Part shown: piece after piece, positions 1 through 64,000 of the stretch
Position numbering within the stretch: position 1 is the stretch's first letter
Layout: each line of letters starts with the position of its first letter
NCBI GenBank assembly: GCA_947625645.1
Contig: CANQPE010000002.1
Location: forward strand, 22,981 to 86,980
Source: an uncultured Clostridia bacterium
GTDB taxonomy: Bacteria > Bacillota > Clostridia > TANB77 > CAG-508
Direction of reading: 5' to 3'
Length of the DNA stretch: 64,000 nucleotides
Notes under the pieces: model-generated
The model's database searches: none
Told to the model about the DNA's origin: nothing
What the model saw: the letters and a program-made list of their open reading frames with translations, nothing else
Made by a program: the position numbers and the translations under genes

Positions 1-1095
1 GTGGATTTTATCAATATCAAAAAAACATTTTTAAAATTACGCAATCATATTAAAAAGTTAACAGAAAAAGTGTATCATCTAAAAGGTAAATCAATTGTGG
101 AAATAGCAATAGTATTAGAAAATAGAAAATTAAAAGAAGGCGTTGTCAATGAAAACAGTTATCGTAGAAATATGCAAACCATACAAACATGTGGGCAGTA
201 TTCATTTTCCAATATTCCCATACGCTTTGTAAACAAAATGCAAATTGAAGAATTTTTTGAAGAAGAAAAAAATAAATCCAATTCTACACTAGATAAGGAA
301 TACCGCGTGTTAAAAAATGTATTTGAATATGCCAAACACAAAAAAATGATAAAAGAAAATTTTTTTGTAGGATATGAAAGAGTAAAAACACCAAAAAGTC
401 TTAGACAAGATAAAGATGTTGTTGCCTTTACCAACAAAGAAGAAGCAACGTTAAGAGAATATCTAAGAACACACCCCAGCCAATACAATAACATCATACT
501 TCTCAGCTTATATACAGGCATGAGAATTGGAGAAGTGTTAGCATTAACTAAAGATGATATTCACTGTGACAAAGGAAAAATGATTATTTCTGTCAATCGC
601 TCGCTGACACGCAATAAAGATGGAAAAGTTATTATGGGGAATACAACCAAAACCAAATGGGGAAGAAGAAAAATTGAGTTATTACCAAATTCCAAAAGAG
701 TTGTAGACGATGCTTTAAAAGAGTTGAAAGAGAGTCATCGTAAGGAAAATATATTATTTTTAAGAAAAGATGGTAAATTTTATACACATAGCCAGGTCAA
801 TTCAGCATTTAAAAGAATATGCAAAAATGCAGGAATTAAAGTAAAATGTCAAGAAAAACAAGACGGTCAAGGCAAAAGAGAAACGAGTGATGTAAATATA
901 CATATGCTAAGACATACATTTGCAACAAGGTGTATTGAAGCTGGTGTGGCAATCACTGTTTTACAAAAAATATTAGGACATAGCAATATACAAACAACGA
1001 TTAATATTTATGGTGACATATATGATTCCTATAAGCAAAAAGAAATCAAAAAATATGATGAATATATTAAAAAAATGGAAAACCATTTTAGTTAA
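1..1095 (+). CDS. Tyrosine site-specific recombinase / phage-type integrase, possibly 5'-truncated by the window edge
   Basis: C-terminal catalytic region HMLRHTFATRCIEAG...LGHSNIQTTINIYGDIY (R..HxxR..Y signature) and an N-terminal SAM-like domain; the ORF begins at coordinate 1. Confidence 0.8.
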   Translation: MDFINIKKTFLKLRNHIKKLTEKVYHLKGKSIVEIAIVLENRKLKEGVVNENSYRRNMQTIQTCGQYSFSNIPIRFVNKMQIEEFFEEEKNKSNSTLDKEYRVLKNVFEYAKHKKMIKENFFVGYERVKTPKSLRQDKDVVAFTNKEEATLREYLRTHPSQYNNIILLSLYTGMRIGEVLALTKDDIHCDKGKMIISVNRSLTRNKDGKVIMGNTTKTKWGRRKIELLPNSKRVVDDALKELKESHRKENILFLRKDGKFYTHSQVNSAFKRICKNAGIKVKCQEKQDGQGKRETSDVNIHMLRHTFATRCIEAGVAITVLQKILGHSNIQTTINIYGDIYDSYKQKEIKKYDEYIKKMENHFS

Positions 1096-1111
1096 ATCGT
1101 AAAAAACACAT

Positions 1112-1140
1112 TTGACAAATCTCCTAAAATAGTATATAAT
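1112..1140 (+). promoter_or_regulatory. Sigma-A-like promoter upstream of rnj
   Basis: TTGACA, 17-nt spacer, TATAAT (ttgacaaatctcctaaaatagtatataat). Confidence 0.4.
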
Positions 1141-1362
1141 CATTACAACATTTGCCAAGAGGGCAAAGAATGAGATTTTATTTTTTAAAACGCAAAGAAA
1201 ACGGAAAATGCGTTTATATTTCCTAAAAAATGGGAAAAATAACTAAAAAGAGATAAGTGAAGAGAATAACGCAAGTATGTATGATGCTAAGTCATACATA
1301 TCCATTTTTGTTGTATCTTTTAAAAAAATAAAATAGAAAAATTAGAGTTAGGAGAGAAAAAA

Positions 1363-3330
1363 ATGACAAGAGAAAACGATGAAAAACAAAATGACAACAT
1401 GAAACAACCATACGAAAGAAGAGAAAGCTTACAAAAGAAAAAACAAGAGAGAATTCCTCATGAAAGGAAAGTGCAAGAAAGAAAGCCACAAGATAGAAGA
1501 ACACGTAGAAGAACAACACAAACAAGAAATACAAGGACAAGAATGGACAAAAACGGAAACAGTACGCAACAATTACCAATCCAAAAAGAAGAACAAAGAA
1601 TGATACAAACAAAAAAAGAAGAACAGAGAATGATACAAATAAACGATTCTTCAATAGCAGATAATGCTCAAAAAGCCAAATTAAAAATTATCCCATTAGG
1701 GGGATTACATGAAATAGGAAAAAACATTACGGTATTTGAATATGCAGACGAGATCATTGTCGTAGATTGTGGGCTATCATTTCCAGAAGATGATATGTTA
1801 GGAGTAGACTTAGTCATTCCAGACATTACGTATTTGGAAAAAAATCAAGAAAAAATTAAAGGATTAGTGATTACACATGGTCATGAAGACCATATAGGAA
1901 GTATTCCATATTTATTAAAACAAATTAACATTCCAATTTATGCACCAAAGTTAGCAATGGGACTCATTCAAAATAAATTAGAGGAACATAAATTACTCAG
2001 AAGTACAAAAATGGTAGAAATATCAGCAGGGCAGACAATTATTTTAGGAAATTATTTTAAAGTAGAGTTTATTAGAAGTACTCACAGCATACCAGATTCT
2101 GTCATGTTAGCCATTACAACACCTGTGGGAACAGTATTGCATACAGGAGATTTTAAAATTGATTATACACCAATTGATGGAAAAATTATGGATTTTGGTA
2201 GAATTGCAGAATTAGGAAATAAAGGCATTTTAGCATTAATGTCAGACAGTACCAATGCAGAAAGAAAAGGATTTACCATGTCAGAAAGTTCAGTAGGAGA
2301 AGTACTAGACAAATTATTTATTCACTGTGAAAAAAGGATTGTTGTGGCAACTTTTGCCTCTAATGTACATCGTGTTCAGCAAATTGTTAATGCTGCAGTG
2401 AAATATGGAAGAAAAATTGCAGTATGTGGCAGAAGTATGGTAAATATGATAGAAACAGCAAGGCAATTAGGGTATATTGCTTGTCCAGAAGATGCGTTTA
2501 TTGATATTGACCAAATGAGTGTGTATAATGATGAACAATTAGTCATTATTACAACTGGTAGTCAAGGAGAACCAATGTCAGCTTTAACAAGAATGGCAGC
2601 AGGAGATCACAGAAAAGTAAAAATCACACCGAATGACTTAGTCATTATATCTGCCAACCCAATACCAGGTAATGAAAAATTTGTGTCTAAAGTCATTGAC
2701 GACTTAATGCAAATTGGTGCAGAAGTGGTATATAGTGCATTAGCAGATGTACATGTATCAGGACATGCTTGTCAAGAAGAACAAAAATTAATGATTGCAT
2801 TAACAAAACCAAAATACTTTATTCCAGTGCATGGGGAATATAGACAATTAATTTCACATGGAGAAACAGCAGAAAGTATGGGAATAGAGCCAAAAAATAT
2901 TATCTATATGTCAAATGGTAGAGTGTTAGAAATAGATGCAGAAGAAGCCAAATTTAATGGTACAGTCGCAAGCGGAAGAGTATTGGTTGATGGATTAGGT
3001 GTTGGAGATGTAGGAAACATTGTATTAAGAGATAGACAGCATTTATCACAAGACGGATTAATTGTCATTGTATTAACCATGAATTCACAAACAGGAGAAG
3101 TCATTGCTGGACCGGATGTCATTTCAAGAGGTTTTGTTTATGTAAGAGAATCTGAAAATTTAATGGATGATGTTAAATCTGTTGTAAGGCATGAAATAAG
3201 CAAATGCGAACAACGTGGCATCAGAGACTGGGCAACAATAAAATCCACAGTAAGAGAAAACTTAAGAGACTATATATTTATGAAAACAAAACGAAACCCA
3301 ATGATTATACCTATTATTATGGAAGTTTAG
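1363..3330 (+). CDS. rnj: Ribonuclease J (metallo-beta-lactamase/beta-CASP RNase) with a ~100-aa K/R/E/Q-rich N-terminal extension
   Basis: HGHEDHIG zinc motif; beta-CASP and RNase J C-terminal regions; N-terminus low-complexity with the tandem repeat QKEEQRMIQ. Confidence 0.85.
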   Translation: MTRENDEKQNDNMKQPYERRESLQKKKQERIPHERKVQERKPQDRRTRRRTTQTRNTRTRMDKNGNSTQQLPIQKEEQRMIQTKKEEQRMIQINDSSIADNAQKAKLKIIPLGGLHEIGKNITVFEYADEIIVVDCGLSFPEDDMLGVDLVIPDITYLEKNQEKIKGLVITHGHEDHIGSIPYLLKQINIPIYAPKLAMGLIQNKLEEHKLLRSTKMVEISAGQTIILGNYFKVEFIRSTHSIPDSVMLAITTPVGTVLHTGDFKIDYTPIDGKIMDFGRIAELGNKGILALMSDSTNAERKGFTMSESSVGEVLDKLFIHCEKRIVVATFASNVHRVQQIVNAAVKYGRKIAVCGRSMVNMIETARQLGYIACPEDAFIDIDQMSVYNDEQLVIITTGSQGEPMSALTRMAAGDHRKVKITPNDLVIISANPIPGNEKFVSKVIDDLMQIGAEVVYSALADVHVSGHACQEEQKLMIALTKPKYFIPVHGEYRQLISHGETAESMGIEPKNIIYMSNGRVLEIDAEEAKFNGTVASGRVLVDGLGVGDVGNIVLRDRQHLSQDGLIVIVLTMNSQTGEVIAGPDVISRGFVYVRESENLMDDVKSVVRHEISKCEQRGIRDWATIKSTVRENLRDYIFMKTKRNPMIIPIIMEV

Positions 3331-3362
3331 AGTTAATTTGATTGAAAGGGGAATGGTAAATC

Positions 3363-5024
3363 ATGAATTATAAAGATTTAGCAGATGTGATGTTTCCAGA
3401 GGCAAAAGAGATTGCATATTATGAAGAAAAATATCCAGAAAGAAATTTAAAAGAAGATGCCATTGTGACAAGAATAGCACCAAGTCCAACAGGTTTTGTC
3501 CATATTGGTGGATTGTACCAAGGACTCATTGCCAAAAAATTAGCAAACCAAACAGAGGGGGTATTCTTTTTAAGAATAGAGGATACAGACCAAAAAAGAG
3601 AAGTGGAAAATGGCGTTGTTGGAATTGTCAATTCATTAACAGACTTTGGGCTTGAACCAGATGAAGGGATGATTTCAGAAAACGAAGAAAAAGGAACTTA
3701 TGGACCATATAAACAATCCAATCGAAAAGAAATTTATCAAGCCTATGCCAAATATCTAATTGAACAAGGAAAAGCCTATCCATGCTTTTGCACGCCAGAA
3801 GAAGTAGAAGAAATAAGAAATAAACAAGAAGTAGCTAAAATTAGACCAGGGTATTATGGCGCATGGGCAAAATGCAGAAATTTAACCGTTGAAGAAATGA
3901 TAGAAAAAATAAAAGCAGGAGAAAGTTGGATTGTTCGTTTTAAGTCACCAGGAAGAGAAGATAGAAAAATTAGGCATAAAGATGTCATAAAAGGCAATGT
4001 AGAATTTCCTGAAAATGACCAAGACATTGTCATTATTAAAGCAGACGGATTGCCAACATATCACTTTGCACACGCAATAGACGACCACTTAATGAGAACG
4101 ACACATGTGATTAGAGGGGATGAATGGTTGTCTTCAGTGCCACTTCATTTACAGTTATTCCAAGAATTAGGATTTAAAGCACCTAAATATGCACATATTG
4201 CACCAATCATGAAAAATGAGGAAGGAAATAAACGCAAATTAAGTAAACGTAAAGATCCAGAAGCAGCTGTTAGTTATTATGCAGAAGTAGGAATTCCAAA
4301 AGAAGCGGTAAAAGAATATTTATTAAATATTGCAAATTCTACATTTGAAAATTGGAGAAGAGCCAATCCAGAAAAACCAATAGAAGAATTTGAATTACAA
4401 TTAAACAAAATGAGTGTTAGTGGAGCACTATTTGACATTGTAAAATTACTTGATGTATCAAAAATTGTTATTTCCAAAATGACAGCTGAGCAAGTTTACC
4501 AAAATACACTTACATGGGCAGAAAAATATGATGAAGAACTCGCAACGTTGTTCAAAAAATATAAAGCGTATTCATTAAAAGTACTAGGAATTGAAAGAGG
4601 AAATAAAAAACCAAGAAAAGATATTGGCAAATGGTCAGATGTAAAAGAAACCATTTCTTATATGTATGACGAATTGTTTGAACAAGACAAGACAGCATAT
4701 CCATACCAAGTGATTAAAGACAAAGATGCCATTTCTAAAATTTTGAATACATATGTGACAAAATATTATGACGAAAAAGATGATAAACAAGCATGGTTTG
4801 ACAAAATAAAAGAATTAGCTGGTGAAATGGGATATGCAAAGGAAGTCAAACAATTCAAAGAAAATCCAGGACAATATGCAGCACATGTGGGAGATGTTAG
4901 CACTGTGTTAAGAGTTGCCCTTACCAAAAGAACAAACACACCAGACATGTATGAAATTATGCAAGTTTTAGGAAAAGAAAAGGTAAAAGAAAGGTTGCAA
5001 ACAGCAGAAAGACAATGCCAATAA
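3363..5024 (+). CDS. gltX: Glutamate--tRNA ligase
   Basis: Class I aaRS HIGH motif (PSPTGFVHIGG) and KMSKS-type motif (KLSKRK); GluRS-like overall. Confidence 0.8.
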   Translation: MNYKDLADVMFPEAKEIAYYEEKYPERNLKEDAIVTRIAPSPTGFVHIGGLYQGLIAKKLANQTEGVFFLRIEDTDQKREVENGVVGIVNSLTDFGLEPDEGMISENEEKGTYGPYKQSNRKEIYQAYAKYLIEQGKAYPCFCTPEEVEEIRNKQEVAKIRPGYYGAWAKCRNLTVEEMIEKIKAGESWIVRFKSPGREDRKIRHKDVIKGNVEFPENDQDIVIIKADGLPTYHFAHAIDDHLMRTTHVIRGDEWLSSVPLHLQLFQELGFKAPKYAHIAPIMKNEEGNKRKLSKRKDPEAAVSYYAEVGIPKEAVKEYLLNIANSTFENWRRANPEKPIEEFELQLNKMSVSGALFDIVKLLDVSKIVISKMTAEQVYQNTLTWAEKYDEELATLFKKYKAYSLKVLGIERGNKKPRKDIGKWSDVKETISYMYDELFEQDKTAYPYQVIKDKDAISKILNTYVTKYYDEKDDKQAWFDKIKELAGEMGYAKEVKQFKENPGQYAAHVGDVSTVLRVALTKRTNTPDMYEIMQVLGKEKVKERLQTAERQCQ

Positions 5025-5064
5025 GGCTGGAACATTAGGTAGACAGGAAAGAATGTGAGGAAAA

Positions 5065-5238
5065 ATGGAATATCAAGTAGGAGATATTGTAAGAACCAAA
5101 AAGCAACACCCCTGTGGAAGCAAATTATGGGAAATTACAAGAGTAGGAGTAGATTTTAAGCTAAAATGCCAAGGATGTGGACATGTGATTATGGTAGAGC
5201 GCCCCAAAGCATTAAAAATGATTACCAAAAAGATGTAG
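5065..5238 (+). CDS. DUF951-family small zinc-ribbon protein (57 aa), below the ORF-track length cutoff
   Basis: MEYQVGDIVRTKKQHPCGSKLWEITRVGVDFKLKCQGCGHVIMVERPKALKMITKKM; CxxxxxW...CxGC pattern typical of DUF951; RBS-like gagg upstream. Confidence 0.55.
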   Translation: MEYQVGDIVRTKKQHPCGSKLWEITRVGVDFKLKCQGCGHVIMVERPKALKMITKKM

Positions 5239-5308
5239 CAAAATGACAAAAAATGACATAAGATATTAGTATAGTATGGATAAATACTATATAGGGGGTG
5301 ACTTTGTT

Positions 5309-5590
5309 ATGGAGCCACAAGAGCAACAAGTTGTATGCTATGATATTGTAAACTGTAATTGTGAGAAAAAATGCAAATCAACGAAAAAGAATGTATGTTT
5401 ATGGATTATAGCCGTTATTTTACTAGTATCTTTTGCAACAGTAATTGGATTAATTATTGGAGCAGCAATTAGTGCAGCAGTTTTAGCAGCATTACCAGCA
5501 GTTATTGTATTAGCCGTTATCCTTGGATTACTTTTCATATTATCTATTATCTTAATGATATGTAAAAAAACAAAATGCGGTTGTAGATGA
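5309..5590 (+). CDS. Small Cys-rich two-TM membrane protein, hypothetical
   Basis: N-terminal CYDIVNCNCEKKCKSTKKNVC cluster, two hydrophobic helices, C-terminal CKKTKCGCR; start chosen at the ATG 9 nt after a GGGGGTG RBS (ORF track starts at 5276). Confidence 0.4.
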   Translation: MEPQEQQVVCYDIVNCNCEKKCKSTKKNVCLWIIAVILLVSFATVIGLIIGAAISAAVLAALPAVIVLAVILGLLFILSIILMICKKTKCGCR

Positions 5591-5679
5591 TGAAGCATAT
5601 AGAAAATTGATAAAAGATTCTGAAAGATATGTAAAAATATTTCAATAAAAAATATATTACCTATCAGGGACAAACTAAA

Positions 5680-5733
5680 AATATTCTATTACGAAAAAAG
5701 TTGGAAATCCAAAAAAAATCGTAATAGAATATT
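5680..5733. promoter_or_regulatory. Perfect 15-bp inverted repeat (AATATTCTATTACGA...TCGTAATAGAATATT) overlapping the -35 of the downstream promoter; operator-like
   Basis: Direct reading; the arms are separated by a 24-nt A-rich loop. Confidence 0.4.
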
Positions 5734-5760
5734 GACTTTATTAGAATAATTTTATATAAT
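5732..5760 (+). promoter_or_regulatory. Sigma-A-like promoter for the DUF4143 ATPase gene
   Basis: TTGACT, 17 nt, TATAAT; GAGAGGAG RBS; ATG at 5782. Confidence 0.45.
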
Positions 5761-5781
5761 ACGAATGAAAGAGAGGAGAAT

Positions 5782-7035
5782 ATGGAGATTAAAAGAGAGG
5801 ATTACTTAAATAAACTAATAGCAAGACAAAATAATGGACTAGTTAAAGTCATAACAGGACTTAGAAGGTCAGGAAAATCATATTTATTGTTTAATATTTT
5901 CAAGAAATATTTAATGGAAAAAGGAATTGAAAAATCGCATATTATTTCTATAGCATTAGATGACCTATCAAATGAAAAATTAAGAAATCCGTATAATATG
6001 TTAGATTTTATAAAACAAAGAATAATAGATAATCATTTATATTATATTATGTTAGATGAAGTTCAATATTTAGAAAGATTTGAGGAAGTTTTAAATAGTT
6101 TAATGCACATTGACAATGTTGACATATATGTAACAGGAAGTAATTCAAAATTTTTATCTTCTGATGTCATAACAGAATTTAGAGGGCGTGGAGATGAAAT
6201 ACACGTTTATCCATTAAGTTTTAGAGAATTTTTTTCAGTATATAAAGGGACAAAAGAAGAGGCTTGGGATGAATATTTTACTTATGGAGGTATGCCACTT
6301 GTACTAGCATATAATACACCTCAAGAAAAATCTGAATATTTACAATCTTTATTTGATAAGGTGTATGTTTCAGATATTATTGAAAGACATAAAGTAAGAA
6401 ATAAAGAGGAATTAGATGAACTTTTAGATATTTTATCTTCTTCCATAGGTTCATTTACAAATCCATTAAAATTATCTAGGACATATAAGAGTGAAAAAAA
6501 CAAAGTAATTAGCGATAAAACAATCAATAACTACATAGGATATTTTGAAGATTCATTTTTAATTAACAAAGCCAAAAGATATAATATAAAGGGAAAGAAA
6601 TATATAAATTCTCCTTATAAATTTTATTTTGAAGATATTGGTTTAAGAAATGCGAGACTAAACTTTAGGCAAACTGAAGAAAATCATATAATGGAAAATG
6701 TGATATATAATGAACTTAAAATTCGTGGATATAATGTTGATGTAGGAATTGTTGAAGTTTTTGATACAAATAATAATGGGAAAACAGCGTTAAAAAATTA
6801 TGAAGTTGATTTTATAGCAACACAAGAAAGTAAAAAATATTATATTCAATCAGCATTTAATATGAATAGTGAAGAAAAAGAAAAACAAGAAAAAACATCA
6901 CTTATTAATATTGATGATTCATTTAAAAAGATGATTGTTGTAAAAGAAAATATTATGCCCAAAAGGGATGAACATGGCATTACTACGATTGGAATATATG
7001 ATTTCCTTTTAAATGAAATGAGTTTAGAATTATAA
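5782..7035 (+). CDS. AAA+ ATPase with C-terminal DUF4143-like domain
   Basis: Walker A GLRRSGKS, Walker B-like IMLDEVQY; architecture of the widespread 'ATP-binding protein' DUF4143 family. Confidence 0.7.
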   Translation: MEIKREDYLNKLIARQNNGLVKVITGLRRSGKSYLLFNIFKKYLMEKGIEKSHIISIALDDLSNEKLRNPYNMLDFIKQRIIDNHLYYIMLDEVQYLERFEEVLNSLMHIDNVDIYVTGSNSKFLSSDVITEFRGRGDEIHVYPLSFREFFSVYKGTKEEAWDEYFTYGGMPLVLAYNTPQEKSEYLQSLFDKVYVSDIIERHKVRNKEELDELLDILSSSIGSFTNPLKLSRTYKSEKNKVISDKTINNYIGYFEDSFLINKAKRYNIKGKKYINSPYKFYFEDIGLRNARLNFRQTEENHIMENVIYNELKIRGYNVDVGIVEVFDTNNNGKTALKNYEVDFIATQESKKYYIQSAFNMNSEEKEKQEKTSLINIDDSFKKMIVVKENIMPKRDEHGITTIGIYDFLLNEMSLEL

Positions 7036-7115
7036 TGAAAATAAAACTTTTAATTAATTTGTAAAATAAAAAAATAGTGGTAAAATGTAAAAAATAAAAA
7101 ACGGAGGAAGAAACA

Positions 7116-8249
7116 ATGGCAGGAAAACATTCATATTCATATGATGATGAATTACCAAAGGCAATGCAAAGGAACAGTCAAACGGAGAACAGAACACAAA
7201 ACAAAAGACGAAAACAAAAGAAAAAACACACGGGGTTAAAAATTTTGGCAATCATACTTTTTATTTTAGTAGCAGCTATTATTGCCATTATGGGAAGCGC
7301 CTACTGGTATGTCAACGATAAATTAGGAAAAATGCAACAGGTAGAAATTAACGAAACCGAATTGGGAATTTCAGAAGAAGTCTCAGAAAATTTAGCAAAA
7401 TACAGAAATATAGCTATTTTTGGCGTTGATAGCCGAAGCAATAACATGGATAAAGGAAACAGAAGTGATTGCATTATTATAGCAAGTATTAACAATGAAA
7501 CAAAAGATGTCAAATTAATTTCTGTGTACCGTGATACCTATGTCCAAATTGAAAATCATAATTTAGACAAAATTACACACGCTTATTCATATGGAGGAGC
7601 ACAACTAGCCATTAATACATTAAATACCAATTTTGATTTAAACATCAAAGAATTTGTCACAGTAAACTTTGATTCAGTGGCTGAGGCAGTAGAAGAGTTA
7701 GGCGGAATTATGATAAATATTGAATCTGCACAAGAAATGAAGACAATGAATGAGGAATATATAGACCCAGTAGCAAAACAAACAGGGCTATCTAATGCAA
7801 AAATCCAAAAGACGGGAATGCAATTATTAAATGGTGTGCAAGCAGTTGCATATTCAAGAGTTCGTTATACGGCAGGAGGAGACTATAAAAGAACAGAAAG
7901 AATGAGAGTGGTAATTGAAGCCATGTTGGCAAAATTAAAGACGAAAAGCCTAGGCGAAATTAATTCTTTTATGGACAATATTTTACCAAAAGTATATACC
8001 AATATTTCAACAGGCGATGTATTAAGCTTATTACCAAGTTTAGCAAGTTTTAATATTTCAGACAGTATAGGGTGGCCATATACAACAAAAGGCATTACGT
8101 TAGATAGATGGTATGGTGTACCTGTTACATTACAAAGTAATGTAACAAAACTACATCAAGAAGTTTTTGAAGAACCAGAATATGTACCTTCAGAAACCGT
8201 AAAAACAATTAGTAATAAAATAGTTTCAAAGACAGGATATAAACAATAA
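7116..8249 (+). CDS. LCP (LytR-CpsA-Psr) family cell-envelope polymer transferase
   Basis: K-rich cytoplasmic tail, single TM, LCP core (IAIFGVDSR...NRSDCIIIASIN...VYRDTYV). Confidence 0.85.
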   Translation: MAGKHSYSYDDELPKAMQRNSQTENRTQNKRRKQKKKHTGLKILAIILFILVAAIIAIMGSAYWYVNDKLGKMQQVEINETELGISEEVSENLAKYRNIAIFGVDSRSNNMDKGNRSDCIIIASINNETKDVKLISVYRDTYVQIENHNLDKITHAYSYGGAQLAINTLNTNFDLNIKEFVTVNFDSVAEAVEELGGIMINIESAQEMKTMNEEYIDPVAKQTGLSNAKIQKTGMQLLNGVQAVAYSRVRYTAGGDYKRTERMRVVIEAMLAKLKTKSLGEINSFMDNILPKVYTNISTGDVLSLLPSLASFNISDSIGWPYTTKGITLDRWYGVPVTLQSNVTKLHQEVFEEPEYVPSETVKTISNKIVSKTGYKQ

Positions 8250-8355
8250 AAGCAGAAAGAAAAAATGAAAAAGCCCATAACCCTTGCTACTGCATATATA
8301 TCGTAACTTAAAAAAATAAAGATAACAAGTTGATACTAATTGTTTTATAAATCCA

Positions 8356-8425
8356 AAAAGCCAAAAGAACGTAAACAAAGCTATTTGCTTAAAATTGCTT
8401 TGTTTAGGCTCTTTTGGCTTTTTAT
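8356..8425 (+). terminator. Long imperfect hairpin followed by a T-run, downstream of the LCP gene
   Basis: aaaagccaaaagaacgtaaacaaagc ... gctttgtttaggctcttttggctttttattc. Confidence 0.45.
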
Positions 8426-8459
8426 TCATTACAAAAAAGATAAAAATCGACAAAAATTG

Positions 8460-8488
8460 TTGACTTATATAGTGAAAAAGTATATAAT
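8460..8488 (+). promoter_or_regulatory. Sigma-A-like promoter for the glycan-assembly genes
   Basis: TTGACT, 17 nt, TATAAT. Confidence 0.4.
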
Positions 8489-8514
8489 TTAGGAAATAAA
8501 AATGACACATATCA

Positions 8515-9213
8515 ATGAATAAGGGGGATATAAAATTGAATACGGAAATGCAAGAAGTAGTTGTAGATAATGCAATTGCCCAAGAGACAAAAGATGTTGA
8601 AAAAAAAAATAATTATGTACATATAAAAAGAATATTAGATATTGTCATGTCTATCATAGGGGTGATTTTGCTGTCACCAGTTTTTTTAATAATAGCAATT
8701 ATGATCAAGGCTACATCCAGAGGACCTGTCTTTTTTGCACACATAAGAGTAGGAAAAAATGGAAAAAAATTCAAAATGTATAAATTTCGTACTATGTATG
8801 AAAATGCAAGAGAAATGATAAAAAATTTCACACCAGAACAAAAAAAAGAATGGGAAGAAAATTTTAAATTGCAAGATGACCCTAGAATTACAAAAATAGG
8901 AAAATTTTTAAGAAAAACAAGTTTAGATGAATTGCCACAAATTTTTAATATCCTAAGAGGAGACTTGTCAATTGTTGGACCAAGACCAGTTGTAGTAAAG
9001 GAACTAAGAAAATATGGAAAAGATAAAGATAAATTTTTAAGTGTCACACCAGGGCTAACAGGATACTGGCAAGTAAATGGAAGAAGTGAAACAACGTATG
9101 ACGAAAGAATACAATTAGAATTATATTACGTAGACCACATGTCCTTTTGGTTGGATGTTAAAATATTTTTTAAAACATTTAGTACCGTGTTTAAAAAAGA
9201 GGGAGCTGTATAA
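8515..9213 (+). CDS. Initiating undecaprenyl-phosphate sugar phosphotransferase (bacterial sugar transferase, WbaP/CpsE C-terminal-domain type)
   Basis: Single TM plus Bac_transf domain (KMYKFRTM...DELPQIFNILRGDLSIVGPRP...PGLTGYWQVNGRS). Confidence 0.85.
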   Translation: MNKGDIKLNTEMQEVVVDNAIAQETKDVEKKNNYVHIKRILDIVMSIIGVILLSPVFLIIAIMIKATSRGPVFFAHIRVGKNGKKFKMYKFRTMYENAREMIKNFTPEQKKEWEENFKLQDDPRITKIGKFLRKTSLDELPQIFNILRGDLSIVGPRPVVVKELRKYGKDKDKFLSVTPGLTGYWQVNGRSETTYDERIQLELYYVDHMSFWLDVKIFFKTFSTVFKKEGAV

Positions 9214-10091
9214 TGAACATAGATATTATATGCCCGCTATATCAGGCGGAAAAAGATTTACAAAGATTACATGAATCATTATTGAAGCAAAAAAATGTAA
9301 CAATTCACGACATTCATTATGTTTTAACAGAAAGCAAGGATAAAACAGAAGAAATATTAAGAAATTTGAATGTATCCTATCAAAAAATAAAAAAAGAAGA
9401 ATTTTCGCATAGCTTTACAAGAGAACAAGCTGCGTTTTCTTGTAAAGCTGATATACTTGTGTTTATTACACAAGATGTAATTATTGAAAGAGAAGATTGG
9501 CTATATTATTTAACAAAAGATATTGAAGATGGTATGGTTGAAGCTTGTTATAGCAGGCAATTATGTACCAATAACACAATAGAAAAATACACAAGAGAAT
9601 ACAATTATCCCAAGGAATCAAGGATTGTTAGCAAAGAATCCATTGCAAAACTTGGATTAAATACCTTTTTCTTTTCAGACGCATCGTCTGCGATTAGAAG
9701 AGATATTTTTTTGTTACTGAATGGATATGACCAAAAAAAGTTACCAACAAATGAAGACATGTATTTTGCCTATAAACTCATTACAAATGGTTACAAAATA
9801 AAATATTGTGCTGAATCAGAAGTTATCCATTCACATCAATTTACATTAAAACAATATTATACACGCTATAAAGACACGGGAAAGTTTTTCAAACAAAATC
9901 CATATTTAGATACTTTTGGAACCAATAAAGCAGGAGGAGGAATGGCAAAATATATTTTAAAAAGAGCGATACAAGATAGAAATATAAAGGTACTATTCCA
10001 ATTTTTCCCAAATGTCATGGCAAGGTTCATTGGAATGAAAATAGGAAAATGCACGAAAGTTGAACCAGAAAGGAATGGAGCAAATGAATGA
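9213..10091 (+). CDS. Putative GT-A fold glycosyltransferase
   Basis: GT-A-like layout with an acidic ED motif; weak family assignment. Confidence 0.45.
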   Translation: MNIDIICPLYQAEKDLQRLHESLLKQKNVTIHDIHYVLTESKDKTEEILRNLNVSYQKIKKEEFSHSFTREQAAFSCKADILVFITQDVIIEREDWLYYLTKDIEDGMVEACYSRQLCTNNTIEKYTREYNYPKESRIVSKESIAKLGLNTFFFSDASSAIRRDIFLLLNGYDQKKLPTNEDMYFAYKLITNGYKIKYCAESEVIHSHQFTLKQYYTRYKDTGKFFKQNPYLDTFGTNKAGGGMAKYILKRAIQDRNIKVLFQFFPNVMARFIGMKIGKCTKVEPERNGANE

Positions 10092-11067
10092 AGAAGACGT
10101 AATTACGGTTGTGATACCAGTATACAATGTGCAAGAATATGTTCCAAGGTGCATAGAAAGTGTTATCAAGCAAACATACAAAAACCTTGAAATTATATTA
10201 GTAGATGATGGTTCAACAGATACTTCAGGCTATATCTGTGACGAATATGCCAAACAAGATGAAAGAATCAAAGTAATTCACAAGAAAAATGGAGGGTTAT
10301 CAGATGCTAGAAATGTTGCCATTGATATAGCAAAAGGAAAATATATCACGTTTATTGATTCAGATGACTATGTAGAAGTTGATTATATTGCATATTTATA
10401 TGAACTTATTAAAAGAAATGAATGTCAAATTTCAATTTGTGCCCATTTTACAGAAAATGAACAGCAAAAACGAGTTGATTTTGGAAACGGATATGAAGAA
10501 AAAAGTATGGGAAAAGAAGAAGCAATTTCTCGTATGCTGTGTGAACAAGGATTTACTGTTTCTGCTTGTGCAAAGATGTATGAGTTAACGTTATTTCAAA
10601 ATATACGATATCCATTTGGAAAATTATGTGAAGATAATGGAACAACGTATAAATTATTAGAAAAAAGTGAAAAGATTTACTATGGAAATAGTCCTAAATA
10701 TATTTATAGTAAACGAACAGGTTCTATTATGAATAGTAAATTTTCGAAAAAAAAGATGGACCTTATTGAATTAACTGATCAAATGGCAAAAGAATTAATG
10801 CCAAAGATGCCGAATCTAAAAGATGCAATTATCAAAAGGCAAATTCATTCTCGTTTTAGTGTGTTAAGGCAAATTGTATTTTCAAAAGAAAAAGACGAAA
10901 AACAGATTGCAAAACAATTGCGAAAAGATGTCTTAAAAAATTTTGGAACCCAATTTTTTAAAAATACAAAACTAGATAAAAGAGATAAACTTGCCTTCAT
11001 TTCGCTTTGGGTTGGATTATGGTGTTATAAAATAAATTGGAAAATGTATTTGAAAATGAAAGGATAG
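10084..11067 (+). CDS. Family 2 glycosyltransferase
   Basis: ITVVIPVYNVQEYVPRCIESVIKQTYKNLEIILVDDGSTD, DSDD motif; the ORF track has an upstream TTG at 10060, and the ATG at 10084 overlaps the previous stop (ATGAATGA). Confidence 0.8.
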   Translation: MNEEDVITVVIPVYNVQEYVPRCIESVIKQTYKNLEIILVDDGSTDTSGYICDEYAKQDERIKVIHKKNGGLSDARNVAIDIAKGKYITFIDSDDYVEVDYIAYLYELIKRNECQISICAHFTENEQQKRVDFGNGYEEKSMGKEEAISRMLCEQGFTVSACAKMYELTLFQNIRYPFGKLCEDNGTTYKLLEKSEKIYYGNSPKYIYSKRTGSIMNSKFSKKKMDLIELTDQMAKELMPKMPNLKDAIIKRQIHSRFSVLRQIVFSKEKDEKQIAKQLRKDVLKNFGTQFFKNTKLDKRDKLAFISLWVGLWCYKINWKMYLKMKG

Positions 11068-11074
11068 AGAAAAG

Positions 11075-12046
11075 ATGAATACACCTCTTGTTTCAGTAAT
11101 TATGTCTACATTAAATACCAAAGAAGAATATTTAAAAGAAGCTGTTAATAGTATTCTAAGCCAAACGTATACAAATTTTGAATTTATTATTATTGTAGAT
11201 GGAGGAATGGATGATGAGATTCTTTTGAAATTTCAAGATGAAAGAATCAAAATTATCAAGCATGACGAATCTATTGGATTGACAAAATCTTTGAATGAGG
11301 CAATCAAGGAGTGTAAAGGAAAATATATTGCAAGGATGGACAGCGATGATATTGCCTTAAAAGATAGATTCCGTATACAAGTAGCTTATATGGAAAAAAA
11401 TCCTGAAATAGACATGACAGCTACTTTTTATAAAGAAATTGGGGAAAATGAAAAAACAACAATAGAATGTTTTAATAAACCAAAACAAATAGATGCAAAA
11501 TTATTTTATATTAACATGATTTTACATCCATCTGTTATGTTTAAAAAAGAATTTTTAAATACGCATCATATTACATATGATGAAAATTATATTTATTCAC
11601 AAGATTTTGAATTATGGACAAGAATAGCAAAAAAAGGGAATATACAAATTATTCCCAAAATACTAATGAAATATAGAATTCATGAAGCACAGATTAGTAC
11701 AGGAAAGTTTCAAAAACAGTCAGAAATCTATTGTCAAATATTGAAAAGAAATTTAAAAGAATTAAACTTAGAAGAAGAAAATATAAAATATATATTAATG
11801 TTAAATACTAGAAATAATGAGGTAGACATTGTAGCGTTAAAAGAATTTATAAAGAAAGCTATTGATAAAAACAGTGAAATAAAAAGATATGATGAAAAAA
11901 TATTTAAAAAAGTACTTAAAGTTGCCTTTGCAACTATTTTGGTAAAACAAAAAAAGATAGTAACGATAGATTTTTTAAAATATGGTATATATCTATTTTT
12001 TCTATTTGGAAAAAAAATATGGTATAGCTTAATAGGTATTTTATAA
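11075..12046 (+). CDS. Family 2 glycosyltransferase
   Basis: VSVIMSTLNTKEEYLKEAVNSILSQTYTNFEFIIIVDGG, DSDD. Confidence 0.8.
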   Translation: MNTPLVSVIMSTLNTKEEYLKEAVNSILSQTYTNFEFIIIVDGGMDDEILLKFQDERIKIIKHDESIGLTKSLNEAIKECKGKYIARMDSDDIALKDRFRIQVAYMEKNPEIDMTATFYKEIGENEKTTIECFNKPKQIDAKLFYINMILHPSVMFKKEFLNTHHITYDENYIYSQDFELWTRIAKKGNIQIIPKILMKYRIHEAQISTGKFQKQSEIYCQILKRNLKELNLEEENIKYILMLNTRNNEVDIVALKEFIKKAIDKNSEIKRYDEKIFKKVLKVAFATILVKQKKIVTIDFLKYGIYLFFLFGKKIWYSLIGIL

Positions 12047-12060
12047 TAAGGAGGGGGAAT

Positions 12061-13389
12061 ATGTTAGCAATATATTTCATATTATATATAATTGCATTTA
12101 TCGTAAATAGTTTTATATATAAAAAGAAATTAAATTCTGTCAATATCATTATTTCACTATGGTGTATAGCTTCTATTTTATCAATGTTTGGATTTTATGG
12201 AATGTTTATACCAAACACTACTACATATATATATATACTGATATTTTTAATTACATTTGAAATATTTTCATTTATATTTTATAAAGTTATAAAAAAAGGG
12301 GAGATAAAAAAAGAAACAACAAAAGAAGAAACAAAAGAAAAAAAGCTAGAAGAAGATATAAATTGGAAACTAATGAATGTGGCAATGATTATATGCATTA
12401 TCATAATGGCATATTTTGCTTTTATAGGGTTGAAAATTCTTTTGACAGAAGGAGGACTTTCAAGTGTTAGAGATGCTTGGCTAGGAAAAGAGATTGCAAA
12501 TACCAAAGTGCAATTATTATTATCAATTGTTGTTTTTTCTTTGGGAACCGCAATTGGAATTTATTCAGTATTGGAGTATGTAGAACACAAAAAAATTAAA
12601 GTAAGTTTAATTTTATATTTTATTTTTTTATTAGAAATTATTTTTGCGACAGCTACTAGAGGTAAAATTGTTTATTTTGCGGGAATTATTGTTATTGCGC
12701 TATTAGATAAATATGAAAATAACTTAAAAGGATTAATTAAAGAAAATAAAAAAATTATTATATTTTTAGCAATCATGTTTTTAATTGTTTTTATAGTGAC
12801 TTTACAAAGAAATTTATCAGGAGGAGGATTCTTATATAATATATATGCCTACTTTATAGGAAGTATCCATTTGTTGGGACAATATTTAAAACAACCAGAA
12901 ACATACCTTTTAACTTCACAAAATTATTTATATGGTCAAGTATTAATTAGTGGATTTGTATATCCTATTACATTTATTATGAGACTATTTGGAATGAAAA
13001 TAATGGCTGGAATTTATATTGTTAATGAAGTAACGCAAAAATATATACCAGTGTCAAATGTAACAACAATGAACAATAATGTAACATTCCTTTATTCAGC
13101 ATTAAGAGATTTTGGAGTATTAGGATTAATAATATATCCAATGATATTAGCATTTTTCTTAATGAAATTTTATAATAAAAAGGAAAAAGAGAAAACATTG
13201 TATAGTAAAGCAATGTATGACTTTTTTCTAATAAATGCAATATTTCTTTTATTTGATTTTAAATTTTCAGATCCAAGTACGATATGGACATTTTTATTTA
13301 TCTACATATTTTATAAATTGACACCTAATAAAATAAAAGAGATAAAATCTAAAATGATAGAAATAACAAAATTACGAGAAAAGAAATGA
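12061..13389 (+). CDS. Wzy-type repeat-unit polymerase, polytopic membrane protein
   Basis: About 10-12 predicted TM helices with a large loop, very low GC, position inside the glycan locus. Confidence 0.55.
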   Translation: MLAIYFILYIIAFIVNSFIYKKKLNSVNIIISLWCIASILSMFGFYGMFIPNTTTYIYILIFLITFEIFSFIFYKVIKKGEIKKETTKEETKEKKLEEDINWKLMNVAMIICIIIMAYFAFIGLKILLTEGGLSSVRDAWLGKEIANTKVQLLLSIVVFSLGTAIGIYSVLEYVEHKKIKVSLILYFIFLLEIIFATATRGKIVYFAGIIVIALLDKYENNLKGLIKENKKIIIFLAIMFLIVFIVTLQRNLSGGGFLYNIYAYFIGSIHLLGQYLKQPETYLLTSQNYLYGQVLISGFVYPITFIMRLFGMKIMAGIYIVNEVTQKYIPVSNVTTMNNNVTFLYSALRDFGVLGLIIYPMILAFFLMKFYNKKEKEKTLYSKAMYDFFLINAIFLLFDFKFSDPSTIWTFLFIYIFYKLTPNKIKEIKSKMIEITKLREKK

Positions 13390-13447
13390 AAATCATGATA
13401 GTTATTTTTTAATTACATGATACAATCAGAAAGGAACATAACAAAAA

Positions 13448-14710
13448 ATGAAACAATTTGTAAAAAAAATATTAGGAGAGCAATTTTGTCATAAAATTAG
13501 TTTGACAATAAAATACATAAGAGGCCTAAAAAAAGTAGTAACAAAACGTACACTTGTAGTTAATAGTGATAAAGTTGAGAAAATAGAAGAATACAGTTTA
13601 AAAGATAAACATGTTTTTTGTGGATATTATGACCTAGTGCCAATAAAAGACCAGAAAATGTTAGTACATGTTTTGGATAAAAAAGGAAAAACAAATGTAA
13701 GAGAAATTGAATTAGGGTATTTTGATATGAATGATAATAAATATGTAAAAATAACAAATACAAAAGCATGGTGCTGGCAACAAGGCAGTAGACTTAGATG
13801 GTCTAATAAAAGCAAAAATATAATCTATTATAATGATATAGAAGGAGAGCACGATTGCTTCCGAGAGTATGATTTAGAAAAAAATCAAATTGTTCAAACA
13901 ATACCATATGCGTTATATGATATAGATCCAGAAGAAAAATGCGGTATCGCAATAAATTTTTCAAGACTGCAAAGATTGAGGCCAGGATATGGGTATAGCT
14001 ATTTAAAAGATAATACAATGGGGCAGAATGCCCCAAAAGATGATGGGATTTTTGTGGTTGATTTAAAAACAGGCACTAGGAAAATGTTGCTGTCTTTATA
14101 TGATTTAGCAAAATTAACAGATGATGAACTAAAATATGAACATTATATCAATCATATAGCCTTTTCACCTGATGGCAGTAAAATACTGTTCTTCCATTTA
14201 TGGACAGAACAAAATCAATCAACTTGGAAAAACGAATTATGTGTCATCAATATAGATGGAACCAATTTAAAAATATTAGAAAATGAATACAGAGTTTCAC
14301 ATTATGATTGGAAAGATAATATGGAATTGCTGATAACAGTAATAGAGAAACCAGGAGAAAAGGAATTTTATTGTTATTATAATGTAGAAACTGGGGAAAA
14401 AGTACGAATAGAAAATAAAAATTTAAAACAAGATGGACATCCTGTACATGCAAAAAATAGTAAAATATTTTATTCAGATACGTATCCAGATGAAAATTGT
14501 ATGCAGCAATTATTTGAATATGATACAGAGCGAAATGAATATACTTTGCTAGTATCTGTATTTTCAAATCTTAGATTAAATGACGAAAAAAGATGCGATT
14601 TACATCCAAAATTAGTAAAAGATGCAAATCAAATTTTAATCGATACCACATATAAAGGATGCAAAAGAAGTGTTCTGATTGCTAATTTGAAAGATGAAAT
14701 AAAAAAATAA
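13448..14710 (+). CDS. Hypothetical cytoplasmic protein with beta-propeller-like (TolB/WD40-like) repeats
   Basis: No signal peptide; repeats such as FSPDGSKILFF; W-rich motifs; no confident family. Confidence 0.4.
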   Translation: MKQFVKKILGEQFCHKISLTIKYIRGLKKVVTKRTLVVNSDKVEKIEEYSLKDKHVFCGYYDLVPIKDQKMLVHVLDKKGKTNVREIELGYFDMNDNKYVKITNTKAWCWQQGSRLRWSNKSKNIIYYNDIEGEHDCFREYDLEKNQIVQTIPYALYDIDPEEKCGIAINFSRLQRLRPGYGYSYLKDNTMGQNAPKDDGIFVVDLKTGTRKMLLSLYDLAKLTDDELKYEHYINHIAFSPDGSKILFFHLWTEQNQSTWKNELCVINIDGTNLKILENEYRVSHYDWKDNMELLITVIEKPGEKEFYCYYNVETGEKVRIENKNLKQDGHPVHAKNSKIFYSDTYPDENCMQQLFEYDTERNEYTLLVSVFSNLRLNDEKRCDLHPKLVKDANQILIDTTYKGCKRSVLIANLKDEIKK

Positions 14711-14739
14711 TTACAATCTTAGAAAGGAATGTCAGAAAG

Positions 14740-16140
14740 ATGGAAGAACGAAGCAAAAAACTAGTAAAAAATACAGCAATTTTAGGGCTTGGAACAATAT
14801 GTACAAAAGGTATCATGTTTTTAATGACACCACTTTTTACAAGGTGGTTAACACAAAGTGATTATGGAATTTTTGATTTAATAACAACTTACATAACATT
14901 AATTATTCCCATCATAACGTTAAGTTGTGGAGAAGCAGTATTTAGATTATTTTTAGAAAAAAATGAGGCAGACAAAGAGAAAAAGATTATTACGAATGCA
15001 ATTGTAATAGATGCAATAGGTTTTATTGTTGCAAGCATTATAACAATAATTGTTTCTGTCATTTACAGTGAAATAAGAAATATTGCAGTTTACTTTTTAT
15101 TACTTTTAATAGTAGAAGCTATAAATGAATTATTAACAATGGTGTTAAGAGGACTAAAAAAACTAAATATATATACAATTTCAAATATTATATTTGTACT
15201 ATCAATGGTAATTTCTGTTGTGATTCTTGTTAAATGTTTTAACTTACAATTGCAAGGAATACTATTAGGATATATCATAGGATACGGTATTTCAATTATT
15301 TTTATGGTAAAAAAATCAAATGTATTGCAATATATATCCTTTAAACAAGTTGATAAAAAAGTAGCCAAAGAAATGCTATCATATTCTCTTCCATTAATGC
15401 CCAATTCATTATCATGGTGGATTGTTAATGCCTCAGATAGAACGATAGTTAGTGTTTTTTTAGGAACATCAAGTAATGCTATTTTAGCTGTGGCACATAA
15501 AATTCCTAATTTATGTCAAATGCTATTTAATGTGTTCCATTTATCATGGCAGGAAAGTGCAGTTGAAACGATAGAAGATTCAGACAAAGACCAATATTAT
15601 ACAAAGGTTATGAATCAGATGATAATGGTATTAAGTTCTATATGTATTGTCATAATGGGATGTAATTTTTTGATATTTAAATTTTTATTTACAGAAGAAT
15701 ATATGATGGCATATTATCAAGTACCAATTCTAGTCATTGCAATCATAATATCTATGCTAGCACAATTTATAGGTGGAATATATGTAGCAAGAAAAGAATC
15801 ATATAAAAATGGAAAAACAACAGTAATAGCAGCAGTAACTAATATAATTATACACTTTCTATTAATAAGATTTATAGGAATTTATGCAGCAACCGTATCA
15901 ACATTTATAGCATATTTAACTCTATTTATTATACGATATATAGATATAAAAAAGATAATAAATATAAAATTCTATAAAAGTTCATTAGGAAATTTTGCAA
16001 TATTTATATATTATTTTATATGTATCTATATTAATAATTTAGTATTGCATTGTATTAACCTAGTTTTAGCGATTGTATATTTTATGATAGTAAATAAACA
16101 GATTGTCATAAAAGTGTCTAAAAAACTTTTAGCAAAGTAA
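14740..16140 (+). CDS. Wzx-type flippase (MOP/polysaccharide biosynthesis protein family)
   Basis: About 12-14 TM helices, MOP-type N-terminus. Confidence 0.75.
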   Translation: MEERSKKLVKNTAILGLGTICTKGIMFLMTPLFTRWLTQSDYGIFDLITTYITLIIPIITLSCGEAVFRLFLEKNEADKEKKIITNAIVIDAIGFIVASIITIIVSVIYSEIRNIAVYFLLLLIVEAINELLTMVLRGLKKLNIYTISNIIFVLSMVISVVILVKCFNLQLQGILLGYIIGYGISIIFMVKKSNVLQYISFKQVDKKVAKEMLSYSLPLMPNSLSWWIVNASDRTIVSVFLGTSSNAILAVAHKIPNLCQMLFNVFHLSWQESAVETIEDSDKDQYYTKVMNQMIMVLSSICIVIMGCNFLIFKFLFTEEYMMAYYQVPILVIAIIISMLAQFIGGIYVARKESYKNGKTTVIAAVTNIIIHFLLIRFIGIYAATVSTFIAYLTLFIIRYIDIKKIINIKFYKSSLGNFAIFIYYFICIYINNLVLHCINLVLAIVYFMIVNKQIVIKVSKKLLAK

Positions 16141-16151
16141 GGGAGAAAGTT

Positions 16152-17118
16152 ATGAAAACTTATTTTATTACAGGAGGAGCTGGCTTTATAGGCTCTACTT
16201 TAGCAGAAAGGCTCTTGAAAGAAGGAAACAAAGTTATTGTAATTGATAATTTTTGCGATTTTTATGAACCAGCTTTAAAGGAAAATAATGTAAAAGACTT
16301 ATTACAAAATTCTAATTTCAAATTGTATAGGAAGGATATTAGAGATAGACAAGCCATACGGAACCATTTTTGAGGAAAATGATATTGACACAGTTGTTCA
16401 TTTAGCTGCAATGGCGGGCGTAAGGCCTTCTATTGAAAATCCTGTCTTGTATCAAGAAGTGAATTGCATGGGAACGCAAAATATCTTAGAAGAAATGAAA
16501 TTACATCAAGTTCAAAATTTGGTCATGGCATCTTCTAGTAGTGTGTATGGGAACTGTAAAGAAGTACCATTTAGAGAAGATATGGTTGTGGACTTTGCCA
16601 TTAGCCCTTATGCAGCAACCAAAAAGGCTAACGAGGTGATGACACATGTATACCATAAATTATTCGGAATGCATGTGATGATGTTACGCTTTTTTACAGT
16701 GTATGGACCAAAACAAAGACCAGATTTAGCCATCAATAAATTTACAAGGCTTATGTCGCAAGGAAAGGAAATTCCAATGTTTGGAGATGGGACAACCTCT
16801 CGAGATTATACATTTATTGATGATATTGTAGATGGCATTATCAAATCTTGTGAATATTGCCAAAAAAATGAAAATGTATATGAAATTGTAAACTTAGGAA
16901 ATTCATCTCCTATTTCTTTAAAAGAAATGATACAGGTAATTGCAAAAACGCTGGGTGTGGAACCTAAAATACAGCAATTGCCGATGCAACCAGGAGATGT
17001 AGAAAGGACTTATGCAGATATTTCAAAGGCGAAAAATATGATAGGATATGAACCAAAAACAACATTTGAAGAAGGAATTAAACAGTTTGTGGATTGGTAT
17101 CAAAATCAAAACAAATAA
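16152..17118 (+). pseudogene. NAD-dependent nucleotide-sugar epimerase (UDP-glucuronate 4-epimerase-like) disrupted by a +1 frameshift near 16364
   Basis: N-terminal ORF 16152..16373 (GGAGFIGS Rossmann) stops after ...AIRNHF; the +1 frame continues IFEENDIDTVVHLAAMAGVRPS... into ORF 16411..17118, so an extra C in gaaCCatttttgagg breaks the frame. Confidence 0.65.
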
Positions 17119-17142
17119 AAGTAAAGAAAGGATGAAAGAAAA

Positions 17143-18444
17143 ATGAAACAATATAAAATAGCGGTAGCAGGTACAGGATATGTTGGTTTAGTAGCAGGGG
17201 TATGCTTTGCAGAAAGAGGACATCAAGTCATATGTGTGGACGTAGATGAAAAGAAAGTTCAAAAAATGAAAGATGGGATTTGTCCTATTTATGAAGAAGG
17301 ATTAGAAGAATTAATGATAAAAAATTATCAAGAAGGAAGATTGGATTATACCACAGATTACCAAAAAGCATATCAAAATGCAGATGCCATTTTTATTGGA
17401 GTGGGAACACCAGAAATGCCAGATGGTTCTGCAGATTTAAGCTATGTAGCAACAGTTTCTAGGCAAATTGCAGAAACCATTGAAAAAGATTGTTTAGTTG
17501 TGGTAAAATCTACTGTACCAGTAGGAACAAATGACAAAGTAGAGCAATTTATTAAGGATTCTTTGGTACATGATGTAAAAGTAGAAGTGGCAAGCAACCC
17601 AGAATTTTTATCTCAAGGAAGAGCCGTAAAAGACACATTAGAAGCCAAAAGAATTGTCATTGGAACAGAAAGTAAAAAAGCAGAAAAAATGTTAAAAGAA
17701 ATTTACGAACCATTTGGATTACCAATTGTTTCTGTTAGTAGACGTAGCAGTGAAATGATAAAATATGCATCAAATGACTTTTTAGCCCTTAAAATTTCTT
17801 ATATGAATGATATTGCTAATTTGTGTGAATTAGTAGGAGCTAATATTGAAGATGTAGCTAAAGGGATGAGCTACGATTCCAGAATTGGAGCACAATTTTT
17901 AAAAGCAGGGATAGGCTATGGAGGATCTTGTTTTCCAAAAGATACAAAGGCATTAAAATATATTGCAAAGCAACATGGATACCGCTTAAAAACAATAGAA
18001 GCAGCTGTGGATATTAATAGTGAACAAAAAATCAAATTATATCACAAGGCAAGTGAACGCTTAATTACATTCAACGGTTTGAAAGTTGCTGTTTTGGGGC
18101 TGGCGTTTAAACCAGGCACAGATGATTTAAGAGAAGCACCATCTCTAGAAAACATTGAACTTTTATTAAAACAAGGCGCTAATATTTACGCATATGACCC
18201 AGTAGCAGTAGAAAATACCAAAAAGAAATATCCAGATCAAATCACATATGTGAATAGTCCAGAAATGGCACTAAAAGAAGCAAATGTATGCTTCATCTTT
18301 ACAGAGTGGGATGAAATTAAAGCGATGAAACCACAAATGTACAAGGAATTAATGAAAACACCATTAGTATATGATGGAAGAAATATTTATTCCGTATCAG
18401 ACATGAAAGACAATGGCGTAGAATATTATTCTATAGGAAGATAG
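17143..18444 (+). CDS. ugd: UDP-glucose 6-dehydrogenase
   Basis: MKIAVAGTGYVGL NAD-binding N-terminus, catalytic GGSCFPKD. Confidence 0.9.
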   Translation: MKQYKIAVAGTGYVGLVAGVCFAERGHQVICVDVDEKKVQKMKDGICPIYEEGLEELMIKNYQEGRLDYTTDYQKAYQNADAIFIGVGTPEMPDGSADLSYVATVSRQIAETIEKDCLVVVKSTVPVGTNDKVEQFIKDSLVHDVKVEVASNPEFLSQGRAVKDTLEAKRIVIGTESKKAEKMLKEIYEPFGLPIVSVSRRSSEMIKYASNDFLALKISYMNDIANLCELVGANIEDVAKGMSYDSRIGAQFLKAGIGYGGSCFPKDTKALKYIAKQHGYRLKTIEAAVDINSEQKIKLYHKASERLITFNGLKVAVLGLAFKPGTDDLREAPSLENIELLLKQGANIYAYDPVAVENTKKKYPDQITYVNSPEMALKEANVCFIFTEWDEIKAMKPQMYKELMKTPLVYDGRNIYSVSDMKDNGVEYYSIGR

Positions 18445-18486
18445 AGGGGGTTACAAGATTTACTTTAGGAGGGAATGAGATAAAAT

Positions 18487-18990
18487 ATGGGAAGGACACT
18501 ATTTAGAATATTATTAATTTTCTTGTTAGGGATGACTTTTTATACGATTTTTCAATTTTCAAGTGAAAATTCGACGTTATCTAGTTCAAGAAGTGAAAAA
18601 GTGATGAGAAAAATAATTGATATATTTCCGTATACAAAGAATTTAAGTGAGGCAACCAAAACAAAAATGGTAAAAAAAGCGCAACCAATCATTCGTAAGT
18701 TAGCACACTTTTCAATATACACAGTGGTAGGAATATTAATCATGGCTTTTGTCAGTACATATCGACTTCTTTTATGGAAAAAGTTTTTGATTAGTATCAT
18801 GGTAGGATTACTATATGCCATTTCAGATGAATACCATCAAAGTTTTGTACCGGGTAGAAGTGCAGAACTAAGAGATGTTCTCATAGATACATCAGGTGTT
18901 TTTGTTGGAATACTAATTGTTTTAGTACTCATTTCAATTTATAAAGCATTGGGAGAAAAATACAAAACAATGCGCAGTGTAGAAAGTTAA
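18487..18990 (+). CDS. VanZ-family membrane protein
   Basis: Four TM helices, YAISDEYHQSFVPGRSAELRDVLIDTSGV VanZ signature. Confidence 0.75.
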   Translation: MGRTLFRILLIFLLGMTFYTIFQFSSENSTLSSSRSEKVMRKIIDIFPYTKNLSEATKTKMVKKAQPIIRKLAHFSIYTVVGILIMAFVSTYRLLLWKKFLISIMVGLLYAISDEYHQSFVPGRSAELRDVLIDTSGVFVGILIVLVLISIYKALGEKYKTMRSVES

Positions 18991-19006
18991 AGATGGCAGG
19001 GAAAAT

Positions 19007-19071
19007 GGGACAATTAGGGACGTATCTTTTTTGTCCTTCAAGGACAAAAAAGATACGTCCCTAATTGTCCC
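19007..19071. repeat. Palindromic repeat element copy 1, short form
   Basis: gggacaattagggacgtatcttttttgtcc / ttca / ggacaaaaaagatacgtccctaattgtccc; perfect 30-bp arms; between convergent vanZ and engB, overlapping the engB stop. Confidence 0.9.
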
Positions 19072-19651
19072 TAGCTCTATGCTCCAAAAATTCCCATACT
19101 TTTTCTGTGTAAATTTTTCTTTCGGAAGAGAAAGGTAGAATGGGGATATCTTTCATGGGGTTTAACTTGCTTTGGATGTCTGCAACGGCAAGCTCCACTT
19201 TAGTAGGGGCAATTTTGTCAGCTTTATTGGTCAGAATCAGACAAGGCAATCCTGCTTGAATGATGTAGTTGTACATCATTTTATCATTTTCGCTAGGAAT
19301 GTGACGGATATCTACCAAAAATATCACGAAAGAAATTTGTTCACGGTGTTGTAGATAATATTCAATAAAATTTCCTACTTGTGCTTGTTCTTGTTTTGAC
19401 ATTTTACTATACCCATAGCCAGGTAAATCTACAAAATAAAAAAGGTTATCCATATTATAAAAATTGATTTGGCGCGTTTTTCCAGGCTCACTGCTGGTAC
19501 GTGCCAGATTTTTTCTTTGAATCATGGTATTGATAAAACTAGATTTGCCAACATTGGACTTGCCAACTAGTACAATTTCTGGTAAGCCATTTTGAGGGTA
19601 TTGGCTAGGTTGTACGGCAGATATTTCAAATTTTGGATTTTTGATATGCAT
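19061..19651 (-). CDS. engB: Ribosome biogenesis GTPase EngB/YsxC
   Basis: G1 GKSNVGKSS, G3 DLPGYG, NKADK. Confidence 0.9.
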   Translation of the reverse strand: MHIKNPKFEISAVQPSQYPQNGLPEIVLVGKSNVGKSSFINTMIQRKNLARTSSEPGKTRQINFYNMDNLFYFVDLPGYGYSKMSKQEQAQVGNFIEYYLQHREQISFVIFLVDIRHIPSENDKMMYNYIIQAGLPCLILTNKADKIAPTKVELAVADIQSKLNPMKDIPILPFSSERKIYTEKVWEFLEHRARDN

Positions 19652-19685
19652 GGTTTCACATTCCTTTCAAAAAAATTTTGATACA

Positions 19686-19716
19686 ATAAAAATACAGTGC
19701 ACACGCATTGGTGTGC
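19686..19716 (-). terminator. Rho-independent terminator downstream of serS
   Basis: On the minus strand gtgcacaccaatgcgtgtgcac hairpin followed by a T-rich tract. Confidence 0.5.
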
Positions 19717-19725
19717 ACGAACCTG

Positions 19726-21018
19726 TTATTTTTGTTTTGGGCAACAGATTTTTTCTAAACCACCCATATATGGTCTTAATACTTCAGGGACAATCACACT
19801 ACCATCAGGTTGATAATGATTTTCCATGATAGAGATTAGCATACGAGGTGGGGCAACAACCGTATTATTCAATGTATGAGCAAAGTAAGTTCCGTTTTCT
19901 CCTTTAATACGAATTCCTAAGCGGCGTGCTTGGGCATCTGTTAGGTTAGAGCAGCTACCAACTTCAAAATACTTTTTCTGGCGAGGAGACCACGCTTCAA
20001 CGTCACAAGATTTTGCTTTTAAATCAGCTAAATCTCCAGAGCAACATTCTAACGTACGCACAGGAATATTCATACTCCTAAAAAATTCTACGGTATAAGA
20101 CCACATTTTTTCATACCAATCCCAACTATCTTCAGGTTCACAAACGACAATCATTTCTTGCTTTTCAAATTGATGGATGCGGTAAACGCCACGTTCTTCT
20201 AAACCATGAGAGCCTTTTTCTTTTCGGAAACAAGGAGAATAAGAAGTCATAGTGTATGGCATATTTTCCTTTTTTAGAATTTGGCCTTTAAACTTTCCAA
20301 TCATAGAATGTTCACTTGTACCAATTAAGTACAAATCTTCACCTTCTATTTTATACATCATAGCATCCATTTCTTCAAAACTCATAACCCCGGTTACAAC
20401 ATCACTTCTAATCATATAAGGGGGAATGCAGTATGTAAATCCTTTTTGAATCATAAAATCTCTTGCATATGTTAAAACAGCAGAATGCAATCGTGCAACA
20501 TCACCTAATAAATAATAAAAACCTTGTCCAGCAACGCGCCTAGCACTATCTAAATCTAAGCCACCTAAGTTTTCCAAGATATCAGCATGAAAAGGAATAT
20601 CATAAGGAGGAACGATAGGGTCACCAAACTTTTGGATTTCCACATTCTCACTATCATCTTTTCCAATAGGAACGGAGTCATGCATGATGTTTGGAATTTT
20701 CATCATTCTACTTTGAATTTCTTGTGTATAGGTATGTTCCAATGCTTCATTTTCTTCTAACTTTTTATTAATGTCTTGGACTTGAGCCTTAACCACTTCA
20801 GCCTCTTCTTTTTTGCCATTTTTCATCAAACCACCAATTTGATTGCTAAGAGAATTTCGTTCTGCACGCAACTGATCACCTTCTAATTTGGCTTTACGGC
20901 TTTTAGCATCAAGTTCAATCACTTCATCAACGAGAACCAACTTTTGGTCCTGAAATTTCTTTCTAATATTGTCTTTGACAACATCAGGATTTTCCCTTAA
21001 AAATTTAATATCAATCAT
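19726..21018 (-). CDS. serS: Serine--tRNA ligase
   Basis: N-terminal coiled-coil arm; class II motifs; AGGAGGTAA RBS 5 nt upstream. Confidence 0.9.
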   Translation of the reverse strand: MIDIKFLRENPDVVKDNIRKKFQDQKLVLVDEVIELDAKSRKAKLEGDQLRAERNSLSNQIGGLMKNGKKEEAEVVKAQVQDINKKLEENEALEHTYTQEIQSRMMKIPNIMHDSVPIGKDDSENVEIQKFGDPIVPPYDIPFHADILENLGGLDLDSARRVAGQGFYYLLGDVARLHSAVLTYARDFMIQKGFTYCIPPYMIRSDVVTGVMSFEEMDAMMYKIEGEDLYLIGTSEHSMIGKFKGQILKKENMPYTMTSYSPCFRKEKGSHGLEERGVYRIHQFEKQEMIVVCEPEDSWDWYEKMWSYTVEFFRSMNIPVRTLECCSGDLADLKAKSCDVEAWSPRQKKYFEVGSCSNLTDAQARRLGIRIKGENGTYFAHTLNNTVVAPPRMLISIMENHYQPDGSVIVPEVLRPYMGGLEKICCPKQK

Positions 21019-21038
21019 AATTACCTCCTACTGAGCCA

Positions 21039-21102
21039 GGAACAATTAGGGACGTATCTTTTTTGTCCCTGAGGGACAAAAAAGATACGTCCCTAATTGT
21101 CC
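21039..21102. repeat. Palindromic repeat element copy 2, short form
   Basis: Same arms, loop tgag; lies between the DUF1653 gene and the serS RBS. Confidence 0.9.
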
Positions 21103-21109
21103 TTTGGGT

Positions 21110-21367
21110 TTATATATAATTTTTTTCAATTTCGTCTACAAGTACAAAGCGTGTTTTTTGTCCTGTAATATTGTCTGGTCTTTCAGGAATTTCGGATAAA
21201 AACATTTTTTCTGGTCTTACCCATATGGTACGACCGTCGTCTCTATGATATAAAGGTTTGTATATTACCATTCTTTCTTTGGTTTCCGAGTCATATCCTA
21301 CATTTTCTACAAAATAGTAGTTTCCTTTGAAATGGCGATAGACTCTACCAACTTTTACTTCTTCCAT
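21110..21367 (-). CDS. DUF1653-family small protein
   Basis: YRHFKGNYYFV...W(V/I)RP motif typical of DUF1653. Confidence 0.55.
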   Translation of the reverse strand: MEEVKVGRVYRHFKGNYYFVENVGYDSETKERMVIYKPLYHRDDGRTIWVRPEKMFLSEIPERPDNITGQKTRFVLVDEIEKNYI

Positions 21368-21507
21368 ATATTTTCACATTCCTTTCTGGGGCGAATTGAA
21401 TCAACGCAATTTGCCTTTGATTTTACATAGTCTTATTATATACTATTTTCTTATAAATAGCAATAAATTGGGTAAAATAAAATGGAAGAAATTGAGAGGA
21501 GAAAACG

Positions 21508-22347
21508 ATGGTTTACGAATGGATTCAATTTATAGTGTATACAGGTCTGATTGTAGTTATTTCTAAATATGTGTTGGTAGTTATTCTTAGAAAATTGGCA
21601 GAAAATTTGGAATTAAAGGCGACAACTGTGGGGAATATTGCAGGGGCTGCTACTTCAGTACCAGAATTGCTTACAATTACAATATCAAGCATGAAAGGGT
21701 TAATGGGGGCCAGTATTTACAACATATTGAGTTCAAATGTGATTAATTTTTTACAGTATATTGCTTCTATTGTAGTTAATAAAAATAGAAAGGCATTTCA
21801 AAATTTAGCAATTCAAATCGATATTGTACTAGTGGTGGTAACAATTTTGATACCAATTGCTTTATTATGGCTCAATATAGGATTGAATTTGTATATAATA
21901 CCTATTTTTGTTCTGCTGTACGCATTGTTCCAGTATATTAACCATAATGCCCATAAGTTATATTTGCAACAAGAGGAAGAAAAGTTAAAAAAACAAATTG
22001 ATGAAGAGAAAGAAGCAGAAAAAGGAAATACGAGGAAAACAGTGTTATATGTAGTAATTTTGTTGTTGGTAGGGACTGTGCTATTTGTTGTAGGAGATTT
22101 GTTAGGAGAGACAATAGAAAGTTTGGCACAACATTTTGAAATTTCACAGACAGTGATTGGTATTTTATTAGGAATTGCAACAAGCATACCAGAATTGATT
22201 ACTTTTTTTGAATCGCAGAAACACTATACTTCAAAACATCATGAAATTTTAGGTGTTGTAGAAGCGACTAACAATTTATTGACATCAAATTTATTGAATT
22301 TATTTGTCATTCAAACAATTGGCATTTTAATTGTAGCTTTCAGTTAA
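21508..22347 (+). CDS. CaCA-family (sodium/calcium exchanger-like) membrane protein
   Basis: Two alpha-repeat motifs GNIAGAATSVPELLTI and GILLGIATSIPELITF. Confidence 0.6.
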   Translation: MVYEWIQFIVYTGLIVVISKYVLVVILRKLAENLELKATTVGNIAGAATSVPELLTITISSMKGLMGASIYNILSSNVINFLQYIASIVVNKNRKAFQNLAIQIDIVLVVVTILIPIALLWLNIGLNLYIIPIFVLLYALFQYINHNAHKLYLQQEEEKLKKQIDEEKEAEKGNTRKTVLYVVILLLVGTVLFVVGDLLGETIESLAQHFEISQTVIGILLGIATSIPELITFFESQKHYTSKHHEILGVVEATNNLLTSNLLNLFVIQTIGILIVAFS

Positions 22348-22413
22348 AAATGGCTTGACAATTGAAAAGAAACAAGCTATACTTTCGGAAGAGGGTAGGG
22401 AGAGTGGCAAGAT

Positions 22414-23286
22414 ATGAATAAAAAAACGATAGTGATAATAGGTGTATTGACGCTAATGATGATCATGTTAGCAATTGCGGCATATTTCCTTTTCATAGAC
22501 ATTCAATCAAAAGTACCAAAAACAATAGAAGAAAAATATGAAATTCAAATTACAAAATATGATAATAGAAACGTATTTACAATTTGTCCAAAACAGGGGA
22601 AAAATGAACAGTATATATTATATTTTCATGGTGGATCTTATATGGCTGAGATGACAGATGATCATTGGAAATTTTTAGATAGACTCATGCAAGAAACAGG
22701 AAATTCGGTTATTGTGCCAGATTATCCGTTGACACCAAAATATAATTATAAAGATGTATTTGAAATGGTGGTGCCAATGTACCAAGAAATTTTACAAAAG
22801 ATACCACCTGAAAATATCATTATGATGGGAGATTCAGCAGGTGGTGGTCTAGCGTTGGCTTTAGAAGAAAAATTGGGGGAAGAAGGCATAGAGGTACCTA
22901 ACCAATTAATTCTCATATCACCATGGTTAGATGTTACAATGTCAAACCCTGAAATTGAAGAATATCAAAAGAACGATAAAAATTTGAATAAAGAGGCATT
23001 AAAAGTAGCTGGAATGGCATATAGCGGAGCAGACGGAATGGAAAGTTATTTGGTCAATCCCATTAAGGGACCAGTACATAAGCTAAAAAATGTTACTATC
23101 TATACGGGAATGTATGATATTTTAAATCCGGATGCAAGAAAGTTTGCAGAGCGTGCCAAAGAAGAAGGCGTAGAAATTACGATAAAAGAATATGAAGAGG
23201 CAGAGCATATTTGGCTAATATACCAGGAAGGTGAATTAGCAGAACAGGCATTTCGAGACTTAATCGGGCAAATAACGAAGTTTTAG
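22414..23286 (+). CDS. Alpha/beta-hydrolase fold esterase/lipase (HSL-like) with N-terminal membrane anchor
   Basis: HGGSY oxyanion motif, GDSAGG nucleophile elbow, downstream D and H. Confidence 0.75.
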   Translation: MNKKTIVIIGVLTLMMIMLAIAAYFLFIDIQSKVPKTIEEKYEIQITKYDNRNVFTICPKQGKNEQYILYFHGGSYMAEMTDDHWKFLDRLMQETGNSVIVPDYPLTPKYNYKDVFEMVVPMYQEILQKIPPENIIMMGDSAGGGLALALEEKLGEEGIEVPNQLILISPWLDVTMSNPEIEEYQKNDKNLNKEALKVAGMAYSGADGMESYLVNPIKGPVHKLKNVTIYTGMYDILNPDARKFAERAKEEGVEITIKEYEEAEHIWLIYQEGELAEQAFRDLIGQITKF

Positions 23287-23331
23287 AACGACTATGAAGT
23301 AAGAACGAAAAATGATAAAGGATGTGATTCT

Positions 23332-24300
23332 ATGAACGAAAAAAAGAATGAAATTGTTTTATTTGAAAATCAAGGAGTAAAATTAGAAGTAAATCTAAAA
23401 GATGAAACAGTATGGCTTAATTTAGAACAAATGGCTGAATTGTTTGGAAGAGATAAGTCTGTTATATCAAGGCATATAAAAAATGTGTTGAATGAAGAAT
23501 TACAAGACGAACAGGTTGTTGCAAAATTTGCAACAACCACTAAACATGGTGCTATTGAAGGGAAAACGCAAACACATTTGGTAGATTATTATAATCTTGA
23601 TATGATAATTTCTATCGGATATCGTGTAAAATCATCTAATGGTATTATTTTTAGAAAATGGGCAAACAAAATATTAAAAGACTATATGTTAAAAGGATAT
23701 GCTGTAAACCAAAAAAGACTAGAATATTTAGAGAAAACAATAAAAATAATAGACATTGCAAATAGAATAGATGAAAGATTAGAAGGAAATGATGCAAAAG
23801 AAATATTAAAAGTAATTGGAAATTATTCAAAAGCACTTGATTTATTAGATGACTATGATCACAGAACATTAAAGAAGATAGACGGAAATATAGATGAAAG
23901 AAAAATTGAGTATAAAGAATGTTTAGAAGTCATCAATAAATTAAGATTTAATGAAGAAAGTTCTTTATTTGCAGTAGAAAGAGATAAAGGATTGGAATCA
24001 ATTATAGGTAATATCTATCAGAGCTTTGCTGGACAAGACATCTATAAAAGTGTAGAAGAAAAAGGAGCAAATTTCTTGTATTTAATAGTAAAAAATCATG
24101 TATTTGCAGATGGTAATAAGAGAATTGCAGCTACATTATTTATATATTTTTTAAACTTTTATGGAATATTATATAAAAATGGAAAACATATAATTGATAA
24201 TAATACTCTAGCTGCACTTACTTTATTAATAGCAGAATCAAATCCAAAGGAAAAAGATGTAATCATAGACCTAGTAATGAATTTTTTGAATAACGAATAA
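23332..24300 (+). CDS. RhuM-family protein carrying a C-terminal Fic/Doc motif
   Basis: N-terminus LEQMAELFGRDKSVISRHIKNV...YNLDMIISIGYRV (RhuM-like); C-terminal HVFADGNKR matching HxFx(D/E)GN(G/K)R. Confidence 0.6.
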   Translation: MNEKKNEIVLFENQGVKLEVNLKDETVWLNLEQMAELFGRDKSVISRHIKNVLNEELQDEQVVAKFATTTKHGAIEGKTQTHLVDYYNLDMIISIGYRVKSSNGIIFRKWANKILKDYMLKGYAVNQKRLEYLEKTIKIIDIANRIDERLEGNDAKEILKVIGNYSKALDLLDDYDHRTLKKIDGNIDERKIEYKECLEVINKLRFNEESSLFAVERDKGLESIIGNIYQSFAGQDIYKSVEEKGANFLYLIVKNHVFADGNKRIAATLFIYFLNFYGILYKNGKHIIDNNTLAALTLLIAESNPKEKDVIIDLVMNFLNNE

Positions 24301-24351
24301 AAAATTAATTTCTAACATTATTGTTACATAATAAAAATTAGGAAAAACTAC

Positions 24352-24379
24352 TTGACAAATGAAAAAAATATGATATAAT
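24352..24379 (+). promoter_or_regulatory. Sigma-A-like promoter of the infC operon
   Basis: TTGACA, 16 nt, TATAAT. Confidence 0.45.
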
Positions 24380-24380
24380 A

Positions 24381-24530
24381 GTAGCGTTACAAGAAGAAGA
24401 CATCAAACTTCTCACCTTATCCGCAGGAAAAAGGTTAAAAATGCGAAAATATAATATATATTTGCTTTTTTTGTGGTTTGATGAATTGGCTTGTAACGCA
24501 AGTCAATTTTTTGTTATATGGAGGTGTTTC
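24381..24530 (+). ncRNA. Ribosomal protein L20 autoregulatory leader (infC leader)
   Basis: Long-range complementary segments gtagcgttacaag (24381-24393) and cttgtaacgcaag (~24490-24502) upstream of infC-rpmI-rplT, as in Firmicute L20 leaders. Confidence 0.5.
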
Positions 24531-24533
24531 ACG

Positions 24534-25043
24534 ATCAAACAAGAATTACCAATTAATAGTCAAATCAGAGAAAAAGAAGTTCAATTAATAGGAGTAAATG
24601 GTGAAAAATTAGGTGTGATGGAAACAAGGGCAGCAATACAATTAGCAGAAGAGAAAAACTTAGATCTTGTGTTAGTATCACCAAACAGCAGACCAGTGGT
24701 TTGCAAAATTATGAATTATGGAAAATACAAATTTGAGCAAGCCAAAAAGGAAAAAGAGGCAAAGAAAAAACAAAAAGTCTTAGAAGTAAAAGAATTACGT
24801 GTTACTCCAAACATTGAAGAACATGACTTTGGATTCAAGGCAAAGAATGCAAGAAAATTCTTAGAAGCAGGAAACAAAGTGAAAATTACACTTCGCTTTA
24901 GAGGAAGAGAAGTAAACAATTTAAAATCAGGAGAACTTGTGTTAAACAAATTTATACAAGAATTAGAAGATGTTAGCGTTGTTGAAAAACAGCCTAAATT
25001 GGAAGGTAGAAATATGTTTACAATTTTAGCAAAAAAAGCATAA
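24534..25043 (+). CDS. infC: Translation initiation factor IF-3, probable non-AUG (AUC) start
   Basis: [28 protein letters not shown] matches the IF3 N-terminus; GGAGGTG RBS 6 nt upstream of the ATC; the ORF-track ATG at 24441 lies inside the leader. Confidence 0.75.
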
Positions 25044-25066
25044 AAAACGAAAGGGAGGAAAGAGTT

Positions 25067-25270
25067 ATGGCAAAATTAAAAACAAATAAAGCAGCTAGCA
25101 AAAGATATGGAATTACTGCAACAGGTAAAATAAAAAGAACAAAAGCAAATAGAAGACATTTATTAGCAAACAAAACAAGCAGACAAAGAAAATCAGGAAA
25201 AATACAAAATGCATATGCTGATAAATCATGCAAAAAAACAATCAAAAAATTACTACCATATGGTGGATAA
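25067..25270 (+). CDS. rpmI: 50S ribosomal protein L35
   Basis: [14 protein letters not shown]...; size and position between infC and rplT. Confidence 0.85.
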
Positions 25271-25294
25271 TCGAGTTAAGGAAGGTGAATAAAA

Positions 25295-25645
25295 ATGGCA
25301 AGAGTAAAAACAGCAAGAACAACAAGAGCAAGACATAAAAAAATATTAAAACAAGCAAAAGGATATTTTGGAGCAAAACATTATCGTTTTAGAAATGCGA
25401 ACCAAGCAGTGTTAAAGTCATTATCATATGCTTATGTAGGAAGAAAAGACAAAAAAAGTAACTTTAGAAAATTATGGATAGCAAGAATTAATGCAGCAGC
25501 AAGAATGAATGGAATTACGTATAGCAAAATGATTGCAGGACTAAAAAAAGCGAATGTAACAATTAATAGAAAAATGCTTGCAGATTTAGCAATTTCAGAT
25601 CCAAAAGCATTTGCAGAAATTGCAGAAGTAGCAAAAAAAGCATAA
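25295..25645 (+). CDS. rplT: 50S ribosomal protein L20
   Basis: [29 protein letters not shown]... Confidence 0.9.
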
Positions 25646-25651
25646 AATAAA

Positions 25652-25698
25652 AAATGAACTAGATGTGTTGACATCCAGTTCATTTTTTGTAGATACAC
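25652..25698. terminator. Bidirectional hairpin terminator between rplT and spoVAEb
   Basis: aaaaaatgaactagatgtgttgacatccagttcattttttgt. Confidence 0.5.
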
Positions 25699-25700
25699 AA

Positions 25701-26093
25701 TTACTGTTTTTTCATTTTTGGTTTTGAAATTAAAGAAGCAATGTATCCAAAAAATACAGCAGCAGCAATTCCACCAGCAGCAGCTTTTACACCACCTGTG
25801 AAGGCGCCAATAAGACCAGATTGTTGCACTCCTTCAATGGCACCTTTAGCTAAATTGTAGCCAAAACCAGTTAAAGGAACAGTAGCACCAGAACCAGCAA
25901 AATCAACAAGATATTGGTAAATGCCCAATCCACCAAGAATGGCACCAGTCGTAACGAAAATAACTAAAATTCTAGCAGGAGTCAATTTTGTTTTATCAAT
26001 TAAAATTTGACCAATGACGCAAATAACACCACCAACCAGAAAACATTTCAAAAGAGACATCCAACTAAACACTTGAACCCAATCAATATTCAT
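25701..26093 (-). CDS. spoVAEB: Stage V sporulation protein AEb (SpoVAC/SpoVAEB family)
   Basis: Small four-TM protein with G-rich helices; follows spoVAD. Confidence 0.75.
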   Translation of the reverse strand: MNIDWVQVFSWMSLLKCFLVGGVICVIGQILIDKTKLTPARILVIFVTTGAILGGLGIYQYLVDFAGSGATVPLTGFGYNLAKGAIEGVQQSGLIGAFTGGVKAAAGGIAAAVFFGYIASLISKPKMKKQ

Positions 26094-26107
26094 GACATTT
26101 CATCCTT

Positions 26108-27118
26108 TCACACTTCAATACTAATTGCATGTGCAATACCAGGAATACTTTCACCTTGTTGAGAGCTTGTTGAATTCATAAGAGCACCTGTTGCAACAAG
26201 CAATAATTTTTTAATTTTTTTATCATGCAACTGTTTAAATAAATAACCAGAAAAGACACTACCACAACAACCACAGCCACTACCACCAGCATGAGTATCT
26301 TGAGAATTTTTATCAAAAATTAATACACCACAATCATTATAATTCGATTTAATATTATAACCTTGTGAACGTAAAATATCAATGGCAATTTCCTTTCCAA
26401 TGTGGCCTAAATCACCACTAATAATAGCATCATAGTAACTAGGATTTCTGCCAGTATCTATGAAATGACTTACCACCGTATCTGCAAACGCAGGAGCCAT
26501 TGCAGCACCCATATTATTAGCATCTTTAATTCCCATATCTACAATTTTACCAGGTGTAATACATGTAATAAAAGGACCCTGTCCAGTTTTTGTCAAAATG
26601 GTAGCACCTGCCCCCGTAACAGTCCATTGTGCAGTAGGGGGACGTTGATTTCCCAACTCTAACGGAAAACGAAACTGCTTTTCAGCACTACAAAAATGAC
26701 TGGAAGTAGCACACAATACATTATTAGCAAAACTTTCAACGCAAATACTACCCAATGCCATAGATTCTACAAAAGTAGAGCAAGCCCCAAAAACACCAAA
26801 GAATGGCAAATTTACTTCACGAAGCCCAAAACTAGAAGAAATACATTGGTTTAGTAAATCACCTGCAAAACAGCAGTCAATCATTTCAGAAGGAACGCCA
26901 GATTTACTAATGACTGTATTAACGGTTTCTTTAATAATTTTACTTTCCGCTTTTTCCCAACTTTTTTCACCCCAAAACTCATCTTCTAGTGTCTGGTCAA
27001 AATATTTAGCCAAAGGACCTTGCGCTTCCTTAGGGCCAACAATGCTAGCACAATCCAAAATTGTTGGAGGGGCATCAAATTGAATCGTTTGTTTACCTAA
27101 TTTTTTCAAAAATATCAA
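26108..27118 (-). CDS. spoVAD: Stage V sporulation protein AD
   Basis: Thiolase/KAS-III-like fold, ~336 aa, alignable with SpoVAD (…GDLLNQCISSSF…, …AHAISIEV C-terminus). Confidence 0.85.
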   Translation of the reverse strand: MIFLKKLGKQTIQFDAPPTILDCASIVGPKEAQGPLAKYFDQTLEDEFWGEKSWEKAESKIIKETVNTVISKSGVPSEMIDCCFAGDLLNQCISSSFGLREVNLPFFGVFGACSTFVESMALGSICVESFANNVLCATSSHFCSAEKQFRFPLELGNQRPPTAQWTVTGAGATILTKTGQGPFITCITPGKIVDMGIKDANNMGAAMAPAFADTVVSHFIDTGRNPSYYDAIISGDLGHIGKEIAIDILRSQGYNIKSNYNDCGVLIFDKNSQDTHAGGSGCGCCGSVFSGYLFKQLHDKKIKKLLLVATGALMNSTSSQQGESIPGIAHAISIEV

Positions 27119-27140
27119 CTCCTAACTTGACTAAATAAGG

Positions 27141-27205
27141 GGAACAAATAGGGACGTATCTTTTTTGTCCGTTAGGGACAAAAAAGATACGTCCCTATTT
27201 GTTCC
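27141..27205. repeat. Palindromic repeat element copy 3, short form with CAAATAGG variant arms, inside the spoVA operon
   Basis: ggaacaaatagggacgtatcttttttgtcc / gtta / gggacaaaaaagatacgtccctatttgttcc; lies between the spoVAC stop and spoVAD start. Confidence 0.9.
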
Positions 27206-27221
27206 ATATGTGGTCAAAATT

Positions 27222-27704
27222 TTATACTAAAGTTATACTTTGCGTGTTAAAGATTAAATATACGAGACCGACTAAAATGGAGGCTGAAATGCCAAACACT
27301 AAAACTGGTCCGGCAACGGTGAACATTTTTCCTCCCACACCCATAACATAACCTTCTGATTTGTATTCCATGGCAGGTGAAACAATTGAGTTTGCAAAAC
27401 CTGTGATAGGAATTAAAGAGCCTGCCCCTGCAAACTTACCAATTTTATTAAAGATATTTAATCCAGTTAAAAATGCAGAAATTCCAATTAAAATAATGGA
27501 AACAATTGTCCCGGAAGTGGTAGTGTCTAGACCACGTTGTTTGCAGATATTAGCAATAATTTGACCAATGGTACAGATAAGACCTCCAACCCAAAAAGCA
27601 TTGAAGCAATTTTTTAAAATAGGAGAATTGGGAGATTTTTTATCAACATACTCTTGGTATTTTTGCTTACTTTCAATGGGACTTGAAGAATTTGAATTCA
27701 TCAA
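27222..27704 (-). CDS. spoVAC: Stage V sporulation protein AC
   Basis: SpoVAC/SpoVAEB family membrane protein, ~160 aa. Confidence 0.8.
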   Translation of the reverse strand: MMNSNSSSPIESKQKYQEYVDKKSPNSPILKNCFNAFWVGGLICTIGQIIANICKQRGLDTTTSGTIVSIILIGISAFLTGLNIFNKIGKFAGAGSLIPITGFANSIVSPAMEYKSEGYVMGVGGKMFTVAGPVLVFGISASILVGLVYLIFNTQSITLV

Positions 27705-27922
27705 TTTTCCCCCTTTCGGTTTAAATCTAGAACAAAACTTAAGTCTAAATCGACATAATATTCTGCGATTTTATTACCATCAATTTTTGCATATTGATTT
27801 AAAATTTTAACACTTGATAAATAATCAATTGTTTTGGAAGCTTCTGAAACTGCCTTTACAATAGCATCTTTCCACGAAATGTTTGAGTTCCCAGTAACAT
27901 TTAAGTGTTTTTCTATTTCCAT
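27701..27922 (-). CDS. Dodecin-like small protein, first gene of the spoVA operon (stop overlaps the spoVAC start)
   Basis: HLNVTGNSNISWKDAIVKAVSEASKTIDYLSSVKILN...YYVDLDLSF resembles the dodecin fold. Confidence 0.45.
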   Translation of the reverse strand: MEIEKHLNVTGNSNISWKDAIVKAVSEASKTIDYLSSVKILNQYAKIDGNKIAEYYVDLDLSFVLDLNRKGEN

Positions 27923-28036
27923 AACTTATATCCATCCTTTCTAAGGCAAAAGTGTTTACCTTTACAAAATTTTCTGATAATATTTTTTACCGATTTTTGA
28001 AAAATTATACAAAATTGAATAACAAAATCATTTTTT

Positions 28037-28116
28037 GGACAATTAGGGACGGGACAATTAGGGACGTATCTTTTTTGTCCATCAGGGACAAAAAAGATAC
28101 GTCCCTAATTGTCCCC
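28037..28116. repeat. Palindromic repeat element copy 4, short form with a 14-bp partial left-arm duplication
   Basis: ggacaattagggac + gggacaattagggacgtatcttttttgtcc / atca / gggacaaaaaagatacgtccctaattgtcccc. Confidence 0.9.
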
Positions 28117-28120
28117 AAAA

Positions 28121-28248
28121 AAAAAATAAAAATTTGCACGAAAAAGAAGATTTGAATCGTTTTATCAATGAAAGAGGAAAAAAGACAGCTAAAAGGGGAG
28201 GCATAGAAGAGAAAGTGGAAAACAAAAAAATAAAGGGAGGGATTTTTC
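28121..28248 (+). pseudogene. Remnant of the ECF sigma-factor 5' region (promoter/UTR and first 7 codons), fused to the paralog-1 start
   Basis: About 90% identical to 30494..30612, including a GTGGAAAACAAAAAAATAAAG start remnant that runs into a stop. Confidence 0.6.
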
Positions 28249-30348
28249 ATGAAAATTAGAAGAAAAATTATTGCGATTGCATCCACACTAGCCATTTTAT
28301 TAGGAACAGGAACAGTATATGCAGCACTGGGAGGAACGATTAATGGAGTGCCAGTGCTAGAATGGATGGGAATCAAAGTTTCAAACCAAGAGGTGGAATA
28401 CATACAACCAGTTCAAAATAAAGTTGTAGAAAATGACATAGCAAGAGTGGCATTAGAATCAGCAGTATGTGACGATGGGTATACCATATTGCAATTTAGA
28501 GTAAACTTAAAAGATAAAATTATGCAACAATATCGAGAAGAGACGGAAGAAGGAACGAATGTACCATTTATCAATTTATTATTCAACGATTCCGCCAAAG
28601 ACTTGGTGGAAAAGGGGGAGTATAGTCTAAGCAATTACCATCTTATTGTTAACCAAGATGGTGTAAATATTAGAAATGGAGCAACCGATCAAACCCTTAA
28701 AAGAATATCTGAAAGTGAATATTTAGTAGATCAAGTATGGTTTTTAGATGACACCATTTTAGGAGACCAAGAAACATTTGAAATTACATTAAGAGACATT
28801 GCTATTAGAATGGAAAATGAAGGTTTTATGATAGATGGAAGCATTCAAACTACATTATCTAAAACAGAGGCAATGGAACAGTCAACAGTTATTATACCTG
28901 AAGAAGAAATGACGCTGACACGAGGAAAAATGAAGCATACCCTTGAAAAAGTAACAATAACACCATTACAGAACATTATAGAATTTCAAACGGTATACGA
29001 AGATGTCAATAGAGACGACTTTCAAAATACAATCCATCCATTAAAATATGAGGCATATGACGAAAATGGGGAATACCTATCAACAATGGATATCATTACA
29101 AAAGCAAACATTACTTACGAAGACGGTTCAGAAGAGGAATATGAATTGCAAGACGATTTTTCAGATGATACGTTTGCTAAAGAAACATTTGAACATGCAA
29201 AGTATGAAATTACTAGAAAAATTGCAATTGACCAAACCAATAAAAATGAAACAATCATATTAAAAGCATTCGAAACGATGTTAGAAGAGGGAAGAGAAAA
29301 AAGAGAAGGCATACAACAATATGAAGTGAATTTTGCGAAACAAACCATAAAAAGTCAAGATGAAGTAGAAGAAAATGAGCAAACAGAAAGTGATGTAACA
29401 AAAACAGAAGAGCCAATAGAAAGTGGTGTAGCGACAATAGAAGAGCAAATAAAAACAGAAAAAACGGGAAACATATTGAAAGCAGAAGTAACCCAAATGA
29501 CAATAGGAATAGAAGGTAAAGGCGTAATAGACGTCAAAGACAAAGAAATAATAGAGCAACTTGTAACAACAGTGAATGAAAAAACGCAAGAGTTCAAAAA
29601 TTTTACTGAAATATTTGGAGAAGACGATGGCGGGGCGGCACCTGCATGTCTACAAATTCATTTAGCTAATGGAAAATTTTATTTTATCGGAGTTTGTGAC
29701 AAGTATGTAAAAGATGCTACAGGCCAATATTATAATGTTATGTTCGTTAGTGAATATAATGAAGCAAACCATGAAAATATCATTAGTGATAAAATCTATA
29801 TTGTAGAAACAGAGTTACAAAAACAATTAGACGAATTATATGAACAAGAACGCCAAGCAAGTCAAACCCAGGCACCACAAGTAGAAGAATCTTATGAAGA
29901 GAAACCTAACCTAGAAGAAGCAAGTACAGAGAAAACAGAAATACTTAGCAATGTGGATTACATAAAAGTTAGTATCTTTGAACTAGAAGAAGAAATGGTT
30001 AAAGAAAAGGCTGTTACAATAAGAGACGCAAAAGAAATCAAGCAATTGGTGCAAACCATTAATGAACATGCAAGCCAATATGAAACATTTTTAGAAGACA
30101 TGGGAGCAGGAGACTATTTTGAAGGAACTCCAGCCATAACAGCATATTTAAAGAATGGAAATGAGGTTACTATCATGGCAAAGGATGACTTTGATAAAGA
30201 TAAAAATGGAAAATTTTACAATGTGTTTGCTTATTATGAATATGAAATGGGGGAGGAAATCCGCGCCGTAAAGGATGCATACTATAAGATAGATGTAGAT
30301 TTGCAACATCAAATAGAAGCATTATATCAAAAATATGAGAGAAAATAA
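28249..30348 (+). CDS. Membrane-anchored large extracytoplasmic protein, paralog 1 of the anti-sigma-like protein, lacking the cytoplasmic N-terminal segment
   Basis: Signal-anchor MKIRRKIIAIASTLAILLGTGTVYA; ~90% nucleotide identity to 31190.. over the first several hundred bp; C-terminal tandem ~125-aa domain pair. Confidence 0.7.
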   Translation: MKIRRKIIAIASTLAILLGTGTVYAALGGTINGVPVLEWMGIKVSNQEVEYIQPVQNKVVENDIARVALESAVCDDGYTILQFRVNLKDKIMQQYREETEEGTNVPFINLLFNDSAKDLVEKGEYSLSNYHLIVNQDGVNIRNGATDQTLKRISESEYLVDQVWFLDDTILGDQETFEITLRDIAIRMENEGFMIDGSIQTTLSKTEAMEQSTVIIPEEEMTLTRGKMKHTLEKVTITPLQNIIEFQTVYEDVNRDDFQNTIHPLKYEAYDENGEYLSTMDIITKANITYEDGSEEEYELQDDFSDDTFAKETFEHAKYEITRKIAIDQTNKNETIILKAFETMLEEGREKREGIQQYEVNFAKQTIKSQDEVEENEQTESDVTKTEEPIESGVATIEEQIKTEKTGNILKAEVTQMTIGIEGKGVIDVKDKEIIEQLVTTVNEKTQEFKNFTEIFGEDDGGAAPACLQIHLANGKFYFIGVCDKYVKDATGQYYNVMFVSEYNEANHENIISDKIYIVETELQKQLDELYEQERQASQTQAPQVEESYEEKPNLEEASTEKTEILSNVDYIKVSIFELEEEMVKEKAVTIRDAKEIKQLVQTINEHASQYETFLEDMGAGDYFEGTPAITAYLKNGNEVTIMAKDDFDKDKNGKFYNVFAYYEYEMGEEIRAVKDAYYKIDVDLQHQIEALYQKYERK

Positions 30349-30360
30349 AAAAGTTCTCTC

Positions 30361-30425
30361 GGGACAGTTAGGGACGTATCTTTTTTGTCCATTAGGGACA
30401 AAAAAGATACGTCCCTAATTGTCCC
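30361..30425. repeat. Palindromic repeat element copy 5, short form
   Basis: gggacaGttaggg left arm pairs with a T on the right arm (G·U in RNA); otherwise perfect. Confidence 0.9.
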
Positions 30426-30590
30426 AAACAGACACTAATTTGTTCGAGAGTTCTTGTAAAAAATGTTTACAAAAAAATGCGGAAATGATAAAATAAAAAA
30501 AATAAAAATTTGCACGAAACAGAAAGTTTGAATCGTTTTATAAATGAAAGAGGAAAAAAGGCAATTAAAAGGGGAGGAATAGAAAGGAAA

Positions 30591-31076
30591 ATGGAAAACC
30601 AAAAAATAAAAGAATTAGTAGAAACATATTCAGATATGATTATGAAAATTGCCTATCAAAACAGCTTTAATAAATCAGATAGTGAAGACATTGTTCAAGA
30701 AGTTTTTTTGAAGTTGATGAAAAACATAAACAAATTAGGAGAGGACAACAATTATATAAAGGCATGGCTAATTAGAGTGACAATAAATTTAAGCAAAGAC
30801 TATAACAAAAGCGCTTGGTATAAAAAGGTAAGAGCTATTGAAGAAGATAATCAAGAATATGAGTTTAACTCAGAAGAACAAGATGTTTTAAAGGAACTGG
30901 CAAAATTAAAACCAGTGTACCGAAATACCATTTATTTATACTATTATGAAGGGTACAGGATACATGAAATTGCCAAAATCTTAAATCAAAATGAAAATAC
31001 AGTAAGTTCCAACTTGACAAGAGCAAGAAAACAATTAAAAGGCATCTTAGAAGAAGGAGGTGAGCTGTATGCCTAA
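30591..31076 (+). CDS. ECF-type sigma-70 family RNA polymerase sigma factor
   Basis: Region 2 (DIVQEVFLKL...AWL) and region 4 HTH (IHEIAKILNQNENTVSSNLTRARKQL); stop overlaps the downstream start (ATGCCTAA). Confidence 0.8.
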   Translation: MENQKIKELVETYSDMIMKIAYQNSFNKSDSEDIVQEVFLKLMKNINKLGEDNNYIKAWLIRVTINLSKDYNKSAWYKKVRAIEEDNQEYEFNSEEQDVLKELAKLKPVYRNTIYLYYYEGYRIHEIAKILNQNENTVSSNLTRARKQLKGILEEGGELYA

Positions 31077-33249
31077 CCAATATCATAATGTCATATCAAA
31101 GATAAATTTAGATGAAAGTACCAAAGAAAACCTTATATTGCAGTTAGAACAAAATAAAACCAAAAAAGTGAAGGGAGTACTTTTCATGAAAATTAAAAGA
31201 GCAATGATTGCGATTGTATCAACACTCACCATTTTATTAGGAACAGGAACAGCATATGCAGCACTAGGAGGAACGATTAATGGAGTGCCAATGCTAGAAT
31301 GGATAGGAATCAAATTTTCAAATCAAGAGGGGGAATACATTCAACCAATTCAAAATCAGGTTGTAGAAAATGACGTAGCAAAAGTAGCATTAGAATCAGC
31401 AGTATGTGACGATGGGTTCACCATATTGCAATTTAGAGTAAACTTAAAAGATAAAATCGTGCAACAATATGAAGACGAAATAAACGAAGGCATATATAGC
31501 CCAGCTATCAGTTTATTTTATAATGAATCAGCTAAAATAGCAGGGGAGGGACAATCATTACCATTGGGTACTGATGGAAATCCTATTATTGGAAATCCTA
31601 TTATTGATGGAAATAGTGTAGATATCAGAAATGAAGCAACCGAACAAACCCTCAAAAGAATATCAATAAGTGAATATTTAGTATATCAAGTATGGTTTTT
31701 AGATGAGACTATTTTAGGAGACGAAGAAACATTTGAAATTGAATTAAGAGATATTGCTATCAAGGTGTTAGGAAGAGACGGTTTTAAGATAGATGGAAGT
31801 ATTCAAACTACATTATCTAAAACAGAGGCAATGGAACATTCAAAAGTGATTACACCAAAAGAAGAAATGACAGTGACACGAGGAAAAATGAAGCATACAC
31901 TTGAGAAAGTAACAGTAACACCATTACAAAATATTGTAGAAATCAAAACAGTGTACGAAGATGTCAATAGAGACGATTTTAAAAATACAATTCGTGCATT
32001 GGTATATGAGGCATATTACGATGATATATACAGTTTATCTACAAAGGATATTGTTACAGAATCACGTATTACTTACGAAGACGGCTCAACAGAAGAACAT
32101 GAAGTGCCAGATGTTTTTTTTGAGAATGATATATTTGATAAAGAAACATTTGAACATGCAAAGTATGAAATTACTAGAAAAATTGCAATTGACCAAAGTG
32201 ACAAAAATGAAGCATTCACATTAAAAGTATATGAATATGACTTTAGGGGAGAAGATGAAAGGAAAGAGATAAACGGCATACAACAATATGATATTAATTT
32301 GGTCGAACAAACCATAAAAAGTCAAGATGAAGTGGAAGAAAATGAGCAAATAGAAAATGATGCAACGAAAGTAAAAGAGAAAATAAAAACAGAAAAAACG
32401 GGAAATATATTAGAAGCAGATGTAACCCAAATGATAGTAGGAGTAGAAGGTAAAGGAGAAATAGAAATCAAGAACAAAGAAGTGATAGAGCAACTTGTAA
32501 CAACAGTGAATAAAAACACGCAAGAGTTCAAAAATTATGCTGAAATATTTGGAGAAGATGATGGTGGCGCGTCACCTACATGGATACAGATTCATTTAGC
32601 TGATGGAAAATTTTATTTTATTGCAGCTTGTGATGATTATGTAAAAGATACTGCAGGTAAATATTGGAATCTTATATTTGTTGTTGACGTCAAAGAGCCA
32701 AAAGAAAAATCCATGCAGAAAGTTTATATCATAGAAACAGATTTAGAAAAAACGTTAGACGAATTATATGAACAAGAACGCCAAACAGCAAGTCAAACCC
32801 AAACGCCACAAGTAGAAGAGCCTTCAGAAGATGAGACAGAAATACTTAGCGATGTAGATTACATAGAAATTAGTATCCCCGAACCAGGAGCAGAAAGCTA
32901 TGTACCAAAAACAGCTACGATAAGAGATGAAAAAGAAATCAAGCAATTGGTGCAAACCATTAATGAACATGCAAAACGATATGAGACATTTCTAGAAGAC
33001 GTGGGAGCGGGAGACTATTTTGAAGGGGGAGCAACCGTCATGGCATATTTGAAGAATGGAAATCAGGTTAGTATTACAGCACTTGATCATTTTGATCAAG
33101 ATAAAAATGGAGAATATTACAATGTGTTTAATTATTGTAATTATGAATGGTATGGAAAAATCCTTATCGACAGAAATGCATATTATAAGATAGATGTAGA
33201 TTTGCAACAGCAGATAAAGGAATTATATCAAAGATATGAGGGAGAATAA
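31069..33249 (+). CDS. Putative anti-sigma factor: short cytoplasmic N-terminus, one TM, DUF4179-like proximal ectodomain and a large ectodomain ending in two tandem ~125-aa domains
   Basis: Translationally coupled to the sigma gene; TM MIAIVSTLTILLGTGTAYA; internal repeat EVIEQLVTTVN... / KEIKQLVQTIN... Confidence 0.65.
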   Translation: MPNQYHNVISKINLDESTKENLILQLEQNKTKKVKGVLFMKIKRAMIAIVSTLTILLGTGTAYAALGGTINGVPMLEWIGIKFSNQEGEYIQPIQNQVVENDVAKVALESAVCDDGFTILQFRVNLKDKIVQQYEDEINEGIYSPAISLFYNESAKIAGEGQSLPLGTDGNPIIGNPIIDGNSVDIRNEATEQTLKRISISEYLVYQVWFLDETILGDEETFEIELRDIAIKVLGRDGFKIDGSIQTTLSKTEAMEHSKVITPKEEMTVTRGKMKHTLEKVTVTPLQNIVEIKTVYEDVNRDDFKNTIRALVYEAYYDDIYSLSTKDIVTESRITYEDGSTEEHEVPDVFFENDIFDKETFEHAKYEITRKIAIDQSDKNEAFTLKVYEYDFRGEDERKEINGIQQYDINLVEQTIKSQDEVEENEQIENDATKVKEKIKTEKTGNILEADVTQMIVGVEGKGEIEIKNKEVIEQLVTTVNKNTQEFKNYAEIFGEDDGGASPTWIQIHLADGKFYFIAACDDYVKDTAGKYWNLIFVVDVKEPKEKSMQKVYIIETDLEKTLDELYEQERQTASQTQTPQVEEPSEDETEILSDVDYIEISIPEPGAESYVPKTATIRDEKEIKQLVQTINEHAKRYETFLEDVGAGDYFEGGATVMAYLKNGNQVSITALDHFDQDKNGEYYNVFNYCNYEWYGKILIDRNAYYKIDVDLQQQIKELYQRYEGE

Positions 33250-33260
33250 AAAATTCTCTC

Positions 33261-33325
33261 GGGACAATTAGGGACGTATCTTTTTTGTCCGTTAGGGACA
33301 AAAAAGATACGTCCCTAATTGTCCC
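33261..33325. repeat. Palindromic repeat element copy 6, short form
   Basis: Perfect arms, loop gtta; lies between the paralog-2 stop and rsmB start. Confidence 0.9.
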
Positions 33326-33353
33326 TCGGCCAGAAAAAAAGGAGGAAGAAAAA

Positions 33354-34676
33354 GTGATTGATAAAGTCAGAGAAGTAGCACTGAAGGTGCTGTATAAAGT
33401 TGATAAGGAGAAAGCATTTTCTAATCTTGTGCTAAATCAGGAGATAAAAGATACGAAAAAAAATGGAGTGCAACTTACACCACGTGATGTGGGTCTCATT
33501 TCAGAGATTGTGTATGGCGTAACCAATTGGAGACTGACCATTGATCATATCATTGAAACATATGCAACAATCAAATTGAAAAAAATTTCGCCTTGGATTA
33601 TGAATATTTTAAGAATGGGAATTTATCAAATTGTATGGTTAGATAAAATTCCAAAATCTGCCGCAGTGAATGAAAGCGTTAATTTGGCAAAACGTTATGG
33701 TCATAGTGGCAGTGCTAGATTTGTCAATGCAATTTTACACAAAATAACAAAAGAGGATTATCATAAAATGACACAAATTGCAGATAATAAACAAAGAATT
33801 TCACTTATGTATGCAATGCCAATGTGGATAGTAGAACAATTACTAAAAGAAAGAAAAACAATAAAAGAAGTAGAAACCATTTGCCAAGAACTAACACAAA
33901 GACCAACGCTTACAATTAGAAGAAATCAATTAAAAATTCAAAAAAAGGAATTTGAAGAACAACTCACCAAGGCACAAATCATATTTGAAAATAGTACGAT
34001 TAATCCAGATTTTTATTACATAAAAAATATGAAACAAATAGAAGAATTGGAGTTATTCCAAAAAGGGTACATGACAGTGCAAGATGTATCTGCTGGACTA
34101 GCAGCATGGTATTTGGAACCAAAACCTGGGGAGACTATTTTAGATGCATGTAGTGCACCAGGCGGGAAAACAACCTATTTAGCAGAAATAATGGGAAACC
34201 AAGGAAAGATAGAAGCATGGGATATATACCCACACAGAACAAAATTAATTCAAGAAAATGCCAAAAGATTAGGAATTACAATCATACACACAAAAGAGCA
34301 AGATGCAAGCATATACCATCCAGAATATAACGAAGCATTTGATAAAATTTTATTAGATGTCCCTTGCATGGGAATTGGTGTTATCAAACGAAAACCAGAT
34401 ATTAAATGGCAAAAAAGACCAGAAGATATACCAGAAGTGACGAAACTACAAGAACAAATCATAACGGCATGTGCCAACTATCTAAAAAAGGGAGGGCAAT
34501 TGATTTATTCTACATGTAGCATATTGGAAGAAGAAAATCAAAAAGTAGTACAGAAATTTCTAAAAAAACACACAGAATTTTTTGCAGAAGAACTTGTTTC
34601 AGAACAAAAAATGTTACAAATTCTCCCAAAAAATGAACAAGATGGATTTTTTATAGCAAAATTGGTAAAAAAATAA
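33354..34676 (+). CDS. rsmB: 16S rRNA (cytosine-C5) methyltransferase RsmB/Sun with N-terminal NusB-like domain
   Basis: NusB-like N-terminus, SAM-binding DxCSAPGGKT, PCMG and TCS catalytic Cys motifs; GTG start after AGGAGG; the ORF-track start at 33285 runs through the repeat. Confidence 0.85.
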   Translation: MIDKVREVALKVLYKVDKEKAFSNLVLNQEIKDTKKNGVQLTPRDVGLISEIVYGVTNWRLTIDHIIETYATIKLKKISPWIMNILRMGIYQIVWLDKIPKSAAVNESVNLAKRYGHSGSARFVNAILHKITKEDYHKMTQIADNKQRISLMYAMPMWIVEQLLKERKTIKEVETICQELTQRPTLTIRRNQLKIQKKEFEEQLTKAQIIFENSTINPDFYYIKNMKQIEELELFQKGYMTVQDVSAGLAAWYLEPKPGETILDACSAPGGKTTYLAEIMGNQGKIEAWDIYPHRTKLIQENAKRLGITIIHTKEQDASIYHPEYNEAFDKILLDVPCMGIGVIKRKPDIKWQKRPEDIPEVTKLQEQIITACANYLKKGGQLIYSTCSILEEENQKVVQKFLKKHTEFFAEELVSEQKMLQILPKNEQDGFFIAKLVKK

Positions 34677-34851
34677 TATTACATACATATTACAGTTATA
34701 TTACATTTTAATTAAAACAGTTGACTATTTAGCAAAAAACGATAAAATGGAATTAACCAATTAGAAGATTATTCAAACATAAGAAAAAAAAAGTAGTATG
34801 TTTTTTATAAAGTTGCAAATGATAGCAATATATAAAGATAAGGAGCAAAAA

Positions 34852-36624
34852 ATGGTAAGTTGTTTAGGATTATATATTGAAAACAATTTAATTAAATATG
34901 CTAAAGTTTCAAAGGACAAAGAAGGTAAGAAAATAGAAGCATATGGAGTAAAATTCTACGATAGAATTGAAGAAGGAATTCGACAAATTGTAGAAGAAAC
35001 TTATAGCTACAAAATTCCAATTTGTATCAATCTAACAGAAGAAATGTATCAGTATTTTGATATGTTCTCTTTATTAAGTAAAAATGACTTAGACAAAGCA
35101 GTGGAAATGGAATTTGAAGCATATTGTTCAGACAATGGTTTCAATGCAAGTGTATTTGAAACCCGTTATGCTGTGGTAGAAGGATTACAAGATGCAGAAA
35201 AACTAAAAGTCATTTTTGTCAGCGATAACAGATTAGAATTGAATAAAAGAATGCAACTTTTTGAAAAATATAGACTAACAGGGGTATACCCACTATCTAT
35301 TGCATTACCAACAATTTCTAAGCAAGTCGCACAGCAAAACTCTATTATTGTTAATATTGAAGAACACACAACAATTACAACAATTATCAATAAAAAAGTT
35401 TTTGATGTGAAAGTACTAGACCAAGGAAGTACAGATTTCTTAGATCGAATTAATCTAAAAGAAAATTCATATGCAAAAGCATACGAGGTTTGCAAAGAAA
35501 CAACGATATATACTTCAGAAGGAAAAGAATTAACAGAAAAAGAAGCTGGCTATCTAGAACTTATTATGCCTGTGTTATACCCAATTGTTGGACAAGTACA
35601 AAAAACAATGAATGAAAGTATGGAAAAAATTGAAAATGTTTATATAACAGGTACAGCAGCTTTGATTAATAACATAGATTTATATTTTCAAGAATATCTA
35701 GAAAATGCAAAATGCGAAATTTTAAAACCAGACTTTGTGGCAAGAAATGCAGATATTAATATTAAAGATTATATTGAAGTCAATTCCGCTATTGCAATTG
35801 CCTTAATGGGAATTGGAGAAGGTATTAGCGGAATGAACTTCAAGAAAAATACAGTAAATGATAAATTAAAAGACTTTTTTAAGTTAGAATTTGGCGCACA
35901 ACAAGGAGGAAGACTAATATCAAACGACTTAAAACAACCTCTGGACAGAACCGAAAAAAGCTTATTAAATGTATTGGCAGGCTTTTTCATCTTATTTGTT
36001 GTGTATACTGCATTTTCTCTGATGTTAAAACAAAGCTTTGCATACAAAGGCGCGCAGGCAGATGAATCTATTAAAAATTCAAACAAACAAATTTCATTGG
36101 TAGAACAAGATGACAGTGCCATTAAAGAAGTAAAAAATGATTATACTACCAGAATTGAAAATATACGAGAACTTAATAATCGAATTAATGAACGCAACCA
36201 ATCAAGAGGCGCATTACCAGGACTATTAAATCAATTAATGAACGTTATTCCAGATGAAGTAAAAATCAACTCAATTGAAACAGAAGTACACTTAGACGGA
36301 AAACCACTTACAACGGAAACAGACACAAACAAGATGACAGGAACAGATGAAACAACAACTAAAACAAGCGAAGCACAATCAGAAGATACAACAGCCACAG
36401 GAAATACAGCAGTAGCACAAGATACAACAACAGCTTCTACCACAGACACAACAGGTGTTAAAACAAATCACGTTGTTATTGAAGTGGAATCTGCAAAATA
36501 TGAACAAATTGCATTCTTAATAGGAAGCATTAAAACAGACGTAATTTTAACAAATGTCATTTCTACTTCAGGACAAAAAGAAAGCAATGTAATAAAAGTA
36601 ACGATAGAAGGTGATCTACCATGA
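34852..36624 (+). CDS. Type IV pilus assembly PilM-PilN fusion protein with a Thr-rich C-terminal region
   Basis: Actin-like ATPase fold N-terminal half, TM LLNVLAGFFILFVVYTAFSLML, coiled coil, T/E/D-rich low-complexity stretch. Confidence 0.55.
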   Translation: MVSCLGLYIENNLIKYAKVSKDKEGKKIEAYGVKFYDRIEEGIRQIVEETYSYKIPICINLTEEMYQYFDMFSLLSKNDLDKAVEMEFEAYCSDNGFNASVFETRYAVVEGLQDAEKLKVIFVSDNRLELNKRMQLFEKYRLTGVYPLSIALPTISKQVAQQNSIIVNIEEHTTITTIINKKVFDVKVLDQGSTDFLDRINLKENSYAKAYEVCKETTIYTSEGKELTEKEAGYLELIMPVLYPIVGQVQKTMNESMEKIENVYITGTAALINNIDLYFQEYLENAKCEILKPDFVARNADINIKDYIEVNSAIAIALMGIGEGISGMNFKKNTVNDKLKDFFKLEFGAQQGGRLISNDLKQPLDRTEKSLLNVLAGFFILFVVYTAFSLMLKQSFAYKGAQADESIKNSNKQISLVEQDDSAIKEVKNDYTTRIENIRELNNRINERNQSRGALPGLLNQLMNVIPDEVKINSIETEVHLDGKPLTTETDTNKMTGTDETTTKTSEAQSEDTTATGNTAVAQDTTTASTTDTTGVKTNHVVIEVESAKYEQIAFLIGSIKTDVILTNVISTSGQKESNVIKVTIEGDLP

Positions 36625-37382
36625 AAAAAATATTAATTTTACTATCCATCATTTTGCTGTGCGTGCTAACAGTGTTTACGGTGCTAAAAGGAATTCATAT
36701 TGGAGATTTTTCTATCTTGGGTATTTATGAAATTCAAGATGAAGATGCAAAATTGGATAAAAAGGTGAAACAAGCAACTAAACTTGCAAGTACAGATTAT
36801 AAAAATCAAATGCTTTCCATTGAACAAGATGTGAAAGACATGCAAGAAGAAAAACAAAAATATGAAGATGAAGTAGCTGCTAGTACAGAAAGCGAATTTG
36901 CAGCAGTGGTACAAAAGCAAAAATATTCTATAGACAAATTATGGACCAAAATTGGAACATTAGCCACAGACGAAGGACTAGATGCAAAATTTGTATATAA
37001 AAAAGGAACTTTACAAGCAGCACCTTCAGAACAAAAGGAATTTAACTATTATACAATTGAATTTGAAGTAACAGGAAGCTATATTGGTGTTTCATTATAT
37101 ATTTCAGACCTAGAAGACGACTCAGAATTAGGCTTTAAAATAGAAGATTTTAAAATGAAACCAGAAGGAAATGGAGACACCGTAAAAGCAACCTTTACTG
37201 TAAAAGACATTGCTATCATGGGACTTGTAGATATTGCAGAAGAAGAGCCAGAAGAAGAAGAAAGCAATACGACGAACACAACAGAAGAGAAAAAATCTAT
37301 TATCAATGCAATTAATACAACCGTAGATGACGTAACAGCAGAAAATACAGCAAATGTGACTAGAAATTCTACTAGTCAATAG
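36621..37382 (+). CDS. PilO-like pilus assembly protein (N-terminal TM, coiled coil, periplasmic domain, acidic/Thr-rich tail)
   Basis: Topology and position after pilM/N. Confidence 0.4.
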   Translation: MKKILILLSIILLCVLTVFTVLKGIHIGDFSILGIYEIQDEDAKLDKKVKQATKLASTDYKNQMLSIEQDVKDMQEEKQKYEDEVAASTESEFAAVVQKQKYSIDKLWTKIGTLATDEGLDAKFVYKKGTLQAAPSEQKEFNYYTIEFEVTGSYIGVSLYISDLEDDSELGFKIEDFKMKPEGNGDTVKATFTVKDIAIMGLVDIAEEEPEEEESNTTNTTEEKKSIINAINTTVDDVTAENTANVTRNSTSQ

Positions 37383-37396
37383 AAAAGGAGTATCTT

Positions 37397-37882
37397 ATGA
37401 CAAAAGGCGTTTTTAAAGAAATAATTATAATTTTATTATTAATTCTTGCAGTCATATTGTTACTAACGGTTTTACTATACGATTATGTACCTTTAAACAA
37501 GGTCATTCCAGAAAAAGTAACGTACACTGCAACAGAAGAAATTAAGTCAGCGCTTGAAGAAAAAAAGGTAAGCGATGAGGACACAGTTGTACTAACATAT
37601 GAAGTAACGTCAACAGATTTAAAGAATTACCAAAGAGTAAATGAATATAAAGCAGGTAGAAAAAATCCATTTGGAACTGTTGTAACCGAAACACCAACGG
37701 ATGAAAATACAGGAACACAAAATAACAGCGGAACTACAACAGGAACAACAGGAGGAACTTCTTCAAGTGCAACAAGTGGAACCACGGGAACTACCACAAG
37801 TGGCAGTGCTGGAAATAATAGCAGTACAGGAACGAGCAGCTCAACTAGTACACACTATTACCCAGACAAGGGAACAAAATAA
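37397..37882 (+). CDS. Membrane-anchored hypothetical protein with Thr/Gly/Ser-rich C-terminal half (pilus-associated?)
   Basis: MTKG-VFKEIIIILLLILAVILLL N-terminus; T/G/S low-complexity tail. Confidence 0.35.
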   Translation: MTKGVFKEIIIILLLILAVILLLTVLLYDYVPLNKVIPEKVTYTATEEIKSALEEKKVSDEDTVVLTYEVTSTDLKNYQRVNEYKAGRKNPFGTVVTETPTDENTGTQNNSGTTTGTTGGTSSSATSGTTGTTTSGSAGNNSSTGTSSSTSTHYYPDKGTK

Positions 37883-38026
37883 TTTCGTTATTATTATTAT
37901 ACTTGATTACAAGTATGGAAATGATAAACATTCAAAAGAAAAGGGGGATAGACAAAAGAAATATCGTTTGATAACGACCAATGTGAGAAAAACACAGGAA
38001 GAAATTAAAATTTAGGAGGTAAAAAA

Positions 38027-38632
38027 ATGAAAAAGAATCAAAAAGGTATTACACTAGTAGCCTTAGTAATTACAATCATTGTATTATTAATTCTTGCAGG
38101 TGTAACAATTGCATCACTAGCAGGTGAAAACGGATTATTAACAAGGAGTTCAAAGGCAGTTAATGCTAATACAACAGGAACGAAAAAAGAACAAGTAGTA
38201 TTATCCTACGACACAGCATCAGGAGCATATTATGATGCAAAATACGTAGACAATTCTGTAACCAATATTGCTCCAAATGGAACAATTACAAAAATAGAAC
38301 CTACGGCATATATTGTTAAGCAATTATTAAAAGATGCCGATTTTACAGAGGTAGCAGGTATCTATGACAGTGACGAGACAAATGCTAAAGAGTATGTTAT
38401 TAAAGATGCTTCTGGAAAAGTTAATGGAAAAGACTTTGACGGCACCTCACAAGAGGAAGTTCCAGACAATTTAACATCAGCTTGGATTCGTTTAAAAGGT
38501 TCTGTAAGACGCGATGCAAATGAAAACGAATATACTGGTAAAAATGGATTAATTCAAGTTCAAATTAAAAATCAAGGGAATGCTTCTATGCTAGCTAAAC
38601 CTTGGTCAGATGAAAAACCATTACCAGAATAA
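38027..38632 (+). CDS. Type IV (pseudo)pilin-like protein, copy 1
   Basis: Class III signal MKKNQKG|ITLVALVITIIVLLILAGV (positive leader, G at -1, hydrophobic helix) but Ala rather than Glu at +5; RBS TTAGGAGGTAAAAAAATG. Confidence 0.55.
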   Translation: MKKNQKGITLVALVITIIVLLILAGVTIASLAGENGLLTRSSKAVNANTTGTKKEQVVLSYDTASGAYYDAKYVDNSVTNIAPNGTITKIEPTAYIVKQLLKDADFTEVAGIYDSDETNAKEYVIKDASGKVNGKDFDGTSQEEVPDNLTSAWIRLKGSVRRDANENEYTGKNGLIQVQIKNQGNASMLAKPWSDEKPLPE

Positions 38633-38673
38633 GATGCACTAGCAGATAAAAACAAATATTAGGAGGTAAAAAA

Positions 38674-39273
38674 ATGAAAAAGAATCAAAAAGGTATTACA
38701 CTAGTAGCACTAGTCATTACGATTATTGTATTATTAATCCTTGCGGGTGTAACAATAGCATCTTTAGCAGGTGAAAACGGATTATTAACCAGAAGCTCAA
38801 AGGCGGTTAATGCTAACACAACAGGAACGAAAAAAGAACAAGTAGTATTATCCTATGACACAGCATCAGGTGCTTACTATGATGCAAAATATGTAGACAA
38901 CTCTGTCACAAACATTGATCCAGATGGAACCATTACTAAGATTGAACCAACTGCATATATTATTAAACAATTATTGGCTGATAATGACTTCATGGAGGTA
39001 GCTGGTGTTTATGATGGACCAAAAACTACATCAAAAGAATATGTAAAAGATTCAGCTGGTGAAAATCAAGTTAAACTAACAGATGACATTAAAGAAGCTT
39101 GGATTCGATTAAGAGGTTCTGTACAACGTGATGCAAATGAAAATGAAAAAACAGGACAAGCAGGATTAATTCAAATTAAAATTAAAAACCAAGGAAATGC
39201 TTCTATGTTAGCTAAACCTTGGTCAGATGAGACAGGATTTGAATATGAAGCAAGTGAAAAAGAATCAACATAG
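38674..39273 (+). CDS. Type IV (pseudo)pilin-like protein, copy 2 (tandem paralog)
   Basis: First ~85 aa and last ~40 aa nearly identical to copy 1, centre divergent; identical RBS. Confidence 0.55.
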   Translation: MKKNQKGITLVALVITIIVLLILAGVTIASLAGENGLLTRSSKAVNANTTGTKKEQVVLSYDTASGAYYDAKYVDNSVTNIDPDGTITKIEPTAYIIKQLLADNDFMEVAGVYDGPKTTSKEYVKDSAGENQVKLTDDIKEAWIRLRGSVQRDANENEKTGQAGLIQIKIKNQGNASMLAKPWSDETGFEYEASEKEST

Positions 39274-39366
39274 TAAATAATATTTTAAAGTAAACGACAA
39301 ACTTTAGGCATATACACACATATGTATATGCCTAAAAGTTTAAAAAAAGGGGAAACGGAACAAAAA

Positions 39367-40170
39367 ATGGAATACCTATTTTATTTATTTATTTTTATCA
39401 TTGGTATTGTATTTGGCAGTTTCTATACGTTAGCTGTATACCGCATACCAAAAAAAGAAGATATTTTACATACACATTCCTATTGCCCAGAATGTCAGCA
39501 TAAACTAGGGTTTTTGGATTTAATCCCTTTGTTTAGTTATGCCTTTTTACGTGGCAAATGTCGCTATTGTGGCAAAAAGATTCGTCCCCGTTATTTTATT
39601 ATCGAATTTATTTCAGGGTGTTTTTTTGTGGCACTTGCGTACCTAATGAAATTTAATGTGGAAAATCTAACGGCGATAAAAGCAATAGACTTCTCTTTTA
39701 TGGTACTATATTTCACATATATTATTTTAATGGCAGGAATTGATAAAGAAAATAGGCAGATTCAAAAAGGTGTTAATATTTATGGAATTGCAATATCGAT
39801 TGGATATATGATATATCTATACATAATAGAAGAACCTAGTATTTATAGATATGGTATATATTTAATGTTTAGCATTGTTTGTTTAGGACTTGACAGCATT
39901 ACATTCCGAAAATATGCAAAACACACATACATATATGGACTCATTATCACTACAATTATTATGGCAATTTTTACAGGTGAATTTGTCATGTATGAAACAG
40001 TTCTTACGGTATTATTAGCAATTGCAATCTATGTAGCCATCAAAAAAATACAAAATAAAAGGAAGAAAGATAAAGAACCTGTATTTCAAAAAATGCAAAT
40101 TGGCTATATGCTAGGAATTGCAAACATTGCATTTTTCTTATTTGTTATGTTTTGCCAACGTACTTTCTAA
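39367..40170 (+). CDS. pilD: Prepilin peptidase (A24 family, PilD-like) with N-terminal Cys4 zinc motif
   Basis: CPECQHKL...GKCRYCGKKI, polytopic A24 peptidase domain. Confidence 0.8.
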   Translation: MEYLFYLFIFIIGIVFGSFYTLAVYRIPKKEDILHTHSYCPECQHKLGFLDLIPLFSYAFLRGKCRYCGKKIRPRYFIIEFISGCFFVALAYLMKFNVENLTAIKAIDFSFMVLYFTYIILMAGIDKENRQIQKGVNIYGIAISIGYMIYLYIIEEPSIYRYGIYLMFSIVCLGLDSITFRKYAKHTYIYGLIITTIIMAIFTGEFVMYETVLTVLLAIAIYVAIKKIQNKRKKDKEPVFQKMQIGYMLGIANIAFFLFVMFCQRTF

Positions 40171-40190
40171 GCAAGGAGGAAAATAGAAGA

Positions 40191-40643
40191 ATGAAACAAA
40201 AACTCAAGTGTGAAAAAGGAATTACCAATGCAGATATCGTCATTGCAGTTATTCTTGTTACGCTATTTATTGGATTATTGGCAACAATGACCAATATGAT
40301 TCAAAGAGATGCAAAAAAAACACAACGTGAAGAACAAGCAATGAGTTATGCAATTGAATTGATAGAATTGGCAAAATCACAAGACTTTAGTGTATATCCA
40401 AAACTAGGTAGCCAAAAAATACAAGATGTAGAAGAATTGCAAGATGGTTATATCGTAGATAAGAATCATAATACTCCTACACCATTTTATAAGACGATTA
40501 CCGTTCAAGATATTTCAGAATTTTCTGCCCATATTGATAAACAACCAGAAATCATGAAAAAAATTACGGTAACCATATCGTATCAGCAAGATAATGAAGA
40601 AAAAAATGTGACATTAACTACCTATGTCACCAAGGAGGGCTAG
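40191..40643 (+). CDS. Minor pilin-like protein
   Basis: MKQKLKCEKG|ITNADIVIAVILVTLFIGLL class III-like signal; AAGGAGG RBS. Confidence 0.5.
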   Translation: MKQKLKCEKGITNADIVIAVILVTLFIGLLATMTNMIQRDAKKTQREEQAMSYAIELIELAKSQDFSVYPKLGSQKIQDVEELQDGYIVDKNHNTPTPFYKTITVQDISEFSAHIDKQPEIMKKITVTISYQQDNEEKNVTLTTYVTKEG

Positions 40644-40644
40644 C

Positions 40645-41100
40645 ATGAAAAGTGAAAGAGGTGTTACAACAACAACTGTTATTGTATATGTCATTATTTT
40701 AACAGTCGTGATTTCCATGATGTCAGTGATAACCGGTTTTTTTAGAAGTGGCATACGCAAGAGTTTGCAAAAAAATATCAGCGCAGACCGTTACATTACA
40801 TTTGCTAGTTATTTTATCCAAGATATTCAGCAAAAAGGAAATGAAGTGTTAGCGGCAGAAGAAGTTAAAGATACAGACGGGAACCGCGTTTGTTATATCC
40901 AATTTTCAAATGGTAATTTGTATCAATTTTCTGAAGCAAACAAAGAGATTTATTTAAACCAAATAACAATTTGTGAAGATGTGGATTATTGTCGTTTTGT
41001 GCATATCACACCAAAAGAGGGAAAAGAAAAAGTGGAAGTACATTTTGCAGCAGGTGATTTCGAAAGATTAAATGAAAACCCTGTGGTTTTCTATATGTAA
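40645..41100 (+). CDS. Minor pilin-like protein
   Basis: MKSERG|VTTTTVIVYVIILTVVISMM class III-like signal; AAGGAGGG RBS. Confidence 0.5.
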   Translation: MKSERGVTTTTVIVYVIILTVVISMMSVITGFFRSGIRKSLQKNISADRYITFASYFIQDIQQKGNEVLAAEEVKDTDGNRVCYIQFSNGNLYQFSEANKEIYLNQITICEDVDYCRFVHITPKEGKEKVEVHFAAGDFERLNENPVVFYM

Positions 41101-41196
41101 TTTTTGGAAACATGCGAAAAAGCTACAAAAATAAATTAAAATGTAGTATAATATAGTAGAGGATAAATTCCTGCCACAAAAGAAAGGAGAAAAAAT

Positions 41197-42840
41197 ATGG
41201 ATATTCGTAGAAAACAACCAATGGGAGTAGAATTAGTAAAAAAGGGGATTGTGAAAGAAAGTGACATAGAAAGGGCTTTGCAATTCCAAAGGGAACATCC
41301 AAGTATGAAGATTGGAGACATTTTATATGCATTAGATGTATGTGAACCGACAGTATTAATTAATGCAATTGCAGACATTGTAGGAGCAAAAGGTATTTTA
41401 TTAACCAATAATTTAATTAAAATCAACATAGAGGATTATTTGCCAAAAGATGTAGCGAAAAACAACAAAGCCATTCCATTTGATGTTTCAGATGGAAAGA
41501 TAAAGGTATGTTTTCCAAACAATATTGAAATGAAAAAAATGGAAAATATTCGTCGTTTAATGCTAAATAGAGGGTTAATTTTAGACCCATATGTTACCTT
41601 TTCACAACAAATTGATAAAATTTTGGCCTCATTAGATGGCAATGTGAGTGAAGAAATTACGAAATCTGGAAACAGTGATAGTACATCCATTACAGAGTTG
41701 GTTGATAATATTATTACAACAGGAATTGAAAGACGTGCCAGTGATATACATATTGAGCCATTACAAGATGAAGTAAGGGTTCGTTACCGTGTAGATGGTG
41801 AGCTATATGTTGCAGCAACCATTAAGAAAAATAAGCAACAACAATTAATTGGAAGATTAAAAGCCATTTCCAATATGCATCAAGAAAAACAAGAGTCACA
41901 AGATGGTAGAATTACAACGTATGAAAATTATAATATTCGTGTATCTTCACAACCTAATATTTATGGTGAAAAATTTGTGTTAAGGTTATTGAAGAAGAAT
42001 ACGGACATTCGTAGTATTTTTGAATTAGGGTACCCAGGGGACGACGAAAGTGTTCGTAAGAGCTTTAACAAGAAAAATAGTATTACCATTATTGCAGCAC
42101 CAACAGGAGAAGGTAAAACAACAACATTGTACAGTATTATCGATTTTCTAAATCGACCAGAAATTAATATTACAACCATAGAAGACCCAGTAGAAATTCG
42201 TATTAGAGGATTAAACCAAATTGAAATCGGACCAAAAGCAACATTTTCAAATTCATTAAGAACGGTTTTAAGACAAGACCCAGACGTCGTATTGGTAGGA
42301 GAAATCCGTGACATTGAAACAGCAGAAATTGCAGTGCAAGCAGGTCAAACAGGACACTATGTGCTTTCAACCATTCACACCATTGACAGTATTGAAGTTA
42401 TTAACCGTTTAAGAAAAATGGGAGTTTCAGACTATGACATTGGAAGTATTTTAGCAACATGTGTATCAGAAAGATTAATCAGAAGAGTTTGTCCACATTG
42501 CAAAAGAGAAAGAGAATTTTCAGCACAAGAAAAAGAAATTATGACAAAATTAATGGAACGCTATGGCGAGACCATCAATTTTGAAGGGAAAAAGACGTAT
42601 GATGCAGTTGGTTGTGACTATTGCAACAATACAGGTTTCTATGAAAGAATTGGTATTTTTGAAATTCTAGATATTACAGATGATATTCGAGAACTAATTG
42701 TCAATGGCGCTTCTAACTTGGAAATTCGTAGAAAAGCATTAGCATTAGGTTACCGTCCACTTGTTGTAGATGGTGTTCGTAAAGTGTTAGATGGTGTTAC
42801 CACATTAGATGAGTTAAATAATAAATTACTATTATATTAA
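41197..42840 (+). CDS. pilB: Type IV pilus assembly ATPase PilB (GspE family)
   Basis: T2SSE N-domain, Walker A AAPTGEGKTTT, Asp/His boxes, CxxC...CxxC tetracysteine motif. Confidence 0.85.
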   Translation: MDIRRKQPMGVELVKKGIVKESDIERALQFQREHPSMKIGDILYALDVCEPTVLINAIADIVGAKGILLTNNLIKINIEDYLPKDVAKNNKAIPFDVSDGKIKVCFPNNIEMKKMENIRRLMLNRGLILDPYVTFSQQIDKILASLDGNVSEEITKSGNSDSTSITELVDNIITTGIERRASDIHIEPLQDEVRVRYRVDGELYVAATIKKNKQQQLIGRLKAISNMHQEKQESQDGRITTYENYNIRVSSQPNIYGEKFVLRLLKKNTDIRSIFELGYPGDDESVRKSFNKKNSITIIAAPTGEGKTTTLYSIIDFLNRPEINITTIEDPVEIRIRGLNQIEIGPKATFSNSLRTVLRQDPDVVLVGEIRDIETAEIAVQAGQTGHYVLSTIHTIDSIEVINRLRKMGVSDYDIGSILATCVSERLIRRVCPHCKREREFSAQEKEIMTKLMERYGETINFEGKKTYDAVGCDYCNNTGFYERIGIFEILDITDDIRELIVNGASNLEIRRKALALGYRPLVVDGVRKVLDGVTTLDELNNKLLLY

Positions 42841-42862
42841 ACAAAAGAAAGGGTTGAAATAT

Positions 42863-43963
42863 ATGATAAACATGGAAAAAATATTAGACCAAGTGATTGC
42901 AAGAGATGCTTCAGATGTGCACTTGGTTGCAGGAAATAAACCATTACTTAGAATTGCTAGAGAATTACTTCCCATAGAGGAAGAATCAGTTTTAACACCA
43001 GATGATATGAACGAAATCTACGATTATTTAGTAAGAGGAAATCTAGATAAAGATACCGTATTCCACGACACAAGAAAGCTAGATACTTCTTGCGAATATG
43101 CAGGAGTCCGTTTTAGGGTGAATATATCTAACGCATTTGACGTACCTGTATGTACATTAAGGTTAATCAAAAATGAGTTACCATCGTTTGAGGAGTTAGG
43201 TGTTCCAGATGTGGTTAGAAGAATGACAATGCAACCACAAGGATTAATGTTGGTAACTGGTAAGACAAACTCTGGTAAAACAACAACATTAAATGCACTT
43301 ATTAATGATATTAATGAAACGCAAAACCGCAAAATATTAACACTTGAGAACCCAGTAGAATTTAGGCATCATTCTAAAAGGTCTTTAATTGTCCAAAAAG
43401 AAGTAGGAAAAGGGCAAGACTCTTTAACCTTTAGTGATGGTGTTAAAAATGCCCTAAGAGAAGACTGCGACATTTTGGTTATCGGAGAGGTTAGAGACAA
43501 AGTTACGATGGAAGCTGCAATTGAAATGGCAGAGTCAGGACACTTGGTAATTGGAACTTTACATACAAAATCTTGTGCAGAAACCATAGACAGAATGATT
43601 AACTTCTATGAAGTGCGTGACCAAGCAAGTATTAAATACCTATTATCGGCTTTATTAAAGCTTGTTGTATCACAAAGGTTACTTCGTGGAAGAGATGGAA
43701 AATTAGTGTTAATTCCTGAAGTCATGGTGGTAGATAACATTGTGGCAGGTATTATTCGAAAAGAAAAAATCAGTGTTTCAGAAATTGAAGATGCCATACA
43801 AAGTAATTTAGATAAAGGTAGTGTCGGTCTCATTAATTCATTGGCACAGGCTTTTGTGGATGATAAAATTACTTTGGAACAAGCAAAATCACAATTAGAG
43901 GATAAAAATATAGAAGTATTAAACAGAACGATTATGCAATTAAAAATTAAAAGAGGGAAATAA
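42863..43963 (+). CDS. pilT: Twitching-motility retraction ATPase PilT
   Basis: Walker A TGKTNSGKTTT, PilT size ~365 aa, GTLHT motif. Confidence 0.85.
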   Translation: MINMEKILDQVIARDASDVHLVAGNKPLLRIARELLPIEEESVLTPDDMNEIYDYLVRGNLDKDTVFHDTRKLDTSCEYAGVRFRVNISNAFDVPVCTLRLIKNELPSFEELGVPDVVRRMTMQPQGLMLVTGKTNSGKTTTLNALINDINETQNRKILTLENPVEFRHHSKRSLIVQKEVGKGQDSLTFSDGVKNALREDCDILVIGEVRDKVTMEAAIEMAESGHLVIGTLHTKSCAETIDRMINFYEVRDQASIKYLLSALLKLVVSQRLLRGRDGKLVLIPEVMVVDNIVAGIIRKEKISVSEIEDAIQSNLDKGSVGLINSLAQAFVDDKITLEQAKSQLEDKNIEVLNRTIMQLKIKRGK

Positions 43964-44012
43964 GAAAGGAGCAGATGTCAGCTGGGTTTGAGCTAACATC
44001 TAACTAGGAACT

Positions 44013-45353
44013 ATGGCCGTATATATATATAAAGCAATGACAAAGTCAGGGTTAATTGTTAGAAATAGAGTAGAAGCACCGACAAAAGGTACATTAATTA
44101 ATATGTTGAAAAACAATGAATTAATGCCAATTAGCATAGATAAGATGCCTTATGGAAAAAAGAAGCCACGTGTAAAACAGAAGAAAAATATAGAAGAAAG
44201 AGAATATCTTAAAAACTTAAATACAACCAGTATTGAAACAACGAATAGATTTTCTATGAGGGAAAAAATTACAATGTACCTAGCCCAATCCAAAAGGATT
44301 ACACCTAGGGACTTGGTGGTATTTACGCAAAATTTCTATTTGCTAAAAAAAGCAAACTTCAATAATATTCATGCTTTGAGGACGATTTTAGACAGTACAG
44401 AAAACTACATTTTCAAGCAAATTATAGAAGATATTTTGGCTGGTGTGGAAGCTGGGGAAAACATGTATACAACAATGGAATATTATGAAGATGTGTTTCC
44501 TTATATCTATATCAACATGATTAAAGTAGGAGAGTTGTCTGGGTCTTTAACAAACTCATTGGAGCAAGCCGTAAAATATTTAGACGATAACAACGCAATG
44601 AATAAAAAGTTAAGGAATATTTTAATTCCAAATTTGATTCAGTTTATTTTATTGATTGTGATGTTAGTGGTTGGTACACTTGTTGCCATACCAGCAATTC
44701 AAGGCGTTTATGAAGAATTGGGAACCAAAGATACTTTACCAGCAATTACATTATGGTTCCAAGGCGTTATGAATGTTGCCATCAAATTTTGGTACATACC
44801 TGTTATCGTTTTGGTGGGAATTGCAGCAGCAATTATTACATATATAAGTACACCAAAAGGTCACTATAACTTTGATTACTTGAAATATAAAATGCCTGTT
44901 TTTGGAGAATTGATTTTTGCGATTGATTTTTCAAGATTGATGAAGGCCATGCTGTTAAACTTACAAAATGGTATGCGTATTCAAGAAGCACTAGAAGTAA
45001 GTAAAAACGTTGTGAAAAACCGTGTTATGCGTTCTATTATAGATGTATCTTCTAACAACATATTAATTGGATCTTCTTGGATAGAACCATTCGAAAAATC
45101 AGGGCTATGTAAGCCAATGATAACCGAAATGTTGAAAATCGGTATGAGAACAGACTTAACCGAAATGATGGAAAAATTAGTAGAATATATGCAAATTGAT
45201 ATTGATGACATTATGACCAAGGTTATGAAAGCATTACCACAAATTGTGTATGCAATTGTAGGAGTTGTGTTAATCTTCTTCGTTATTGTTGTACTTGTAC
45301 CTTGCGTTCAAGTATATATGGGTAACTTCTTGTTCTCCGCTTACCTTGAGTAG
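44013..45353 (+). CDS. pilC: Type IV pilus inner-membrane platform protein PilC (GspF family)
   Basis: Two GspF-like repeats, three TM segments. Confidence 0.8.
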   Translation: MAVYIYKAMTKSGLIVRNRVEAPTKGTLINMLKNNELMPISIDKMPYGKKKPRVKQKKNIEEREYLKNLNTTSIETTNRFSMREKITMYLAQSKRITPRDLVVFTQNFYLLKKANFNNIHALRTILDSTENYIFKQIIEDILAGVEAGENMYTTMEYYEDVFPYIYINMIKVGELSGSLTNSLEQAVKYLDDNNAMNKKLRNILIPNLIQFILLIVMLVVGTLVAIPAIQGVYEELGTKDTLPAITLWFQGVMNVAIKFWYIPVIVLVGIAAAIITYISTPKGHYNFDYLKYKMPVFGELIFAIDFSRLMKAMLLNLQNGMRIQEALEVSKNVVKNRVMRSIIDVSSNNILIGSSWIEPFEKSGLCKPMITEMLKIGMRTDLTEMMEKLVEYMQIDIDDIMTKVMKALPQIVYAIVGVVLIFFVIVVLVPCVQVYMGNFLFSAYLE

Positions 45354-45359
45354 TGTCTT

Positions 45360-45457
45360 GGGACAATTAGGGACGTTTCTTTTTTGTCCCTCAGGAACAA
45401 TTGGGGACAGACCTTTGGAGCATGGGGGACAAAAAAGAAACGTCCCTAATTGTCCCC
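45360..45457. repeat. Palindromic repeat element copy 7, long form (cgtttc arm variant, 35-nt internal insert)
   Basis: gggacaattagggacgtttcttttttgtccc ... gggacaaaaaagaaacgtccctaattgtccc; the insert contains a half-site-like ggaacaattgggga. Confidence 0.85.
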
Positions 45458-45475
45458 GAAAAGAAAGGAAGAAAT

Positions 45476-46399
45476 ATGAAGGAAGAGAAAAAGGCTACGC
45501 GCCAAAGCTATGGAGAGGCGTTAGTAGATTTGGGAAAACAAAATCCGAATATTGTTGTATTAGATGCAGATTTAGCAAGTGCCACAAAAACAGAATTGTT
45601 TGCCAAGGCATATCCTGACCGTTTTTTTGATATGGGAATTGCGGAAGCAGATATGATGTCAACCGCTGCAGGAATGGCCACTTGTGGCAAAATTCCATAT
45701 GCAAGTACATTTGCTATGTTTGCCGCAGGAAGGGCATATGACCAAATACGAAATAGTATTTGTTACCCAGAATTACCAGTTAAAATTTGTGCAACCCATG
45801 CAGGAATTACCGTAGGGGAAGATGGAGCAACCCATCAAATGATAGAAGACCTATCTTTAATGCGTACATTACCCAATATGACAGTTTTGTCAGTAAGTGA
45901 TGATGTACAAACAAAGTGGGCTGTAAAGGAAATAGCAAATTTACAAGGTCCAGTATATTTACGTTTATCTCGATTAGCAACCAATGTGCTATATGAAGAA
46001 AATCAAGTATTTGAAATTGGAAAAGCTGTGCAATGGGGCAATGGAACAGACGGTACCATTTTTAGTACAGGTGTGACAGTGGCCGAAAGTCTAAAGGCAC
46101 AAGAGCAGTTAGAACAAAAAGGAATCCATGTCAGAGTGGTAGATATGCATACCATAAAGCCAATTGATAAAGATATGATTATTAAGGCGGCAAAAGAAAC
46201 AAAACGCCTTGTTTCTGTAGAAGACCATAATGTGATAGGAGGTTTAGGTAGTGCAATAGCAGAAGTTTTAACAGAATATGAACCCAAACATTTTATTCGA
46301 TTGGGTATTCCAGATACCTTTGGAAAATCTGGAAAAGCAGTGGAATTGATGAAATTTTTTGGCATCACAGCAGATAATATTATGAAGCAGTGGAGCTAG
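45476..46399 (+). CDS. Transketolase C-terminal subunit (pyrimidine-binding and C-terminal domains), orphan
   Basis: IAEADMMSTAAGMATCGKIPYASTFAMFAAGRAYDQIRNSI; no N-terminal TPP-binding subunit gene adjacent; the ORF-track start at 45401 runs through the repeat. Confidence 0.8.
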   Translation: MKEEKKATRQSYGEALVDLGKQNPNIVVLDADLASATKTELFAKAYPDRFFDMGIAEADMMSTAAGMATCGKIPYASTFAMFAAGRAYDQIRNSICYPELPVKICATHAGITVGEDGATHQMIEDLSLMRTLPNMTVLSVSDDVQTKWAVKEIANLQGPVYLRLSRLATNVLYEENQVFEIGKAVQWGNGTDGTIFSTGVTVAESLKAQEQLEQKGIHVRVVDMHTIKPIDKDMIIKAAKETKRLVSVEDHNVIGGLGSAIAEVLTEYEPKHFIRLGIPDTFGKSGKAVELMKFFGITADNIMKQWS

Positions 46400-46462
46400 G
46401 GACAATTAGGGACGTATCTTTTTTGTCCCAATTGGACAAAAAAGATACGTCCCTAATTGTTC
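46399..46462. repeat. Palindromic repeat element copy 8, short form
   Basis: Arms as in the family, loop aatt; starts at the last base of the tkt stop codon. Confidence 0.9.
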
Positions 46463-46488
46463 CAAAATAGAAAGGATGGGAATGAAAA

Positions 46489-46722
46489 ATGGAAAATAAA
46501 CAAGAAAAAATGGGAGAAAAAGTGGTAAACACAGTGCAAAAGGCAAGTGTGATTATCTCTGGAAAAATTGAAGAAATGAAAGGAACTAATCCAGAAAAAG
46601 CAACATATTATACACAAAATCTACAACAAATACATGAAAAAGTCAATAATGAATTACTTGGTTCAGAAGTGATTGAAATATTAGATACAATTATCAATAT
46701 GCAAAGTGATTTATTATTATAA
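46489..46722 (+). CDS. Hypothetical 77-aa protein
   Basis: ORF only; no recognisable motif. Confidence 0.25.
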   Translation: MENKQEKMGEKVVNTVQKASVIISGKIEEMKGTNPEKATYYTQNLQQIHEKVNNELLGSEVIEILDTIINMQSDLLL

Positions 46723-46906
46723 AGAGTAGTAATTAGTTGAAAAAAAGAGTAAAAAAGTAAAATATGGAAAAAAAACAAAATATTCCACTGTTTTTTTGGG
46801 AAAGAGGTATTGCAAAAAAGAGCATTTATTGGTATGATAAAAGCAGAAAGTAGTAAAAATCTCTTTCCCAATTTGATTTTGCATCTTAAGAAGGGATGGA
46901 ATAAAA

Positions 46907-47593
46907 ATGATAGAGTTTAGAAATGTAAGTAAAACATACGATACAGGCACAGATGCCGTAAAAAATGCAAACTTTATAATTGAAAAAGGAGAGTTTGCGT
47001 TTTTAGTAGGTACCTCAGGAAGTGGAAAATCAACGTTAATTAAACTCATATTAAAAGAAGAAGAACCAACATCAGGAAATATCATTATTAATGGAAAGGA
47101 TACTACCTATTTGAAACCAAGCCGAATCCCATATTTAAGAAGAAGTATGGGCGTGGTTTTTCAAGACTTTAGGCTATTGCCAGATAAAACGGTATATGAC
47201 AATGTGGCATATGCAATGTATATTGTAAGAGCAACGCCGAGACACATAAGAAGGCAAGTACCAATGATATTATCTATGGTGGGGTTGAGTCATAAAGCAA
47301 AAATGTATCCCAATGAATTATCTGGAGGAGAACAACAAAGAGTAGCGCTTGCCAGGGCGTTAGTCAATTCTCCCTCTATGTTGATTGCAGATGAGCCAAC
47401 AGGAAATCTAGACCCAGAAACAGCATGGGACATTATGACATTATTAAATGAAATTAATATGAGGGGAACAACCGTTGTTGTGGCAACACATGCGAAAGAT
47501 ATCGTTGATAAAATGAAAAAAAGAGTGATCCATATTCAAAATGGCAATATCGTACGAGATGACAAAAAAGGTGGGTATGATTATGAAATATAA
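46907..47593 (+). CDS. ftsE: Cell-division ABC transporter ATP-binding protein FtsE
   Basis: Walker A GTSGSGKST, LSGGEQQR signature, Walker B LIADEPTGNLD. Confidence 0.9.
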   Translation: MIEFRNVSKTYDTGTDAVKNANFIIEKGEFAFLVGTSGSGKSTLIKLILKEEEPTSGNIIINGKDTTYLKPSRIPYLRRSMGVVFQDFRLLPDKTVYDNVAYAMYIVRATPRHIRRQVPMILSMVGLSHKAKMYPNELSGGEQQRVALARALVNSPSMLIADEPTGNLDPETAWDIMTLLNEINMRGTTVVVATHAKDIVDKMKKRVIHIQNGNIVRDDKKGGYDYEI

Positions 47594-48503
47594 CATATTA
47601 GGATATTTAATAGGTGAAGGGTTCAGCAATGTCTTTAAAAATAAAAAATCAACAGGTGCCTCATTAGTCATTATGTGTGCAACAATGATTATTTTTGGTG
47701 TTTTTCTTATTTTAGGAGAGAACATCAACCATTTTGTTGATGATATCAAATCAGAACAAGGCTTTCAGGTGTTTATTAAAGTAGATGCCACGCAAGAAGA
47801 AATTGAAAAGTTTGGAGAAGATATTAGGAGCATACCAGGTGTTAGCACAGCAGAATTTATTTCAAAAGAAGATGGTCTCAACAGAATGAAGGAACGATTA
47901 AAAGATGATAAAGGTGTATTAGATGGTTTTAATGTAGAGGCGTTTCGTGCATCTTATATGGTAAAAATCACAGACCTAGAACAAAGTCAACAAATACAAG
48001 AGCAAATTAAGAAAATTGAAAACTATGTTAGAATTACAAGTAGTGATGAAACCATAACGGCGTTGGTTCGTTTGGCAAATGGTATACGCATTTTTACAGG
48101 TGCTATTTTATTGTTATTAATCATAATTTCTATTTTCATCATTTCAAATACCATTAAGTTAACAGTACACGCAAGAAGAAAAGAAATATCGATTATGAAA
48201 TATGTAGGAGCAACCAATAACTTTATTCGTTGGCCTTTTATTGTAGAAGGTATGATTATTGGAGTTATTTCTAGTGCCATTTCCATTGCGATTGTAGGCG
48301 GGGCATATAACTTTATTGCAACAGAGCTAGTGAATGCATCTTTCATGAAAATGATAGGGATGAGTTTAGTTGGCTTTAGTGAAATGCTATCTTCTATTAT
48401 AGTGGTGTATATGCTATTAGGAATTGGAATTGGTGCCATCCGGAAGTGTTATTTCTATGAGGAAATATTTAAAAGTATAAAGGAGTTTGGTAGCTATGCG
48501 TAA
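47583..48503 (+). CDS. ftsX: Cell-division permease FtsX
   Basis: Four TM helices with a large extracellular loop; start overlaps the ftsE end. Confidence 0.8.
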   Translation: MKYNILGYLIGEGFSNVFKNKKSTGASLVIMCATMIIFGVFLILGENINHFVDDIKSEQGFQVFIKVDATQEEIEKFGEDIRSIPGVSTAEFISKEDGLNRMKERLKDDKGVLDGFNVEAFRASYMVKITDLEQSQQIQEQIKKIENYVRITSSDETITALVRLANGIRIFTGAILLLLIIISIFIISNTIKLTVHARRKEISIMKYVGATNNFIRWPFIVEGMIIGVISSAISIAIVGGAYNFIATELVNASFMKMIGMSLVGFSEMLSSIIVVYMLLGIGIGAIRKCYFYEEIFKSIKEFGSYA

Positions 48504-49779
48504 GATTTTATGTATGGTACTCATTTGCTTGTTATGTTTTGGCATGTCATTTGTAGAGGCAGTCGATAGTGAAAATGCAGTAGGAAATACAACGGCAAAT
48601 GCAACCGATTTGCAAAAGACGCAACAAGAAATGCAAGAACAAATTCAGCAGGCAAACGAAGAGCTTTCCGTCATACAGTTAGATATTACGGAAAACATTG
48701 AGCAAGTGCAAAAATTAGATGAAAAAATAGAAGCAGCAGAAGCTGAACTAGCAACAACATCAGAACAAGCGCAAGTTTTGCAACAGACAATCCAGGGATT
48801 GGAAGAAACACAAAAAACAGAACAAGAAAAATATGATAAACAAAAAGAATTATTTGAAGAACGTGTTGTCGCATTATATGAAGCTGGAGATACACAATAT
48901 TTAGATGTATTACTACACTCTGAAAATGTAACAGATTTTATTTCTAGTTACTTTATTATATCAGAAATTGCAGATTATGATGCAGATATTTTAAATACAA
49001 TTGGCGAAAGAAAACATAATATTGAAATTACAAAAACAAAGCTAGAAAAACAAAAAGAACAATTGGCAATCATTGTAGAAAAACGAACCAGAACAGCAAA
49101 GGTCTTACAAACCACAAAATTACTAAGGGAAAATTATATTTCAAAATTATCTGAACAAGAAAAACAAACACAGGAGAAAATTGAAGCCTATCATCAGGCA
49201 TTAAAAGAAGTGAATCAGCAAATGATTGAACTGGCTAAACAAGGGCTTGAGACAGCATATATAGGCGGCGAGCTAGCATGGCCAGTGCCAGGCTATACGC
49301 AAATTAGTTCCAAATATGGGATGAGAGTTCATCCTATCACAAAAGTGTATAAATTACATACCGGTGTAGATATTTCTGCACCAATGGGAGCAAATTTTGT
49401 TGCTGCCAATGACGGAATCGTAATAAAAGCGGGGTACAACAGTGCTTATGGTAACATGGTTGTAATTGACCATGGAGGTGGAATTTCCACATTATATGCA
49501 CATGGTTCTCAAATTTTAGTGCAAGTGGGAGAGCAAGTGACAAGAAACCAAGCCATTTTAAAAGTAGGGTCAACAGGCTATTCAACAGGACCACATGCAC
49601 ATTTTGAGGTAAGAAAGCAAGGTGTTGTTACAAACCCAATGCCATATATTACGAGTGGACTTGTACCAAATTCTGAAGAAGATAAAGCTGAAAAGGAAAA
49701 TCAAACCAAAGAAAATGCAGTACAAAATAATACTGTGGAAGAAAATATGGTGGTACAAAATACAAATCAAAATGGGTAA
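48496..49779 (+). CDS. Coiled-coil M23 peptidase (EnvC/PcsB-like, FtsEX-associated)
   Basis: Signal peptide, long coiled coil, C-terminal M23 domain HTGVDISAP...DHGGGISTLYAHGS...GPHAHFE. Confidence 0.8.
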   Translation: MRKILCMVLICLLCFGMSFVEAVDSENAVGNTTANATDLQKTQQEMQEQIQQANEELSVIQLDITENIEQVQKLDEKIEAAEAELATTSEQAQVLQQTIQGLEETQKTEQEKYDKQKELFEERVVALYEAGDTQYLDVLLHSENVTDFISSYFIISEIADYDADILNTIGERKHNIEITKTKLEKQKEQLAIIVEKRTRTAKVLQTTKLLRENYISKLSEQEKQTQEKIEAYHQALKEVNQQMIELAKQGLETAYIGGELAWPVPGYTQISSKYGMRVHPITKVYKLHTGVDISAPMGANFVAANDGIVIKAGYNSAYGNMVVIDHGGGISTLYAHGSQILVQVGEQVTRNQAILKVGSTGYSTGPHAHFEVRKQGVVTNPMPYITSGLVPNSEEDKAEKENQTKENAVQNNTVEENMVVQNTNQNG

Positions 49780-49829
49780 AATTTGTGCTACATAGGGATG
49801 ATATTACACTAGAAAGGAAAGGTAAGCCA

Positions 49830-51098
49830 ATGAGAATCTTAGGAAAAAAAATACTAGGGATGCTTTTAATTATGATGATAATAAGTTGGACGAATGTTGT
49901 GTTGGCATTGGATGAAACAGCTTTAAACAATCAAAAAGAGAACAATAATCAAAAAATACAGGAAACAGAAGCAGAAAAAGAAAAGGTGCAAGAGTTAAAA
50001 AGTGAGACGGTAAAGCAAGTAGAAGAATTAGACAGCCAAATTGATGAATATCAAAGTCAAATTAGTAGTTTGGATGGTCAAATTGCAGAAGCAAATACGA
50101 AAATTCAAGAAACAACAGCGAAATTAGAACAAGCACAAAAAGATTATGAAAATCAACAAAAAATGTTGGAAGAGAGAGTGGTTGCTTTATATGAAGCAGG
50201 AGAAACTACGTATTTAGATGTGTTGTTGTCTTCAGAGAGTGTGACAGATTTTATTTCTAGTTATTATGTCATTTCTGAAATTGCACAATGTGATGTTGAT
50301 TTATTGAATGAAATTGACTTCAAGAAAAAGGAAATAGAGACAACGAAACAAGAGTTAGAAGCAAGTAAAAATCAGTTAACATCAGCCAGAACAAATAAAA
50401 AATTAGTTGCTTCTCAATTAGAAGCCACCAAAACAGAAAAGCAAAATAAAGTGGCACAGTTATCTGAACAAGAGCAACAATTGCAAGCTCAAATTGATGA
50501 AATCAAAAAAGATAATGTTTCAATTGACCAACAAATTCAATCATATAAAGCAGAGTTAAAGCGTAAAATGGAAGAAGAGTTACGAAGAAGAAAACAACAA
50601 GAGGAAGAAGAAGCCAGAAGAAGGAAAAGTGAAGCTAACGCGGGAGGGGGCACTACTTCAAGCGGTTCTTCAGGGACAACCACCGGAACCAGTTCAAGTG
50701 GATTTATCCATCCCGTGCCATCTGCATATGCTACAGTCACGACGAAATGGTATTATTCAAATGGAAGTGTTCATGGCGCAGTAGATTATGGCTCTGGCGG
50801 AATTGCTGGTCAACCAGTTTATGCGGTGGCAGATGGCATTGTGGCGCAAACCGCTGCACTTACAACAAGTTATGGTAATTATATAATTATTATGCATTAT
50901 AATGGTTTATATACATTATATGCACATGGGCAACAGGGGTCGATTACGGTTTCAAAGGGGCAACCGGTCAAACAAGGGCAACAAATTATGAAAGTAGGAA
51001 GTTCAGGGAATTCTACAGGACCACATTTACACTTTGAAGTCAGAACAGATCCAGGGTTGTACAGCAACCGAAAAAATCCATTAAATTATTTGCCATAG
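49830..51098 (+). CDS. Coiled-coil M23 peptidase, tandem paralog with G/S/T-rich linker
   Basis: Same architecture; M23 motifs HGAVDY...GPHLHFE. Confidence 0.8.
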   Translation: MRILGKKILGMLLIMMIISWTNVVLALDETALNNQKENNNQKIQETEAEKEKVQELKSETVKQVEELDSQIDEYQSQISSLDGQIAEANTKIQETTAKLEQAQKDYENQQKMLEERVVALYEAGETTYLDVLLSSESVTDFISSYYVISEIAQCDVDLLNEIDFKKKEIETTKQELEASKNQLTSARTNKKLVASQLEATKTEKQNKVAQLSEQEQQLQAQIDEIKKDNVSIDQQIQSYKAELKRKMEEELRRRKQQEEEEARRRKSEANAGGGTTSSGSSGTTTGTSSSGFIHPVPSAYATVTTKWYYSNGSVHGAVDYGSGGIAGQPVYAVADGIVAQTAALTTSYGNYIIIMHYNGLYTLYAHGQQGSITVSKGQPVKQGQQIMKVGSSGNSTGPHLHFEVRTDPGLYSNRKNPLNYLP

Positions 51099-51194
51099 GT
51101 ATTGACAAACAAAACATAAAATATGATATAATAGGAGGCGGAACTTCTTCCGCCTAATTTGTTTTAGGTGGGGGACAAGAAAGGATGAGGAAAT

Positions 51195-52412
51195 TTGGAA
51201 AAACATACTGTATATAAAGTTTATAGAACGATTATGCTCATTATCATTACTGCTTTTGTGACATTTATGTTAACAACGGTTGGGATATATGCTTATATCA
51301 AAAATGATGGCAACTTGTTTTTGGTGAACAAACAAGAAATTGGTGGCATTACTTCAGAATTATATACATACAAAAACATTATTGATCAATATTATCTAGG
51401 AGAAGTGGATGAAGAAAAATTAGAAGAAGGTGCTATACGAGGCTATATAGAAGGACTAGGAGATCCCTATACAGAGTATATTTCAGAAGAAGAAATGGAA
51501 GATTATATGCAAGACACCTTAGGAAACTACGTAGGTATTGGTGTGTATATGGCAAAAGACAAAGAAACAAACTACGTAAAAATTATATCATTTATAGAAA
51601 ATTCACCTGCAGAAAAAGCAGGGCTTTTAGTGGGCGATTTTATTGTTGGATTGGACGATAAAACTTATACAGCAGATGAGATGGATGAATTATCTGATGA
51701 CATCAAAGGGGAAGAAGGCACGAAAGTAAAATTGACCATTTTAAGAGGAACAGATACAAAAGAATTTACAGTAAAAAGAGAAAAAATCAAAGTAAACCCA
51801 GTAGAAGGAAAAATCTTAGAAGAGAATATTGGTTACATTGCATTTACATCTTTTGATGAGACGACAGCAGAAGATTTTAAGGAGAAATATGACGAATTAA
51901 GAGCAGAAGGCATGCAGTATTTAATTATGGATTTAAGAAATAATGGTGGAGGGCTTGTTGACCAAGCCTTAAAAATTGCAGACTATATTGCGGAAAAGGG
52001 CAGTGTTTTATTATATGAAGTGGATAAGAAAGGAAACGAAGAAATTGAAAAATCTAAAAATGATCCAATTGTTAATGTTCCTGTCTGCATTTTGACCAAT
52101 AAAAATACAGCAAGTGCGTCTGAAATACTAGTAGGAGCATTACAAGATTTAAAAAAAGCTAAAATTGTAGGAACCACAACCTATGGCAAAGGTATCATAC
52201 AAGAAATATTATCTGTAAAAGACAGTGGAGGCATTAAAATTACAACACAAGAATATCAAACGCCAAACCATCATAAAATTCATAAAGTGGGAATTGAACC
52301 AGATGAGAAAGTTGAATTACCAAAAGATGTAGGAAATGTATTAACGGTGCCAGAAGAAAAAGATACCCAACTAAACAAAGCAAAAGAAGTAGTTAAAAAG
52401 ATTGAAACATAG
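51195..52412 (+). CDS. ctpA: Carboxyl-terminal processing protease (S41 family) with PDZ domain
   Basis: PDZ (GDFIVGLD), S41 catalytic region (MDLRNNGGGL, TASASEI); TTG start. Confidence 0.8.
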   Translation: MEKHTVYKVYRTIMLIIITAFVTFMLTTVGIYAYIKNDGNLFLVNKQEIGGITSELYTYKNIIDQYYLGEVDEEKLEEGAIRGYIEGLGDPYTEYISEEEMEDYMQDTLGNYVGIGVYMAKDKETNYVKIISFIENSPAEKAGLLVGDFIVGLDDKTYTADEMDELSDDIKGEEGTKVKLTILRGTDTKEFTVKREKIKVNPVEGKILEENIGYIAFTSFDETTAEDFKEKYDELRAEGMQYLIMDLRNNGGGLVDQALKIADYIAEKGSVLLYEVDKKGNEEIEKSKNDPIVNVPVCILTNKNTASASEILVGALQDLKKAKIVGTTTYGKGIIQEILSVKDSGGIKITTQEYQTPNHHKIHKVGIEPDEKVELPKDVGNVLTVPEEKDTQLNKAKEVVKKIET

Positions 52413-52439
52413 CATGTTTAATCTAGGGAGGAACAGAGT

Positions 52440-53048
52440 ATGAATTTAGCAAATAAACTAACAATTTTTCGTGTCATTCTTGTACCGATTATGGTAATTG
52501 TGCCATTTTTGGGAATTGAGGGAAAATTGTATGGAATTCCTATTGCCAATCTAGTTATGGATTTGATATTTATCATTGCTTCTATTACAGATAAATTAGA
52601 TGGTTATATTGCAAGAAAAAAGAATCAAATAACAACGTTTGGAAAATTTTTAGACCCATTGGCAGATAAAATACTTGTATTAGCAGCAATGTTATTGTTA
52701 GTAGAAATGCAAAAATTGCCTGCTTGGATTCCGATTATTGTATTATCAAGAGAATTTATTGTATCAGGGTATCGATTGGTTGCAGTAGAGAGAGGTAAGG
52801 TCATTGCAGCGTCTAAGTGGGGCAAATTAAAAACGGTGACACAAATGGTAGCTATCATTTTGGCATTTTTAGATACGTATGCCTATGGAGAGTGCTTCTT
52901 AGGATTATTACGAGGTTCAGATTTTGTGTTAAACTTAATTGTCACTGTGATGATGATCATTCAAACTATTGCTACCATATTTTCTGGAATTGATTATGTA
53001 AAAGATGGAAGAAAATTATTTTTTCAAAAAATGTTGACAAAAAGATAA
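52440..53048 (+). CDS. pgsA: CDP-diacylglycerol--glycerol-3-phosphate 3-phosphatidyltransferase
   Basis: CDP-alcohol phosphatidyltransferase motif DKLDGYIARKKNQITTFGKFLDPLADK. Confidence 0.85.
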   Translation: MNLANKLTIFRVILVPIMVIVPFLGIEGKLYGIPIANLVMDLIFIIASITDKLDGYIARKKNQITTFGKFLDPLADKILVLAAMLLLVEMQKLPAWIPIIVLSREFIVSGYRLVAVERGKVIAASKWGKLKTVTQMVAIILAFLDTYAYGECFLGLLRGSDFVLNLIVTVMMIIQTIATIFSGIDYVKDGRKLFFQKMLTKR

Positions 53049-53096
53049 ATGAGATTTAATATAGTATATAAAGTTTGAAAGGAAGGATGATAAAAC

Positions 53097-53573
53097 ATGG
53101 AAGATAAAGAAGTGATTTTAACACAAGAAGGGTATGATAATTTAGAAAAACAATTAAATATTCTAAAAACAGAAAAAAGAGCAGAAATTGCAGAAAGAAT
53201 TAAAGTGGCATTAGGGTTTGGAGATTTATCCGAAAACTCAGAATATGATGAAGCAAAAACAGCACAGGCAGAAAATGAAGTAAAAATTGTAGAATTAGAA
53301 AATAAATTAAGACATGCGAAAATCATTGATGAAAAAGATATCGATACAGAAACGGTTCAAATTGGTAATGTGGTTAGAGTCAATGATTTAGAATTTAACG
53401 AAAAAATAGAATACACCATTGTAGGTTCAACAGAAGTCAACTTAGCAGAAAACAAGATTTCAAATGAATCGCCACTAGGTGCAGCATTGCTAGGCGCTAA
53501 GAAAAACCAAGTTGTAGAAGTCAATGCCCCAGCAGGCATCATGAAATACAAAATTTTATCTATCAAAAAATAA
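53097..53573 (+). CDS. greA: Transcription elongation factor GreA
   Basis: N-terminal coiled coil with the acidic tip DLSENSEYD; C-terminal FKBP-like domain. Confidence 0.9.
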   Translation: MEDKEVILTQEGYDNLEKQLNILKTEKRAEIAERIKVALGFGDLSENSEYDEAKTAQAENEVKIVELENKLRHAKIIDEKDIDTETVQIGNVVRVNDLEFNEKIEYTIVGSTEVNLAENKISNESPLGAALLGAKKNQVVEVNAPAGIMKYKILSIKK

Positions 53574-53581
53574 GGAAAAAT

Positions 53582-53678
53582 GGGACAATCAGGGACGGTT
53601 CTTTTTTGTCCCTCAAGAGCAATTGGAGCTAGACCTTTGAGGCTTGAGGGACAAAAAAGAACCGTCCCTGATTGTCCC
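53582..53678. repeat. Palindromic repeat element copy 9, long form (caatcaggg/cggttc variant with compensated arms)
   Basis: 36-bp perfect arms gggacaatcagggacggttcttttttgtccctcaag / cttgagggacaaaaaagaaccgtccctgattgtccc; between convergent greA and deoD. Confidence 0.85.
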
Positions 53679-54403
53679 TAGCTGTTTTTAAGAGCTGCAT
53701 CTAGTGCTAGTTGTATCATGCGAGTAAGACCAGTTTCGCGTTCTTGGGTAGTGGCAACGGTGTCGATAAATTTTGAGTCAACCACTGTCATGAGACAACT
53801 TGCTTGTTTATGCAAGAGCTGTGCATTATAAAACAACGAAAACGCTTCCATTTCTCCAGCAATTAAATGTAAGTCCTTTGGCACACGCTTTAGATATTGG
53901 TCAAAATCAGTCGCATAAGGGTCAAACACATCTAAACAGGCAGTTTCTCCACGGTAGATTTGTAATTTTTTTTCTGTTGCTGTTTCTTGAATCATTTGGT
54001 TTAATTCATTACTTGCTTGCACAAAATGGCAATTGTCATTATTTAGGGTATAAGCATAATTTCCTTCACAATAGGTACCAGTAGATAAAATGATATCAAA
54101 TAACTTTAATTCAGGTAAATAGGCACCGCAAGAGCCAATTCGAATAATGGATTCTACTTCATAAAAGTGATATAGTTCATAACTATAAATTCCCATACTA
54201 GGCATTCCCATACCAGAAGCCATGATGGTGATTTCTTTTCCTTGATATGTCCCCGTATAGGCGTACATTCCTCTTACTTGATTAACAAGGCGAGCATTTT
54301 CTAAAAAATGTTCTGCAATGTATTTGGCACGTAAAGGGTCTCCGGGCATAATTACAGTTTTGGCGATTTCACCTAATTTTGCTTCATTATGTGGTGTTGG
54401 CAT
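53678..54403 (-). CDS. deoD: Purine nucleoside phosphorylase DeoD-type
   Basis: MPTPHNEAKLGEIAKTVIMPGDPLRAKYIAE...; start chosen at the ATG 7 nt after GGAGG (ORF track extends to 54460). Confidence 0.85.
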   Translation of the reverse strand: MPTPHNEAKLGEIAKTVIMPGDPLRAKYIAEHFLENARLVNQVRGMYAYTGTYQGKEITIMASGMGMPSMGIYSYELYHFYEVESIIRIGSCGAYLPELKLFDIILSTGTYCEGNYAYTLNNDNCHFVQASNELNQMIQETATEKKLQIYRGETACLDVFDPYATDFDQYLKRVPKDLHLIAGEMEAFSLFYNAQLLHKQASCLMTVVDSKFIDTVATTQERETGLTRMIQLALDAALKNS

Positions 54404-54536
54404 ATTCATTCCTCCTTTTGAGCATATTATATCAATAAATTTTAGGAAAAGCAATTGCAAAAAACAAATATTTATGGTATAACGTATATAGTAATTTTCT
54501 AGCAGATTTTTCGAACTAGGTTTTACTGAGGAAAGG

Positions 54537-55283
54537 ATGATAGAAAAAATGATAAAAGCATACGCAAAATCTGATGTTGGAAAAATAAGAGAGATTAACG
54601 AAGATGCTTTTTATATTTCAAATTCATTGGACGAACTGCAACTATATATGTTAGCAGATGGAATGGGAGGCTATAATGGCGGAGAAATAGCGAGTCAACT
54701 TGCCATTCAAACGGCAAAAAAATATATAGAAAGTAACTTTGATAAAATTGAAAAAGATAGAGATAGTATCATTCAGTTATTGGGCAGCAGTATGGAATAT
54801 GCAAACATGATTGTTTATGAAAAGTCAAAAGAAAATAAAGAATTAGAAGGAATGGGTACTACTTTAGAGTTGTGTTTAATATATAATAATAAAGCATATA
54901 TTGGCCATATTGGTGACAGTAGAATATATCGTATTCGTAAAGCATTTATTCGAAAATTAACACAAGACCACAGTTATGTGCAAAAATTAGTAAAAGATGG
55001 ACAAATTACCCAAGAACAAGCAGAACACCATCCGAAAAAAAATATGCTTATGAAAGCACTAGGCTGTAATGCTTTTGTTGAGCCAGATGTGATGGTAAAA
55101 GGATTTTTAAAAGACGATATTTTAGTCATGTGTTCAGATGGATTAACCAATTTGGTTAGCCAAGAGCAAATTTATCAAAGTGCTAGTGGCAATATAGAGC
55201 AGGCGACGAAAGATTTGGTACAGTTTGCAAATGATAGAGGCGGATATGACAATATTACAGTTGTCATTATAAAAAACATATAA
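54537..55283 (+). CDS. stp: PP2C-family Ser/Thr protein phosphatase
   Basis: PP2C motifs DGMGG, metal-binding Asp residues. Confidence 0.85.
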   Translation: MIEKMIKAYAKSDVGKIREINEDAFYISNSLDELQLYMLADGMGGYNGGEIASQLAIQTAKKYIESNFDKIEKDRDSIIQLLGSSMEYANMIVYEKSKENKELEGMGTTLELCLIYNNKAYIGHIGDSRIYRIRKAFIRKLTQDHSYVQKLVKDGQITQEQAEHHPKKNMLMKALGCNAFVEPDVMVKGFLKDDILVMCSDGLTNLVSQEQIYQSASGNIEQATKDLVQFANDRGGYDNITVVIIKNI

Positions 55284-55355
55284 CTAGCAACAACATTATC
55301 TTCTACGTCAAGCCGATTGTTTTTGACGAAGAAAAAAATAAGGGAGAGATTAAAA

Positions 55356-57371
55356 ATGATTTTAGAAGGGAATTTATTGGGAAATCGTTATGAAATACTT
55401 CAAAAAGTAGGAAATGGCGGAATGGCGATTGTATATAAAGCAAGAGATATTGTATTGAATAGAAATGTTGCCGTTAAAGTGTTAAGAGATGAATTTACAA
55501 CAGATGAAGAATTTATTAAAAGGTTTGAAACAGAAGCACAATCTGCAGCTAGATTAACACATGCGAATATTGTTTCTATTTATGATGTAGGCGTTGATGC
55601 CGGAATATATTATATTGTTATGGAACTTGTACAGGGTAAGACTTTGAAAGAAATTATTATTGAAGAAAATGGCCCATTACCTTGGAAATGGTCTTTGAAT
55701 GTAGCAATACAAATTGCATCTGCATTAGATATGGCACATCGTAACAATATTATTCATAGAGATATTAAGCCACATAACATTATTATTACAGAAGATGGTG
55801 TAGCGAAAGTAACAGATTTTGGGATTGCAAAAGCGGTATCTAATTCTACCATTACGGCATTTGGAACAACTATTGGTTCTGTCCATTATTTTTCACCAGA
55901 ACATGCACGAGGTGGTTACACAGATGCCAAATCAGACATATATTCTCTAGGTGTTGTGATGTATGAAATGTTGACAGGAAGAGTACCTTTTGATGCAGAT
56001 ACGCCTGTATCTGTTGCTTTAAAACACATGCAAGAAGAACCCAAAGAACCAATTGAGGTAAACCCTAATATTCCAACTGCAATTAATAAAATTATTATGA
56101 AAGCCATTCAAAAGGATCCTATGTTAAGGTACCAAACCAGCATGGAACTATTAAAAGATTTAAAAGAGGCGCTAAAAAATCCAAATGGAGATTTTGTTGA
56201 AGACATGCCATATGATAAAACAGCAAGGACACAAAAAATTGGAACAGAACCATATTCAAATCGAAGCCAAAAACAAGAACAAAGAGGATTGAAAGGTTGG
56301 ATCGCACAACATAAGAAGGCAAGTGTTTTTTTAGGGGTTGTTATTTTATTCTTTTTAGCATTTGGAGGAACAATGGCCTTTTTAAACATTACGAATCCAC
56401 CAGAAGTAGATATGCCAAATGTTGTAGGAATGCATAAAGAAGAAGCCAAAAGAGCAATTGAAGAAGCTAAATTGGTATATGAAGAGGAAAAAGAAGAATA
56501 TAATCAAGAGGTGGCAGAAGGGCTTGTTATTAGCCAAGACCCAGCTTATTTTGAAAGATACCATTCTGTCAAAGAAGGAAGCACCGTAAAAGTTGTTGTT
56601 AGTTTAGGAACAGAAAAAGCTACGGTTCCTAATGTGGAAGGAAAAGAAAAGCAAGAAGCTATCAAAATGATAGAAGATGCCAAGTTAAAGGCAGAAATTA
56701 TAGAAGAAACAAGCAAAACAATAGCAGAAGGACACGTCATTAGTCAAGAAGTTGAACCGGAAACAGAAGTATCTGCAGGAGATAGTATCAAAATCCATGT
56801 TAGTACAGGAACAGGAATTAAACAGATTACAATGTCAAGCGTAGTAGGAAAGACAGAAGAAGCTGCAAAAACAGAATTAGAAGGACTAGGCTTTAAGGTA
56901 ACAATAAATTATGAAGAAAATACATCAAAAGATAATGGAACTGTCCTAAAACAAAGTTTAGAAAGTGGAAAAGTTGTGGATGAGGGTACAGCAGTAACCT
57001 TAACTGTGAACAAGATTGCAGAATTAAAGACGGCAAAAATTACAGTGAATGTAAAATCATTATTAGGTGGAAAAGTAGAATATGAGGAAGAAGAGACATC
57101 AACCAATACGTCTAACACAAGCAATTCTACAAATGAAACCAACACCACAAATACAACAAAGCAAAAAAAGGTTAAGAAAGTTAAATTGGAAGTAAAAGTC
57201 AATGAAGATACTATTTTTTCAGAGCAAGTTGATCCAACGGCAACCAGCATTAATGCTGGAACAGCAAAAGGAACGGGAGTATCTAATATTAAAGTCTATA
57301 TTGATGGGGTTTTAAAGAATCAAGGACAAATTCGATTTAGCGAAGCAAATCCATCTTATACGGCAGAGTAG
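55356..57371 (+). CDS. prkC: Ser/Thr protein kinase PrkC with PASTA repeats and a Thr/Asn-rich extension
   Basis: Hanks kinase motifs (VAVK, HRDIKPHN, DFGIA), TM, three PASTA-like repeats. Confidence 0.85.
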   Translation: MILEGNLLGNRYEILQKVGNGGMAIVYKARDIVLNRNVAVKVLRDEFTTDEEFIKRFETEAQSAARLTHANIVSIYDVGVDAGIYYIVMELVQGKTLKEIIIEENGPLPWKWSLNVAIQIASALDMAHRNNIIHRDIKPHNIIITEDGVAKVTDFGIAKAVSNSTITAFGTTIGSVHYFSPEHARGGYTDAKSDIYSLGVVMYEMLTGRVPFDADTPVSVALKHMQEEPKEPIEVNPNIPTAINKIIMKAIQKDPMLRYQTSMELLKDLKEALKNPNGDFVEDMPYDKTARTQKIGTEPYSNRSQKQEQRGLKGWIAQHKKASVFLGVVILFFLAFGGTMAFLNITNPPEVDMPNVVGMHKEEAKRAIEEAKLVYEEEKEEYNQEVAEGLVISQDPAYFERYHSVKEGSTVKVVVSLGTEKATVPNVEGKEKQEAIKMIEDAKLKAEIIEETSKTIAEGHVISQEVEPETEVSAGDSIKIHVSTGTGIKQITMSSVVGKTEEAAKTELEGLGFKVTINYEENTSKDNGTVLKQSLESGKVVDEGTAVTLTVNKIAELKTAKITVNVKSLLGGKVEYEEEETSTNTSNTSNSTNETNTTNTTKQKKVKKVKLEVKVNEDTIFSEQVDPTATSINAGTAKGTGVSNIKVYIDGVLKNQGQIRFSEANPSYTAE

Positions 57372-57385
57372 TGAAAGGAAGTTGA

Positions 57386-58276
57386 ATGAAGCAAATAGAG
57401 GGATATATTATAAAACATATTGCCAATCAATATGTGGTTCAAACCAAGCAAGGTTTATACCAAGCAACGGCGAGGGGGAGATTGAAAAAGGAAGAAATCT
57501 CCCCTGTTGTAGGAGATAAAGTACGTATTTTAGTGGAAGAAGAAGAAACGAAACAAGCTGTCATTGAAGAAATTTTTCCCAGAACGGTTTTGATGAGACG
57601 TCCTAAAATAGCTAACATTACGCAGATGGTGTTTGTTATATCAAGTCAACATCCAAAGCCAGATTTGCTATTGCTAGATAAGCAGTTAGCATTGGCAGAG
57701 TTGAAACATATAAACAGTCTTATTGTACTCAATAAAATGGATTTAGATAAAAAACAGCAATTTCAGTCTATCAAAGAGATGTATCAAAAGATAGGGTATG
57801 AAATCATAGAAACACAGGCAAATGAATCTGTTGGAGTGCCAGAGCTAAAAAAGAAATTAAAAGGAAATGTCAATGTATTTTCTGGAAATTCTGGGGTAGG
57901 AAAATCAACGTTACTGAATCATATTTTTGCTAAGAATCTAACAGAAGAAGGAGAAATTAGCCAAAAAAATCAAAGAGGAAAGAATACGACCACAGCAATT
58001 CAATTGTATGAAATGGATGAAGATACATTCATTGCCGATACACCGGGTTTTTCAACTTTTGATGTTTCAGAGATTCTGGCAAATGAGCTGGATCAATGTT
58101 TTAAAGAATTTCAAAAGTATATCCCGAAGTGTCAGTTTGTAGGCTGTACCCATATTAAAGAAGAAACTTGTGGGGTAAAAAAGGCTATGCAAGAGGGAAA
58201 AATTACACAAGGGCGATATATCAATTTTTGTAAAATATATGAAGAATTAAAAGAAAAGGAGAAACGCAAATGGTAG
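57386..58276 (+). CDS. rsgA: Ribosome small-subunit-dependent GTPase A
   Basis: Circularly permuted GTPase (NKMD...GNSGVGKST), C-terminal Cys zinc knuckle. Confidence 0.85.
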   Translation: MKQIEGYIIKHIANQYVVQTKQGLYQATARGRLKKEEISPVVGDKVRILVEEEETKQAVIEEIFPRTVLMRRPKIANITQMVFVISSQHPKPDLLLLDKQLALAELKHINSLIVLNKMDLDKKQQFQSIKEMYQKIGYEIIETQANESVGVPELKKKLKGNVNVFSGNSGVGKSTLLNHIFAKNLTEEGEISQKNQRGKNTTTAIQLYEMDEDTFIADTPGFSTFDVSEILANELDQCFKEFQKYIPKCQFVGCTHIKEETCGVKKAMQEGKITQGRYINFCKIYEELKEKEKRKW

Positions 58277-58932
58277 AGGTATCGGCTTCTATATTGAATG
58301 TTTTACCGGGGAAAGAGACAGAAACTTTTTTAGCATTAGAAAAAGGGAAGACAGACTATTTTCATATTGATGTCATGGATGGGGTTTTTGTGGAAAAGAA
58401 CACATACGATAAAATGTTAGAAGCAGCATCCTATATAAAGAGAATATCCAATTTGCCATTAGATGTGCATTTAATGGTTAAAAATGTACCAGAAGCAGTT
58501 GATGATTTTGGAGCTTTAGCACCAAACCTGATTACGTTTCATTATGAAGCCTGCAGTTCTCCAGAAGAAGTCATGAAAGTGATACAGCAAATTAAGGGAT
58601 GGCATGCAAAAGTGGGAATCAGTGTCAAACCAGACACAGATGTTACTAAAATTTACCCATTTTTACCTTATGTTCATACTGTGCTAATTATGACGGTTGA
58701 ACCTGGAAAAGGTGGACAAACCTTTTTAAGTGACATGACACAAAAAATTCAAAAATGTCATAGCTATATACAAGAAAACGACTTAGAAATTGACATAGAA
58801 GTAGATGGAGGAATTAATCTCAAAACGGCAGATACAGTCAAAGCAGCAGGAGCTAATATATTAGTAGCAGGAACGGCAATCCTGAAAGCAGTTGACTTTG
58901 GAGAGATTATAAAAGAATTAAAAAAATCTTGA
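58270..58932 (+). CDS. rpe: Ribulose-phosphate 3-epimerase
   Basis: SILNVLPGK...HIDVMDGVFV...VDGGIN. Confidence 0.85.
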   Translation: MVEVSASILNVLPGKETETFLALEKGKTDYFHIDVMDGVFVEKNTYDKMLEAASYIKRISNLPLDVHLMVKNVPEAVDDFGALAPNLITFHYEACSSPEEVMKVIQQIKGWHAKVGISVKPDTDVTKIYPFLPYVHTVLIMTVEPGKGGQTFLSDMTQKIQKCHSYIQENDLEIDIEVDGGINLKTADTVKAAGANILVAGTAILKAVDFGEIIKELKKS

Positions 58933-58940
58933 CGTGACGG

Positions 58941-59038
58941 GGGACAATTAGGGACGGTTCTTTTTTGTCCCTCAGGAGCAATAGGGGTCAGATCTATGTA
59001 ATATTGAGGGACAAAAAAGAACCGTCCCTAATTGTCCC
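58941..59038. repeat. Palindromic repeat element copy 10, long form; it supplies the last ~14 codons and the stop of the tsaC-like gene
   Basis: gggacaattagggacggttcttttttgtccctca ... tgagggacaaaaaagaaccgtccctaattgtccc; the minus-strand reading GTIRDGSFLSLNIT* is the tsaC C-terminus. Confidence 0.85.
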
Positions 59039-59599
59039 TTGGCGTAATACGTGAGGAACGCCATCAATTACTTGTACGATGGTGGAAGCAATACCTAATT
59101 GACTATTACCGCCATCAATGATATAATCTACTTTTCCTTCAAAATGTTTTAAAATCATTTTTATATTTGTACCACTTGGTTGACCAGAAAGATTTGCGCT
59201 AGGGGCAGCAATAGGAACATTTGCATATGTAATTAATTTTTGAGCGATTTCATGAGAAGGCATACGAACTCCCACGGTATCTTGATTCGCTGTTACAATA
59301 TTAGGGACAATGTCTTTCTTTTTTAAAATCAAAGTAAGTGGTCCGGGAAAATATTTTTCCATTAATTTATATTCTACATCAGTAATATCTTTTGCAATTT
59401 GTTGAACCATTTCCATACTAGAAACTAATAGACTAATAGGCTTGTCTAAAGGGCGTTTTTTGACTTCATACAGTTTTTTAACAGCATCTGCATTGAATCC
59501 ATTTGTTCCAATACCATAGACTGTTTCTGTTGGAAAAATCACAAGTCCACCTTGCTGAATGATTTTGGCAGGGGTTTCTAAATCCATTATTGTATTCAT
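58994..59599 (-). CDS. tsaC: L-threonylcarbamoyladenylate synthase (TsaC/YwlC/Sua5 YrdC-domain protein)
   Basis: YrdC motifs (VIFPTETVYGIG, KPISLLVSS, SANLSGQPS); start at MNTIMDL after a GAAGG RBS. Confidence 0.75.
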   Translation of the reverse strand: MNTIMDLETPAKIIQQGGLVIFPTETVYGIGTNGFNADAVKKLYEVKKRPLDKPISLLVSSMEMVQQIAKDITDVEYKLMEKYFPGPLTLILKKKDIVPNIVTANQDTVGVRMPSHEIAQKLITYANVPIAAPSANLSGQPSGTNIKMILKHFEGKVDYIIDGGNSQLGIASTIVQVIDGVPHVLRQGTIRDGSFLSLNIT

Positions 59600-59766
59600 A
59601 TAGTAACCTTCTTTCATATATACTTTACCACAAAAAAGGAATTTTTGCAACGTATTTTTATGGTAAAATTATCAGTGATAAACAAAAGATCCAGTTAATT
59701 ATAGAAGCTACAAAAAAATAGCCTCTAATAATTAACTGGATTTTTGATGAATAAATCTTATGTAAA

Positions 59767-60147
59767 TTACGCGTTTGCATCTTTTATATTATCTTTTGTT
59801 TGCATTTTTAACATATCTACAATAAAAGAATTAATTAATTTTCGATGGTATAAATTTAGCTGTAAATAATTGTTAAAAAAATCTTCATCTAACGCCTTGT
59901 CTTGTTTAGAAAAATTACCATCAACTAATTCTTGAAACAAAAAATCAGCATCAATTTCTAATGTGTTGCAAAGATTAACTAAAGTAGTAACACTACCAAA
60001 AGAAATCCCTCTTTCTAATTGACTAATGTAACGAGTAGAAAGTTGTAACTTTTCAGCAAGTTGTTCTTGTGTGTAATTGTTTCGAGCTCTTGCTAATTTG
60101 ATTTTCTTACCGATGGTTTGGCGATAAGATTTTTCCTTTTCTTTCAT
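59767..60147 (-). CDS. XRE-family helix-turn-helix transcriptional regulator
   Basis: HTH IKLARARNNYTQEQLAEKLQLSTRYISQLERG; start at the ATG after GGAGGAGG. Confidence 0.6.
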   Translation of the reverse strand: MKEKEKSYRQTIGKKIKLARARNNYTQEQLAEKLQLSTRYISQLERGISFGSVTTLVNLCNTLEIDADFLFQELVDGNFSKQDKALDEDFFNNYLQLNLYHRKLINSFIVDMLKMQTKDNIKDANA

Positions 60148-60569
60148 AAAAACCTCCTCCTTTTTCGGATAGAAATGCAATTTTAGTTTTGTAAAAACAA
60201 AAGTAATACACAAACTATAGATTTTTGTGAAATTGCATTTATTTTTAATCTGTTACTTAAAGTATAACAAGTAAATGTAAAAAACAAAATGAACTAATAG
60301 TAGCAAAATAATACAAGAACTAATATTAATAACTCCAATAAACTCCATTTTCTTCTAAAAACAAAAAAATTTTTCATTATTGCTGTATAACAGTAATACA
60401 AAATCAAACATATAAAAAGAATGATACAAGTAGTATAGAAAGCAAGAAAAATAATTTTTATCTGCAAAAAAAGTTTGAATTTACAAAATAATATGTTATA
60501 CTATAACTAATTGATAAATGCTTAAGAAGAAATATAGTAGGTTAGCACAGCGAAAGGAGAAAATGAAAG

Positions 60570-61055
60570 ATGCGTATTTTAGGAATAGATCCCGGTTTTG
60601 CAATTACAGGATATAGTGTGATTGATTATATTGGCAATACATTTAAACTAATTACATCAGGAGCTATTTTGACAGAAGCAAAAACGTCATTTCCGTTACG
60701 TTTAGAAAAAATTTATGAGGAATTAACAGATATTATTACAAACTATCAACCAGAAGCGATGTCTATTGAAGAGTTGTTTTTTAACAACAATGCCAAAACA
60801 GCAATCAATGTAGCCCAAGCAAGAGGCGTTATTTTGATGACAGCCAGAATTCAAAAAGTAAATATTTTTGAATACACACCTTTGCAAGTGAAACAAGCAG
60901 TAACTGGTTATGGAAGAGCTGACAAAATACAAGTTCAGAGAATGGTAAAAATGATATTAAATGAAGAGAAATTACCAAAATTGGATGATATAACAGATAG
61001 TATGGCACTTGCAATTTGCCATGCACATTCTGCGAAATTTGCAGTAAAATTATAG
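60570..61055 (+). CDS. ruvC: Holliday junction resolvase RuvC
   Basis: MRILGIDPGFAITGYSV..., catalytic acidic residues. Confidence 0.85.
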   Translation: MRILGIDPGFAITGYSVIDYIGNTFKLITSGAILTEAKTSFPLRLEKIYEELTDIITNYQPEAMSIEELFFNNNAKTAINVAQARGVILMTARIQKVNIFEYTPLQVKQAVTGYGRADKIQVQRMVKMILNEEKLPKLDDITDSMALAICHAHSAKFAVKL

Positions 61056-61085
61056 AATAAATATAGAGGGGGGAGTAGAAGTAGC

Positions 61086-62108
61086 ATGGTCAAAATTGAA
61101 GCGCTAGAAAAACAGCTACAAAGCAAAATAATAGGAAATTTGTACCTTTTATATGGAGAAGAAGCATATCTAATGGAACAATGCGCAAAAAAAATAAAAG
61201 ACATATTTGGAGAATGCATAAAAGGAATCAATTATATTCAAATTGATGAAAACAATGTAACGCAAATCATATCAGATATAGAAACGCCATGTTTTGGATA
61301 TGAAAAAAAATTGATAGTGGCCAAAAATACAGGATTATTCAAAAAAGAGGGACGTAAAAAAACAGAAGAGATAGCAAAATTAAAAAAGCAGGTAGCCCAG
61401 TATATTAGCGAAAATATGGACATCATTAAAGAGAGTGTTGTTTTGGTATTTATGGAAGAGGACGTAGAAAAAGCAGACTTATACAAAACAATTGATAAAT
61501 TAGGGATTGTGTGTCAATTTGAATTTCAAAAACCAATGCAAATCATAGCAAGATTAAAAACAATTTGTAACAGCTATCATGTGAAAGTAGAAAATTATGT
61601 ATTGCAATATTTTATCGAAAGTTGTGGTACTAATATGCAAGAACTGATTAACGAAATACGCAAATTAATTGAATATGCGGGCGAAAATGGAACCATCCAA
61701 AAAGAAGATATTGATATGTTATGCACCAAAAAATTAGAAAGTGTCATTTTTGATTTGACAGATAATTTGGGAAAGAAAAATATTACGAAATCAATAGAAG
61801 TTCTAAAAAACTTATTATATGCAAAAGAACCCATTCAGAAAATTTTAATTACATTATATAACCATTTTAAGAAACTCTATTTAACCGCAGCAGCTGTGGC
61901 ATACAACAAAGATATTGTAGATAGTCTAGGGTTAAAACCAAACCAGACATTTTTAGTAAATAAATACAAAACACAAGCACGTTATTTTGGAGCAAAAGAA
62001 TTGAGAAATATGTTGCAAGACTTATGTGACTTAGACTATCAATACAAAAATGGCGTGATCGATATACAAATTGGCTTAGAAACAATCCTTTGTAAATATT
62101 GTGGATAA
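61086..62108 (+). CDS. holA: DNA polymerase III delta subunit
   Basis: LYLLYGEEAYLMEQ and ETPCFGYEKKLIVAKN alignable with B. subtilis HolA (YqeN). Confidence 0.7.
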   Translation: MVKIEALEKQLQSKIIGNLYLLYGEEAYLMEQCAKKIKDIFGECIKGINYIQIDENNVTQIISDIETPCFGYEKKLIVAKNTGLFKKEGRKKTEEIAKLKKQVAQYISENMDIIKESVVLVFMEEDVEKADLYKTIDKLGIVCQFEFQKPMQIIARLKTICNSYHVKVENYVLQYFIESCGTNMQELINEIRKLIEYAGENGTIQKEDIDMLCTKKLESVIFDLTDNLGKKNITKSIEVLKNLLYAKEPIQKILITLYNHFKKLYLTAAAVAYNKDIVDSLGLKPNQTFLVNKYKTQARYFGAKELRNMLQDLCDLDYQYKNGVIDIQIGLETILCKYCG

Positions 62109-62173
62109 ATGTATAATAAAACCAAATATTGATAAAAATAACAATAAAACTTATTATCAATAGGAGGTTTTTT

Positions 62174-62869
62174 ATGTTTCTAAAAAGAAAGCATATAAAA
62201 AAGGCAATTGCAATCTTATTGGCAATCACAAGTGTTGTTACAATAGCTATATATTTTCAAAATTATGCAGTAAAAGCATTATCGAAATATGGTTCAAGAG
62301 GAAATGAAGTAACACAAATTCAAACCAAACTAAAACGATGGGGATATTATAAAGGAAATATCGATGGAATTTATGGAAGCCAAACATTAGAAGCGGTCAA
62401 ATATTTCCAAAGAAAAAATGGATTAACAGCAGATGGAATTGCAGGACCAGCAACCTTAAATGCAATGGGAATTACATCATCTTCCAACAGTTCCACAGGA
62501 GGAAGCAACAGCACCAATACCAATAATGTGAATTTATTGGCAAGGTTAGTTTATGGAGAAGCAAGAGGAGAACCATACACAGGGCAAGTAGCAGTTGCGG
62601 CAGTTGTATTAAATAGAGTAAAAAGCAGTTCATTTCCCAATACCATTTCAGGAGTTATTTATCAATCAGGAGCATTTGATGTCGTATCAGACGGTCAAAT
62701 TAACTTATCACCCAATAGTACAGCCAAAAAAGCAGCACAAGATGCTATTAACGGTTGGGATCCAAGTTATGGAGCCATTTACTATTTTAACCCTTCTACA
62801 ACCACGAATAAATGGATTTGGTCAAGACCGATGACAGTAACAATTGGAAACCATAGATTCTGTAAGTAG
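62174..62869 (+). CDS. sleB: SleB-like cell-wall hydrolase with peptidoglycan-binding domain (spore cortex-lytic enzyme-like)
   Basis: PG_binding_1 (GSRGNEVTQIQTKLKRWGYYKGNIDGIYG...GIAGPATLNAMGI) and Hydrolase_2 (LLARLVYGEARGEPYTGQVAVAAVVLNRV). Confidence 0.7.
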   Translation: MFLKRKHIKKAIAILLAITSVVTIAIYFQNYAVKALSKYGSRGNEVTQIQTKLKRWGYYKGNIDGIYGSQTLEAVKYFQRKNGLTADGIAGPATLNAMGITSSSNSSTGGSNSTNTNNVNLLARLVYGEARGEPYTGQVAVAAVVLNRVKSSSFPNTISGVIYQSGAFDVVSDGQINLSPNSTAKKAAQDAINGWDPSYGAIYYFNPSTTTNKWIWSRPMTVTIGNHRFCK

Positions 62870-63013
62870 TAACGAAATAAGGGGAATTTTTTATGAAACA
62901 ATTGAATTTCAATTGAAACTTTGATATAATGCTACCAATAAAAAAGAAGCTTGGGTTATGTAGTCAATACATTGCCCATGCCTTTTCTAAATCGGGAAAG
63001 GAACGTGAGGAAA

Positions 63014-64000
63014 ATGTCGAATTTTGTACACTTACATATCCATAGTGAATTTAGTCTATTAGATGGAGCCAACCGAATTAAAGATTTACCAGTAAGAGCA
63101 AAAGAATTAGGAATGGATGCAATAGCATTAACAGACCACGGTGTTATGTATGGAGCAATAGATTTTTATAAAGCTTGTAAAAAAGAGGGAGTAAAGCCAA
63201 TTATCGGATGTGAAGTATATGTAGCCATGCATTCTCGATTTGACAAAGAACCCAATATAGATAATAAGTATTATCATTTAATTTTACTTGCCAAAAATAA
63301 TCAAGGATATAAAAATCTTAGTAAATTAGTATCTTTGGGATTTTTAGATGGCTATTATTACAAACCTAGAATTGATAGAGAGATTTTAGAACAGTATCAT
63401 GAAGGTTTGGTTTGTTTAAGTGCCTGTTTAGCAGGAGAGATTAATCAAAAACTTTTAAACGGGAAGGAAGAGGAAGCAGAAGCAGCTGCTTTGTGGCATA
63501 AAAACTTATTTGGAGAAGACTATTATATTGAAATCCAGAACAACGGCATACAAGAACAAGTCATTGCAAACCAGAAATTAATAGCTCTTGCCAGGAAGTT
63601 AGATATTCCACTAGTGGCAACCAATGACGCACATTATCTCAAAAAAGAAGATGCTTACCATCATGAAGTATTATTGTGTATTCAAACAGGCAAGAGAATG
63701 AGTGACCCAGACAGAATGCGATTTGACACCGATGAGTTATATGTCAAATCCCCAGAAGAAATGGCAAGTTATTTTGCAGGTTTCCCTGATGCAATTGAAA
63801 ATACCGTTAAAATAGCAGAAAAATGCAATGTGGAATTTGAATTTGGACATACCATTTTGCCAAACTATGACGTACCACCAGAATTTGCAACACACAATGA
63901 TTACTTAAGAAAGCTATGTGAGGACGGTTTAAAAGAAAGATATGGTACCATTACAAAAGAAATTCAAGAAAGAGCAGAGTATGAACTATCTGTCATTCAA
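63014..64000 (+). CDS. dnaE: DNA polymerase III alpha subunit (DnaE-type), N-terminal PHP domain; continues past the window
   Basis: MSNFVHLHIHSEFSLLDGANRIKDL...LTDHGVMYGAIDFYKACKKEGVKPIIGCEVYVA. Confidence 0.85.
   Translation, partial: MSNFVHLHIHSEFSLLDGANRIKDLPVRAKELGMDAIALTDHGVMYGAIDFYKACKKEGVKPIIGCEVYVAMHSRFDKEPNIDNKYYHLILLAKNNQGYKNLSKLVSLGFLDGYYYKPRIDREILEQYHEGLVCLSACLAGEINQKLLNGKEEEAEAAALWHKNLFGEDYYIEIQNNGIQEQVIANQKLIALARKLDIPLVATNDAHYLKKEDAYHHEVLLCIQTGKRMSDPDRMRFDTDELYVKSPEEMASYFAGFPDAIENTVKIAEKCNVEFEFGHTILPNYDVPPEFATHNDYLRKLCEDGLKERYGTITKEIQERAEYELSVIQ

Follow-up and report, generated by a model that had tools for sequence, protein, structure and literature searches.

A candidate family of REP-like intergenic repeats built from a 31-nt arm in uncultured gut Clostridia

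Ten palindromic elements, each composed of two inverted arms, lie in the window, the 64-kb stretch of DNA from an uncultured Clostridia bacterium analysed here. These doublets are confined to intergenic DNA and are kept nearly identical among themselves, and both arms of each doublet are kept complementary. We give roughly even odds (about 0.5) to the reading that they represent an undescribed family of short repeats interspersed in intergenic DNA, similar to REP, BIME and REPIN sequences, in a lineage of uncultured, spore-forming gut Clostridia of low GC content. An earlier note on the same DNA, made from the sequence alone, had proposed a REP/BOX/RUP-like family; its interpretation is partly supported, and the likeness holds in size, intergenic restriction and hairpin potential.

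The palindromic family is real. A search of the 64-kb window with a 30-nt arm, allowing up to three mismatches, returned 20 matches that form ten plus/minus pairs, against none expected by chance, and 0 of 100 dinucleotide shuffles of the sequence contained a match. A profile search of the whole 64 kb yielded no additional full arms, in agreement with the earlier observation that the first 19 kb and the pilus locus (34.8-45.3 kb) are free of elements. Nine of the ten positions first listed are correct; the other, 28037, belongs to a partial extra arm that abuts copy 4, which itself begins at 28051 (Table 1). Two size classes occur, of 65 bp (seven elements) and 97-98 bp (three elements), the latter being the long form previously put at about 100 bp. 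The spacer between the arms is 5 nt long (1-3 nt where the stem extends), not the 4 nt given before, and the arms, described as exact reverse complements throughout, are so over 30 nt in only six copies, the remaining four having one or two mismatches.

Table 1. Elements of the family in the 64-kb window, with their form and genomic site.
Feature	Coordinates	Strand	Form	Site
copy 1	19007..19071	.	65-bp perfect palindrome, 32-nt arms, 1-nt centre	between convergent VanZ (+) and EngB (-); final 3 codons and stop of engB inside element
copy 2	21039..21103	.	65 bp	DUF1653/serS gap, both genes on - strand; 7 nt upstream of serS RBS
copy 3	27141..27205	.	65 bp	spoVAC-spoVAD spacer, - strand operon
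partial extra arm head (GGACAATTAGGGAC)	28037..28050	+	14-15 nt, direct duplicate; nhmmer E = 0.003	before copy 4
copy 4	28051..28115	.	65 bp	divergent spacer, dodecin (-) / DUF4179 anti-sigma (+)
copy 5	30361..30425	.	65 bp	3' of first DUF4179 (anti-sigma) gene, 5' of ECF sigma gene
copy 6	33261..33325	.	65 bp	after second DUF4179 (anti-sigma) gene, 27 nt before rsmB start
copy 7	45360..45456	.	97-nt long form	pilC (T2SSF) / transketolase C-half gap
copy 8	46399..46463	.	65 bp	transketolase / small ORF; first base is last base of transketolase stop codon
copy 9	53582..53678	.	97-nt long form	fills convergent greA (+) / PNP_UDP_1 (-) gap
copy 10	58941..59038	.	98-nt long form	convergent rpe (+) / Sua5/YrdC-like (-) gap

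The palindrome had been taken as the unit of the family, and this view had to be revised. The repeat unit is a 31-nt arm, GGGAC-N5-GGGACG(T/G)(A/T)TC-T6-GTCC(C), in which the core GGGGACG(T/G)(T/A)TC-T6 is invariant and a GGAC/GTCC pentamer stands on each side, the pair usually being mutually complementary. In the source genome, as covered by the 64-kb window, the full arm occurs solely as a head-to-head inverted doublet of 65 bp, and the 97-bp form is such a doublet with a third, partial arm-like segment (GGAACAATTGGGGACAGACC) at its centre. In relatives the arm stands solo or in tandem, or takes a second, 'flipped-pentamer' form. The ten copies are mutually 93-100% identical, and within the element variation is greatest at the outermost bases of the arm.

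All ten midpoints are non-coding, which agrees with the earlier description of copies that are intergenic or touch only the last codons of a gene. Six copies overlap no called gene, two overlap one by 1 nt, one by 11 nt, and copy 10 by 45 nt, encoding the final 15 codons of the Sua5/YrdC-like ORF. As the window is 90.6% coding, ten intergenic midpoints out of ten have a probability of about 6e-11. The gene contexts were verified by Pfam and those listed before, the serS leader included, are correct; the genes that flank the elements share no common function. The transketolase gene between copies 7 and 8 was considered as a mobile cassette and rejected, because relatives have it between pilC and ftsE whether or not elements are present.

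As had been supposed, the elements form a dispersed family rather than a local duplication. The same arm occurs at many unlinked loci of MAG CANSPP01, where the exact 20-nt core is found at 10 of them, and in other low-GC Clostridia. Among the related loci (numbered with an L), profile matches fall into solo, tandem, doublet and distant inverted arrangements, and in the syntenic relative the arm is mostly solo, including at two orthologous sites. Occupied orthologous sites are seen for copies 2, 3 and 7 (L005, L074 and L089), empty ones for copies 1, 2 and 8 (L073, L071 and L089). A solo arm (L005 1087-1117) occupies the spacer orthologous to that of copy 3; the copy 2 site holds a solo degenerate flipped-type arm in L005 and L074-76 and no arm in L071 or L079; and at the copy 7 site L089 has the other arm type, as a perfect doublet. 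Ordinary terminators, and no element, are found at the copy 1 site of L073 and L005, and in L090-94 greA is followed by rpsO with no arm between them. Presence/absence polymorphism is seen, the exact edges of empty sites being unreadable at 72-77% DNA identity to the syntenic relative. Further, the 12-21-kb syntenic regions of L071-73, L079 and L082-88 contain no arms. With other close relatives lacking the arm, the family is dispersed but patchy, a distribution typical of proliferating repeats.

Several features suggest that the elements are not decaying neutral relics. Copies 5 and 6 lie within a duplicated 2.2-kb segment (the first unit, 28219-30425, has copy 5 as its 3' end) whose two copies are 79% identical, yet the elements agree at 64 of 65 positions (P = 4e-6), which argues against neutral decay. 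So does the comparison of L018 with L026, in which orthologous arms are 100% conserved at 89% overall identity and the flanking intergenic DNA changes. The joint change of the two arms points the same way: 9 of the 30 pairs are changed on both sides, 99.3% of cells are paired, 37 cells are compensated, and none of 500 shuffles reached the observed pairing. Two variant bases of copy 3 are common to both its arms (GGAACAAATAGGG), and each of the three variant positions of copy 9 is altered on both arms. One-sided changes are seen at arm positions 1 and 3 of copy 2, and the single one of copy 5 makes a G.U pair on the sense strand; internal one-sided changes give a sense-strand G.U in 4 of 4 co-directional contexts, a weak tendency (P ~ 0.06). 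At sites shared between genomes the copy in each fits the consensus of its own genome. The in-situ conservation of immobile solo arms suggests host-level constraint rather than purely selfish spread, and counts against the REP-like reading.

As RNA, the elements are predicted to form very stable hairpins, with folding energies between -53 and -71 kcal/mol and z values between -12 and -16 (copy 1: -53 kcal/mol, z = -16). A solo arm is unable to form the doublet hairpin; it has only a 5-bp stem with a 21-nt loop and folds no better than shuffles (z = -1.3 and -2.7). If the elements are REP-like repeats, their copies could have been spread and homogenised by a putative trans-acting enzyme or by gene conversion between copies. 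A transcribed doublet is predicted to fold into a perfect RNA hairpin of 30-36 bp, which may act like E. coli REPs as a barrier to 3' exonucleases. Between convergent genes the hairpin could work as a leaky bidirectional terminator, while inside operons and in 5' leaders it might be a read-through stabiliser or a processing site, predicted to be an ideal RNase III substrate.

The elements share much with the REP and BIME sequences of E. coli and the REPINs of Pseudomonas: a unit of about 30 nt that occurs as singlets and as inverted doublets forming long hairpins; solo, tandem and inverted mosaics; strictly extragenic placement, also within operons and between convergent genes; near identity within a genome with a consensus that differs between related genomes; and some sites that persist across species. 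In number, the 64 kb here contain 10 copies, and MAG CANSPP01 has no fewer than 10 exact-core arms. However, REP classes carry a GTAG tetranucleotide at their head and their unit is itself an imperfect palindrome, whereas the arms here begin with GGGAC or TGTCC, have no 5' GTAG head, and consist of a 5-bp stem with a conserved 21-nt loop. Further, the doublets here are perfect palindromes, and they are carried by a Firmicute rather than a proteobacterium. Since classical REP families are each confined to one species, a 20-nt core common to genomes of 27% to 69% GC is unusual for a REP-like family. The U-run inside the stem and the position of copy 4 between divergent genes also sit poorly with a REP-like nature. 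MITEs such as the Correia/NEMIS elements of Neisseria, RUP and BOX of Streptococcus and bcr1 of the Bacillus cereus group resemble the elements in being 65-100 bp long, non-coding and intergenic, with inverted termini, a stable RNA hairpin, short and long classes, presence or absence between relatives, and occasional provision of stop codons to neighbours. Unlike MITEs, the whole element here is one palindrome rather than terminal inverted repeats around a unique core, its terminal bases are the least conserved, and half-elements (solo arms) are common and conserved.

The earlier note suggested that an IS200/IS605-type or other transposase might mobilise the family, and the search for one gave no match. 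Neither the window nor about 95 related loci gave a transposase, RAYT or IS with matching ends by Pfam, and Y1_Tnp is absent from all window ORFs. Likewise, tblastn of the window and related loci returned nothing for an approximate IS200 TnpA query. The flanks of the ten copies have no 2-10-bp direct repeat that would mark a target-site duplication, and no common target. For the DNA covered, these results count against a REP-like family and mark a difference from REP-RAYT systems, in which a single-copy RAYT gene (a Y1 HUH transposase) is flanked by REPs, and from MITEs, which have preferred targets and a full-length IS with the same termini to supply their transposase; the variability of the outermost arm bases is likewise unlike transposon ends. 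In L018, arm pairs 1 kb apart enclose a gene for a Bax-inhibitor-like membrane protein, not a transposase. Integron attC sites were rejected as well, there being no RYYYAAC...GTTRRRY core sites and no intI, and the neighbours being syntenic housekeeping genes. The previous view that the family is not a described one is upheld: Rfam gave 0 matches over the whole window at gathering thresholds and, by E-value, only generic sub-threshold miRNA-precursor hairpin models, and no match was found in phages, plasmids or the literature.

An explanation that dispenses with mobility is possible, although we consider it unlikely: the arms may be bound as DNA by a host protein, be it a nucleoid-associated or architectural factor or a global regulator. 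Such a protein would recognise GGAC(A) pentamers phased about 10 bp apart together with the asymmetric core, the doublet being two back-to-back sites kept by selection on binding. The pentamers indeed keep a 10-bp phase while varying in number (L021, L031, L047, L070), outer and inner pentamers occur in all four orientation combinations around a constant core, and arms adjoin RBSs or promoters in either orientation. The conservation of solo arms between species amid diverging flanks, and of the core despite very different GC content, also fits a bound site. However, selection on binding leaves unexplained why variants change on the two arms of the same copy and why close relatives with the same genes are without the sites. 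The lack of a shared function among flanking genes counts against it too, and no candidate protein was found; the arm may resemble SpoIIID, CggR, Spo0A or SinR sites, but the spacing does not fit. The elements could instead be no more than ordinary bidirectional intrinsic terminators whose common sequence comes from duplication or convergence, which we regard as very improbable. Copies 1, 9 and 10 fill gaps between convergent gene pairs that have no other terminator candidate, A-rich 5' and T-rich 3' flanks extend the stem of a symmetric hairpin as in such terminators, many cross-phylum core matches are the 3' halves of plain terminators (...CCGTCCC-loop-GGGACGGTTCTTTTTT), and in L031 TTTTTGTC follows the hairpin on either strand. 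Against this, the T6 run lies within the stem and no good U-tract follows it, the tails (TAATTGTCCC) being poor; a terminator scan passed only the inner 20-bp stem with a TAATTGTTCC or TATTTGTTCC variant tail, in three copies only. Convergent 3' ends are not the setting of copies 3, 4 and 6, and two of these, copies 3 and 6, lie within transcription units whose expression requires read-through. At copy 6 the rsmB promoter of relatives is replaced by an insertion, which, with only 27 nt between the element and the start codon, makes read-through necessary. The terminator role proposed earlier is, in its plain form, unlikely for at least two copies, the divergent copy 4 and copy 6. Moreover, solo arms are conserved though incapable of forming the hairpin, and the 93-100% identity of the ten copies is unexpected for independent terminators, far above what terminator function needs.

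Recombination offers a further reading, that the elements are substrates of a site-specific recombinase, or hotspots, that invert or integrate segments, with 11-13-bp inverted half-sites around the 5-nt spacer and accessory pentamers outside, a doublet centre laid out like tyrosine-recombinase core sites. Elements would then be expected at the edges of segments that vary. A 62-bp segment between inverted arms of about 48 nt lies in opposite orientations in L074/L076 and L075 with identical flanks, as in invertons. Elements also border three insertions. A 5.4-kb ECF sigma/anti-sigma insertion in the dodecin-rsmB spacer, which relatives are without, has copy 4 at its left end, copy 6 at its right end and a third element between its two modules, all three with the spacer in the same orientation, recalling pdif-type modules; copy 1 borders a 13.5-kb polysaccharide locus that L005 lacks; and copy 8 is the left edge of a stretch of about 0.4 kb with a 77-aa ORF that is missing from L089. 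The inversion and the element-bordered insertions point to recombination as side leads, as may the exchange of a doublet of one arm type for the other at the same site. Nevertheless, we find this reading doubtful. No recombinase is linked to the arms, no invertase was found nearby, and the window's sole recombinase is a tyrosine integrase fragment (1-1095) to which L073, a locus without arms, has a homologue of 63% identity. The inversion could be RecA-mediated and is based on only three assemblies, of the three or four indels one is without an element, most copies lie between conserved syntenic housekeeping genes, and the supposed transketolase cassette is syntenic in relatives. The window's own copies display no orientation variation, the long-form centres keeping the same orientation in independent assemblies. 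A local duplication or assembly artefact restricted to this region, to which we attach practically no weight, might draw on copies 5 and 6 being part of one segmental duplication; it is refuted by the family at unlinked loci of other genomes and by copies 7 and 9, identical in the independent metagenome assemblies L035 and L081 respectively, and is at odds with the unrelated flanks of eight of the ten copies.

As a family of REP-like repeats, the elements would be new among REP/MITE-like sequences, with an arm unit that occurs alone or paired in related genomes. A long shot would be that a putative protein system common to many Clostridia uses the 31-nt arm as its recognition module. The system would be either a recombinase or an enzyme that binds DNA or RNA in a structure-specific way, and arm pairs, as its substrates, would drive small inversions (L074/L075) and Campbell-type capture of gene modules (the sigma/anti-sigma insertion with copies 4, 5 and 6). 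If that were true, the elements would represent a new site-based system of genome plasticity, not passive REP-like DNA.

The palindromic family claimed in the earlier note was recovered in full, since a 30-nt arm query with up to 3 mismatches (≤3) gave 20 arm matches in the window, falling into ten +/- pairs, against none in 100 shuffles. Seven elements are of the 65-bp form and three of the 97-98-bp form, in which part of a third arm (GGAACAATTGGGGACAGACC) lies at the centre. An arm-derived profile found no further full arm in the 64 kb, which agrees with the lack of copies first noted for the initial 19 kb and the pilus locus. Exact reverse complementarity of the arms, also claimed, holds for the six of ten copies that are perfect palindromes over 30 nt and fails for the other four, which carry 1-2 mismatches; the stem reaches 32-36 nt in some copies. 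The window has a GC content of 32% and is 90.6% coding, and the elements account for 747 of its ~6,000 intergenic bases. All ten copies are intergenic, as had been described (P ~6e-11). With flanking genes assigned by Pfam, the neighbours are ordinary core genes, and the contexts given earlier (convergent pairs, spoVAC/spoVAD, the serS leader and the sigma/anti-sigma unit) were matched. Copies 1 and 9 have common immediate flanks, GGAAAA(A)T ... TAGCT, and GCTAG adjoins copies 1, 8 and 9 at their outer end. The terminal base of copies 8 and 9 is used in the TAG stop codon of the adjoining gene.

Elements and other features; positions refer to the window unless a related locus (L-number) is named
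Feature	Position	Size	Context
Copy 1	19007	65 bp	VanZ / EngB, convergent
Copy 2	21039	65 bp	DUF1653 / serS
Copy 3	27141	65 bp	spoVAC / spoVAD
Copy 4	28051	65 bp	dodecin / DUF4179 anti-sigma
Copy 5	30361	65 bp	anti-sigma / ECF sigma
Copy 6	33261	65 bp	anti-sigma / rsmB
Copy 7	45360	97-98 bp	pilC / transketolase C-half
Copy 8	46399	65 bp	transketolase / 77-aa ORF
Copy 9	53582	97-98 bp	greA / PNP, convergent
Copy 10	58941	97-98 bp	rpe / Sua5-like, convergent
Partial arm head	28037-28050	14-15 nt	adjoins copy 4; sole extra profile match
Common flanks, copy 1	19000-19006/19072-19078
Common flanks, copy 9	53574-53581/53679-53685
GCTAG (also)	46395-46399
77-aa ORF	46489-46722		within ~0.4-kb insertion; no Pfam match
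Transketolase C-half	45478-46399; L089 11421-12371; L090 11544-12467
Duplicated segment	28219-30425; 31157-33325
Sigma/anti-sigma block	27926-33352	5.4 kb	dodecin-rsmB spacer
Polysaccharide locus	5576-19084	13.5 kb	bordered by copy 1
Imperfect palindrome	8355-8423	69 bp	LytR-CpsA-Psr / sugar transferase
Fourth indel	22332-24333	2 kb	Abhydrolase_3 and RhuM/Fic-domain genes
Integrase fragment	1-1095		next to RNase J
Integrase homologue	L073 7772-8941		same neighbourhood
Tandem paralogues	38008-38613; 38654-39230		pilus locus
Tandem paralogues	48487-49779; 49785-51098		downstream of ftsEX
Invertible segment region	L074 13765-13915 = L076 9172-9322; L075 9592-9742	62 bp (segment)	DUF951 / gltX

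The 20-nt core was scanned against 185,579 species genomes, which returned 34 loci. A single MAG ('uncultured Clostridium sp.' CANSPP01) accounts for ten of these, on unlinked contigs, and its arm, GGGACAWTTGGGGACGTTTCTTTTTTGTCCC, is nearly always solo. Same-species contigs numbered only two, both short. In other low-GC Clostridia, the arms occur as doublets with longer palindromic spacers (loci L002 and L021), in tandem (L011, L015, L022) or as pairs 1 kb apart enclosing a gene (L018/25/26), arrangements which show that the repeat unit is the 31-nt arm and not the palindrome. In a second arm type, TGTCCAATTGGGGACGTTTCTTTTTTGGACA, both pentamers are reverse-complemented relative to GGGAC...GTCCC and the core is the same. 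The two pentamers of an arm are complementary in most cases and hybrids exist; thus, the family is a mosaic of GGAC/GTCC pentamers, often iterated at ~10-bp phase, round a constant asymmetric core. Identical core and architecture were also found in contigs of 52-69% GC (L031, L047, L049, L070), again flanked by housekeeping genes; as the core was fixed in the search pattern, ascertainment accounts for part of this breadth. Only core matches with phased GGAC repeats upstream were counted as relatives; many others in the genome and metagenome scans were rejected as chance, being terminator 3' halves (GGGACGGYTCTTTTTT) or coding sequence in unrelated phyla. A PNP_UDP_1 neighbour seemingly common to L047 and the window was likewise dismissed, the two proteins being unrelated on comparison. 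The arms on unlinked CANSPP01 contigs and in other Clostridia establish a dispersed family, as the earlier note had proposed, rather than a local duplication artefact, and the probability of an artefact is close to nil.

Locus L005, from CANSPP01, is syntenic with the window at 19.1-27.9 kb and at rsmB, with a DNA identity of 72-77% over long aligned blocks. Its spoVAC/spoVAD spacer holds a solo arm where the window has a doublet (copy 3), and its serS leader a degenerate solo flipped-type arm versus the doublet of copy 2; a degenerate solo arm occupies the same place in an abundant species (L074-76, from different samples). In the pilC/transketolase spacer, a perfect flipped-type doublet in L089, the closest relative by pilC (85%), stands against the long-form copy 7. 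Arms are absent from the compared regions of L071/72 and L073 (SerS identity of 89-90%), L079, L082-88 (a species of 1.9 Mb and 27% GC) and L090-94, including the sites of copies 1, 2 and 8. All elements in the window are doublets, while CANSPP01 has mostly singlets. Site by site, the family is thus old at some positions, patchy within the genus and different in form between genomes. In L083 (ERZ1761048 contig_1423, 1.89 Mb), many genes, among them recD2, RNase J, serS and whiA, are split into 2-4 ORFs and are intact in sister assemblies, which has the look of frameshift errors in a long-read assembly rather than of biology.

The same comparisons bear on the orphan transketolase gene, which had been seen as an element-flanked unit. 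The idea of an element-bounded cassette is refuted by synteny conserved in L089-L094. The gene encodes a C-terminal half only (pyrimidine-binding and C-terminal domains) with no N-terminal partner nearby, and its place between pilC and ftsE is conserved in several related species, making the half-gene a stable genus feature and not a stray cassette. Tandem paralogues were also observed in the pilus locus (~200-aa proteins without a Pfam match, DNA 79% identical) and downstream of ftsEX (PcsB-like coiled-coil/M23 peptidase genes).

Four lines of observation speak against neutral decay of the copies. In an alignment of the ten window copies and four doublets from other lineages, arm-to-arm pairing is kept in 99.3% of cells and both sides have changed in 9 of 30 pairs (37 cells), a result reached in 0/500 shuffles. 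Within the window, each of copies 3, 7, 9 and 10 varies at 1-3 positions, in every case on both arms. Between L018 and L026, which are 89% identical overall, both arms round one gene are 100% conserved (P ~7e-4) and the adjacent intergenic DNA has substitutions and indels. Such compensation and in-situ conservation argue for constraint on structure and sequence. Further, the duplicated segment is 79% identical between its two copies and the elements at its end match at 64/65 positions (P = 4e-6), and at shared sites each copy follows the consensus of its own genome (GTATC/AGGG in the window, GTTTC/GGGG in CANSPP01). Together, these point to homogenisation or replacement. One site, the pilC/transketolase spacer, has different arm types in two species (window and L089). 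Candidate routes would be gene conversion, renewed insertion or co-evolution with a protein that recognises the arms. That the arms are host protein-binding sites is considered rather unlikely. The doublets are not taken to stem from fold-back duplication at the GGGAC/GTCCC hairpin within the arm, whose loop does not hold the centre of the palindrome.

Another reading takes the elements as recombination sites. Between DUF951 and gltX, an AT-rich segment of 62 bp lies in opposite orientation in L075 versus L074 and L076, which belong to one species and whose flanks are otherwise the same; inverted repeats of ~48 nt (TGTCCARTTGGGGACGTTTCTTTTTGAGACATTTTTATGTAAAGTT) that start with a family arm bound the segment, a candidate inverton. 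Relative to L005 and L090-93, a block is inserted in the divergent dodecin-rsmB spacer with copy 4 first, copy 6 last and copy 5 between its modules (DUF4179 anti-sigma, then ECF sigma and a second DUF4179 anti-sigma), the spacers all in the same orientation. Copy 1 borders a polysaccharide locus (AAA_14/DUF4143 ATPase, LytR-CpsA-Psr, sugar transferase, three GT2 glycosyltransferases, flippase, epimerase, UDP-glucose dehydrogenase and VanZ) that looks like a variable island, with 124 bp instead in L005. Copy 8 is the left border of a ~0.4-kb insertion absent from L089, before the conserved ftsE promoter. With two half-sites round a 5-nt spacer, the doublet centre is reminiscent of the core site of a recombinase. 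Against this, no recombinase linked to the arms was found, the centres of the window's long forms keep their orientation in independent assemblies (L035 and L081, carrying copies 7 and 9), the supposed transketolase cassette is syntenic in relatives, and the fourth indel, missing from L005, has no element at its borders. The sole recombinase in the window, a phage-type tyrosine integrase fragment cut by the window start, was rejected as partner because L073, a locus devoid of arms, has a homologue of 63% identity. The elements as recombination sites are therefore kept as an improbable minority reading. Within the polysaccharide locus, a different imperfect palindrome (AAAAAGCCAAAAGAACGTAAACAAAGCTATTT..., 32-nt arms 91% complementary, 5-nt loop), unrelated to the arm family, is probably a terminator or attenuator of that locus.

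At the RNA level, doublets are predicted to fold at -53 kcal/mol (65-mers) or -63 to -71 (97-mers) on either strand (z -12 to -16); for a solo arm, folding is no stronger than that of shuffles. The internal one-sided changes, few in number, are transitions giving G.U on the sense strand in 4/4 co-directional contexts, only suggestive of an RNA-level role (P ~0.06). A terminator role, raised in the earlier note, is tenable for copies 1, 9 and 10, which fill convergent gaps that hold no other terminator and have ordinary terminators in relatives. It does not fit copies 3, 4 and 6: copy 3 lies within the spoVA operon, copy 4 between divergent genes and copy 6 only 27 nt before the rsmB start, where transcription must read through it since the insertion displaced the rsmB promoter of relatives. 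Moreover, T6 sits within the stem, and a terminator scan accepts only some of the tails. Plain intrinsic terminators are thus very unlikely as the general explanation.

No transposase was found in the window by Pfam (all ORFs called as genes except a DUF951-like ORF near 5.1 kb), and a tblastn query with IS200 TnpA had no match in the window or the related loci examined. The earlier view of the family as undescribed was supported. Rfam gave 0 matches over the whole window at gathering thresholds and only spurious miRNA-precursor hairpin models at relaxed ones; phage and plasmid BLAST and a viral contig scan gave no meaningful match; the arm sequence had one irrelevant match in literature full text; and no paper on REPIN/RAYT or MITEs in Clostridia was found describing it. 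Promoter motifs (sigma-54, ECF), CRISPR repeats, dif/Xer sites, integron attC and IHF, SpoIIID, CggR, Spo0A, SinR and CsrA motifs were set aside because, on informal comparison, they appear to misfit in spacing or sequence. In size, and in being present in some relatives and absent from others, the elements resemble MITEs; they have variable termini and no target-site duplication, and no cognate IS was found. With REP/BIME/REPIN they share singlet and doublet forms, mosaic arrangement, extragenic place and within-genome homogeneity; unlike REP, they lack a GTAG head, the arm is not an imperfect palindrome and no RAYT was found. A REP-like reading is given a probability of about 0.5. By analogy, the most economical inference is that the elements may act as a leaky barrier or 3' stabiliser, possibly as an RNase III site.

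Collectively, the elements form a genuine and dispersed family of short interspersed palindromic repeats in uncultured gut Clostridia, of the REP/MITE-like kind and not described before. Proteobacteria are where REP-like repeats have been studied well; in the literature searched, none was found described for Clostridia, and to our knowledge the host lineage is represented by metagenome assemblies only. Unusual in the family are its perfect, compensated palindromes, the modular use of flipped pentamers and a core common to several lineages. It offers an unusually clean study case, with clear double-sided compensation in perfect palindromes, solo and doublet forms at the same orthologous sites, a second arm type with flipped pentamers and a 20-nt core common to very different genomes. 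The repeats can serve as strain-typing markers; they also endanger assembly and gene calling, as adjoining ORFs take stop codons and false starts from them. Study of the family could reveal how copying and homogenisation of repeats proceed where no RAYT can be recognised, whether operon expression is shaped by them as terminators, stabilisers or sites for RNase III, and whether inversions and insertions of gene modules start from them in gut commensals.

Follow-up and report, generated by a model that had tools for sequence, protein, structure and literature searches.

Analysis of the window, a 64-kb chromosome segment of a low-GC, spore-forming Clostridia, indicated that its intergenic palindromes are probably REPIN-like elements, each composed of two inverted, inward-facing REP units of about 31 nt of the RAYT type. 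They would belong to a type of selfish DNA that is already known but has scarcely been described in this group. The window contains ten such palindromes: seven measure 65 nt, and the other three 97-98 nt. They hold 20 REP-like units, all intergenic and all arranged in the ten inverted doublets, which corresponds to one doublet per 6 kb. A census of the window with model R1 recovered exactly the 20 arms, at 33.9-48.1 bits, and the next best match scored 15 bits. The first-pass annotation covered doublets 3-9 (27141-53678); doublets 1, 2 and 10 are located outside this range. The features are as follows.

19007..19071, doublet 1, short (65 nt): two inverted 31-nt REP-like units, both arms matching R1 (45.4 and 42.7 bits)
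21039..21103, doublet 2, short: one-sided changes at pair 1 (G.T) and pair 3 (A.C)
27141..27205, doublet 3, short: two both-arm pair changes, GGAACA/TGTTCC and AAATA/TATTT
28037..28050, plus strand: one-sided partial duplication of the unit's first 14 nt, GGACAATTAGGGAC, abutting doublet 4
28051..28115, doublet 4, short: consensus arms
30361..30425, doublet 5, short: one-sided G (GGGACAG) facing T at pair 7
33261..33325, doublet 6, short: consensus arms, directly upstream of RsmB
45360..45456, doublet 7, long (97 nt): arms with GTTTC/GAAAC
46399..46463, doublet 8, short: one-sided G.T at pair 3
53582..53678, doublet 9, long (97 nt): arms with ATCAG/CTGAT and GGTTC/GAACC
58941..59038, doublet 10, long (98 nt): arms with GGTTC/GAACC, the central 30 nt a degenerate unit

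In the short doublets the arms are separated by a 5-nt loop. In doublet 1 pairing extends over 32 nt and leaves a 1-nt loop. The middle of doublet 7 (29 nt, 45394-45422) is a degenerate third unit on the plus strand, GGAACAATTGGGGACAGACC. The arms of doublet 9 are complementary at 100% over 36 nt, and its central 25 nt are also a degenerate unit. Folded as single-stranded DNA, a doublet has a predicted energy of -35 kcal/mol (z = -15.9). The genomic settings are diverse. Doublet 1 has convergent genes on either side and overlaps the stop of a minus-strand GTPase gene, and some 20 nt separate doublet 2 from the serS start downstream of it. Doublet 3 occupies the SpoVAC-SpoVAD spacer inside the spoVA operon, and doublet 4 lies in the spacer that separates the dodecin/SpoVAC operon from a divergently oriented DUF4179 gene. 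The flanks of doublets 5 and 6 are paralogous, indicating a segmental duplication. The first G of doublet 8 completes the TAG stop of the gene upstream of it.

The two arms of a doublet match each other closely. Across the ten doublets, 299 of the 300 cells in the 30-nt arms pair (99.7%). Five pairs, in 8 cells, are changed on both arms, which was reached by none of 500 shuffles, and the number of both-arm pair changes drops to 0-1 when the partner is slid by 1-3 columns. The first-pass annotation had proposed that arm variants are compensated on the opposite arm. The five mirrored pairs bear this out, but there are also four one-sided changes, and the covariation signal is mostly subfamily structure. 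Among its examples, CAAATAGG/CCTATTTG in doublet 3, CGTTTC/GAAACG in doublet 7 and CGGTTC/GAACCG in doublets 9 and 10 are all present, while CAATCAGGG/CCCTGATTG occurs in doublet 9 but is absent from doublet 10. It had described the G of doublet 5 as the single unpaired change, still able to pair as G.U in RNA. This G does face T, and the pair is G.U on the presumed transcribed strand. It is not the only such change, since doublet 2 carries two and doublet 8, inside the range of that annotation, one; the 14-nt duplication next to doublet 4 is one-sided as well.

Arms within a doublet differ at 4 positions in total, compared with 17.6 expected with random partners (permutation p = 5e-4, all ten doublets); for the seven short doublets alone the same permutation is not significant (p = 0.17). 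Pairs 17 and 18 (TA, TT or GT) set the three long doublets apart from the short ones. Independent compensated events are few, at most five. A G-to-A change at pair 3 is found in 4 of the 20 arms, as one homodimer and two heterodimers, close to random assortment. Between short doublets, divergence is 0.035 per site in the arms versus 0.55 per site in the 5-nt loops, a difference of about 16-fold. Recent transposition of whole doublets does not by itself account for this contrast; selection on the arms, homogenisation of the arms or separate formation of doublets is needed.

Each arm is itself a hairpin of about 31 nt, in which a 7-bp stem (GGGACAA/TTGTCCC) closes a 17-nt loop; within the loop, an invariant GGGACG precedes NNNC and a T-run. 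Exact stems of at least 7 bp surround GGGACG at 47 of 103 sites, versus 2.8% of random positions. The pairing register is constant in nearly all stem families. About ten stem types (GGGAC, GTCC, CTGCC, TTGCC, GGAACG, GGTCA, GGGAA, CGTTTG and others) covary around the fixed core; the stem covariation score is 0.529, whereas shuffles give 0.153 and slid partners 0.12-0.26. An inner GGG/YCT mini-stem is compatible with pairing in 94% of cases, mostly through G.T, and shows no covariation since its Gs never vary. In related uncultured Clostridia the unit is found solo, in tandem or inverted. A metagenome scan with TAGGGACGNNTCTTTTTTGTCC returned three matches, all by chance and in high-GC contigs, BLAST of one long doublet against plasmids and phages gave no match, and a literature search by sequence strings gave unrelated primer matches only. 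Other candidate roles for the conserved motifs were considered and rejected. The spacing is wrong for an ECF-sigma promoter (GGAAC...CGTC), and no supporting evidence was obtained for a CsrA-type GGA loop, a K-turn or a restriction/methylation site (GGGAC).

Spacers that carry a doublet in one genome are empty in others. Neither the SpoVAC-SpoVAD nor the RsmB-dodecin spacer holds a doublet in loci L054 and L061, whereas both are occupied in L057 and the window, by different stem families; the comparison is between different species whose exact junctions are not alignable. The doublet in the SpoVAC-SpoVAD spacer of L057-L060 belongs to a different stem family from doublet 3. The best SpoVAD relative of the window protein is 89% identical. 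The window doublets have no target-site duplication: direct repeats in their flanks do not exceed 2 nt. Insertion without such duplication is what Y1-type elements would be expected to show.

Examination of other Clostridia revealed that GGGAC-core units are associated with RAYT genes. No Y1/RAYT gene was found within the 64-kb window, so the link between the palindromes and RAYTs is one of family membership. At locus L023, ORF 1316-2080(-) matches Pfam Y1_Tnp at 50.4 bits (cut-off 23) and NCBIfam NF047646, REP-associated tyrosine transposase, at 82.9 bits (cut-off 80). Its sole PDB relative is 4er8, the E. coli TnpA-REP. This gene is flanked by inverted GGGACG units. The homologous RAYT genes of C. 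aceticum, a Clostridiaceae MAG and Tissierellales are each located between inward-facing GGGACGGTTCTT units, and two of these three loci read GGGACGGTTCTTTT, the core of window doublets 9 and 10. At L078 a unit is found 65 nt upstream of the RAYT gene, on the upstream side only. Downstream of the RAYT gene at L076 is a perfect palindrome whose apex carries GGGGACAGTCCCC; the palindromes there have the GGGAC core without the exact GGGACG. In all, inward-facing GGGAC-core hairpins are present on both sides of the RAYT gene at 4 of 6 independent Clostridia loci, and this orientation is that of the two arms in the window doublets. Model R1, built without the RAYT loci, gives borderline matches to the units adjoining RAYT genes (E 0.016-0.73). 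The Clostridia RAYTs are about 252 aa long, with an extra C-terminal part that has weak helix-turn-helix matches, and related RAYT genes are single-copy with conserved neighbors.

The shared GGGAC core and the inward arrangement around RAYT genes suggest that the window palindromes are REPIN-like doublets. The first-pass annotation had offered mobilization of REPs by IS200/IS605-type enzymes, with the hairpin copied from one arm, as one origin of the matched arms. The REP connection is upheld at the family level, as the GGGACG core and the stem register match those of RAYT-flanking units, but nothing indicates copying of one arm from the other. Its second proposal, that the structure is under selection, is compatible with the REPIN model; selection acting at the RNA level is weakly supported.

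In the REPIN model the whole doublet moves as one single strand. The IS200/IS605 transposases and E. coli TnpA-REP suggest, by analogy, how the window doublets might move. A cognate RAYT, presumably encoded elsewhere in this organism's genome, would recognize the units once folded as single strands, and would then cleave single-stranded DNA and join it again. Excision, copying or movement would involve the doublet as a whole, by a single-strand mechanism. The subfamilies are a short TATC form and long TTTC and GTTC forms, and each shows its variants on both arms, probably because the two arms descend together. Asymmetric doublets would probably stay put and found no new copies, which amounts to a putative selection for doublet symmetry. 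The four one-sided changes may be mutations that followed insertion.

We considered whether selection on RNA could keep the hairpin instead, as a 3'-end stabilizer or bidirectional terminator with arm changes compensated in place. Several observations fit this explanation. For seven of the ten doublets, the distance from the preceding stop codon to the doublet start is 0-16 nt. All three internal one-sided changes (doublets 5 and 8, and pair 3 of doublet 2) are G.U on the presumed transcribed strand, as judged from the orientation of flanking genes, with a chance probability of 0.125. Two units at orthologous positions in L026 and L037 match at 62 of 62 nt, whereas their flanks are about 85-90% identical. 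L018 and L035, about 92% identical throughout, give no contrast between units and surroundings. However, the arm sequence itself is conserved, beyond what pairing would explain. No U-tract follows the stems, the flanks beyond the full stem are not T-rich, and a terminator scan flags only inner-stem parses of doublets 2 and 3, so we rejected an intrinsic terminator. Doublet 4 is located in a divergent promoter spacer and doublet 3 within an operon. Solo units in relatives are found in both orientations relative to flanking genes, which argues against a strand-specific RNA role. Rfam 15 has no family at the gathering score, and below it only generic long-hairpin microRNA models. The same core also flanks RAYT genes. 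We therefore consider selection on RNA unlikely to be the explanation, although an RNA role could be secondary and exapted.

Slightly less likely still is correction between the arms of one element, by template switching or by mismatch repair in an extruded hairpin, in which a mutation on one arm is reverted or copied across. It is well established that quasipalindromes undergo correction by template switching, and such a process would account both for mirrored variants private to one doublet (pair 8 of doublet 3, pair 9 of doublet 9) and for the strong conservation of arms relative to loops. Yet the four one-sided changes and the one-sided duplication remain uncorrected, and doublets in relatives are sometimes heterodimeric or imperfect (L011, L008). 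The largest part of the signal, at pairs 17 and 18, consists of TTTC and GTTC variants already common among the solo units of relatives, indicating descent of subfamilies. The arms could also be terminal inverted repeats of a DDE-type insertion sequence, alike since one transposase binds both ends as double-stranded DNA, which would make the doublets ordinary MITEs. A 320-bp palindromic element with units at both termini (L003, 7069-7386) and inverted units 1 kb apart that bracket a gene (L026, L036 and L037) resemble such elements. We rejected these 1-kb pairs as ends of an insertion sequence, because the bracketed gene, as in L026, encodes a membrane protein and not a transposase. No insertion sequence with matching ends was found in any locus examined, and target-site duplications are lacking. 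Recognition of double strands leaves the stem covariation around a fixed core unexplained, and the enzyme genes flanked by such units are Y1 RAYTs. The MITE explanation is thus very improbable.

If the REPIN-like reading is correct, the GGGACG-loop hairpins may constitute an undescribed REP superfamily of Clostridia, a proposal we make tentatively and hold somewhat less likely than its opposite. It would be defined by a motif in the loop in place of a 5' GTAG, by RAYTs with an extra C-terminal domain, and by dense REPIN populations in some small low-GC gut Clostridia. REPIN-RAYT systems have been studied as long-lived, vertically inherited replicators, almost entirely in Proteobacteria and Cyanobacteria. 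The clostridial family would widen their known range and be the first such system to be documented in Firmicutes. Abundant repeats would then also be linked with a RAYT group regarded as not REP-associated; abundant REPs have been reported only for RAYT groups 2 and 3 (PMC5581495). The loop tag with freely varying stems would provide a natural stem-swap series for how a Y1 enzyme reads a hairpin. For annotation, the family would explain the dense 65-nt palindromes in MAGs of gut Clostridia, which are likely to break assemblies and could pass for terminators or small RNAs.

Several known repeat systems share features with the window doublets. Correia, RUP, BOX and ERIC elements, which are of the MITE type, are similarly small and intergenic with hairpin potential, but they carry terminal inverted repeats of DDE insertion sequences and usually target-site duplications, neither of which is found here. 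The subterminal hairpins of IS200/IS605 elements are likewise recognized as single strands by a Y1 HUH enzyme, without the usual terminal inverted repeats or target-site duplication. In those elements both ends have direct orientation on a single strand, and the transposase gene enclosed by them is mobilized along with them, whereas the window units are inverted and gene-free.

In CGTC-tagged REPs (Di Nocera, De Gregorio and Rocco 2013, PMC3733652), one end carries the CGTC tag in unpaired form, followed by a stem of 8-9 bp that closes a loop of 4-5 nt, and then by a short tail. They were found in five phyla, Firmicutes not among them, and were reported as lacking a link to tyrosine transposase genes (PMC3733652). 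The reverse complement of our core is CGTCCC, and both kinds of unit are small, intergenic and mostly in inverted dimers, with no transposase beside the copies. In the Clostridia units, however, CGTC is inside the 17-nt loop of a 7-bp stem, and GGGACG units flank RAYT genes.

The closest resemblance is to the REPIN, REP and BIME systems with their RAYTs, as in P. fluorescens SBW25 and the REPtrons of E. coli. Differences are evident in the unit, which has no 5' GTAG at either end, a stem of only about 7 bp and the invariant GGGACG in a 13-19-nt loop. The host is a member of Clostridia, whereas the key REP/RAYT literature covers Proteobacteria, Cyanobacteria and others, and the E. coli RAYT, at 165 aa, is shorter than those of Clostridia. 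In both systems, short intergenic hairpin units form inverted pairs that fold into a long hairpin, the spacer is less conserved than the units, target-site duplication is absent, and several stem families surround one motif. In REPtrons, units of the same type are placed in inverted orientation around a single-copy RAYT gene (PMC3333891). Compensatory changes across the REPIN hairpin have been reported to be common (PMC3116915), and the mirrored arm changes of the window doublets are thus an already reported property of REPINs.

The palindromes in the window are built from a 30-nt arm, GGGACAATTAGGGACGTATCTTTTTTGTCC, which occurs 20 times at three or fewer mismatches, where none is expected by chance. 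Without exception, the arms are arranged as inverted pairs, giving ten doublets (start positions in the window):

19007, doublet 1, short
21039, doublet 2, short
27141, doublet 3, short
28051, doublet 4, short, with a one-sided 14-nt duplication at 28037-28050
30361, doublet 5, short
33261, doublet 6, short
45360, doublet 7, long, with a plus-strand insert at 45394-45422
46399, doublet 8, short
53582, doublet 9, long, with a plus-strand insert at 53618-53642
58941, doublet 10, long, with a plus-strand insert at 58975-59004

The seven short doublets measure 65 nt, of which 5 nt form the loop. In the three long ones, of 97-98 nt, a degenerate third unit sits between the arms. All ten doublets lie in intergenic DNA, and seven start no more than 16 nt past an upstream stop codon. 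A covariance model of the unit, R1, matches all 20 window arms and nothing more: the arms score 33.9-48.1 bits, and everything else 15 bits or less. This segment of the genome contains doublets only. The inserts of the long copies resemble a degenerate third unit (AATTGGGGACAGACCTTTG and variants), and R1 does not recognise them. A GGGACAGAYC variant seen in these inserts also adjoins units in two of the fetched loci, L003 and L057. The doublets all lie between 19 and 59 kb, and none is found in window 1-19000 despite similar gene density. A separate, unrelated inverted repeat is located at 8355-8423, with 32-nt arms that are 91% complementary.

The window has a G+C content of about 32% and a positive GC skew throughout. 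It encodes SpoVAC/AD/AEB, SerS, RsmB and an ECF sigma factor, indicating that it is part of the chromosome of a spore-forming Clostridia lineage. Among 5.8 billion proteins, the SpoVAD closest to its own, at 89% identity, is from uncultured gut Clostridia.

Species-representative genomes were searched with the one-arm pattern GGGACGNNTCTTTTTTGTCC. The element was found in several uncultured low-GC Clostridia MAGs, mostly as a solo unit and at times in tandem or inverted. A listing of every GGGACG site in the low-GC loci revealed the grammar of the unit: a stem X, 1-4 nt, GGGACG, NNNC, a T-run or A-run, and finally the reverse complement of X. Of 103 GGGACG sites, 47 have an exact stem of 7 bp or more, compared to 2.8% of random positions, which is the unbiased figure for the stem. 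The pairing register is common to nearly all stem families. About ten stem types surround the invariant core, including GGGAC/GTCCC, GTCC/GGAC, CTGCC/GGCAG, TTGCC/GGCAA and GGAACG/CGTTCC; further types around GGGACG are GGTCATTTT/AAAATGACC, GGGAA/TTCCC, CGTTTG/CAAACG and others. In 36 units, two-sided changes are found at all outer pairs. These units, which were selected for pairing, have a covariation score of 0.529; shuffles score 0.153, and slid partners give 0.12-0.26. In a doublet in L011, each unit keeps its own stem where the long hairpin is interrupted, so the unit stem is the conserved feature.

Larger and smaller repeats accompany some units. L003 contains a 320-bp palindromic element (7069-7386) with arms of about 85 nt, a terminator-like hairpin at the centre and no ORF. 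At the start of each arm is a GGGACG unit whose stem is of the GAAACG/CGTTCC family, and a GGGACAGACC variant comes next. Units of the GGGAA/TTCCC family (L057 8900-9080 and 11500-11625; L054 11019-11651) lie amid several copies of a short motif, TTTCCCTAT, which may represent an independent small repeat or the remains of unit stems.

Our analysis also linked the units to RAYT (REP-associated tyrosine transposase) genes. Six-frame ORFs of all fetched loci were searched with E. coli RayT. The single match is in L023, a Bacillota MAG contig retrieved by the repeat pattern. The 254-residue ORF (1316-2080) scores 50.4 bits with Pfam Y1_Tnp (cut-off 23) and 82.9 bits with NCBIfam NF047646, REP-associated tyrosine transposase (cut-off 80). 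Its sole PDB relative is E. coli TnpA-REP (4er8), and the alignment covers the H-hydrophobic-H motif and the YIxxNP tyrosine region. Two inverted GGGACG units flank the gene, with the same pairing register as the window arms. Homologues of about 252 residues are widespread in Clostridia and carry the JGI name REP element-mobilizing transposase RayT.

Five more RAYT loci were fetched. Inward-facing units bracket the RAYT gene in C. aceticum, a Clostridiaceae MAG and Tissierellales, for example AACACAgaGGGACGgttcttTTGTGTT upstream and its inverted partner downstream. Two of these three loci have the core GGGACGGTTCTTTT, which is also the core of window copies 9 and 10; the C. aceticum core is GGGACGGTTCTTCT, and the RAYT there is encoded at CP009687 174082-174840. 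In L078 a unit is located 65 nt upstream of the RAYT gene, and in L076 a perfect palindrome with GGGGACAGTCCCC at its apex follows the gene. From base composition, an exact GGGACG is estimated to fall by chance within 100 nt, on one given strand, in about 0.8% of cases, so the four loci with GGGACG on both sides of a RAYT gene are not due to chance. R1, built without these loci, matches units beside RAYT genes at 15.7-29.8 bits. Each of these RAYT genes is present in a single copy, with neighbours that stay the same from sample to sample, as is typical of RAYTs in general. The 64-kb window contains no RAYT gene. Relative to each other, the arms of a window doublet are oriented like the pair of units that flanks a RAYT gene. 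The doublet is therefore a REPtron (a RAYT gene flanked by its inverted REP units) from which the gene is missing, and a REPIN is defined in just this way.

The Clostridial RAYTs (about 252 residues; L023 1316-2080 and homologues P0121-P0240) are longer than E. coli RayT (165 residues), and the additional 100 residues at the C-terminus match helix-turn-helix families weakly (HTH_23, Sigma70_r4_2). Contigs of just 1-3 kb carry many of the genes, as would happen if assemblies broke at the flanking repeats. A gene for a PD-(D/E)XK 'Rpn-type' nuclease/transposase (Pfam PDDEXK_2) adjoins RAYT in two independent loci (L023 2311-3177; L078 9065-9923, and 299-1166 in L079, the same place in another sample). 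A RhuM-family gene is on the other side in L023.

In the alignment of the ten window copies, 99.7% of 300 stem cells are paired. Two-sided changes occur at five pairs (eight cells), a number reached by none of 500 shuffles; with the partner slid, only 0-1 pairs show such a change. Summed over the doublets, the two arms differ at four positions, versus 17.6 expected if partners are drawn at random (p = 5e-4). Restricted to the seven short copies, the test gives p = 0.17, so most of the arm-matching signal separates subfamilies. Long copies have TTTC or GTTC where short copies have TATC, and these long-form variants are the common ones in related genomes. Independent compensated events number at most five. 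Four of the 20 arms carry G-to-A at pair 3, and the one homodimer for this change is close to the expectation under random assortment. The first-pass annotation, whose range takes in copies 3 to 9, described arm variants compensated on the opposite arm. The variants it quoted are present, with CAATCAGGG/CCCTGATTG restricted to copy 9 rather than shared by 9 and 10. Its 'single unpaired change' in copy 5 is one of four one-sided changes, with one in copy 8, inside the same range, and two in copy 2. A private G-to-T on one arm in L060 is likewise not mirrored.

Compensatory changes across the REPIN hairpin were reported to be common by Bertels and Rainey (PMC3116915), so mirrored arm variants are a known property of such elements. 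E. coli TnpA-REP and IS200/IS605 enzymes bind and cleave folded single-stranded hairpins (PMC3333891, PMC8266576). By analogy, a RAYT would act on single-stranded DNA, recognising the hairpin of the unit with its GGGACG loop, and a doublet would be processed as a whole. The two arms would then descend together, producing mirrored subfamily variants, and one-sided changes would build up in resident copies. Per-site differences among the short copies are 0.035 in the arms versus 0.55 in the 5-nt loops, so the arms are constrained or homogenised and not merely young. The arms may be kept alike either by selection for hairpin symmetry or by correction of one arm from the other in an extruded hairpin. 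The elements may have a secondary role at the RNA level: each of the three internal one-sided changes reads G.U on what, judging by the orientation of the flanking genes, is the transcribed strand. However, no U-tract follows the stem, and solo units of relatives occur in both orientations.

Comparison with related loci shows gain or loss of elements, with different families reaching the same spacers. L054 and L061 have no element in either the SpoVAC-SpoVAD or the RsmB-dodecin spacer. Between SpoVAC and SpoVAD, L057-L060 have a doublet with a GGTCA stem, and the window has doublet 3, with a GGGAC stem; the RsmB-dodecin spacer is occupied in L057 and the window. Window doublets have no target-site duplication. 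Two orthologous units in L026 and L037 agree at 62 of 62 nt, with about 85-90% identity in their flanks.

Doublets 1 and 9 have both flanks in common (aaaat/element/tagct; 19002-19076 and 53577-53683) yet belong to different subfamilies. The 5-nt flank AGCTA ahead of GGGAC recurs on the right of copies 1 and 9 and the left of copy 8 (46394-46399), which may reflect a target preference or a unit longer than drawn. At copies 8 and 9, TA of the flank and the first G of the unit form the TAG stop of the adjoining gene; at copy 1 the ORF continues into the arm to a TAG at 19061-19063. About 5 kb of the window (28249-33249) is missing at the same place in L054, L057 and L061, where RsmB adjoins the dodecin-SpoVAC operon. 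This region encodes two paralogous DUF4179 proteins (699 and 729 residues) and an ECF sigma factor, and is punctuated by doublets 4, 5 and 6. The gene ends that precede doublets 5 and 6 are nearly identical (ttctctc), suggesting that one arose by segmental duplication rather than insertion.

The GGGACG elements fit the REP/REPIN definition on unit, doublet and, at the family level, RAYT association. Firmicutes are unmentioned in the papers on REP/RAYT systems that were consulted, and our literature search found no paper joining REPIN, RAYT and Firmicutes. The GTAG tag of REPs is absent from the GGGACG units. The units also do not fit the grammar of the CGTC-REPs (Di Nocera et al.), which have a terminal tag and a 4-5-nt loop; Firmicutes are not among the listed hosts of CGTC-REPs, and no transposase link was found for these repeats. 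We rate the Clostridial element as being of a known kind, with its recognition motif placed differently.

Follow-up and report, generated by a model that had tools for sequence, protein, structure and literature searches.

A tandemly duplicated module of an ECF sigma and a probable DUF4179-class anti-sigma, with one sigma-less copy, in an uncultured Clostridia bacterium

Within a 64-kb window (the whole stretch of DNA analysed, 64,000 nucleotides) from an uncultured Clostridia bacterium, we found a tandemly duplicated signalling module composed of an ECF sigma factor and a membrane anti-sigma factor. The latter is of the DUF4179 class, like RsiV of B. subtilis and BAS1627 of B. anthracis (PDB 3FBQ), which is uncharacterised. 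We give this account, taken jointly with an RsiV-like release of the sigma factor, a probability of about 0.6. The type of switch, a stress-sensing one of Firmicutes in which an ECF sigma is held by a membrane anti-sigma, is already known but little studied; here one copy has neither the sigma gene nor the presumed sigma-binding segment, yet keeps the outer sensor, which ends in a previously unannotated domain. The original prediction had put the locus forward as its best candidate for an uncharacterised system, which holds in that the anti-sigma family is unstudied but not in that the family has already been recognised. Along the locus a first palindrome is followed by the sigma 5' remnant and paralog 1 (699 aa), a second by the ECF sigma (161 aa) and paralog 2, and a third palindrome closes the layout, which had been predicted correctly in every part and position (Table 1). 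This arrangement, with its sigma-less copy, was seen once, in a lineage of uncultured or poorly sampled Clostridia.

Table 1. Coordinates of features in the duplicated module, numbered from the first nucleotide of the window
Feature	Position	Strand	Basis
Palindromic repeat 5' of unit 1, 65 nt, 30-bp arms, 5-nt loop	28051..28115		Perfect palindrome, RNA MFE -52.5 kcal/mol
ECF-type promoter motif TTGCAC-N15-AATCGT 5' of paralog 1 (putative)	28134..28160	+	Motif count, related loci
Sigma 5' remnant, GTG + 13 codons, joined to sequence preceding anti-sigma Met40	28215..28259	+	Junction alignment
Paralog 1, 699 aa, start equivalent to Met40 of paralog 2	28249..30348	+	ORF, full ectodomain
Palindromic repeat between units 1 and 2, 65 nt	30361..30425		Perfect palindrome
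Sigma-70-like site TTTACA-17-TGnTAAAAT, 10/12, best of the region	30466..30494	+	Consensus match only
ECF-type promoter motif TTGCAC-N15-AATCGT 5' of sigma gene (putative)	30510..30536	+	Motif count, related loci
ECF sigma factor, 161 aa, regions 2 and 4 only	30591..31076	+	Pfam/TIGR profile matches
Paralog 2, predicted anti-sigma, 726 aa	31069..33249	+	ATG overlaps sigma stop
Cytoplasmic N-terminus, residues 1-39, presumed sigma-binding segment	31069..31185	+	Two predicted helices, conserved in family
Single TM (residues ~40-64) with conserved AYA↓A site at its end (A64/A65)	31186..31263	+	Resembles signal-peptidase-I site
Core ectodomain, residues 85-420, two beta-sandwich domains, 3FBQ/BAS1627-like fold	31321..32328	+	AF2 model, Foldseek
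C-terminal domain 1, paralog 2 residues ~446-572, degenerate motif GEDDGGAS	32404..32784	+	Pairwise/profile match
C-terminal domain 2, paralog 2 residues ~596-726, motif GAGDYFEG	32854..33246	+	Pairwise/profile match, model pLDDT 90.7
Palindromic repeat 3' of unit 2, 65 nt	33261..33325		Perfect palindrome

The sigma factor passed the check on which the original prediction had staked its module, namely a match to the sigma-70 r2 and r4 profiles: Sigma70_r2 (47.6 bits) and Sigma70_r4_2 (48.9 bits) both exceeded their Pfam cut-offs, TIGR02937, at 84.8 bits, lay above its threshold of 42.9, and the possession of regions 2 and 4 only, at a length within the ~160-200 aa of ECF (group 4) sigma factors, places it in that group. 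Paralog 2 lies directly 3' of the sigma gene and is coupled to it, as in the DUF4179 class, through the overlap of the sigma stop and the paralog 2 start in ATGCCTAA. The ATG in this overlap gives a protein of 726 aa, in agreement with database entry P0001 and with the N-termini of homologues (MSNKYY, MPSKYQ); the 729 aa reported earlier correspond to the ORF read from a GTG at 31060. The same gene order recurs in related loci; the 18 matches in GTDB representatives do not include the window's own genome. In loci L001-L021, L027 and L028 the homologue starts where an ECF sigma ORF ends or overlaps its end, in L022 sigma and anti-sigma form one fused ORF, and in L026 only an r2 fragment stands 5' of the homologue. 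Paralog 2 is placed in the DUF4179 anti-sigma class and not in a well-characterised non-regulatory family.

The shared upstream motif that the original prediction had proposed to look for is TTGCAC-N15-AATCGT, present before both the sigma gene and paralog 1, and these are its two occurrences in the window, where 0.06 would be expected. Upstream of the sigma gene it is invariant in 8 related loci whose flanks are otherwise unalignable. With a -35 element and a CGT-containing -10 element, the motif reads as a putative autoregulated ECF promoter. The region's best sigma-70-like site sits in a 69-nt segment unique to unit 2; overall, sites of this kind are no more numerous than chance would give.

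The cytoplasmic N-terminus of paralog 2 contains neither a cysteine nor the HxxxCxxC motif, whose lack had been noted before, and membership of the zinc-binding anti-sigma (ZAS) factors is rejected. In both proteins an AXA site follows immediately on the membrane segment, as AYA↓A in paralog 2 and as VYA↓A in paralog 1, and its Y and the A at -1 are invariant among 15 relatives; the segment to which it belongs, (A/V/I)-Y-A↓(A/V/S)-LGGTINGVPxLEWxGIKFS, is conserved more strongly than any other part of the family. We regard AYA↓A as a predicted signal-peptidase cleavage site, by its sequence and by analogy. Residues 65-80 have a helical hydrophobic moment of 0.1-0.28 and a mean hydrophobicity of ~0.5, and the AF2 model places short helices at 75-79 and 85-90 with pLDDT below 50; since the hydrophobic moment is low, an amphipathic masking helix of the RsiV type is not evident.

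The DUF4179-like proximal domain that had been predicted was recovered in part. The DUF4179 profile (PF13786) aligned to the TM/juxtamembrane segment over profile positions 5-92 of 94 but scored 26.3 and 24.3 bits on the two paralogs, below the gathering score of 30.1, while homologue P0023 cleared it with 30.7 bits and the profile matched 10 of the 15 relatives at E<=0.01. Pfam reported no domain beyond this sub-threshold match on the window paralogs, and NCBIfam held no family for either of them. Beyond the membrane, the fold prediction that the original prediction had called for gave a two-beta-sandwich core of 3FBQ type, modelled by AF2 with pLDDT mostly 75-92 and composed of the C-terminal part of DUF4179 and a DUF5643-like region. 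Foldseek returned 3FBQ as the top PDB match to this core (E 1.3e-9, probability 1.00, TM(target) 0.55, identity 9%). Neither window protein matched DUF5643 itself at E<=1, the profile was weak in 2 of 15 relatives (P0023, 21.9 bits; P0028, 23.5 bits; cut-off 34), and sequence and profile searches of the PDB with the family and the C-terminal domain found no match to any solved structure. The size of paralog 2 had been called atypical; this is true of the C-terminal extension, whereas the ~440-aa core is the usual form of the family. The distal ends of homologues vary, with no extension, an F5/8-type-C domain or a GAGDYFEG domain.

The extension consists of two tandem domains, predicted at ~125 aa and found at ~130 aa, that share 27% identity over 108 aa (pairwise E 2e-10) and are both matched by one profile (E 1e-40 to 1e-51). 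They belong to a rare family, marked by the motif GAGDYFEG and lacking a Pfam model, whose relatives we gathered by exhaustive search of representatives; such domains also form small membrane-anchored proteins in gut Clostridia. The standalone proteins, found after rho, near ferritin and near gatCAB, showed no conserved partner in their genomic context. The fold weakly resembles those of YycH (PDB 2FGT) and the C. perfringens lipoprotein 4R7R, but a Foldseek search of the PDB with the domain model gave nothing significant, there is no sequence similarity to YycH, 4R7R or R. gnavus 2MCT, and the Pfam YycH family was not matched by the C-terminal domains; no function can be transferred from these three proteins.

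Closer inspection of unit 1 revealed how the sigma-less copy relates to the complete one. Positions 28119-28234 are 90% identical to 30495-30610, an alignment that spans the promoter, the leader and the first ~6 sigma codons and in which the GTG at 28215 is the counterpart of the ATG at 30591. The sigma remnant overlaps the start of paralog 1 out of frame. Paralogs 1 and 2 are identical at 81% of nucleotides and 68% of amino acids (676 aligned codons), and the C-terminal domains of paralog 1 occupy about residues 383-535 and 554-697. Paralog 1 arose when the whole unit was duplicated in tandem and a deletion of ~560 bp then brought sigma codon ~7 next to anti-sigma codon ~36. The original prediction had seen a paralog 1 stripped of sigma gene and cytoplasmic segment, with its ectodomain kept, still placed behind the duplicated promoter, and the deletion junction, the 90% identical leader and the phylogenetic conservation of the motif bear this out. 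Because the deletion removed the presumed sigma-binding segment, paralog 1 should be unable to bind sigma.

The flanking repeats had been proposed both to bracket the module and to be plausible substrates for its duplication. Three copies do flank the units, with an extra half-unit, GGACAATTAGGGAC, at 28037-28050, and no 65-nt perfect palindrome is expected in shuffled sequence; the repeat is nevertheless dispersed and not specific to the module, occurring 10 times in the 64-kb window. The unit boundaries are compatible with exchange between repeats, but the 69-nt segment at 30426-30494, present in unit 2 only, is not what a simple exchange between repeats would leave. A scan of the region for intrinsic terminators found none, which means that the palindromes are no canonical terminators. 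They resemble REP/BIME elements in being short, perfect, intergenic and multicopy, with variants that are compensated in both arms, and differ in that the window's repeat was not found in Rfam, in the fetched related loci, in JGI metagenome contigs (two patterns) or in IMG/VR.

Given this arrangement, we infer a course of signalling in which the short cytoplasmic N-terminus of the single-pass anti-sigma would sequester the sigma factor to which it is translationally coupled, while the conserved stalk of two beta-sandwiches would present the two distal domains as a sensor. An extracellular ligand bound by these domains would expose AYA↓A just outside the membrane, signal peptidase would make the site-1 cut there, and a site-2 protease would then clear the membrane stub and free the sigma factor, as in RsiV. 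The view that paralog 2 is a ligand-sensing surface protein under proteolytic control, already voiced in the original prediction, fits its long ectodomain and the variable distal domains of the family. Free sigma would transcribe its own operon from TTGCAC-N15-AATCGT and paralog 1 from the same promoter, which would make paralog 1 a sigma-dependent output whose ectodomain may stay anchored in the membrane or be released by signal peptidase. Paralog 1 would then most plausibly compete for the ligand of paralog 2 or a diverged form of it, providing negative feedback or ligand capture. Tentatively, and with the odds against it, we propose that a sigma-induced copy devoid of the sigma-binding domain, made only once the pathway is switched on, acts as extracellular feedback, competing for the ligand or for signal peptidase or being shed as a soluble receptor, with sensing by the GAGDYFEG domains. 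If true, this would add to ECF signalling a receptor-decoy layer that has not been described before.

Paralog 1 could instead be an effector, a sigma-induced secreted or anchored protein that captures or neutralises the inducer and exerts no feedback on signalling, a role we hold to be just as tentative. It begins with a textbook Sec signal of signal-anchor or signal-peptide type (MKIRRK, a hydrophobic core and the VYA↓A site), it stands behind the ECF-type promoter only, lacking the sigma-70-like site of unit 2, and the C-terminal domains have diverged at a slightly higher rate than the core (dN/dS 0.56-0.63 against 0.42-0.50); the effector and the feedback roles are nonetheless indistinguishable by computation, and no part of the ectodomain gives a functional clue. 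That paralog 1 is a functionless leftover of duplication and deletion, an incipient pseudogene, we consider improbable. Its confinement to one genome, as a single-member cluster (P0002) with no further N-terminally truncated homologue among 28 matches, and a fairly high dN/dS of 0.51 are what such a leftover might display, but all 699 codons remain intact at a dS of 0.37 in an AT-rich genome, derived changes are symmetric between paralogs 1 and 2 (28 vs 24, no rate asymmetry), and a strong SD (GGGAGGG, 7 nt 5') has been retained along with the conserved promoter. An RsgI-like release, the analogy drawn by the original prediction, would proceed by constitutive autoproteolysis in a juxtamembrane SEA-like domain, with ligand or force on the distal domains parting the fragments ahead of site-2 cleavage. 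It would suit the modular stalk and the variable distal binding domains, including F5/8-type-C in homologues, and the RsgI family likewise varies its distal CBMs, but it is very improbable here, as RsgI_N was not matched at E<=1, the partner sigma, which has r4_2, is of the ECF kind and not of SigI type, and the juxtamembrane region consists of DUF4179 and a beta-sandwich matching 3FBQ, with no SEA-like match in fold searches.

By analogy, RsiV-like control by signal peptidase appears the better model. DUF4179 anti-sigmas other than RsiV have no known signals, and since a conserved stalk and cleavage motif are here combined with exchangeable distal domains, the RsiV-style switch can be argued to serve gut Clostridia as a general platform for sensing different ligands. 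An intact module beside a sigma-less copy with a sigma-type promoter also offers a natural case of the repurposing of a duplicated sensor.

Among known systems, SigI/RsgI of C. thermocellum and B. subtilis resembles the module in its long single-pass anti-sigma, its exchangeable distal sensors and its several paralogous modules per genome, but the sigma class and the juxtamembrane features given above exclude membership, and RsiV and BAS1627 are the right reference class (PMC6066255). With the RsiV/SigV systems of B. subtilis, C. difficile and E. faecalis the module shares a DUF4179-like segment, an AXA-type site after the membrane segment and a predicted control in which a ligand gates the signal-peptidase cut and site-2 proteolysis comes next; signal peptidase cuts RsiV at 66/67, within the DUF4179 of that protein, at nearly the same position as the A64/A65 site predicted here. 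It is not an RsiV orthologue, for the sigma factor scores 73.9 bits on the SigV equivalog profile against a cut-off of 190 and Pfam detects no lysozyme-binding domain in the ectodomain, which is unrelated to that of RsiV.

A close counterpart is the BAS1627 type of DUF4179 plus DUF5643 proteins in Firmicutes, with ECF30-like partners. 3FBQ is the ectodomain of BAS1627, an anti-sigma that is a DUF4179 member of ECF30 and whose type is uncharacterised (PMC6066255); literature searches on DUF5643, on further BAS1627/3FBQ work and on decoy anti-sigma paralogs returned nothing beyond that paper. The window module shares with this type the sigma-then-anti-sigma order, the short N-terminus, the single membrane segment, a juxtamembrane DUF4179-like segment and an ectodomain of the same two-beta-sandwich fold. 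It differs in its 9% identity, in the lack of a match to BAS1627 at the sequence level or to DUF5643 in the window proteins, and in the additional ~300-aa C-terminal extension of two novel domains that the window proteins carry.

The window comes from the chromosome of a spore-forming organism of Clostridia type, has a low GC content (about 30-35%) and carries, among other genes, infC-rpmI-rplT, spoVAC/D/E, rsmB and type IV pilus genes; within the pilus cluster, two adjoining ~200-aa ORFs (38027-38632 and 38674-39273) with identical first 40 residues (MKKNQKGITLVALVITIIVLLILAGVTIASLAGENGLLTR) are pilin-like tandem duplicates. The layout put forward in the original prediction, comprising palindromes, sigma remnant, paralog 1, sigma and paralog 2, was located in full. 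The predicted length of 729 aa for paralog 2 holds for an ORF read from GTG 31060, but the ATG start, which is identical to that of its database entry P0001 and agrees with homologue N-termini, gives 726 aa. Paralogs 1 and 2 share 81% nucleotide and 68% amino-acid identity (676 aligned codons), while promoter, leader and first sigma codons (28119-28234 vs 30495-30610) are 90% identical.

Coordinates of the module and of the palindromic repeats in the window
Feature	Position	Remarks
Palindrome copies 1-5	19007-19071, 21039-21103, 27141-27205, 28051-28115, 30361-30425	
Palindrome copies 6-10	33261-33325, 45360-45456, 46399-46463, 53582-53678, 58941-59038	
Palindrome copies 4-6	28051-28115, 30361-30425, 33261-33325	65 nt, perfect (30-bp arms, 5-nt loop)
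TTGCAY-N14-16-AATCGT	28134-28160, 30510-30536	before paralog 1 and before sigma; pattern scan
Sigma remnant	28215-28259	14 codons, out of frame
Paralog 1	28249-30348	699 aa
Sigma gene	30591-31076	161 aa
Paralog 2	31069-33249	726 aa; ATG within ATGCCTAA

The assignment of the 161-aa protein as an ECF sigma factor was confirmed by the r2/r4 profiles singled out beforehand as its possible refutation: Sigma70_r2 (47.6 bits) and Sigma70_r4_2 (48.9 bits) both pass Pfam cut-offs, and the ECF superfamily model TIGR02937 scores 84.8 bits (cut-off 42.9). None of the equivalog models was passed (SigV 73.9 vs 190, 'sigma C' 113 vs 198). For both paralogs the sole Pfam match is DUF4179, at 26.3 and 24.3 bits, below the gathering score of 30.1, and NCBIfam and PDB sequence searches gave no match. 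The close family is small, with 28 proteins in a collection of 5.8 billion, the nearest outside the source genome being 42% identical, and its genome matches are all uncultured gut Clostridia MAGs (human, chicken, goat, roe deer). Across the related loci, except L022 and L026, an ECF sigma ORF runs up to the start codon of the homologue or extends past it. The case for the family being anti-sigma factors rests most strongly on this conserved coupling. L022 (5446-7260), a distant relative from a Hadza gut Clostridia MAG, encodes sigma and DUF4179 ectodomain protein as a single 604-aa ORF in which sigma is joined straight to TM and ectodomain, the cytoplasmic anti-sigma segment being almost absent. 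In L026, a 90-aa sigma fragment with r2 only (263-535) lies upstream of P0023 across a 200-nt gap; either the sigma gene has decayed there or this short Logan contig is misassembled.

Fold prediction of the ectodomain, as originally proposed, was informative: an AlphaFold model of the family built on 15 members resolves residues 85-420 into two beta-sandwich domains (pLDDT mostly 75-92), with 3FBQ as top PDB match (Foldseek E 1.3e-9, probability 1.0, TM on target 0.55). The 3FBQ structure covers the extracellular part of BAS1627, an ECF anti-sigma factor of B. anthracis that belongs to DUF4179 and to group ECF30 and is described as 'unrelated [to RsiV] and uncharacterized' (PMC6066255). These results therefore place both paralogs in a recognised, unstudied anti-sigma class, and no well-characterised non-regulatory family, the refuter named for the 729-aa protein, was matched.

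A typical homologue has ~440-450 aa, consisting of N-terminus, TM and core ectodomain; P0025, P0026, P0028 and L010 add a C-terminal F5/8-type-C 'NADase_transloc' domain, and P0021 and P0023 add, once, the domain that is duplicated in the window proteins. The two copies in paralog 2 (residues ~446-572 and ~596-726) are mutually homologous (27% identity over 108 aa, pairwise E 2e-10), and one profile matches both (E 1e-40 and 1e-51). Among 1.84 billion representatives, searched exhaustively with HMMER, only 11 proteins matched this domain (E<=1e-3). Most of them are 165-205 aa long, with one TM at the N-terminus followed by the domain in one copy, and share the motif GAG(D/G)(Y/F)FEG; no Pfam family was assigned to any of the 11. 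The neighbourhoods of the small proteins all differ and contain no sigma gene, and the domain is absent from all 18 genome-representative homologues. Foldseek gave no significant match to the modelled domain, whose predicted fold weakly resembles extracytoplasmic Firmicute proteins and points to no ligand. A fixed stalk with exchangeable tips is the pattern expected for a sensor. Both the GAGDYFEG family, which lacks a Pfam model, and its tandem placement on an anti-sigma stalk are new.

The palindromes had been proposed as brackets of the module and as substrates for its duplication. They do flank the units but are not particular to the module: 10 dispersed copies occur in the 64-kb window, all intergenic, and the palindrome is a genome-wide REP-like repeat outside the module proper. 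Copies fall into 65-nt and 97/98-nt classes, the longer with a central insert, and several lie 7-25 nt past a stop codon; stems are perfect (30-36 bp, MFE -49 to -71 kcal/mol), changes in one arm of variant copies are matched in the other, and no U-tract follows. The repeat was not found in Rfam, the related loci, JGI metagenomes or IMG/VR. The longest ORF of the rsmB-like gene begins within a palindrome (TTG 33285), the true start likely being GTG 33355 with GGAGGAAGAAAAA just before it. As to a role in the duplication, unit ends coincide exactly with palindrome copies, compatible with unequal exchange between palindromes flanking a single ancestral module, but simple exchange does not account for everything because the palindrome-to-promoter gap of unit 2 holds 69 nt absent from unit 1.

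Since relatives carry sigma with a full-length anti-sigma, this arrangement is ancestral. Unit 1 reads as sigma to about codon 7 (GTGGAAAACAAAAAAATAAAG) and then as the stretch preceding anti-sigma Met40 (GGGAGGGATTTTTCATG), so that the predicted loss of the sigma gene and cytoplasmic segment from paralog 1 can be read at the junction itself; what was lost spans sigma codons ~7-161 and anti-sigma codons 1-~35. Both parental junction sites (30595, 31157) hold AAAACCAAAAAA, which places the ends of the ~560-bp deletion in an A-rich direct repeat. Paralog 1 has an SD-like GGGAGGG 7 nt upstream of its ATG. Overall divergence between the paralogs is dN 0.19, dS 0.37 and dN/dS 0.51; dS falls to 0.14-0.16 in the TM/DUF4179 part and 416-445 linker, vs 0.31-0.57 elsewhere, suggesting stronger constraint or partial gene conversion. 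Amino-acid changes derived relative to outgroups are symmetric (28 in paralog 1, 24 in paralog 2), and an intact 699-codon ORF at such divergence, at a rate no higher than that of paralog 2, argues that paralog 1 is likely expressed and useful. Its N-terminus (MKIRRK, a hydrophobic core, VYA|A) looks like either a signal-anchor, which would leave the product tethered, or a signal peptide that can be cleaved, which would let it be shed.

The upstream motif search suggested in the original prediction was productive: aligning regions upstream of close relatives' sigma genes with both window copies revealed one invariant block, AAAAtTTTGCAC...AATCGT(A/T)TT, amid otherwise unalignable sequence. TTGCAY-N14-16-AATCGT occurs exactly twice in the window (0.06 expected by chance); in 8 related loci it is present a single time, upstream of sigma. 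Autoregulated ECF promoters pair a -35-like element with a CGT-containing -10 element, a form that this motif shares, and because it precedes both genes, paralog 1 very probably sits behind sigma's own promoter. A sigma-less, ASD-less paralog kept behind a sigma-type promoter is new, and was found in the source genome only. A sigma-70-like match (TTTACA-17-TGnTAAAAT, 30466-30494) in the 69-nt segment exclusive to unit 2 hints at basal expression for the sigma operon and none for paralog 1, and is only a hint because such matches are not above shuffle frequency in the region. Both leaders also contain a 12-codon uORF (MKEEKRQLKGE-E/A; 30544-30582 and 28168-28206) with 4 nucleotide differences, 3/4 synonymous, no obvious SD and no conservation among relatives, which is probably chance (P about 0.05).

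The best-conserved family stretch, (A/V/I)-Y-A-(A/V/S)-L-G-G-T-I-N-G-V-P-x-L-E-W-x-G-I-K-F-S, directly follows the TM, with Y63, A64, G67 and G68 invariant, and AYA|A (paralog 2) and VYA|A (paralog 1) satisfy the -3/-1 rule of type I signal peptidase. Signal peptidase cuts RsiV between residues 66 and 67, inside DUF4179 (PMC6066255), only once lysozyme binding lifts masking by amphipathic helices, and RasP then clears the stub (PMC6066255, PMC8844934). The predicted paralog 2 site matches that of RsiV in position and chemistry; the amphipathic character of RsiV, however, is not clearly matched past it (residues 65-80: mean hydrophobicity about 0.5, helical moment 0.1-0.28), where the AlphaFold model is unreliable.

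Among known systems, a ZAS protein was rejected for the anti-sigma, as was an RsiV orthologue for the module. The RsgI-like release originally predicted is not supported: RsgI_N is absent, no SEA-like domain was detected, and the partner is an ECF sigma, whereas RsgI partners a SigI sigma. By function and membership the module belongs to the DUF4179 anti-sigma class, with an ectodomain of the BAS1627/3FBQ type, and by analogy it most likely works like RsiV, through ligand-gated signal-peptidase cleavage.

Follow-up and report, generated by a model that had tools for sequence, protein, structure and literature searches.

A repeat-mediated deletion as the probable origin of an orphan DUF4179-type sensor gene behind an ECF sigma-type promoter in an uncultured gut Clostridia bacterium

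How does a gene of an anti-sigma family come to stand behind a sigma-type promoter with no sigma gene at its side? This question is raised by two tandem units that we found in the 64-kb stretch of DNA analysed here, called the window. They are flanked by a dodecin-like gene on the minus strand (27701-27922) and by rsmB, which probably starts at 33354. Three perfect palindromes of 65 nt mark the locus, and each unit ends in one of them (Table 1). In unit 2, an ECF sigma factor gene overlaps the gene of a full-length anti-sigma factor (paralog 2), which is composed of a 39-aa cytoplasmic N-terminus, a single transmembrane (TM) helix, a sub-threshold DUF4179 domain and an ectodomain. In unit 1, the related protein (paralog 1) starts at the Met directly before the TM helix. 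Its gene adjoins no sigma gene and has 6-7 sigma codons left upstream, whereas paralog 2 overlaps an intact one. The sigma gene of unit 2 is the only member of its family in the window; no second one was found.

Table 1. Positions of the features of the two tandem units in the window.
Feature	Position	Strand	Description
Palindrome IR1	28051-28115	none	30-nt arms, 5-nt loop; left border of unit 1
Sigma promoter and leader, copy 1	28119-28214	+	homologous to 30495-30590, 86/96 identical
ECF-type promoter motif, copy 1	28135-28160	+	TGCACGAAA-N11-AATCGT; both boxes the same as in copy 2 and at orthologous loci
Sigma-start remnant	28215-28259	+	ATG changed to GTG at 28215; opens a 14-codon out-of-frame ORF
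Deletion junction (putative)	28219-28236	+	single kept copy of the 12-nt repeat and imperfect extension
Shine-Dalgarno sequence AAAGGGAGGG	28232-28241	+	7 nt before ATG 28249; AAGGGAG core from anti-sigma codons
Paralog 1, DUF4179-type protein	28249-30348	+	699 aa; without cytoplasmic domain
Palindrome IR2	30361-30425	none	12 nt past the paralog-1 stop
Segment X	30426-30494	+	69 nt, in unit 2 only
ECF-type promoter motif, copy 2	30511-30536	+	boxes identical to copy 1
ECF sigma factor gene	30591-31076	+	161 aa; Sigma70_r2 and r4_2
Parental direct repeat AAAACCAAAAAA, left copy	30595-30606	+	sigma codons 2-6
Paralog 2, full-length anti-sigma factor	31069-33249	+	726 aa; start 31069 overlaps the sigma stop 31076
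Parental direct repeat AAAACCAAAAAA, right copy	31156-31167	+	anti-sigma codons 30-33
Palindrome IR3	33261-33325	none	12 nt past the paralog-2 stop; 28 nt before the likely rsmB start

In many of 74 related species (uncultured gut Clostridia MAGs with RsmB 37-69% identical), including the closest ones (L006-L008), rsmB is preceded by the dodecin gene at a distance of no more than a few hundred nucleotides. No homologs of the sigma factor or of the paralogs were found within 10 kb at the dodecin/rsmB loci of these 74 species, and the whole 5.3-kb block therefore appears to be a lineage-specific insertion. A module of an ECF sigma factor and a DUF4179-type single-pass anti-sigma factor would thus have been inserted between the two genes in this lineage, and would now be present as two tandem units with the 65-nt palindromes between them. 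The consensus terminator scan gave no terminators, and the palindromes carry no T-run. Across the whole window, no Rfam family reached its gathering score. The region's best match to a sigma-70-like promoter lies in segment X (TTTACA-17-TG-TAAAAT, 30466-30494; a consensus match only). Because segment X scored within the shuffle range against both the DNA preceding IR1 and the rsmB intergenic region of L006, we claim no homology for it.

The sigma factor matched Sigma70_r2 (47.5 bits), Sigma70_r4_2 (48.9 bits) and TIGR02937 (84.8 bits; cut-off 42.9). It has the ECF (group 4) layout, with regions 2 and 4 only and a length within about 160-200 aa. It reached no equivalog-level model, and the SigV equivalog scored 73.9 bits against a cut-off of 190. 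The Pfam family DUF4179 scored 26.3 bits for paralog 2 and 24.3 bits for paralog 1, both below the gathering score of 30.1, and was matched at E<=0.01 by 10 of the 12 family members. An AF2 model of paralog 1 was of medium quality (pLDDT 70.8; 80-90 over residues 50-370 and below 50 at the N-terminus), and its best match was PDB 3FBQ (Foldseek E 4.2e-11, probability 1.00, TM 0.56 on the target). In this model, the ectodomain fold is like that of a solved member of the DUF4179 family. A sequence-profile search of the PDB with the family alignment matched the ectodomain to no solved chain.

The start of unit 1 was then compared with unit 2. A sequence-only reading of this DNA had proposed that 28121-28237 resembles the sigma upstream region and first codons and then jumps to the stretch preceding the TM segment of paralog 2, and the alignment bears out both parts. 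Positions 28119-28234 align without gaps to 30495-30610 (104/116 identical, 90%; offset 2376), which covers the sigma promoter, the leader and the first codons. Positions 28219-28518 align without gaps to 31156-31455 (89%; offset 2937), from the end of the anti-sigma cytoplasmic domain onward. The two registers overlap at 28219-28230, AAAACAAAAAAA, with the consensus AAAAC(C/A)AAAAAA. The similarity thus includes the sigma 5' region, and the breakpoints coincide with the shared 12-nt microhomology. In unit 2, the 12-mer AAAACCAAAAAA is the longest direct repeat of the 835-nt parental interval (30426-31260), and its two copies run on into an imperfect extension (TAAAAG versus GTGAAG). The earlier reading had this extension wrong; the correct string is (t/g)(a/t)(a/g)aag.

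We enumerated 57,158 possible deletions, each with one end in the sigma leader or gene and the other shortly ahead of the TM-start ATG. Junction homology of at least 12 nt was found in 13 of them (0.02%; p about 2e-4 with random breakpoints), all 13 being one same event, and the median junction homology was 0-1 nt. The difference between the two offsets gives a loss of 561 nt, comprising sigma codons from about 6/8 to 161 and about the first 33 anti-sigma codons. The 14-codon stub ORF that remains of the sigma start overlaps the start of paralog 1. ATG 28249 is the sole possible start of paralog 1, since a TAA at 28231 interrupts its frame shortly before this codon.

Repeat geometry and offset difference agree with the earlier proposal that a deletion between direct repeats of about 12 bp took the sigma gene and the anti-sigma N-terminus, and we consider this interpretation well supported. 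Slippage in replication, or recombination between the two copies of AAAACCAAAAAA, would delete 561 nt in unit 1. It would take almost the entire sigma gene together with the ~33 N-terminal residues of the anti-sigma factor, which presumably make up its sigma-binding cytoplasmic domain. Unit 1 would keep the promoter and leader of the sigma gene, an out-of-frame stub of 14 codons, and an ORF from the Met just before the membrane helix. The undeleted parent of unit 1 is represented only by unit 2, a proxy that is 10-19% diverged, from which we infer the exact breakpoint (within 28219-28236) and the true parental repeat. A mis-join between near-repeats in a metagenome-derived contig could in principle create a false junction, since the locus appears to come from a single 141-kb NCBI contig with no second genome for comparison, and all the related genomes are MAGs of uncultured gut Clostridia. 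We regard such an artefact as very improbable: the units are only 81-90% identical and too diverged to collapse, the junction joins two non-homologous unit positions and has substitutions of its own (ATG to GTG, C to A), and the downstream frame is intact.

Related loci indicate the direction of the change. A complete sigma gene overlaps a full-length anti-sigma gene in L001-L004, L080/081, L082/083 and L084/085, and L005, where the contig ends inside the sigma gene, has the same overlap. Among the related loci, two that are degenerate or orphan depart from the layout of a sigma gene and a full-length DUF4179 anti-sigma gene. The N-terminal domain motif MxxKYxxxISKIxxxxxFKxKL is conserved in the full-length anti-sigma proteins. 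We searched 1.84 billion representative proteins exhaustively and obtained 109 representative homologs. Almost all of them share with paralog 2 an N-terminal extension of 38-54 aa that is absent from paralog 1; the first residue of paralog 1 falls at about residue 38-54 of the homologs, in all but a few matches starting at the query N-terminus. The complete sigma genes and full-length anti-sigma genes at related loci argue for loss and not gain, and by this comparison paralog 1 is the derived, deleted form.

We found no sister strain or undeleted allele in any collection searched. An exact look-up of paralog 1, the sigma factor and P0001 in the contig index returned no record, and a scan of genome contigs with paralog 2 returned no relative. 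In a 5.8-billion cluster search, both paralogs were singletons, with the next match at most 43% identical. Metagenome DNA was scanned twice, first for a leader pattern and then for a conserved coding pattern, with 0 matches each time. These searches bear on a one-step origin, in which the template would have switched at the 12-nt microhomology during the duplication itself and a two-sigma intermediate never existed. Such an event is expected to leave the same microhomology signature, no two-sigma relative was found in the collections searched, and unit 1 is without segment X, hence the units differ by more than one rearrangement. The sequence fits this scenario as well as a duplication followed by a deletion, but the single event is the more complex one, while tandem duplication and then deletion are two common steps, and we consider a one-step origin unlikely. 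Overall, it is probable that a module was inserted, that it came to form tandem units, and that a repeat-mediated deletion left an orphan sensor paralog behind the sigma promoter.

We next consider how a gene truncated in this manner would be translated. The sequence-only reading had noted a ribosome-binding site 8 nt upstream of the paralog-1 ATG and ascribed it to the junction. The sequence AAAGGGAGGG is present, at a spacing of 7 nt. Its origin lies elsewhere, as AAGGGAG followed 8 nt on by ATG already occurs inside the coding sequence of paralog 2 (31171-31188), where the site reads GAAGGGAG, 8 nt before the internal ATG at 31186. The orthologs L001, L080 and L082 have an SD-like AAGGGA or AAAGGAG before the TM segment, derived from conserved Lys-x-Gly codons, and it is followed by an ATG in L001 and L080. 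The predicted anti-SD pairing energies of paralog 1 (-12.4 kcal/mol) and of the internal paralog-2 site (-11.9 kcal/mol) both fall in the extreme tail of the coding-sequence background. The internal site and the near-equal pairing energies rule out that the junction made or clearly strengthened the ribosome-binding site. The deletion therefore exposed a latent start and did not build one. As this Met already had an SD-like sequence, provided by the Lys-x-Gly codons, the truncated gene would have been translatable at once.

The promoter left in front of paralog 1 resembles that of the sigma gene. The ECF-type motif occurs ahead of both units in a longer form, TTTGCACGAAA-N11-AATCGTTTTAT. Boxes and spacing are the same upstream of the sigma orthologs in L001, L080 and L082, loci whose proteins share only about 35-42% identity with the window proteins. 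The motif has two exact matches in 64 kb, with 0.1 matches expected at <=2 mismatches. Within the promoter region, unit 1 and unit 2 differ in the spacer and leader only, and unit 1 has an altered sigma SD and start codon. The 96 non-coding upstream bases are 90% identical between the units, compared with about 71% at synonymous sites (binomial 7e-6). dS between the paralogs is also low over the first 100 codons (0.18), and the low divergence of the promoter and of these codons could reflect gene conversion rather than constraint.

A motif conserved in four species fits autoregulation of the sigma factor at its own promoter. In Bacillus subtilis, the promoter PsigV depends on its own sigma factor, SigV (PMC6066255), and by this analogy we infer that the motif is an autoregulatory ECF promoter. 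The unit-2 sigma factor would then read the copy-1 promoter, making paralog 1 a member of that sigma's regulon. The earlier suggestion that paralog 1 is still expressed from the sigma promoter is plausible, since both promoter boxes are intact in copy 1 and the ORF bears signs of selection.

These signs come from the coding sequence. The paralog-1 ORF of 699 codons is unbroken in an AT-rich genome, and the two paralog ORFs are 81% identical in DNA. All eight indels between them (8/8) are multiples of 3. The dN/dS ratio of 0.51 (dS 0.37) indicates no more than moderate constraint. In Tajima relative-rate counts of the paralogs against four outgroups (34/34, 34/30, 33/32, 30/25), the amino-acid rates were equal. 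The open frame, the in-frame indels, dN/dS and the equal rates do not fit a decaying relic. Paralog 1 might still be an unexpressed or decaying pseudogene that owes its open frame and upstream similarity to recent origin or to gene conversion from unit 2. It has lost the sigma gene and the sigma-binding domain, its dN/dS is not that of a strongly constrained gene, and its 5' region is less diverged than the rest. We nevertheless consider a pseudogene quite improbable: a 2.1-kb frame is still open at about 19% DNA divergence with its indels in frame and a rate equal to that of paralog 2, and changes have hit the spacer, the sigma SD and the start codon but spared the promoter boxes.

Two homologs from other loci bear on the same point. 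Forms without the cytoplasmic domain are rare elsewhere. The orphan P0075 (L086) and the degenerate P0093 (L087) consist of TM helix, DUF4179-like domain and ectodomain, start at the Met before the TM helix and, like paralog 1, have no intact sigma gene upstream. P0075, an intact orphan that speaks against a pseudogene, lies behind an AI-2E transporter gene and has a different, sigma-70-like upstream sequence with no sigma remnant. L087 keeps the ECF-type promoter, with its sigma gene deleted internally, its N-terminal domain frameshifted and its ectodomain ORF truncated to 229 aa. The sigma deletion in L087 is independent and the locus is decaying, which shows that such loci can decay. For paralog 1, we retain the reading of a kept gene.

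What such a gene would produce is suggested by its N-terminus. The sequence MKIRRK / IIAIASTLAILLG / TGTVYA↓ALGG (the arrow marks the putative cleavage site) is laid out, by inspection, like a Sec signal peptide (n-h-c), with a positive n-region, a hydrophobic h-region and an AXA-type c-region within about 20-35 N-terminal residues. Also by inspection, VYA↓ALGG in paralog 1 and AYA↓ALGG in paralog 2 fit the -3/-1 rule, and the family shows almost no variation in the Y-A-A motif. The N-terminus of paralog 1 thus looks like a Sec signal peptide with a putative cleavage site at VYA↓A. Given this N-terminus and the missing cytoplasmic domain, the product would be an exported or membrane-tethered sensor ectodomain, unable to sequester the sigma factor. 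Its most likely role would be that of a ligand sink, a decoy or an effector. A more specific and rather doubtful idea is that the exported ectodomain, induced by the sigma factor, acts as a sink or decoy that feeds back on the unit-2 switch, and that the deletion fixed an internally initiated short isoform. Since a strong SD and an ATG lie inside the genes of paralog 2, L001 and L080, the full-length genes may make a short isoform by internal initiation.

Taken together, the locus offers a clean natural example of one small deletion turning a regulator into a likely regulon member. The sensor half appears to have been cut free of the sigma-binding half and left behind a sigma-type promoter, with a signal-peptide-like N-terminus and the use of a latent start. 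If the product is made and exported, the pair of units would provide a ready test of whether free RsiV-like ectodomains modulate signalling and of whether the ectodomain alone serves the cell. The host is an uncultured gut member of the Clostridia, and as a case of gene remodelling the locus is tidy but fairly ordinary. The type of deletion is well known; what came of it, an anti-sigma ectodomain kept as an orphan under a sigma-type promoter, makes a modestly interesting variant.

RecA-independent deletion between short direct repeats is known as slipped mispairing or illegitimate recombination. The lacI deletions described by Albertini et al. in 1982 are reportedly an example. The junction of unit 1 resembles such deletions in that one repeat copy stands at the junction, the sequence between the repeats is lost, and the longest available repeat was used. 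It differs from the classic cases in that the event is read from a diverged paralog and not from a pair of parent and mutant, and in that the product was kept as a gene and is not a null allele.

Among regulatory systems, unit 2 resembles the ECF30 system SigV-RsiV of Bacillus subtilis, where an ECF sigma gene is followed by the gene of RsiV, a single-pass anti-sigma factor with DUF4179. The DUF4179 domain of RsiV holds the TM segment, the site-1 cleavage site of signal peptidase and protective amphipathic helices (PMC6066255). Similarly, both paralogs of the window have A/V-Y-A↓A straight after the TM helix, and the window sigma gene has its own conserved ECF-like promoter. Unlike SigV, the window sigma factor scores far below the SigV equivalog cut-off. 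The closest structural likeness of the paralog-1 model, 3FBQ, is the ectodomain of BAS1627, a DUF4179-family anti-sigma factor of Bacillus anthracis (PMC6066255), yet the sequence identity is 11%. The window proteins differ from BAS1627 in that they continue at the C-terminus for about 300 aa more, a stretch that contains two internally repeated modules, and paralog 1 differs from RsiV in having neither a cytoplasmic domain nor a cognate sigma factor.

Compared with related Clostridia genomes, the block made up of palindrome IR1, paralog 1, IR2, the sigma gene, paralog 2 and IR3 is an insertion. In the closest relatives, the dodecin gene and rsmB are separated by ~165 nt (measured in locus L006). 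By alignment with L006, rsmB probably starts at a GTG codon only 28 nt beyond IR3; its mechanical ORF start falls within the palindrome itself. Since this gap is too small to hold an rsmB promoter, rsmB transcription may depend on read-through out of the inserted module.

The bordering palindrome is a near-perfect repeat of 65 nt with two 30-nt arms (GGGACAATTAGGGACGTATCTTTTTTGTCC / GGACAAAAAAGATACGTCCCTAATTGTCCC), and we found 10 copies in the 64-kb window. The majority of the copies are located no more than ~20 nt past stop codons or between convergent genes. Folded as RNA, it forms a hairpin of -55 kcal/mol (z = -12.9) that has no T-run. Rfam returned no match for the palindrome, and it was not found in the 79 loci searched, 74 of which came from related genomes. 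The palindrome appears to be a REP-like element specific to this lineage, and it may have mediated the tandem duplication.

Coordinates of features in the window and in two loci from other genomes
Feature	Coordinates	Remark
Palindrome copies	19007-19071, 21039-21103, 27141-27205, 28051-28115, 30361-30425, 33261-33325, 45360-45456, 46399-46463, 53582-53678, 58941-59038	fourth to sixth: IR1, IR2, IR3
Inserted block	28036-33325
C-terminal modules, paralog 1	29470-29860, 29930-30345	equivalent parts in paralog 2
Sigma-70-like match	30466-30494	TTTACA-17-TAAAAT with TG
ECF-type match, third	31973-31998	minus strand, within paralog 2
rsmB, mechanical ORF start	33285
IR3 to rsmB gap	33326-33353
rsmB, likely start	33354	GTG
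P0075	L086 1460-2955	474 aa
Degenerate locus	L087 330-760

The top sigma-70-like promoter match of the region sits in a 69-nt segment exclusive to unit 2 (the sigma gene and paralog 2). Its resemblance to the putative rsmB promoter of L006 was loose and not significant. A third match to the ECF-type motif (TGCACGAAT-N11-AATCGT), with one mismatch, lies antisense within paralog 2, and the homologous position of paralog 1 has no match to this motif. The antisense match could be a chance occurrence or an antisense promoter.

In both paralogs, the C-terminal ~300 aa consist of two internally repeated modules of ~125 aa each, which are 30% identical (E 1e-16); the alignment with protein P0003 spans one of them. 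Orthologs mostly lack these modules and carry other C-terminal domains, such as NADase_transloc or F5/8 type C.

An independent locus of another organism, L087, retains the ECF-type promoter. Within its sigma gene, an out-of-frame internal deletion fuses the N-terminal ~18 codons to the last ~10. A stop and a frameshift sever the anti-sigma N-terminal domain, and the ORF for the TM segment and ectodomain is cut short at 229 aa. In locus L086, the homolog P0075 is intact and begins at the TM helix (MKQKNIIIIAVVVLLILIIAGLAYA|S). No sigma gene lies upstream, where an AI-2E transporter gene ends 70 nt before it. P0075 belongs to the same family as the window paralogs and is an established orphan ectodomain protein.
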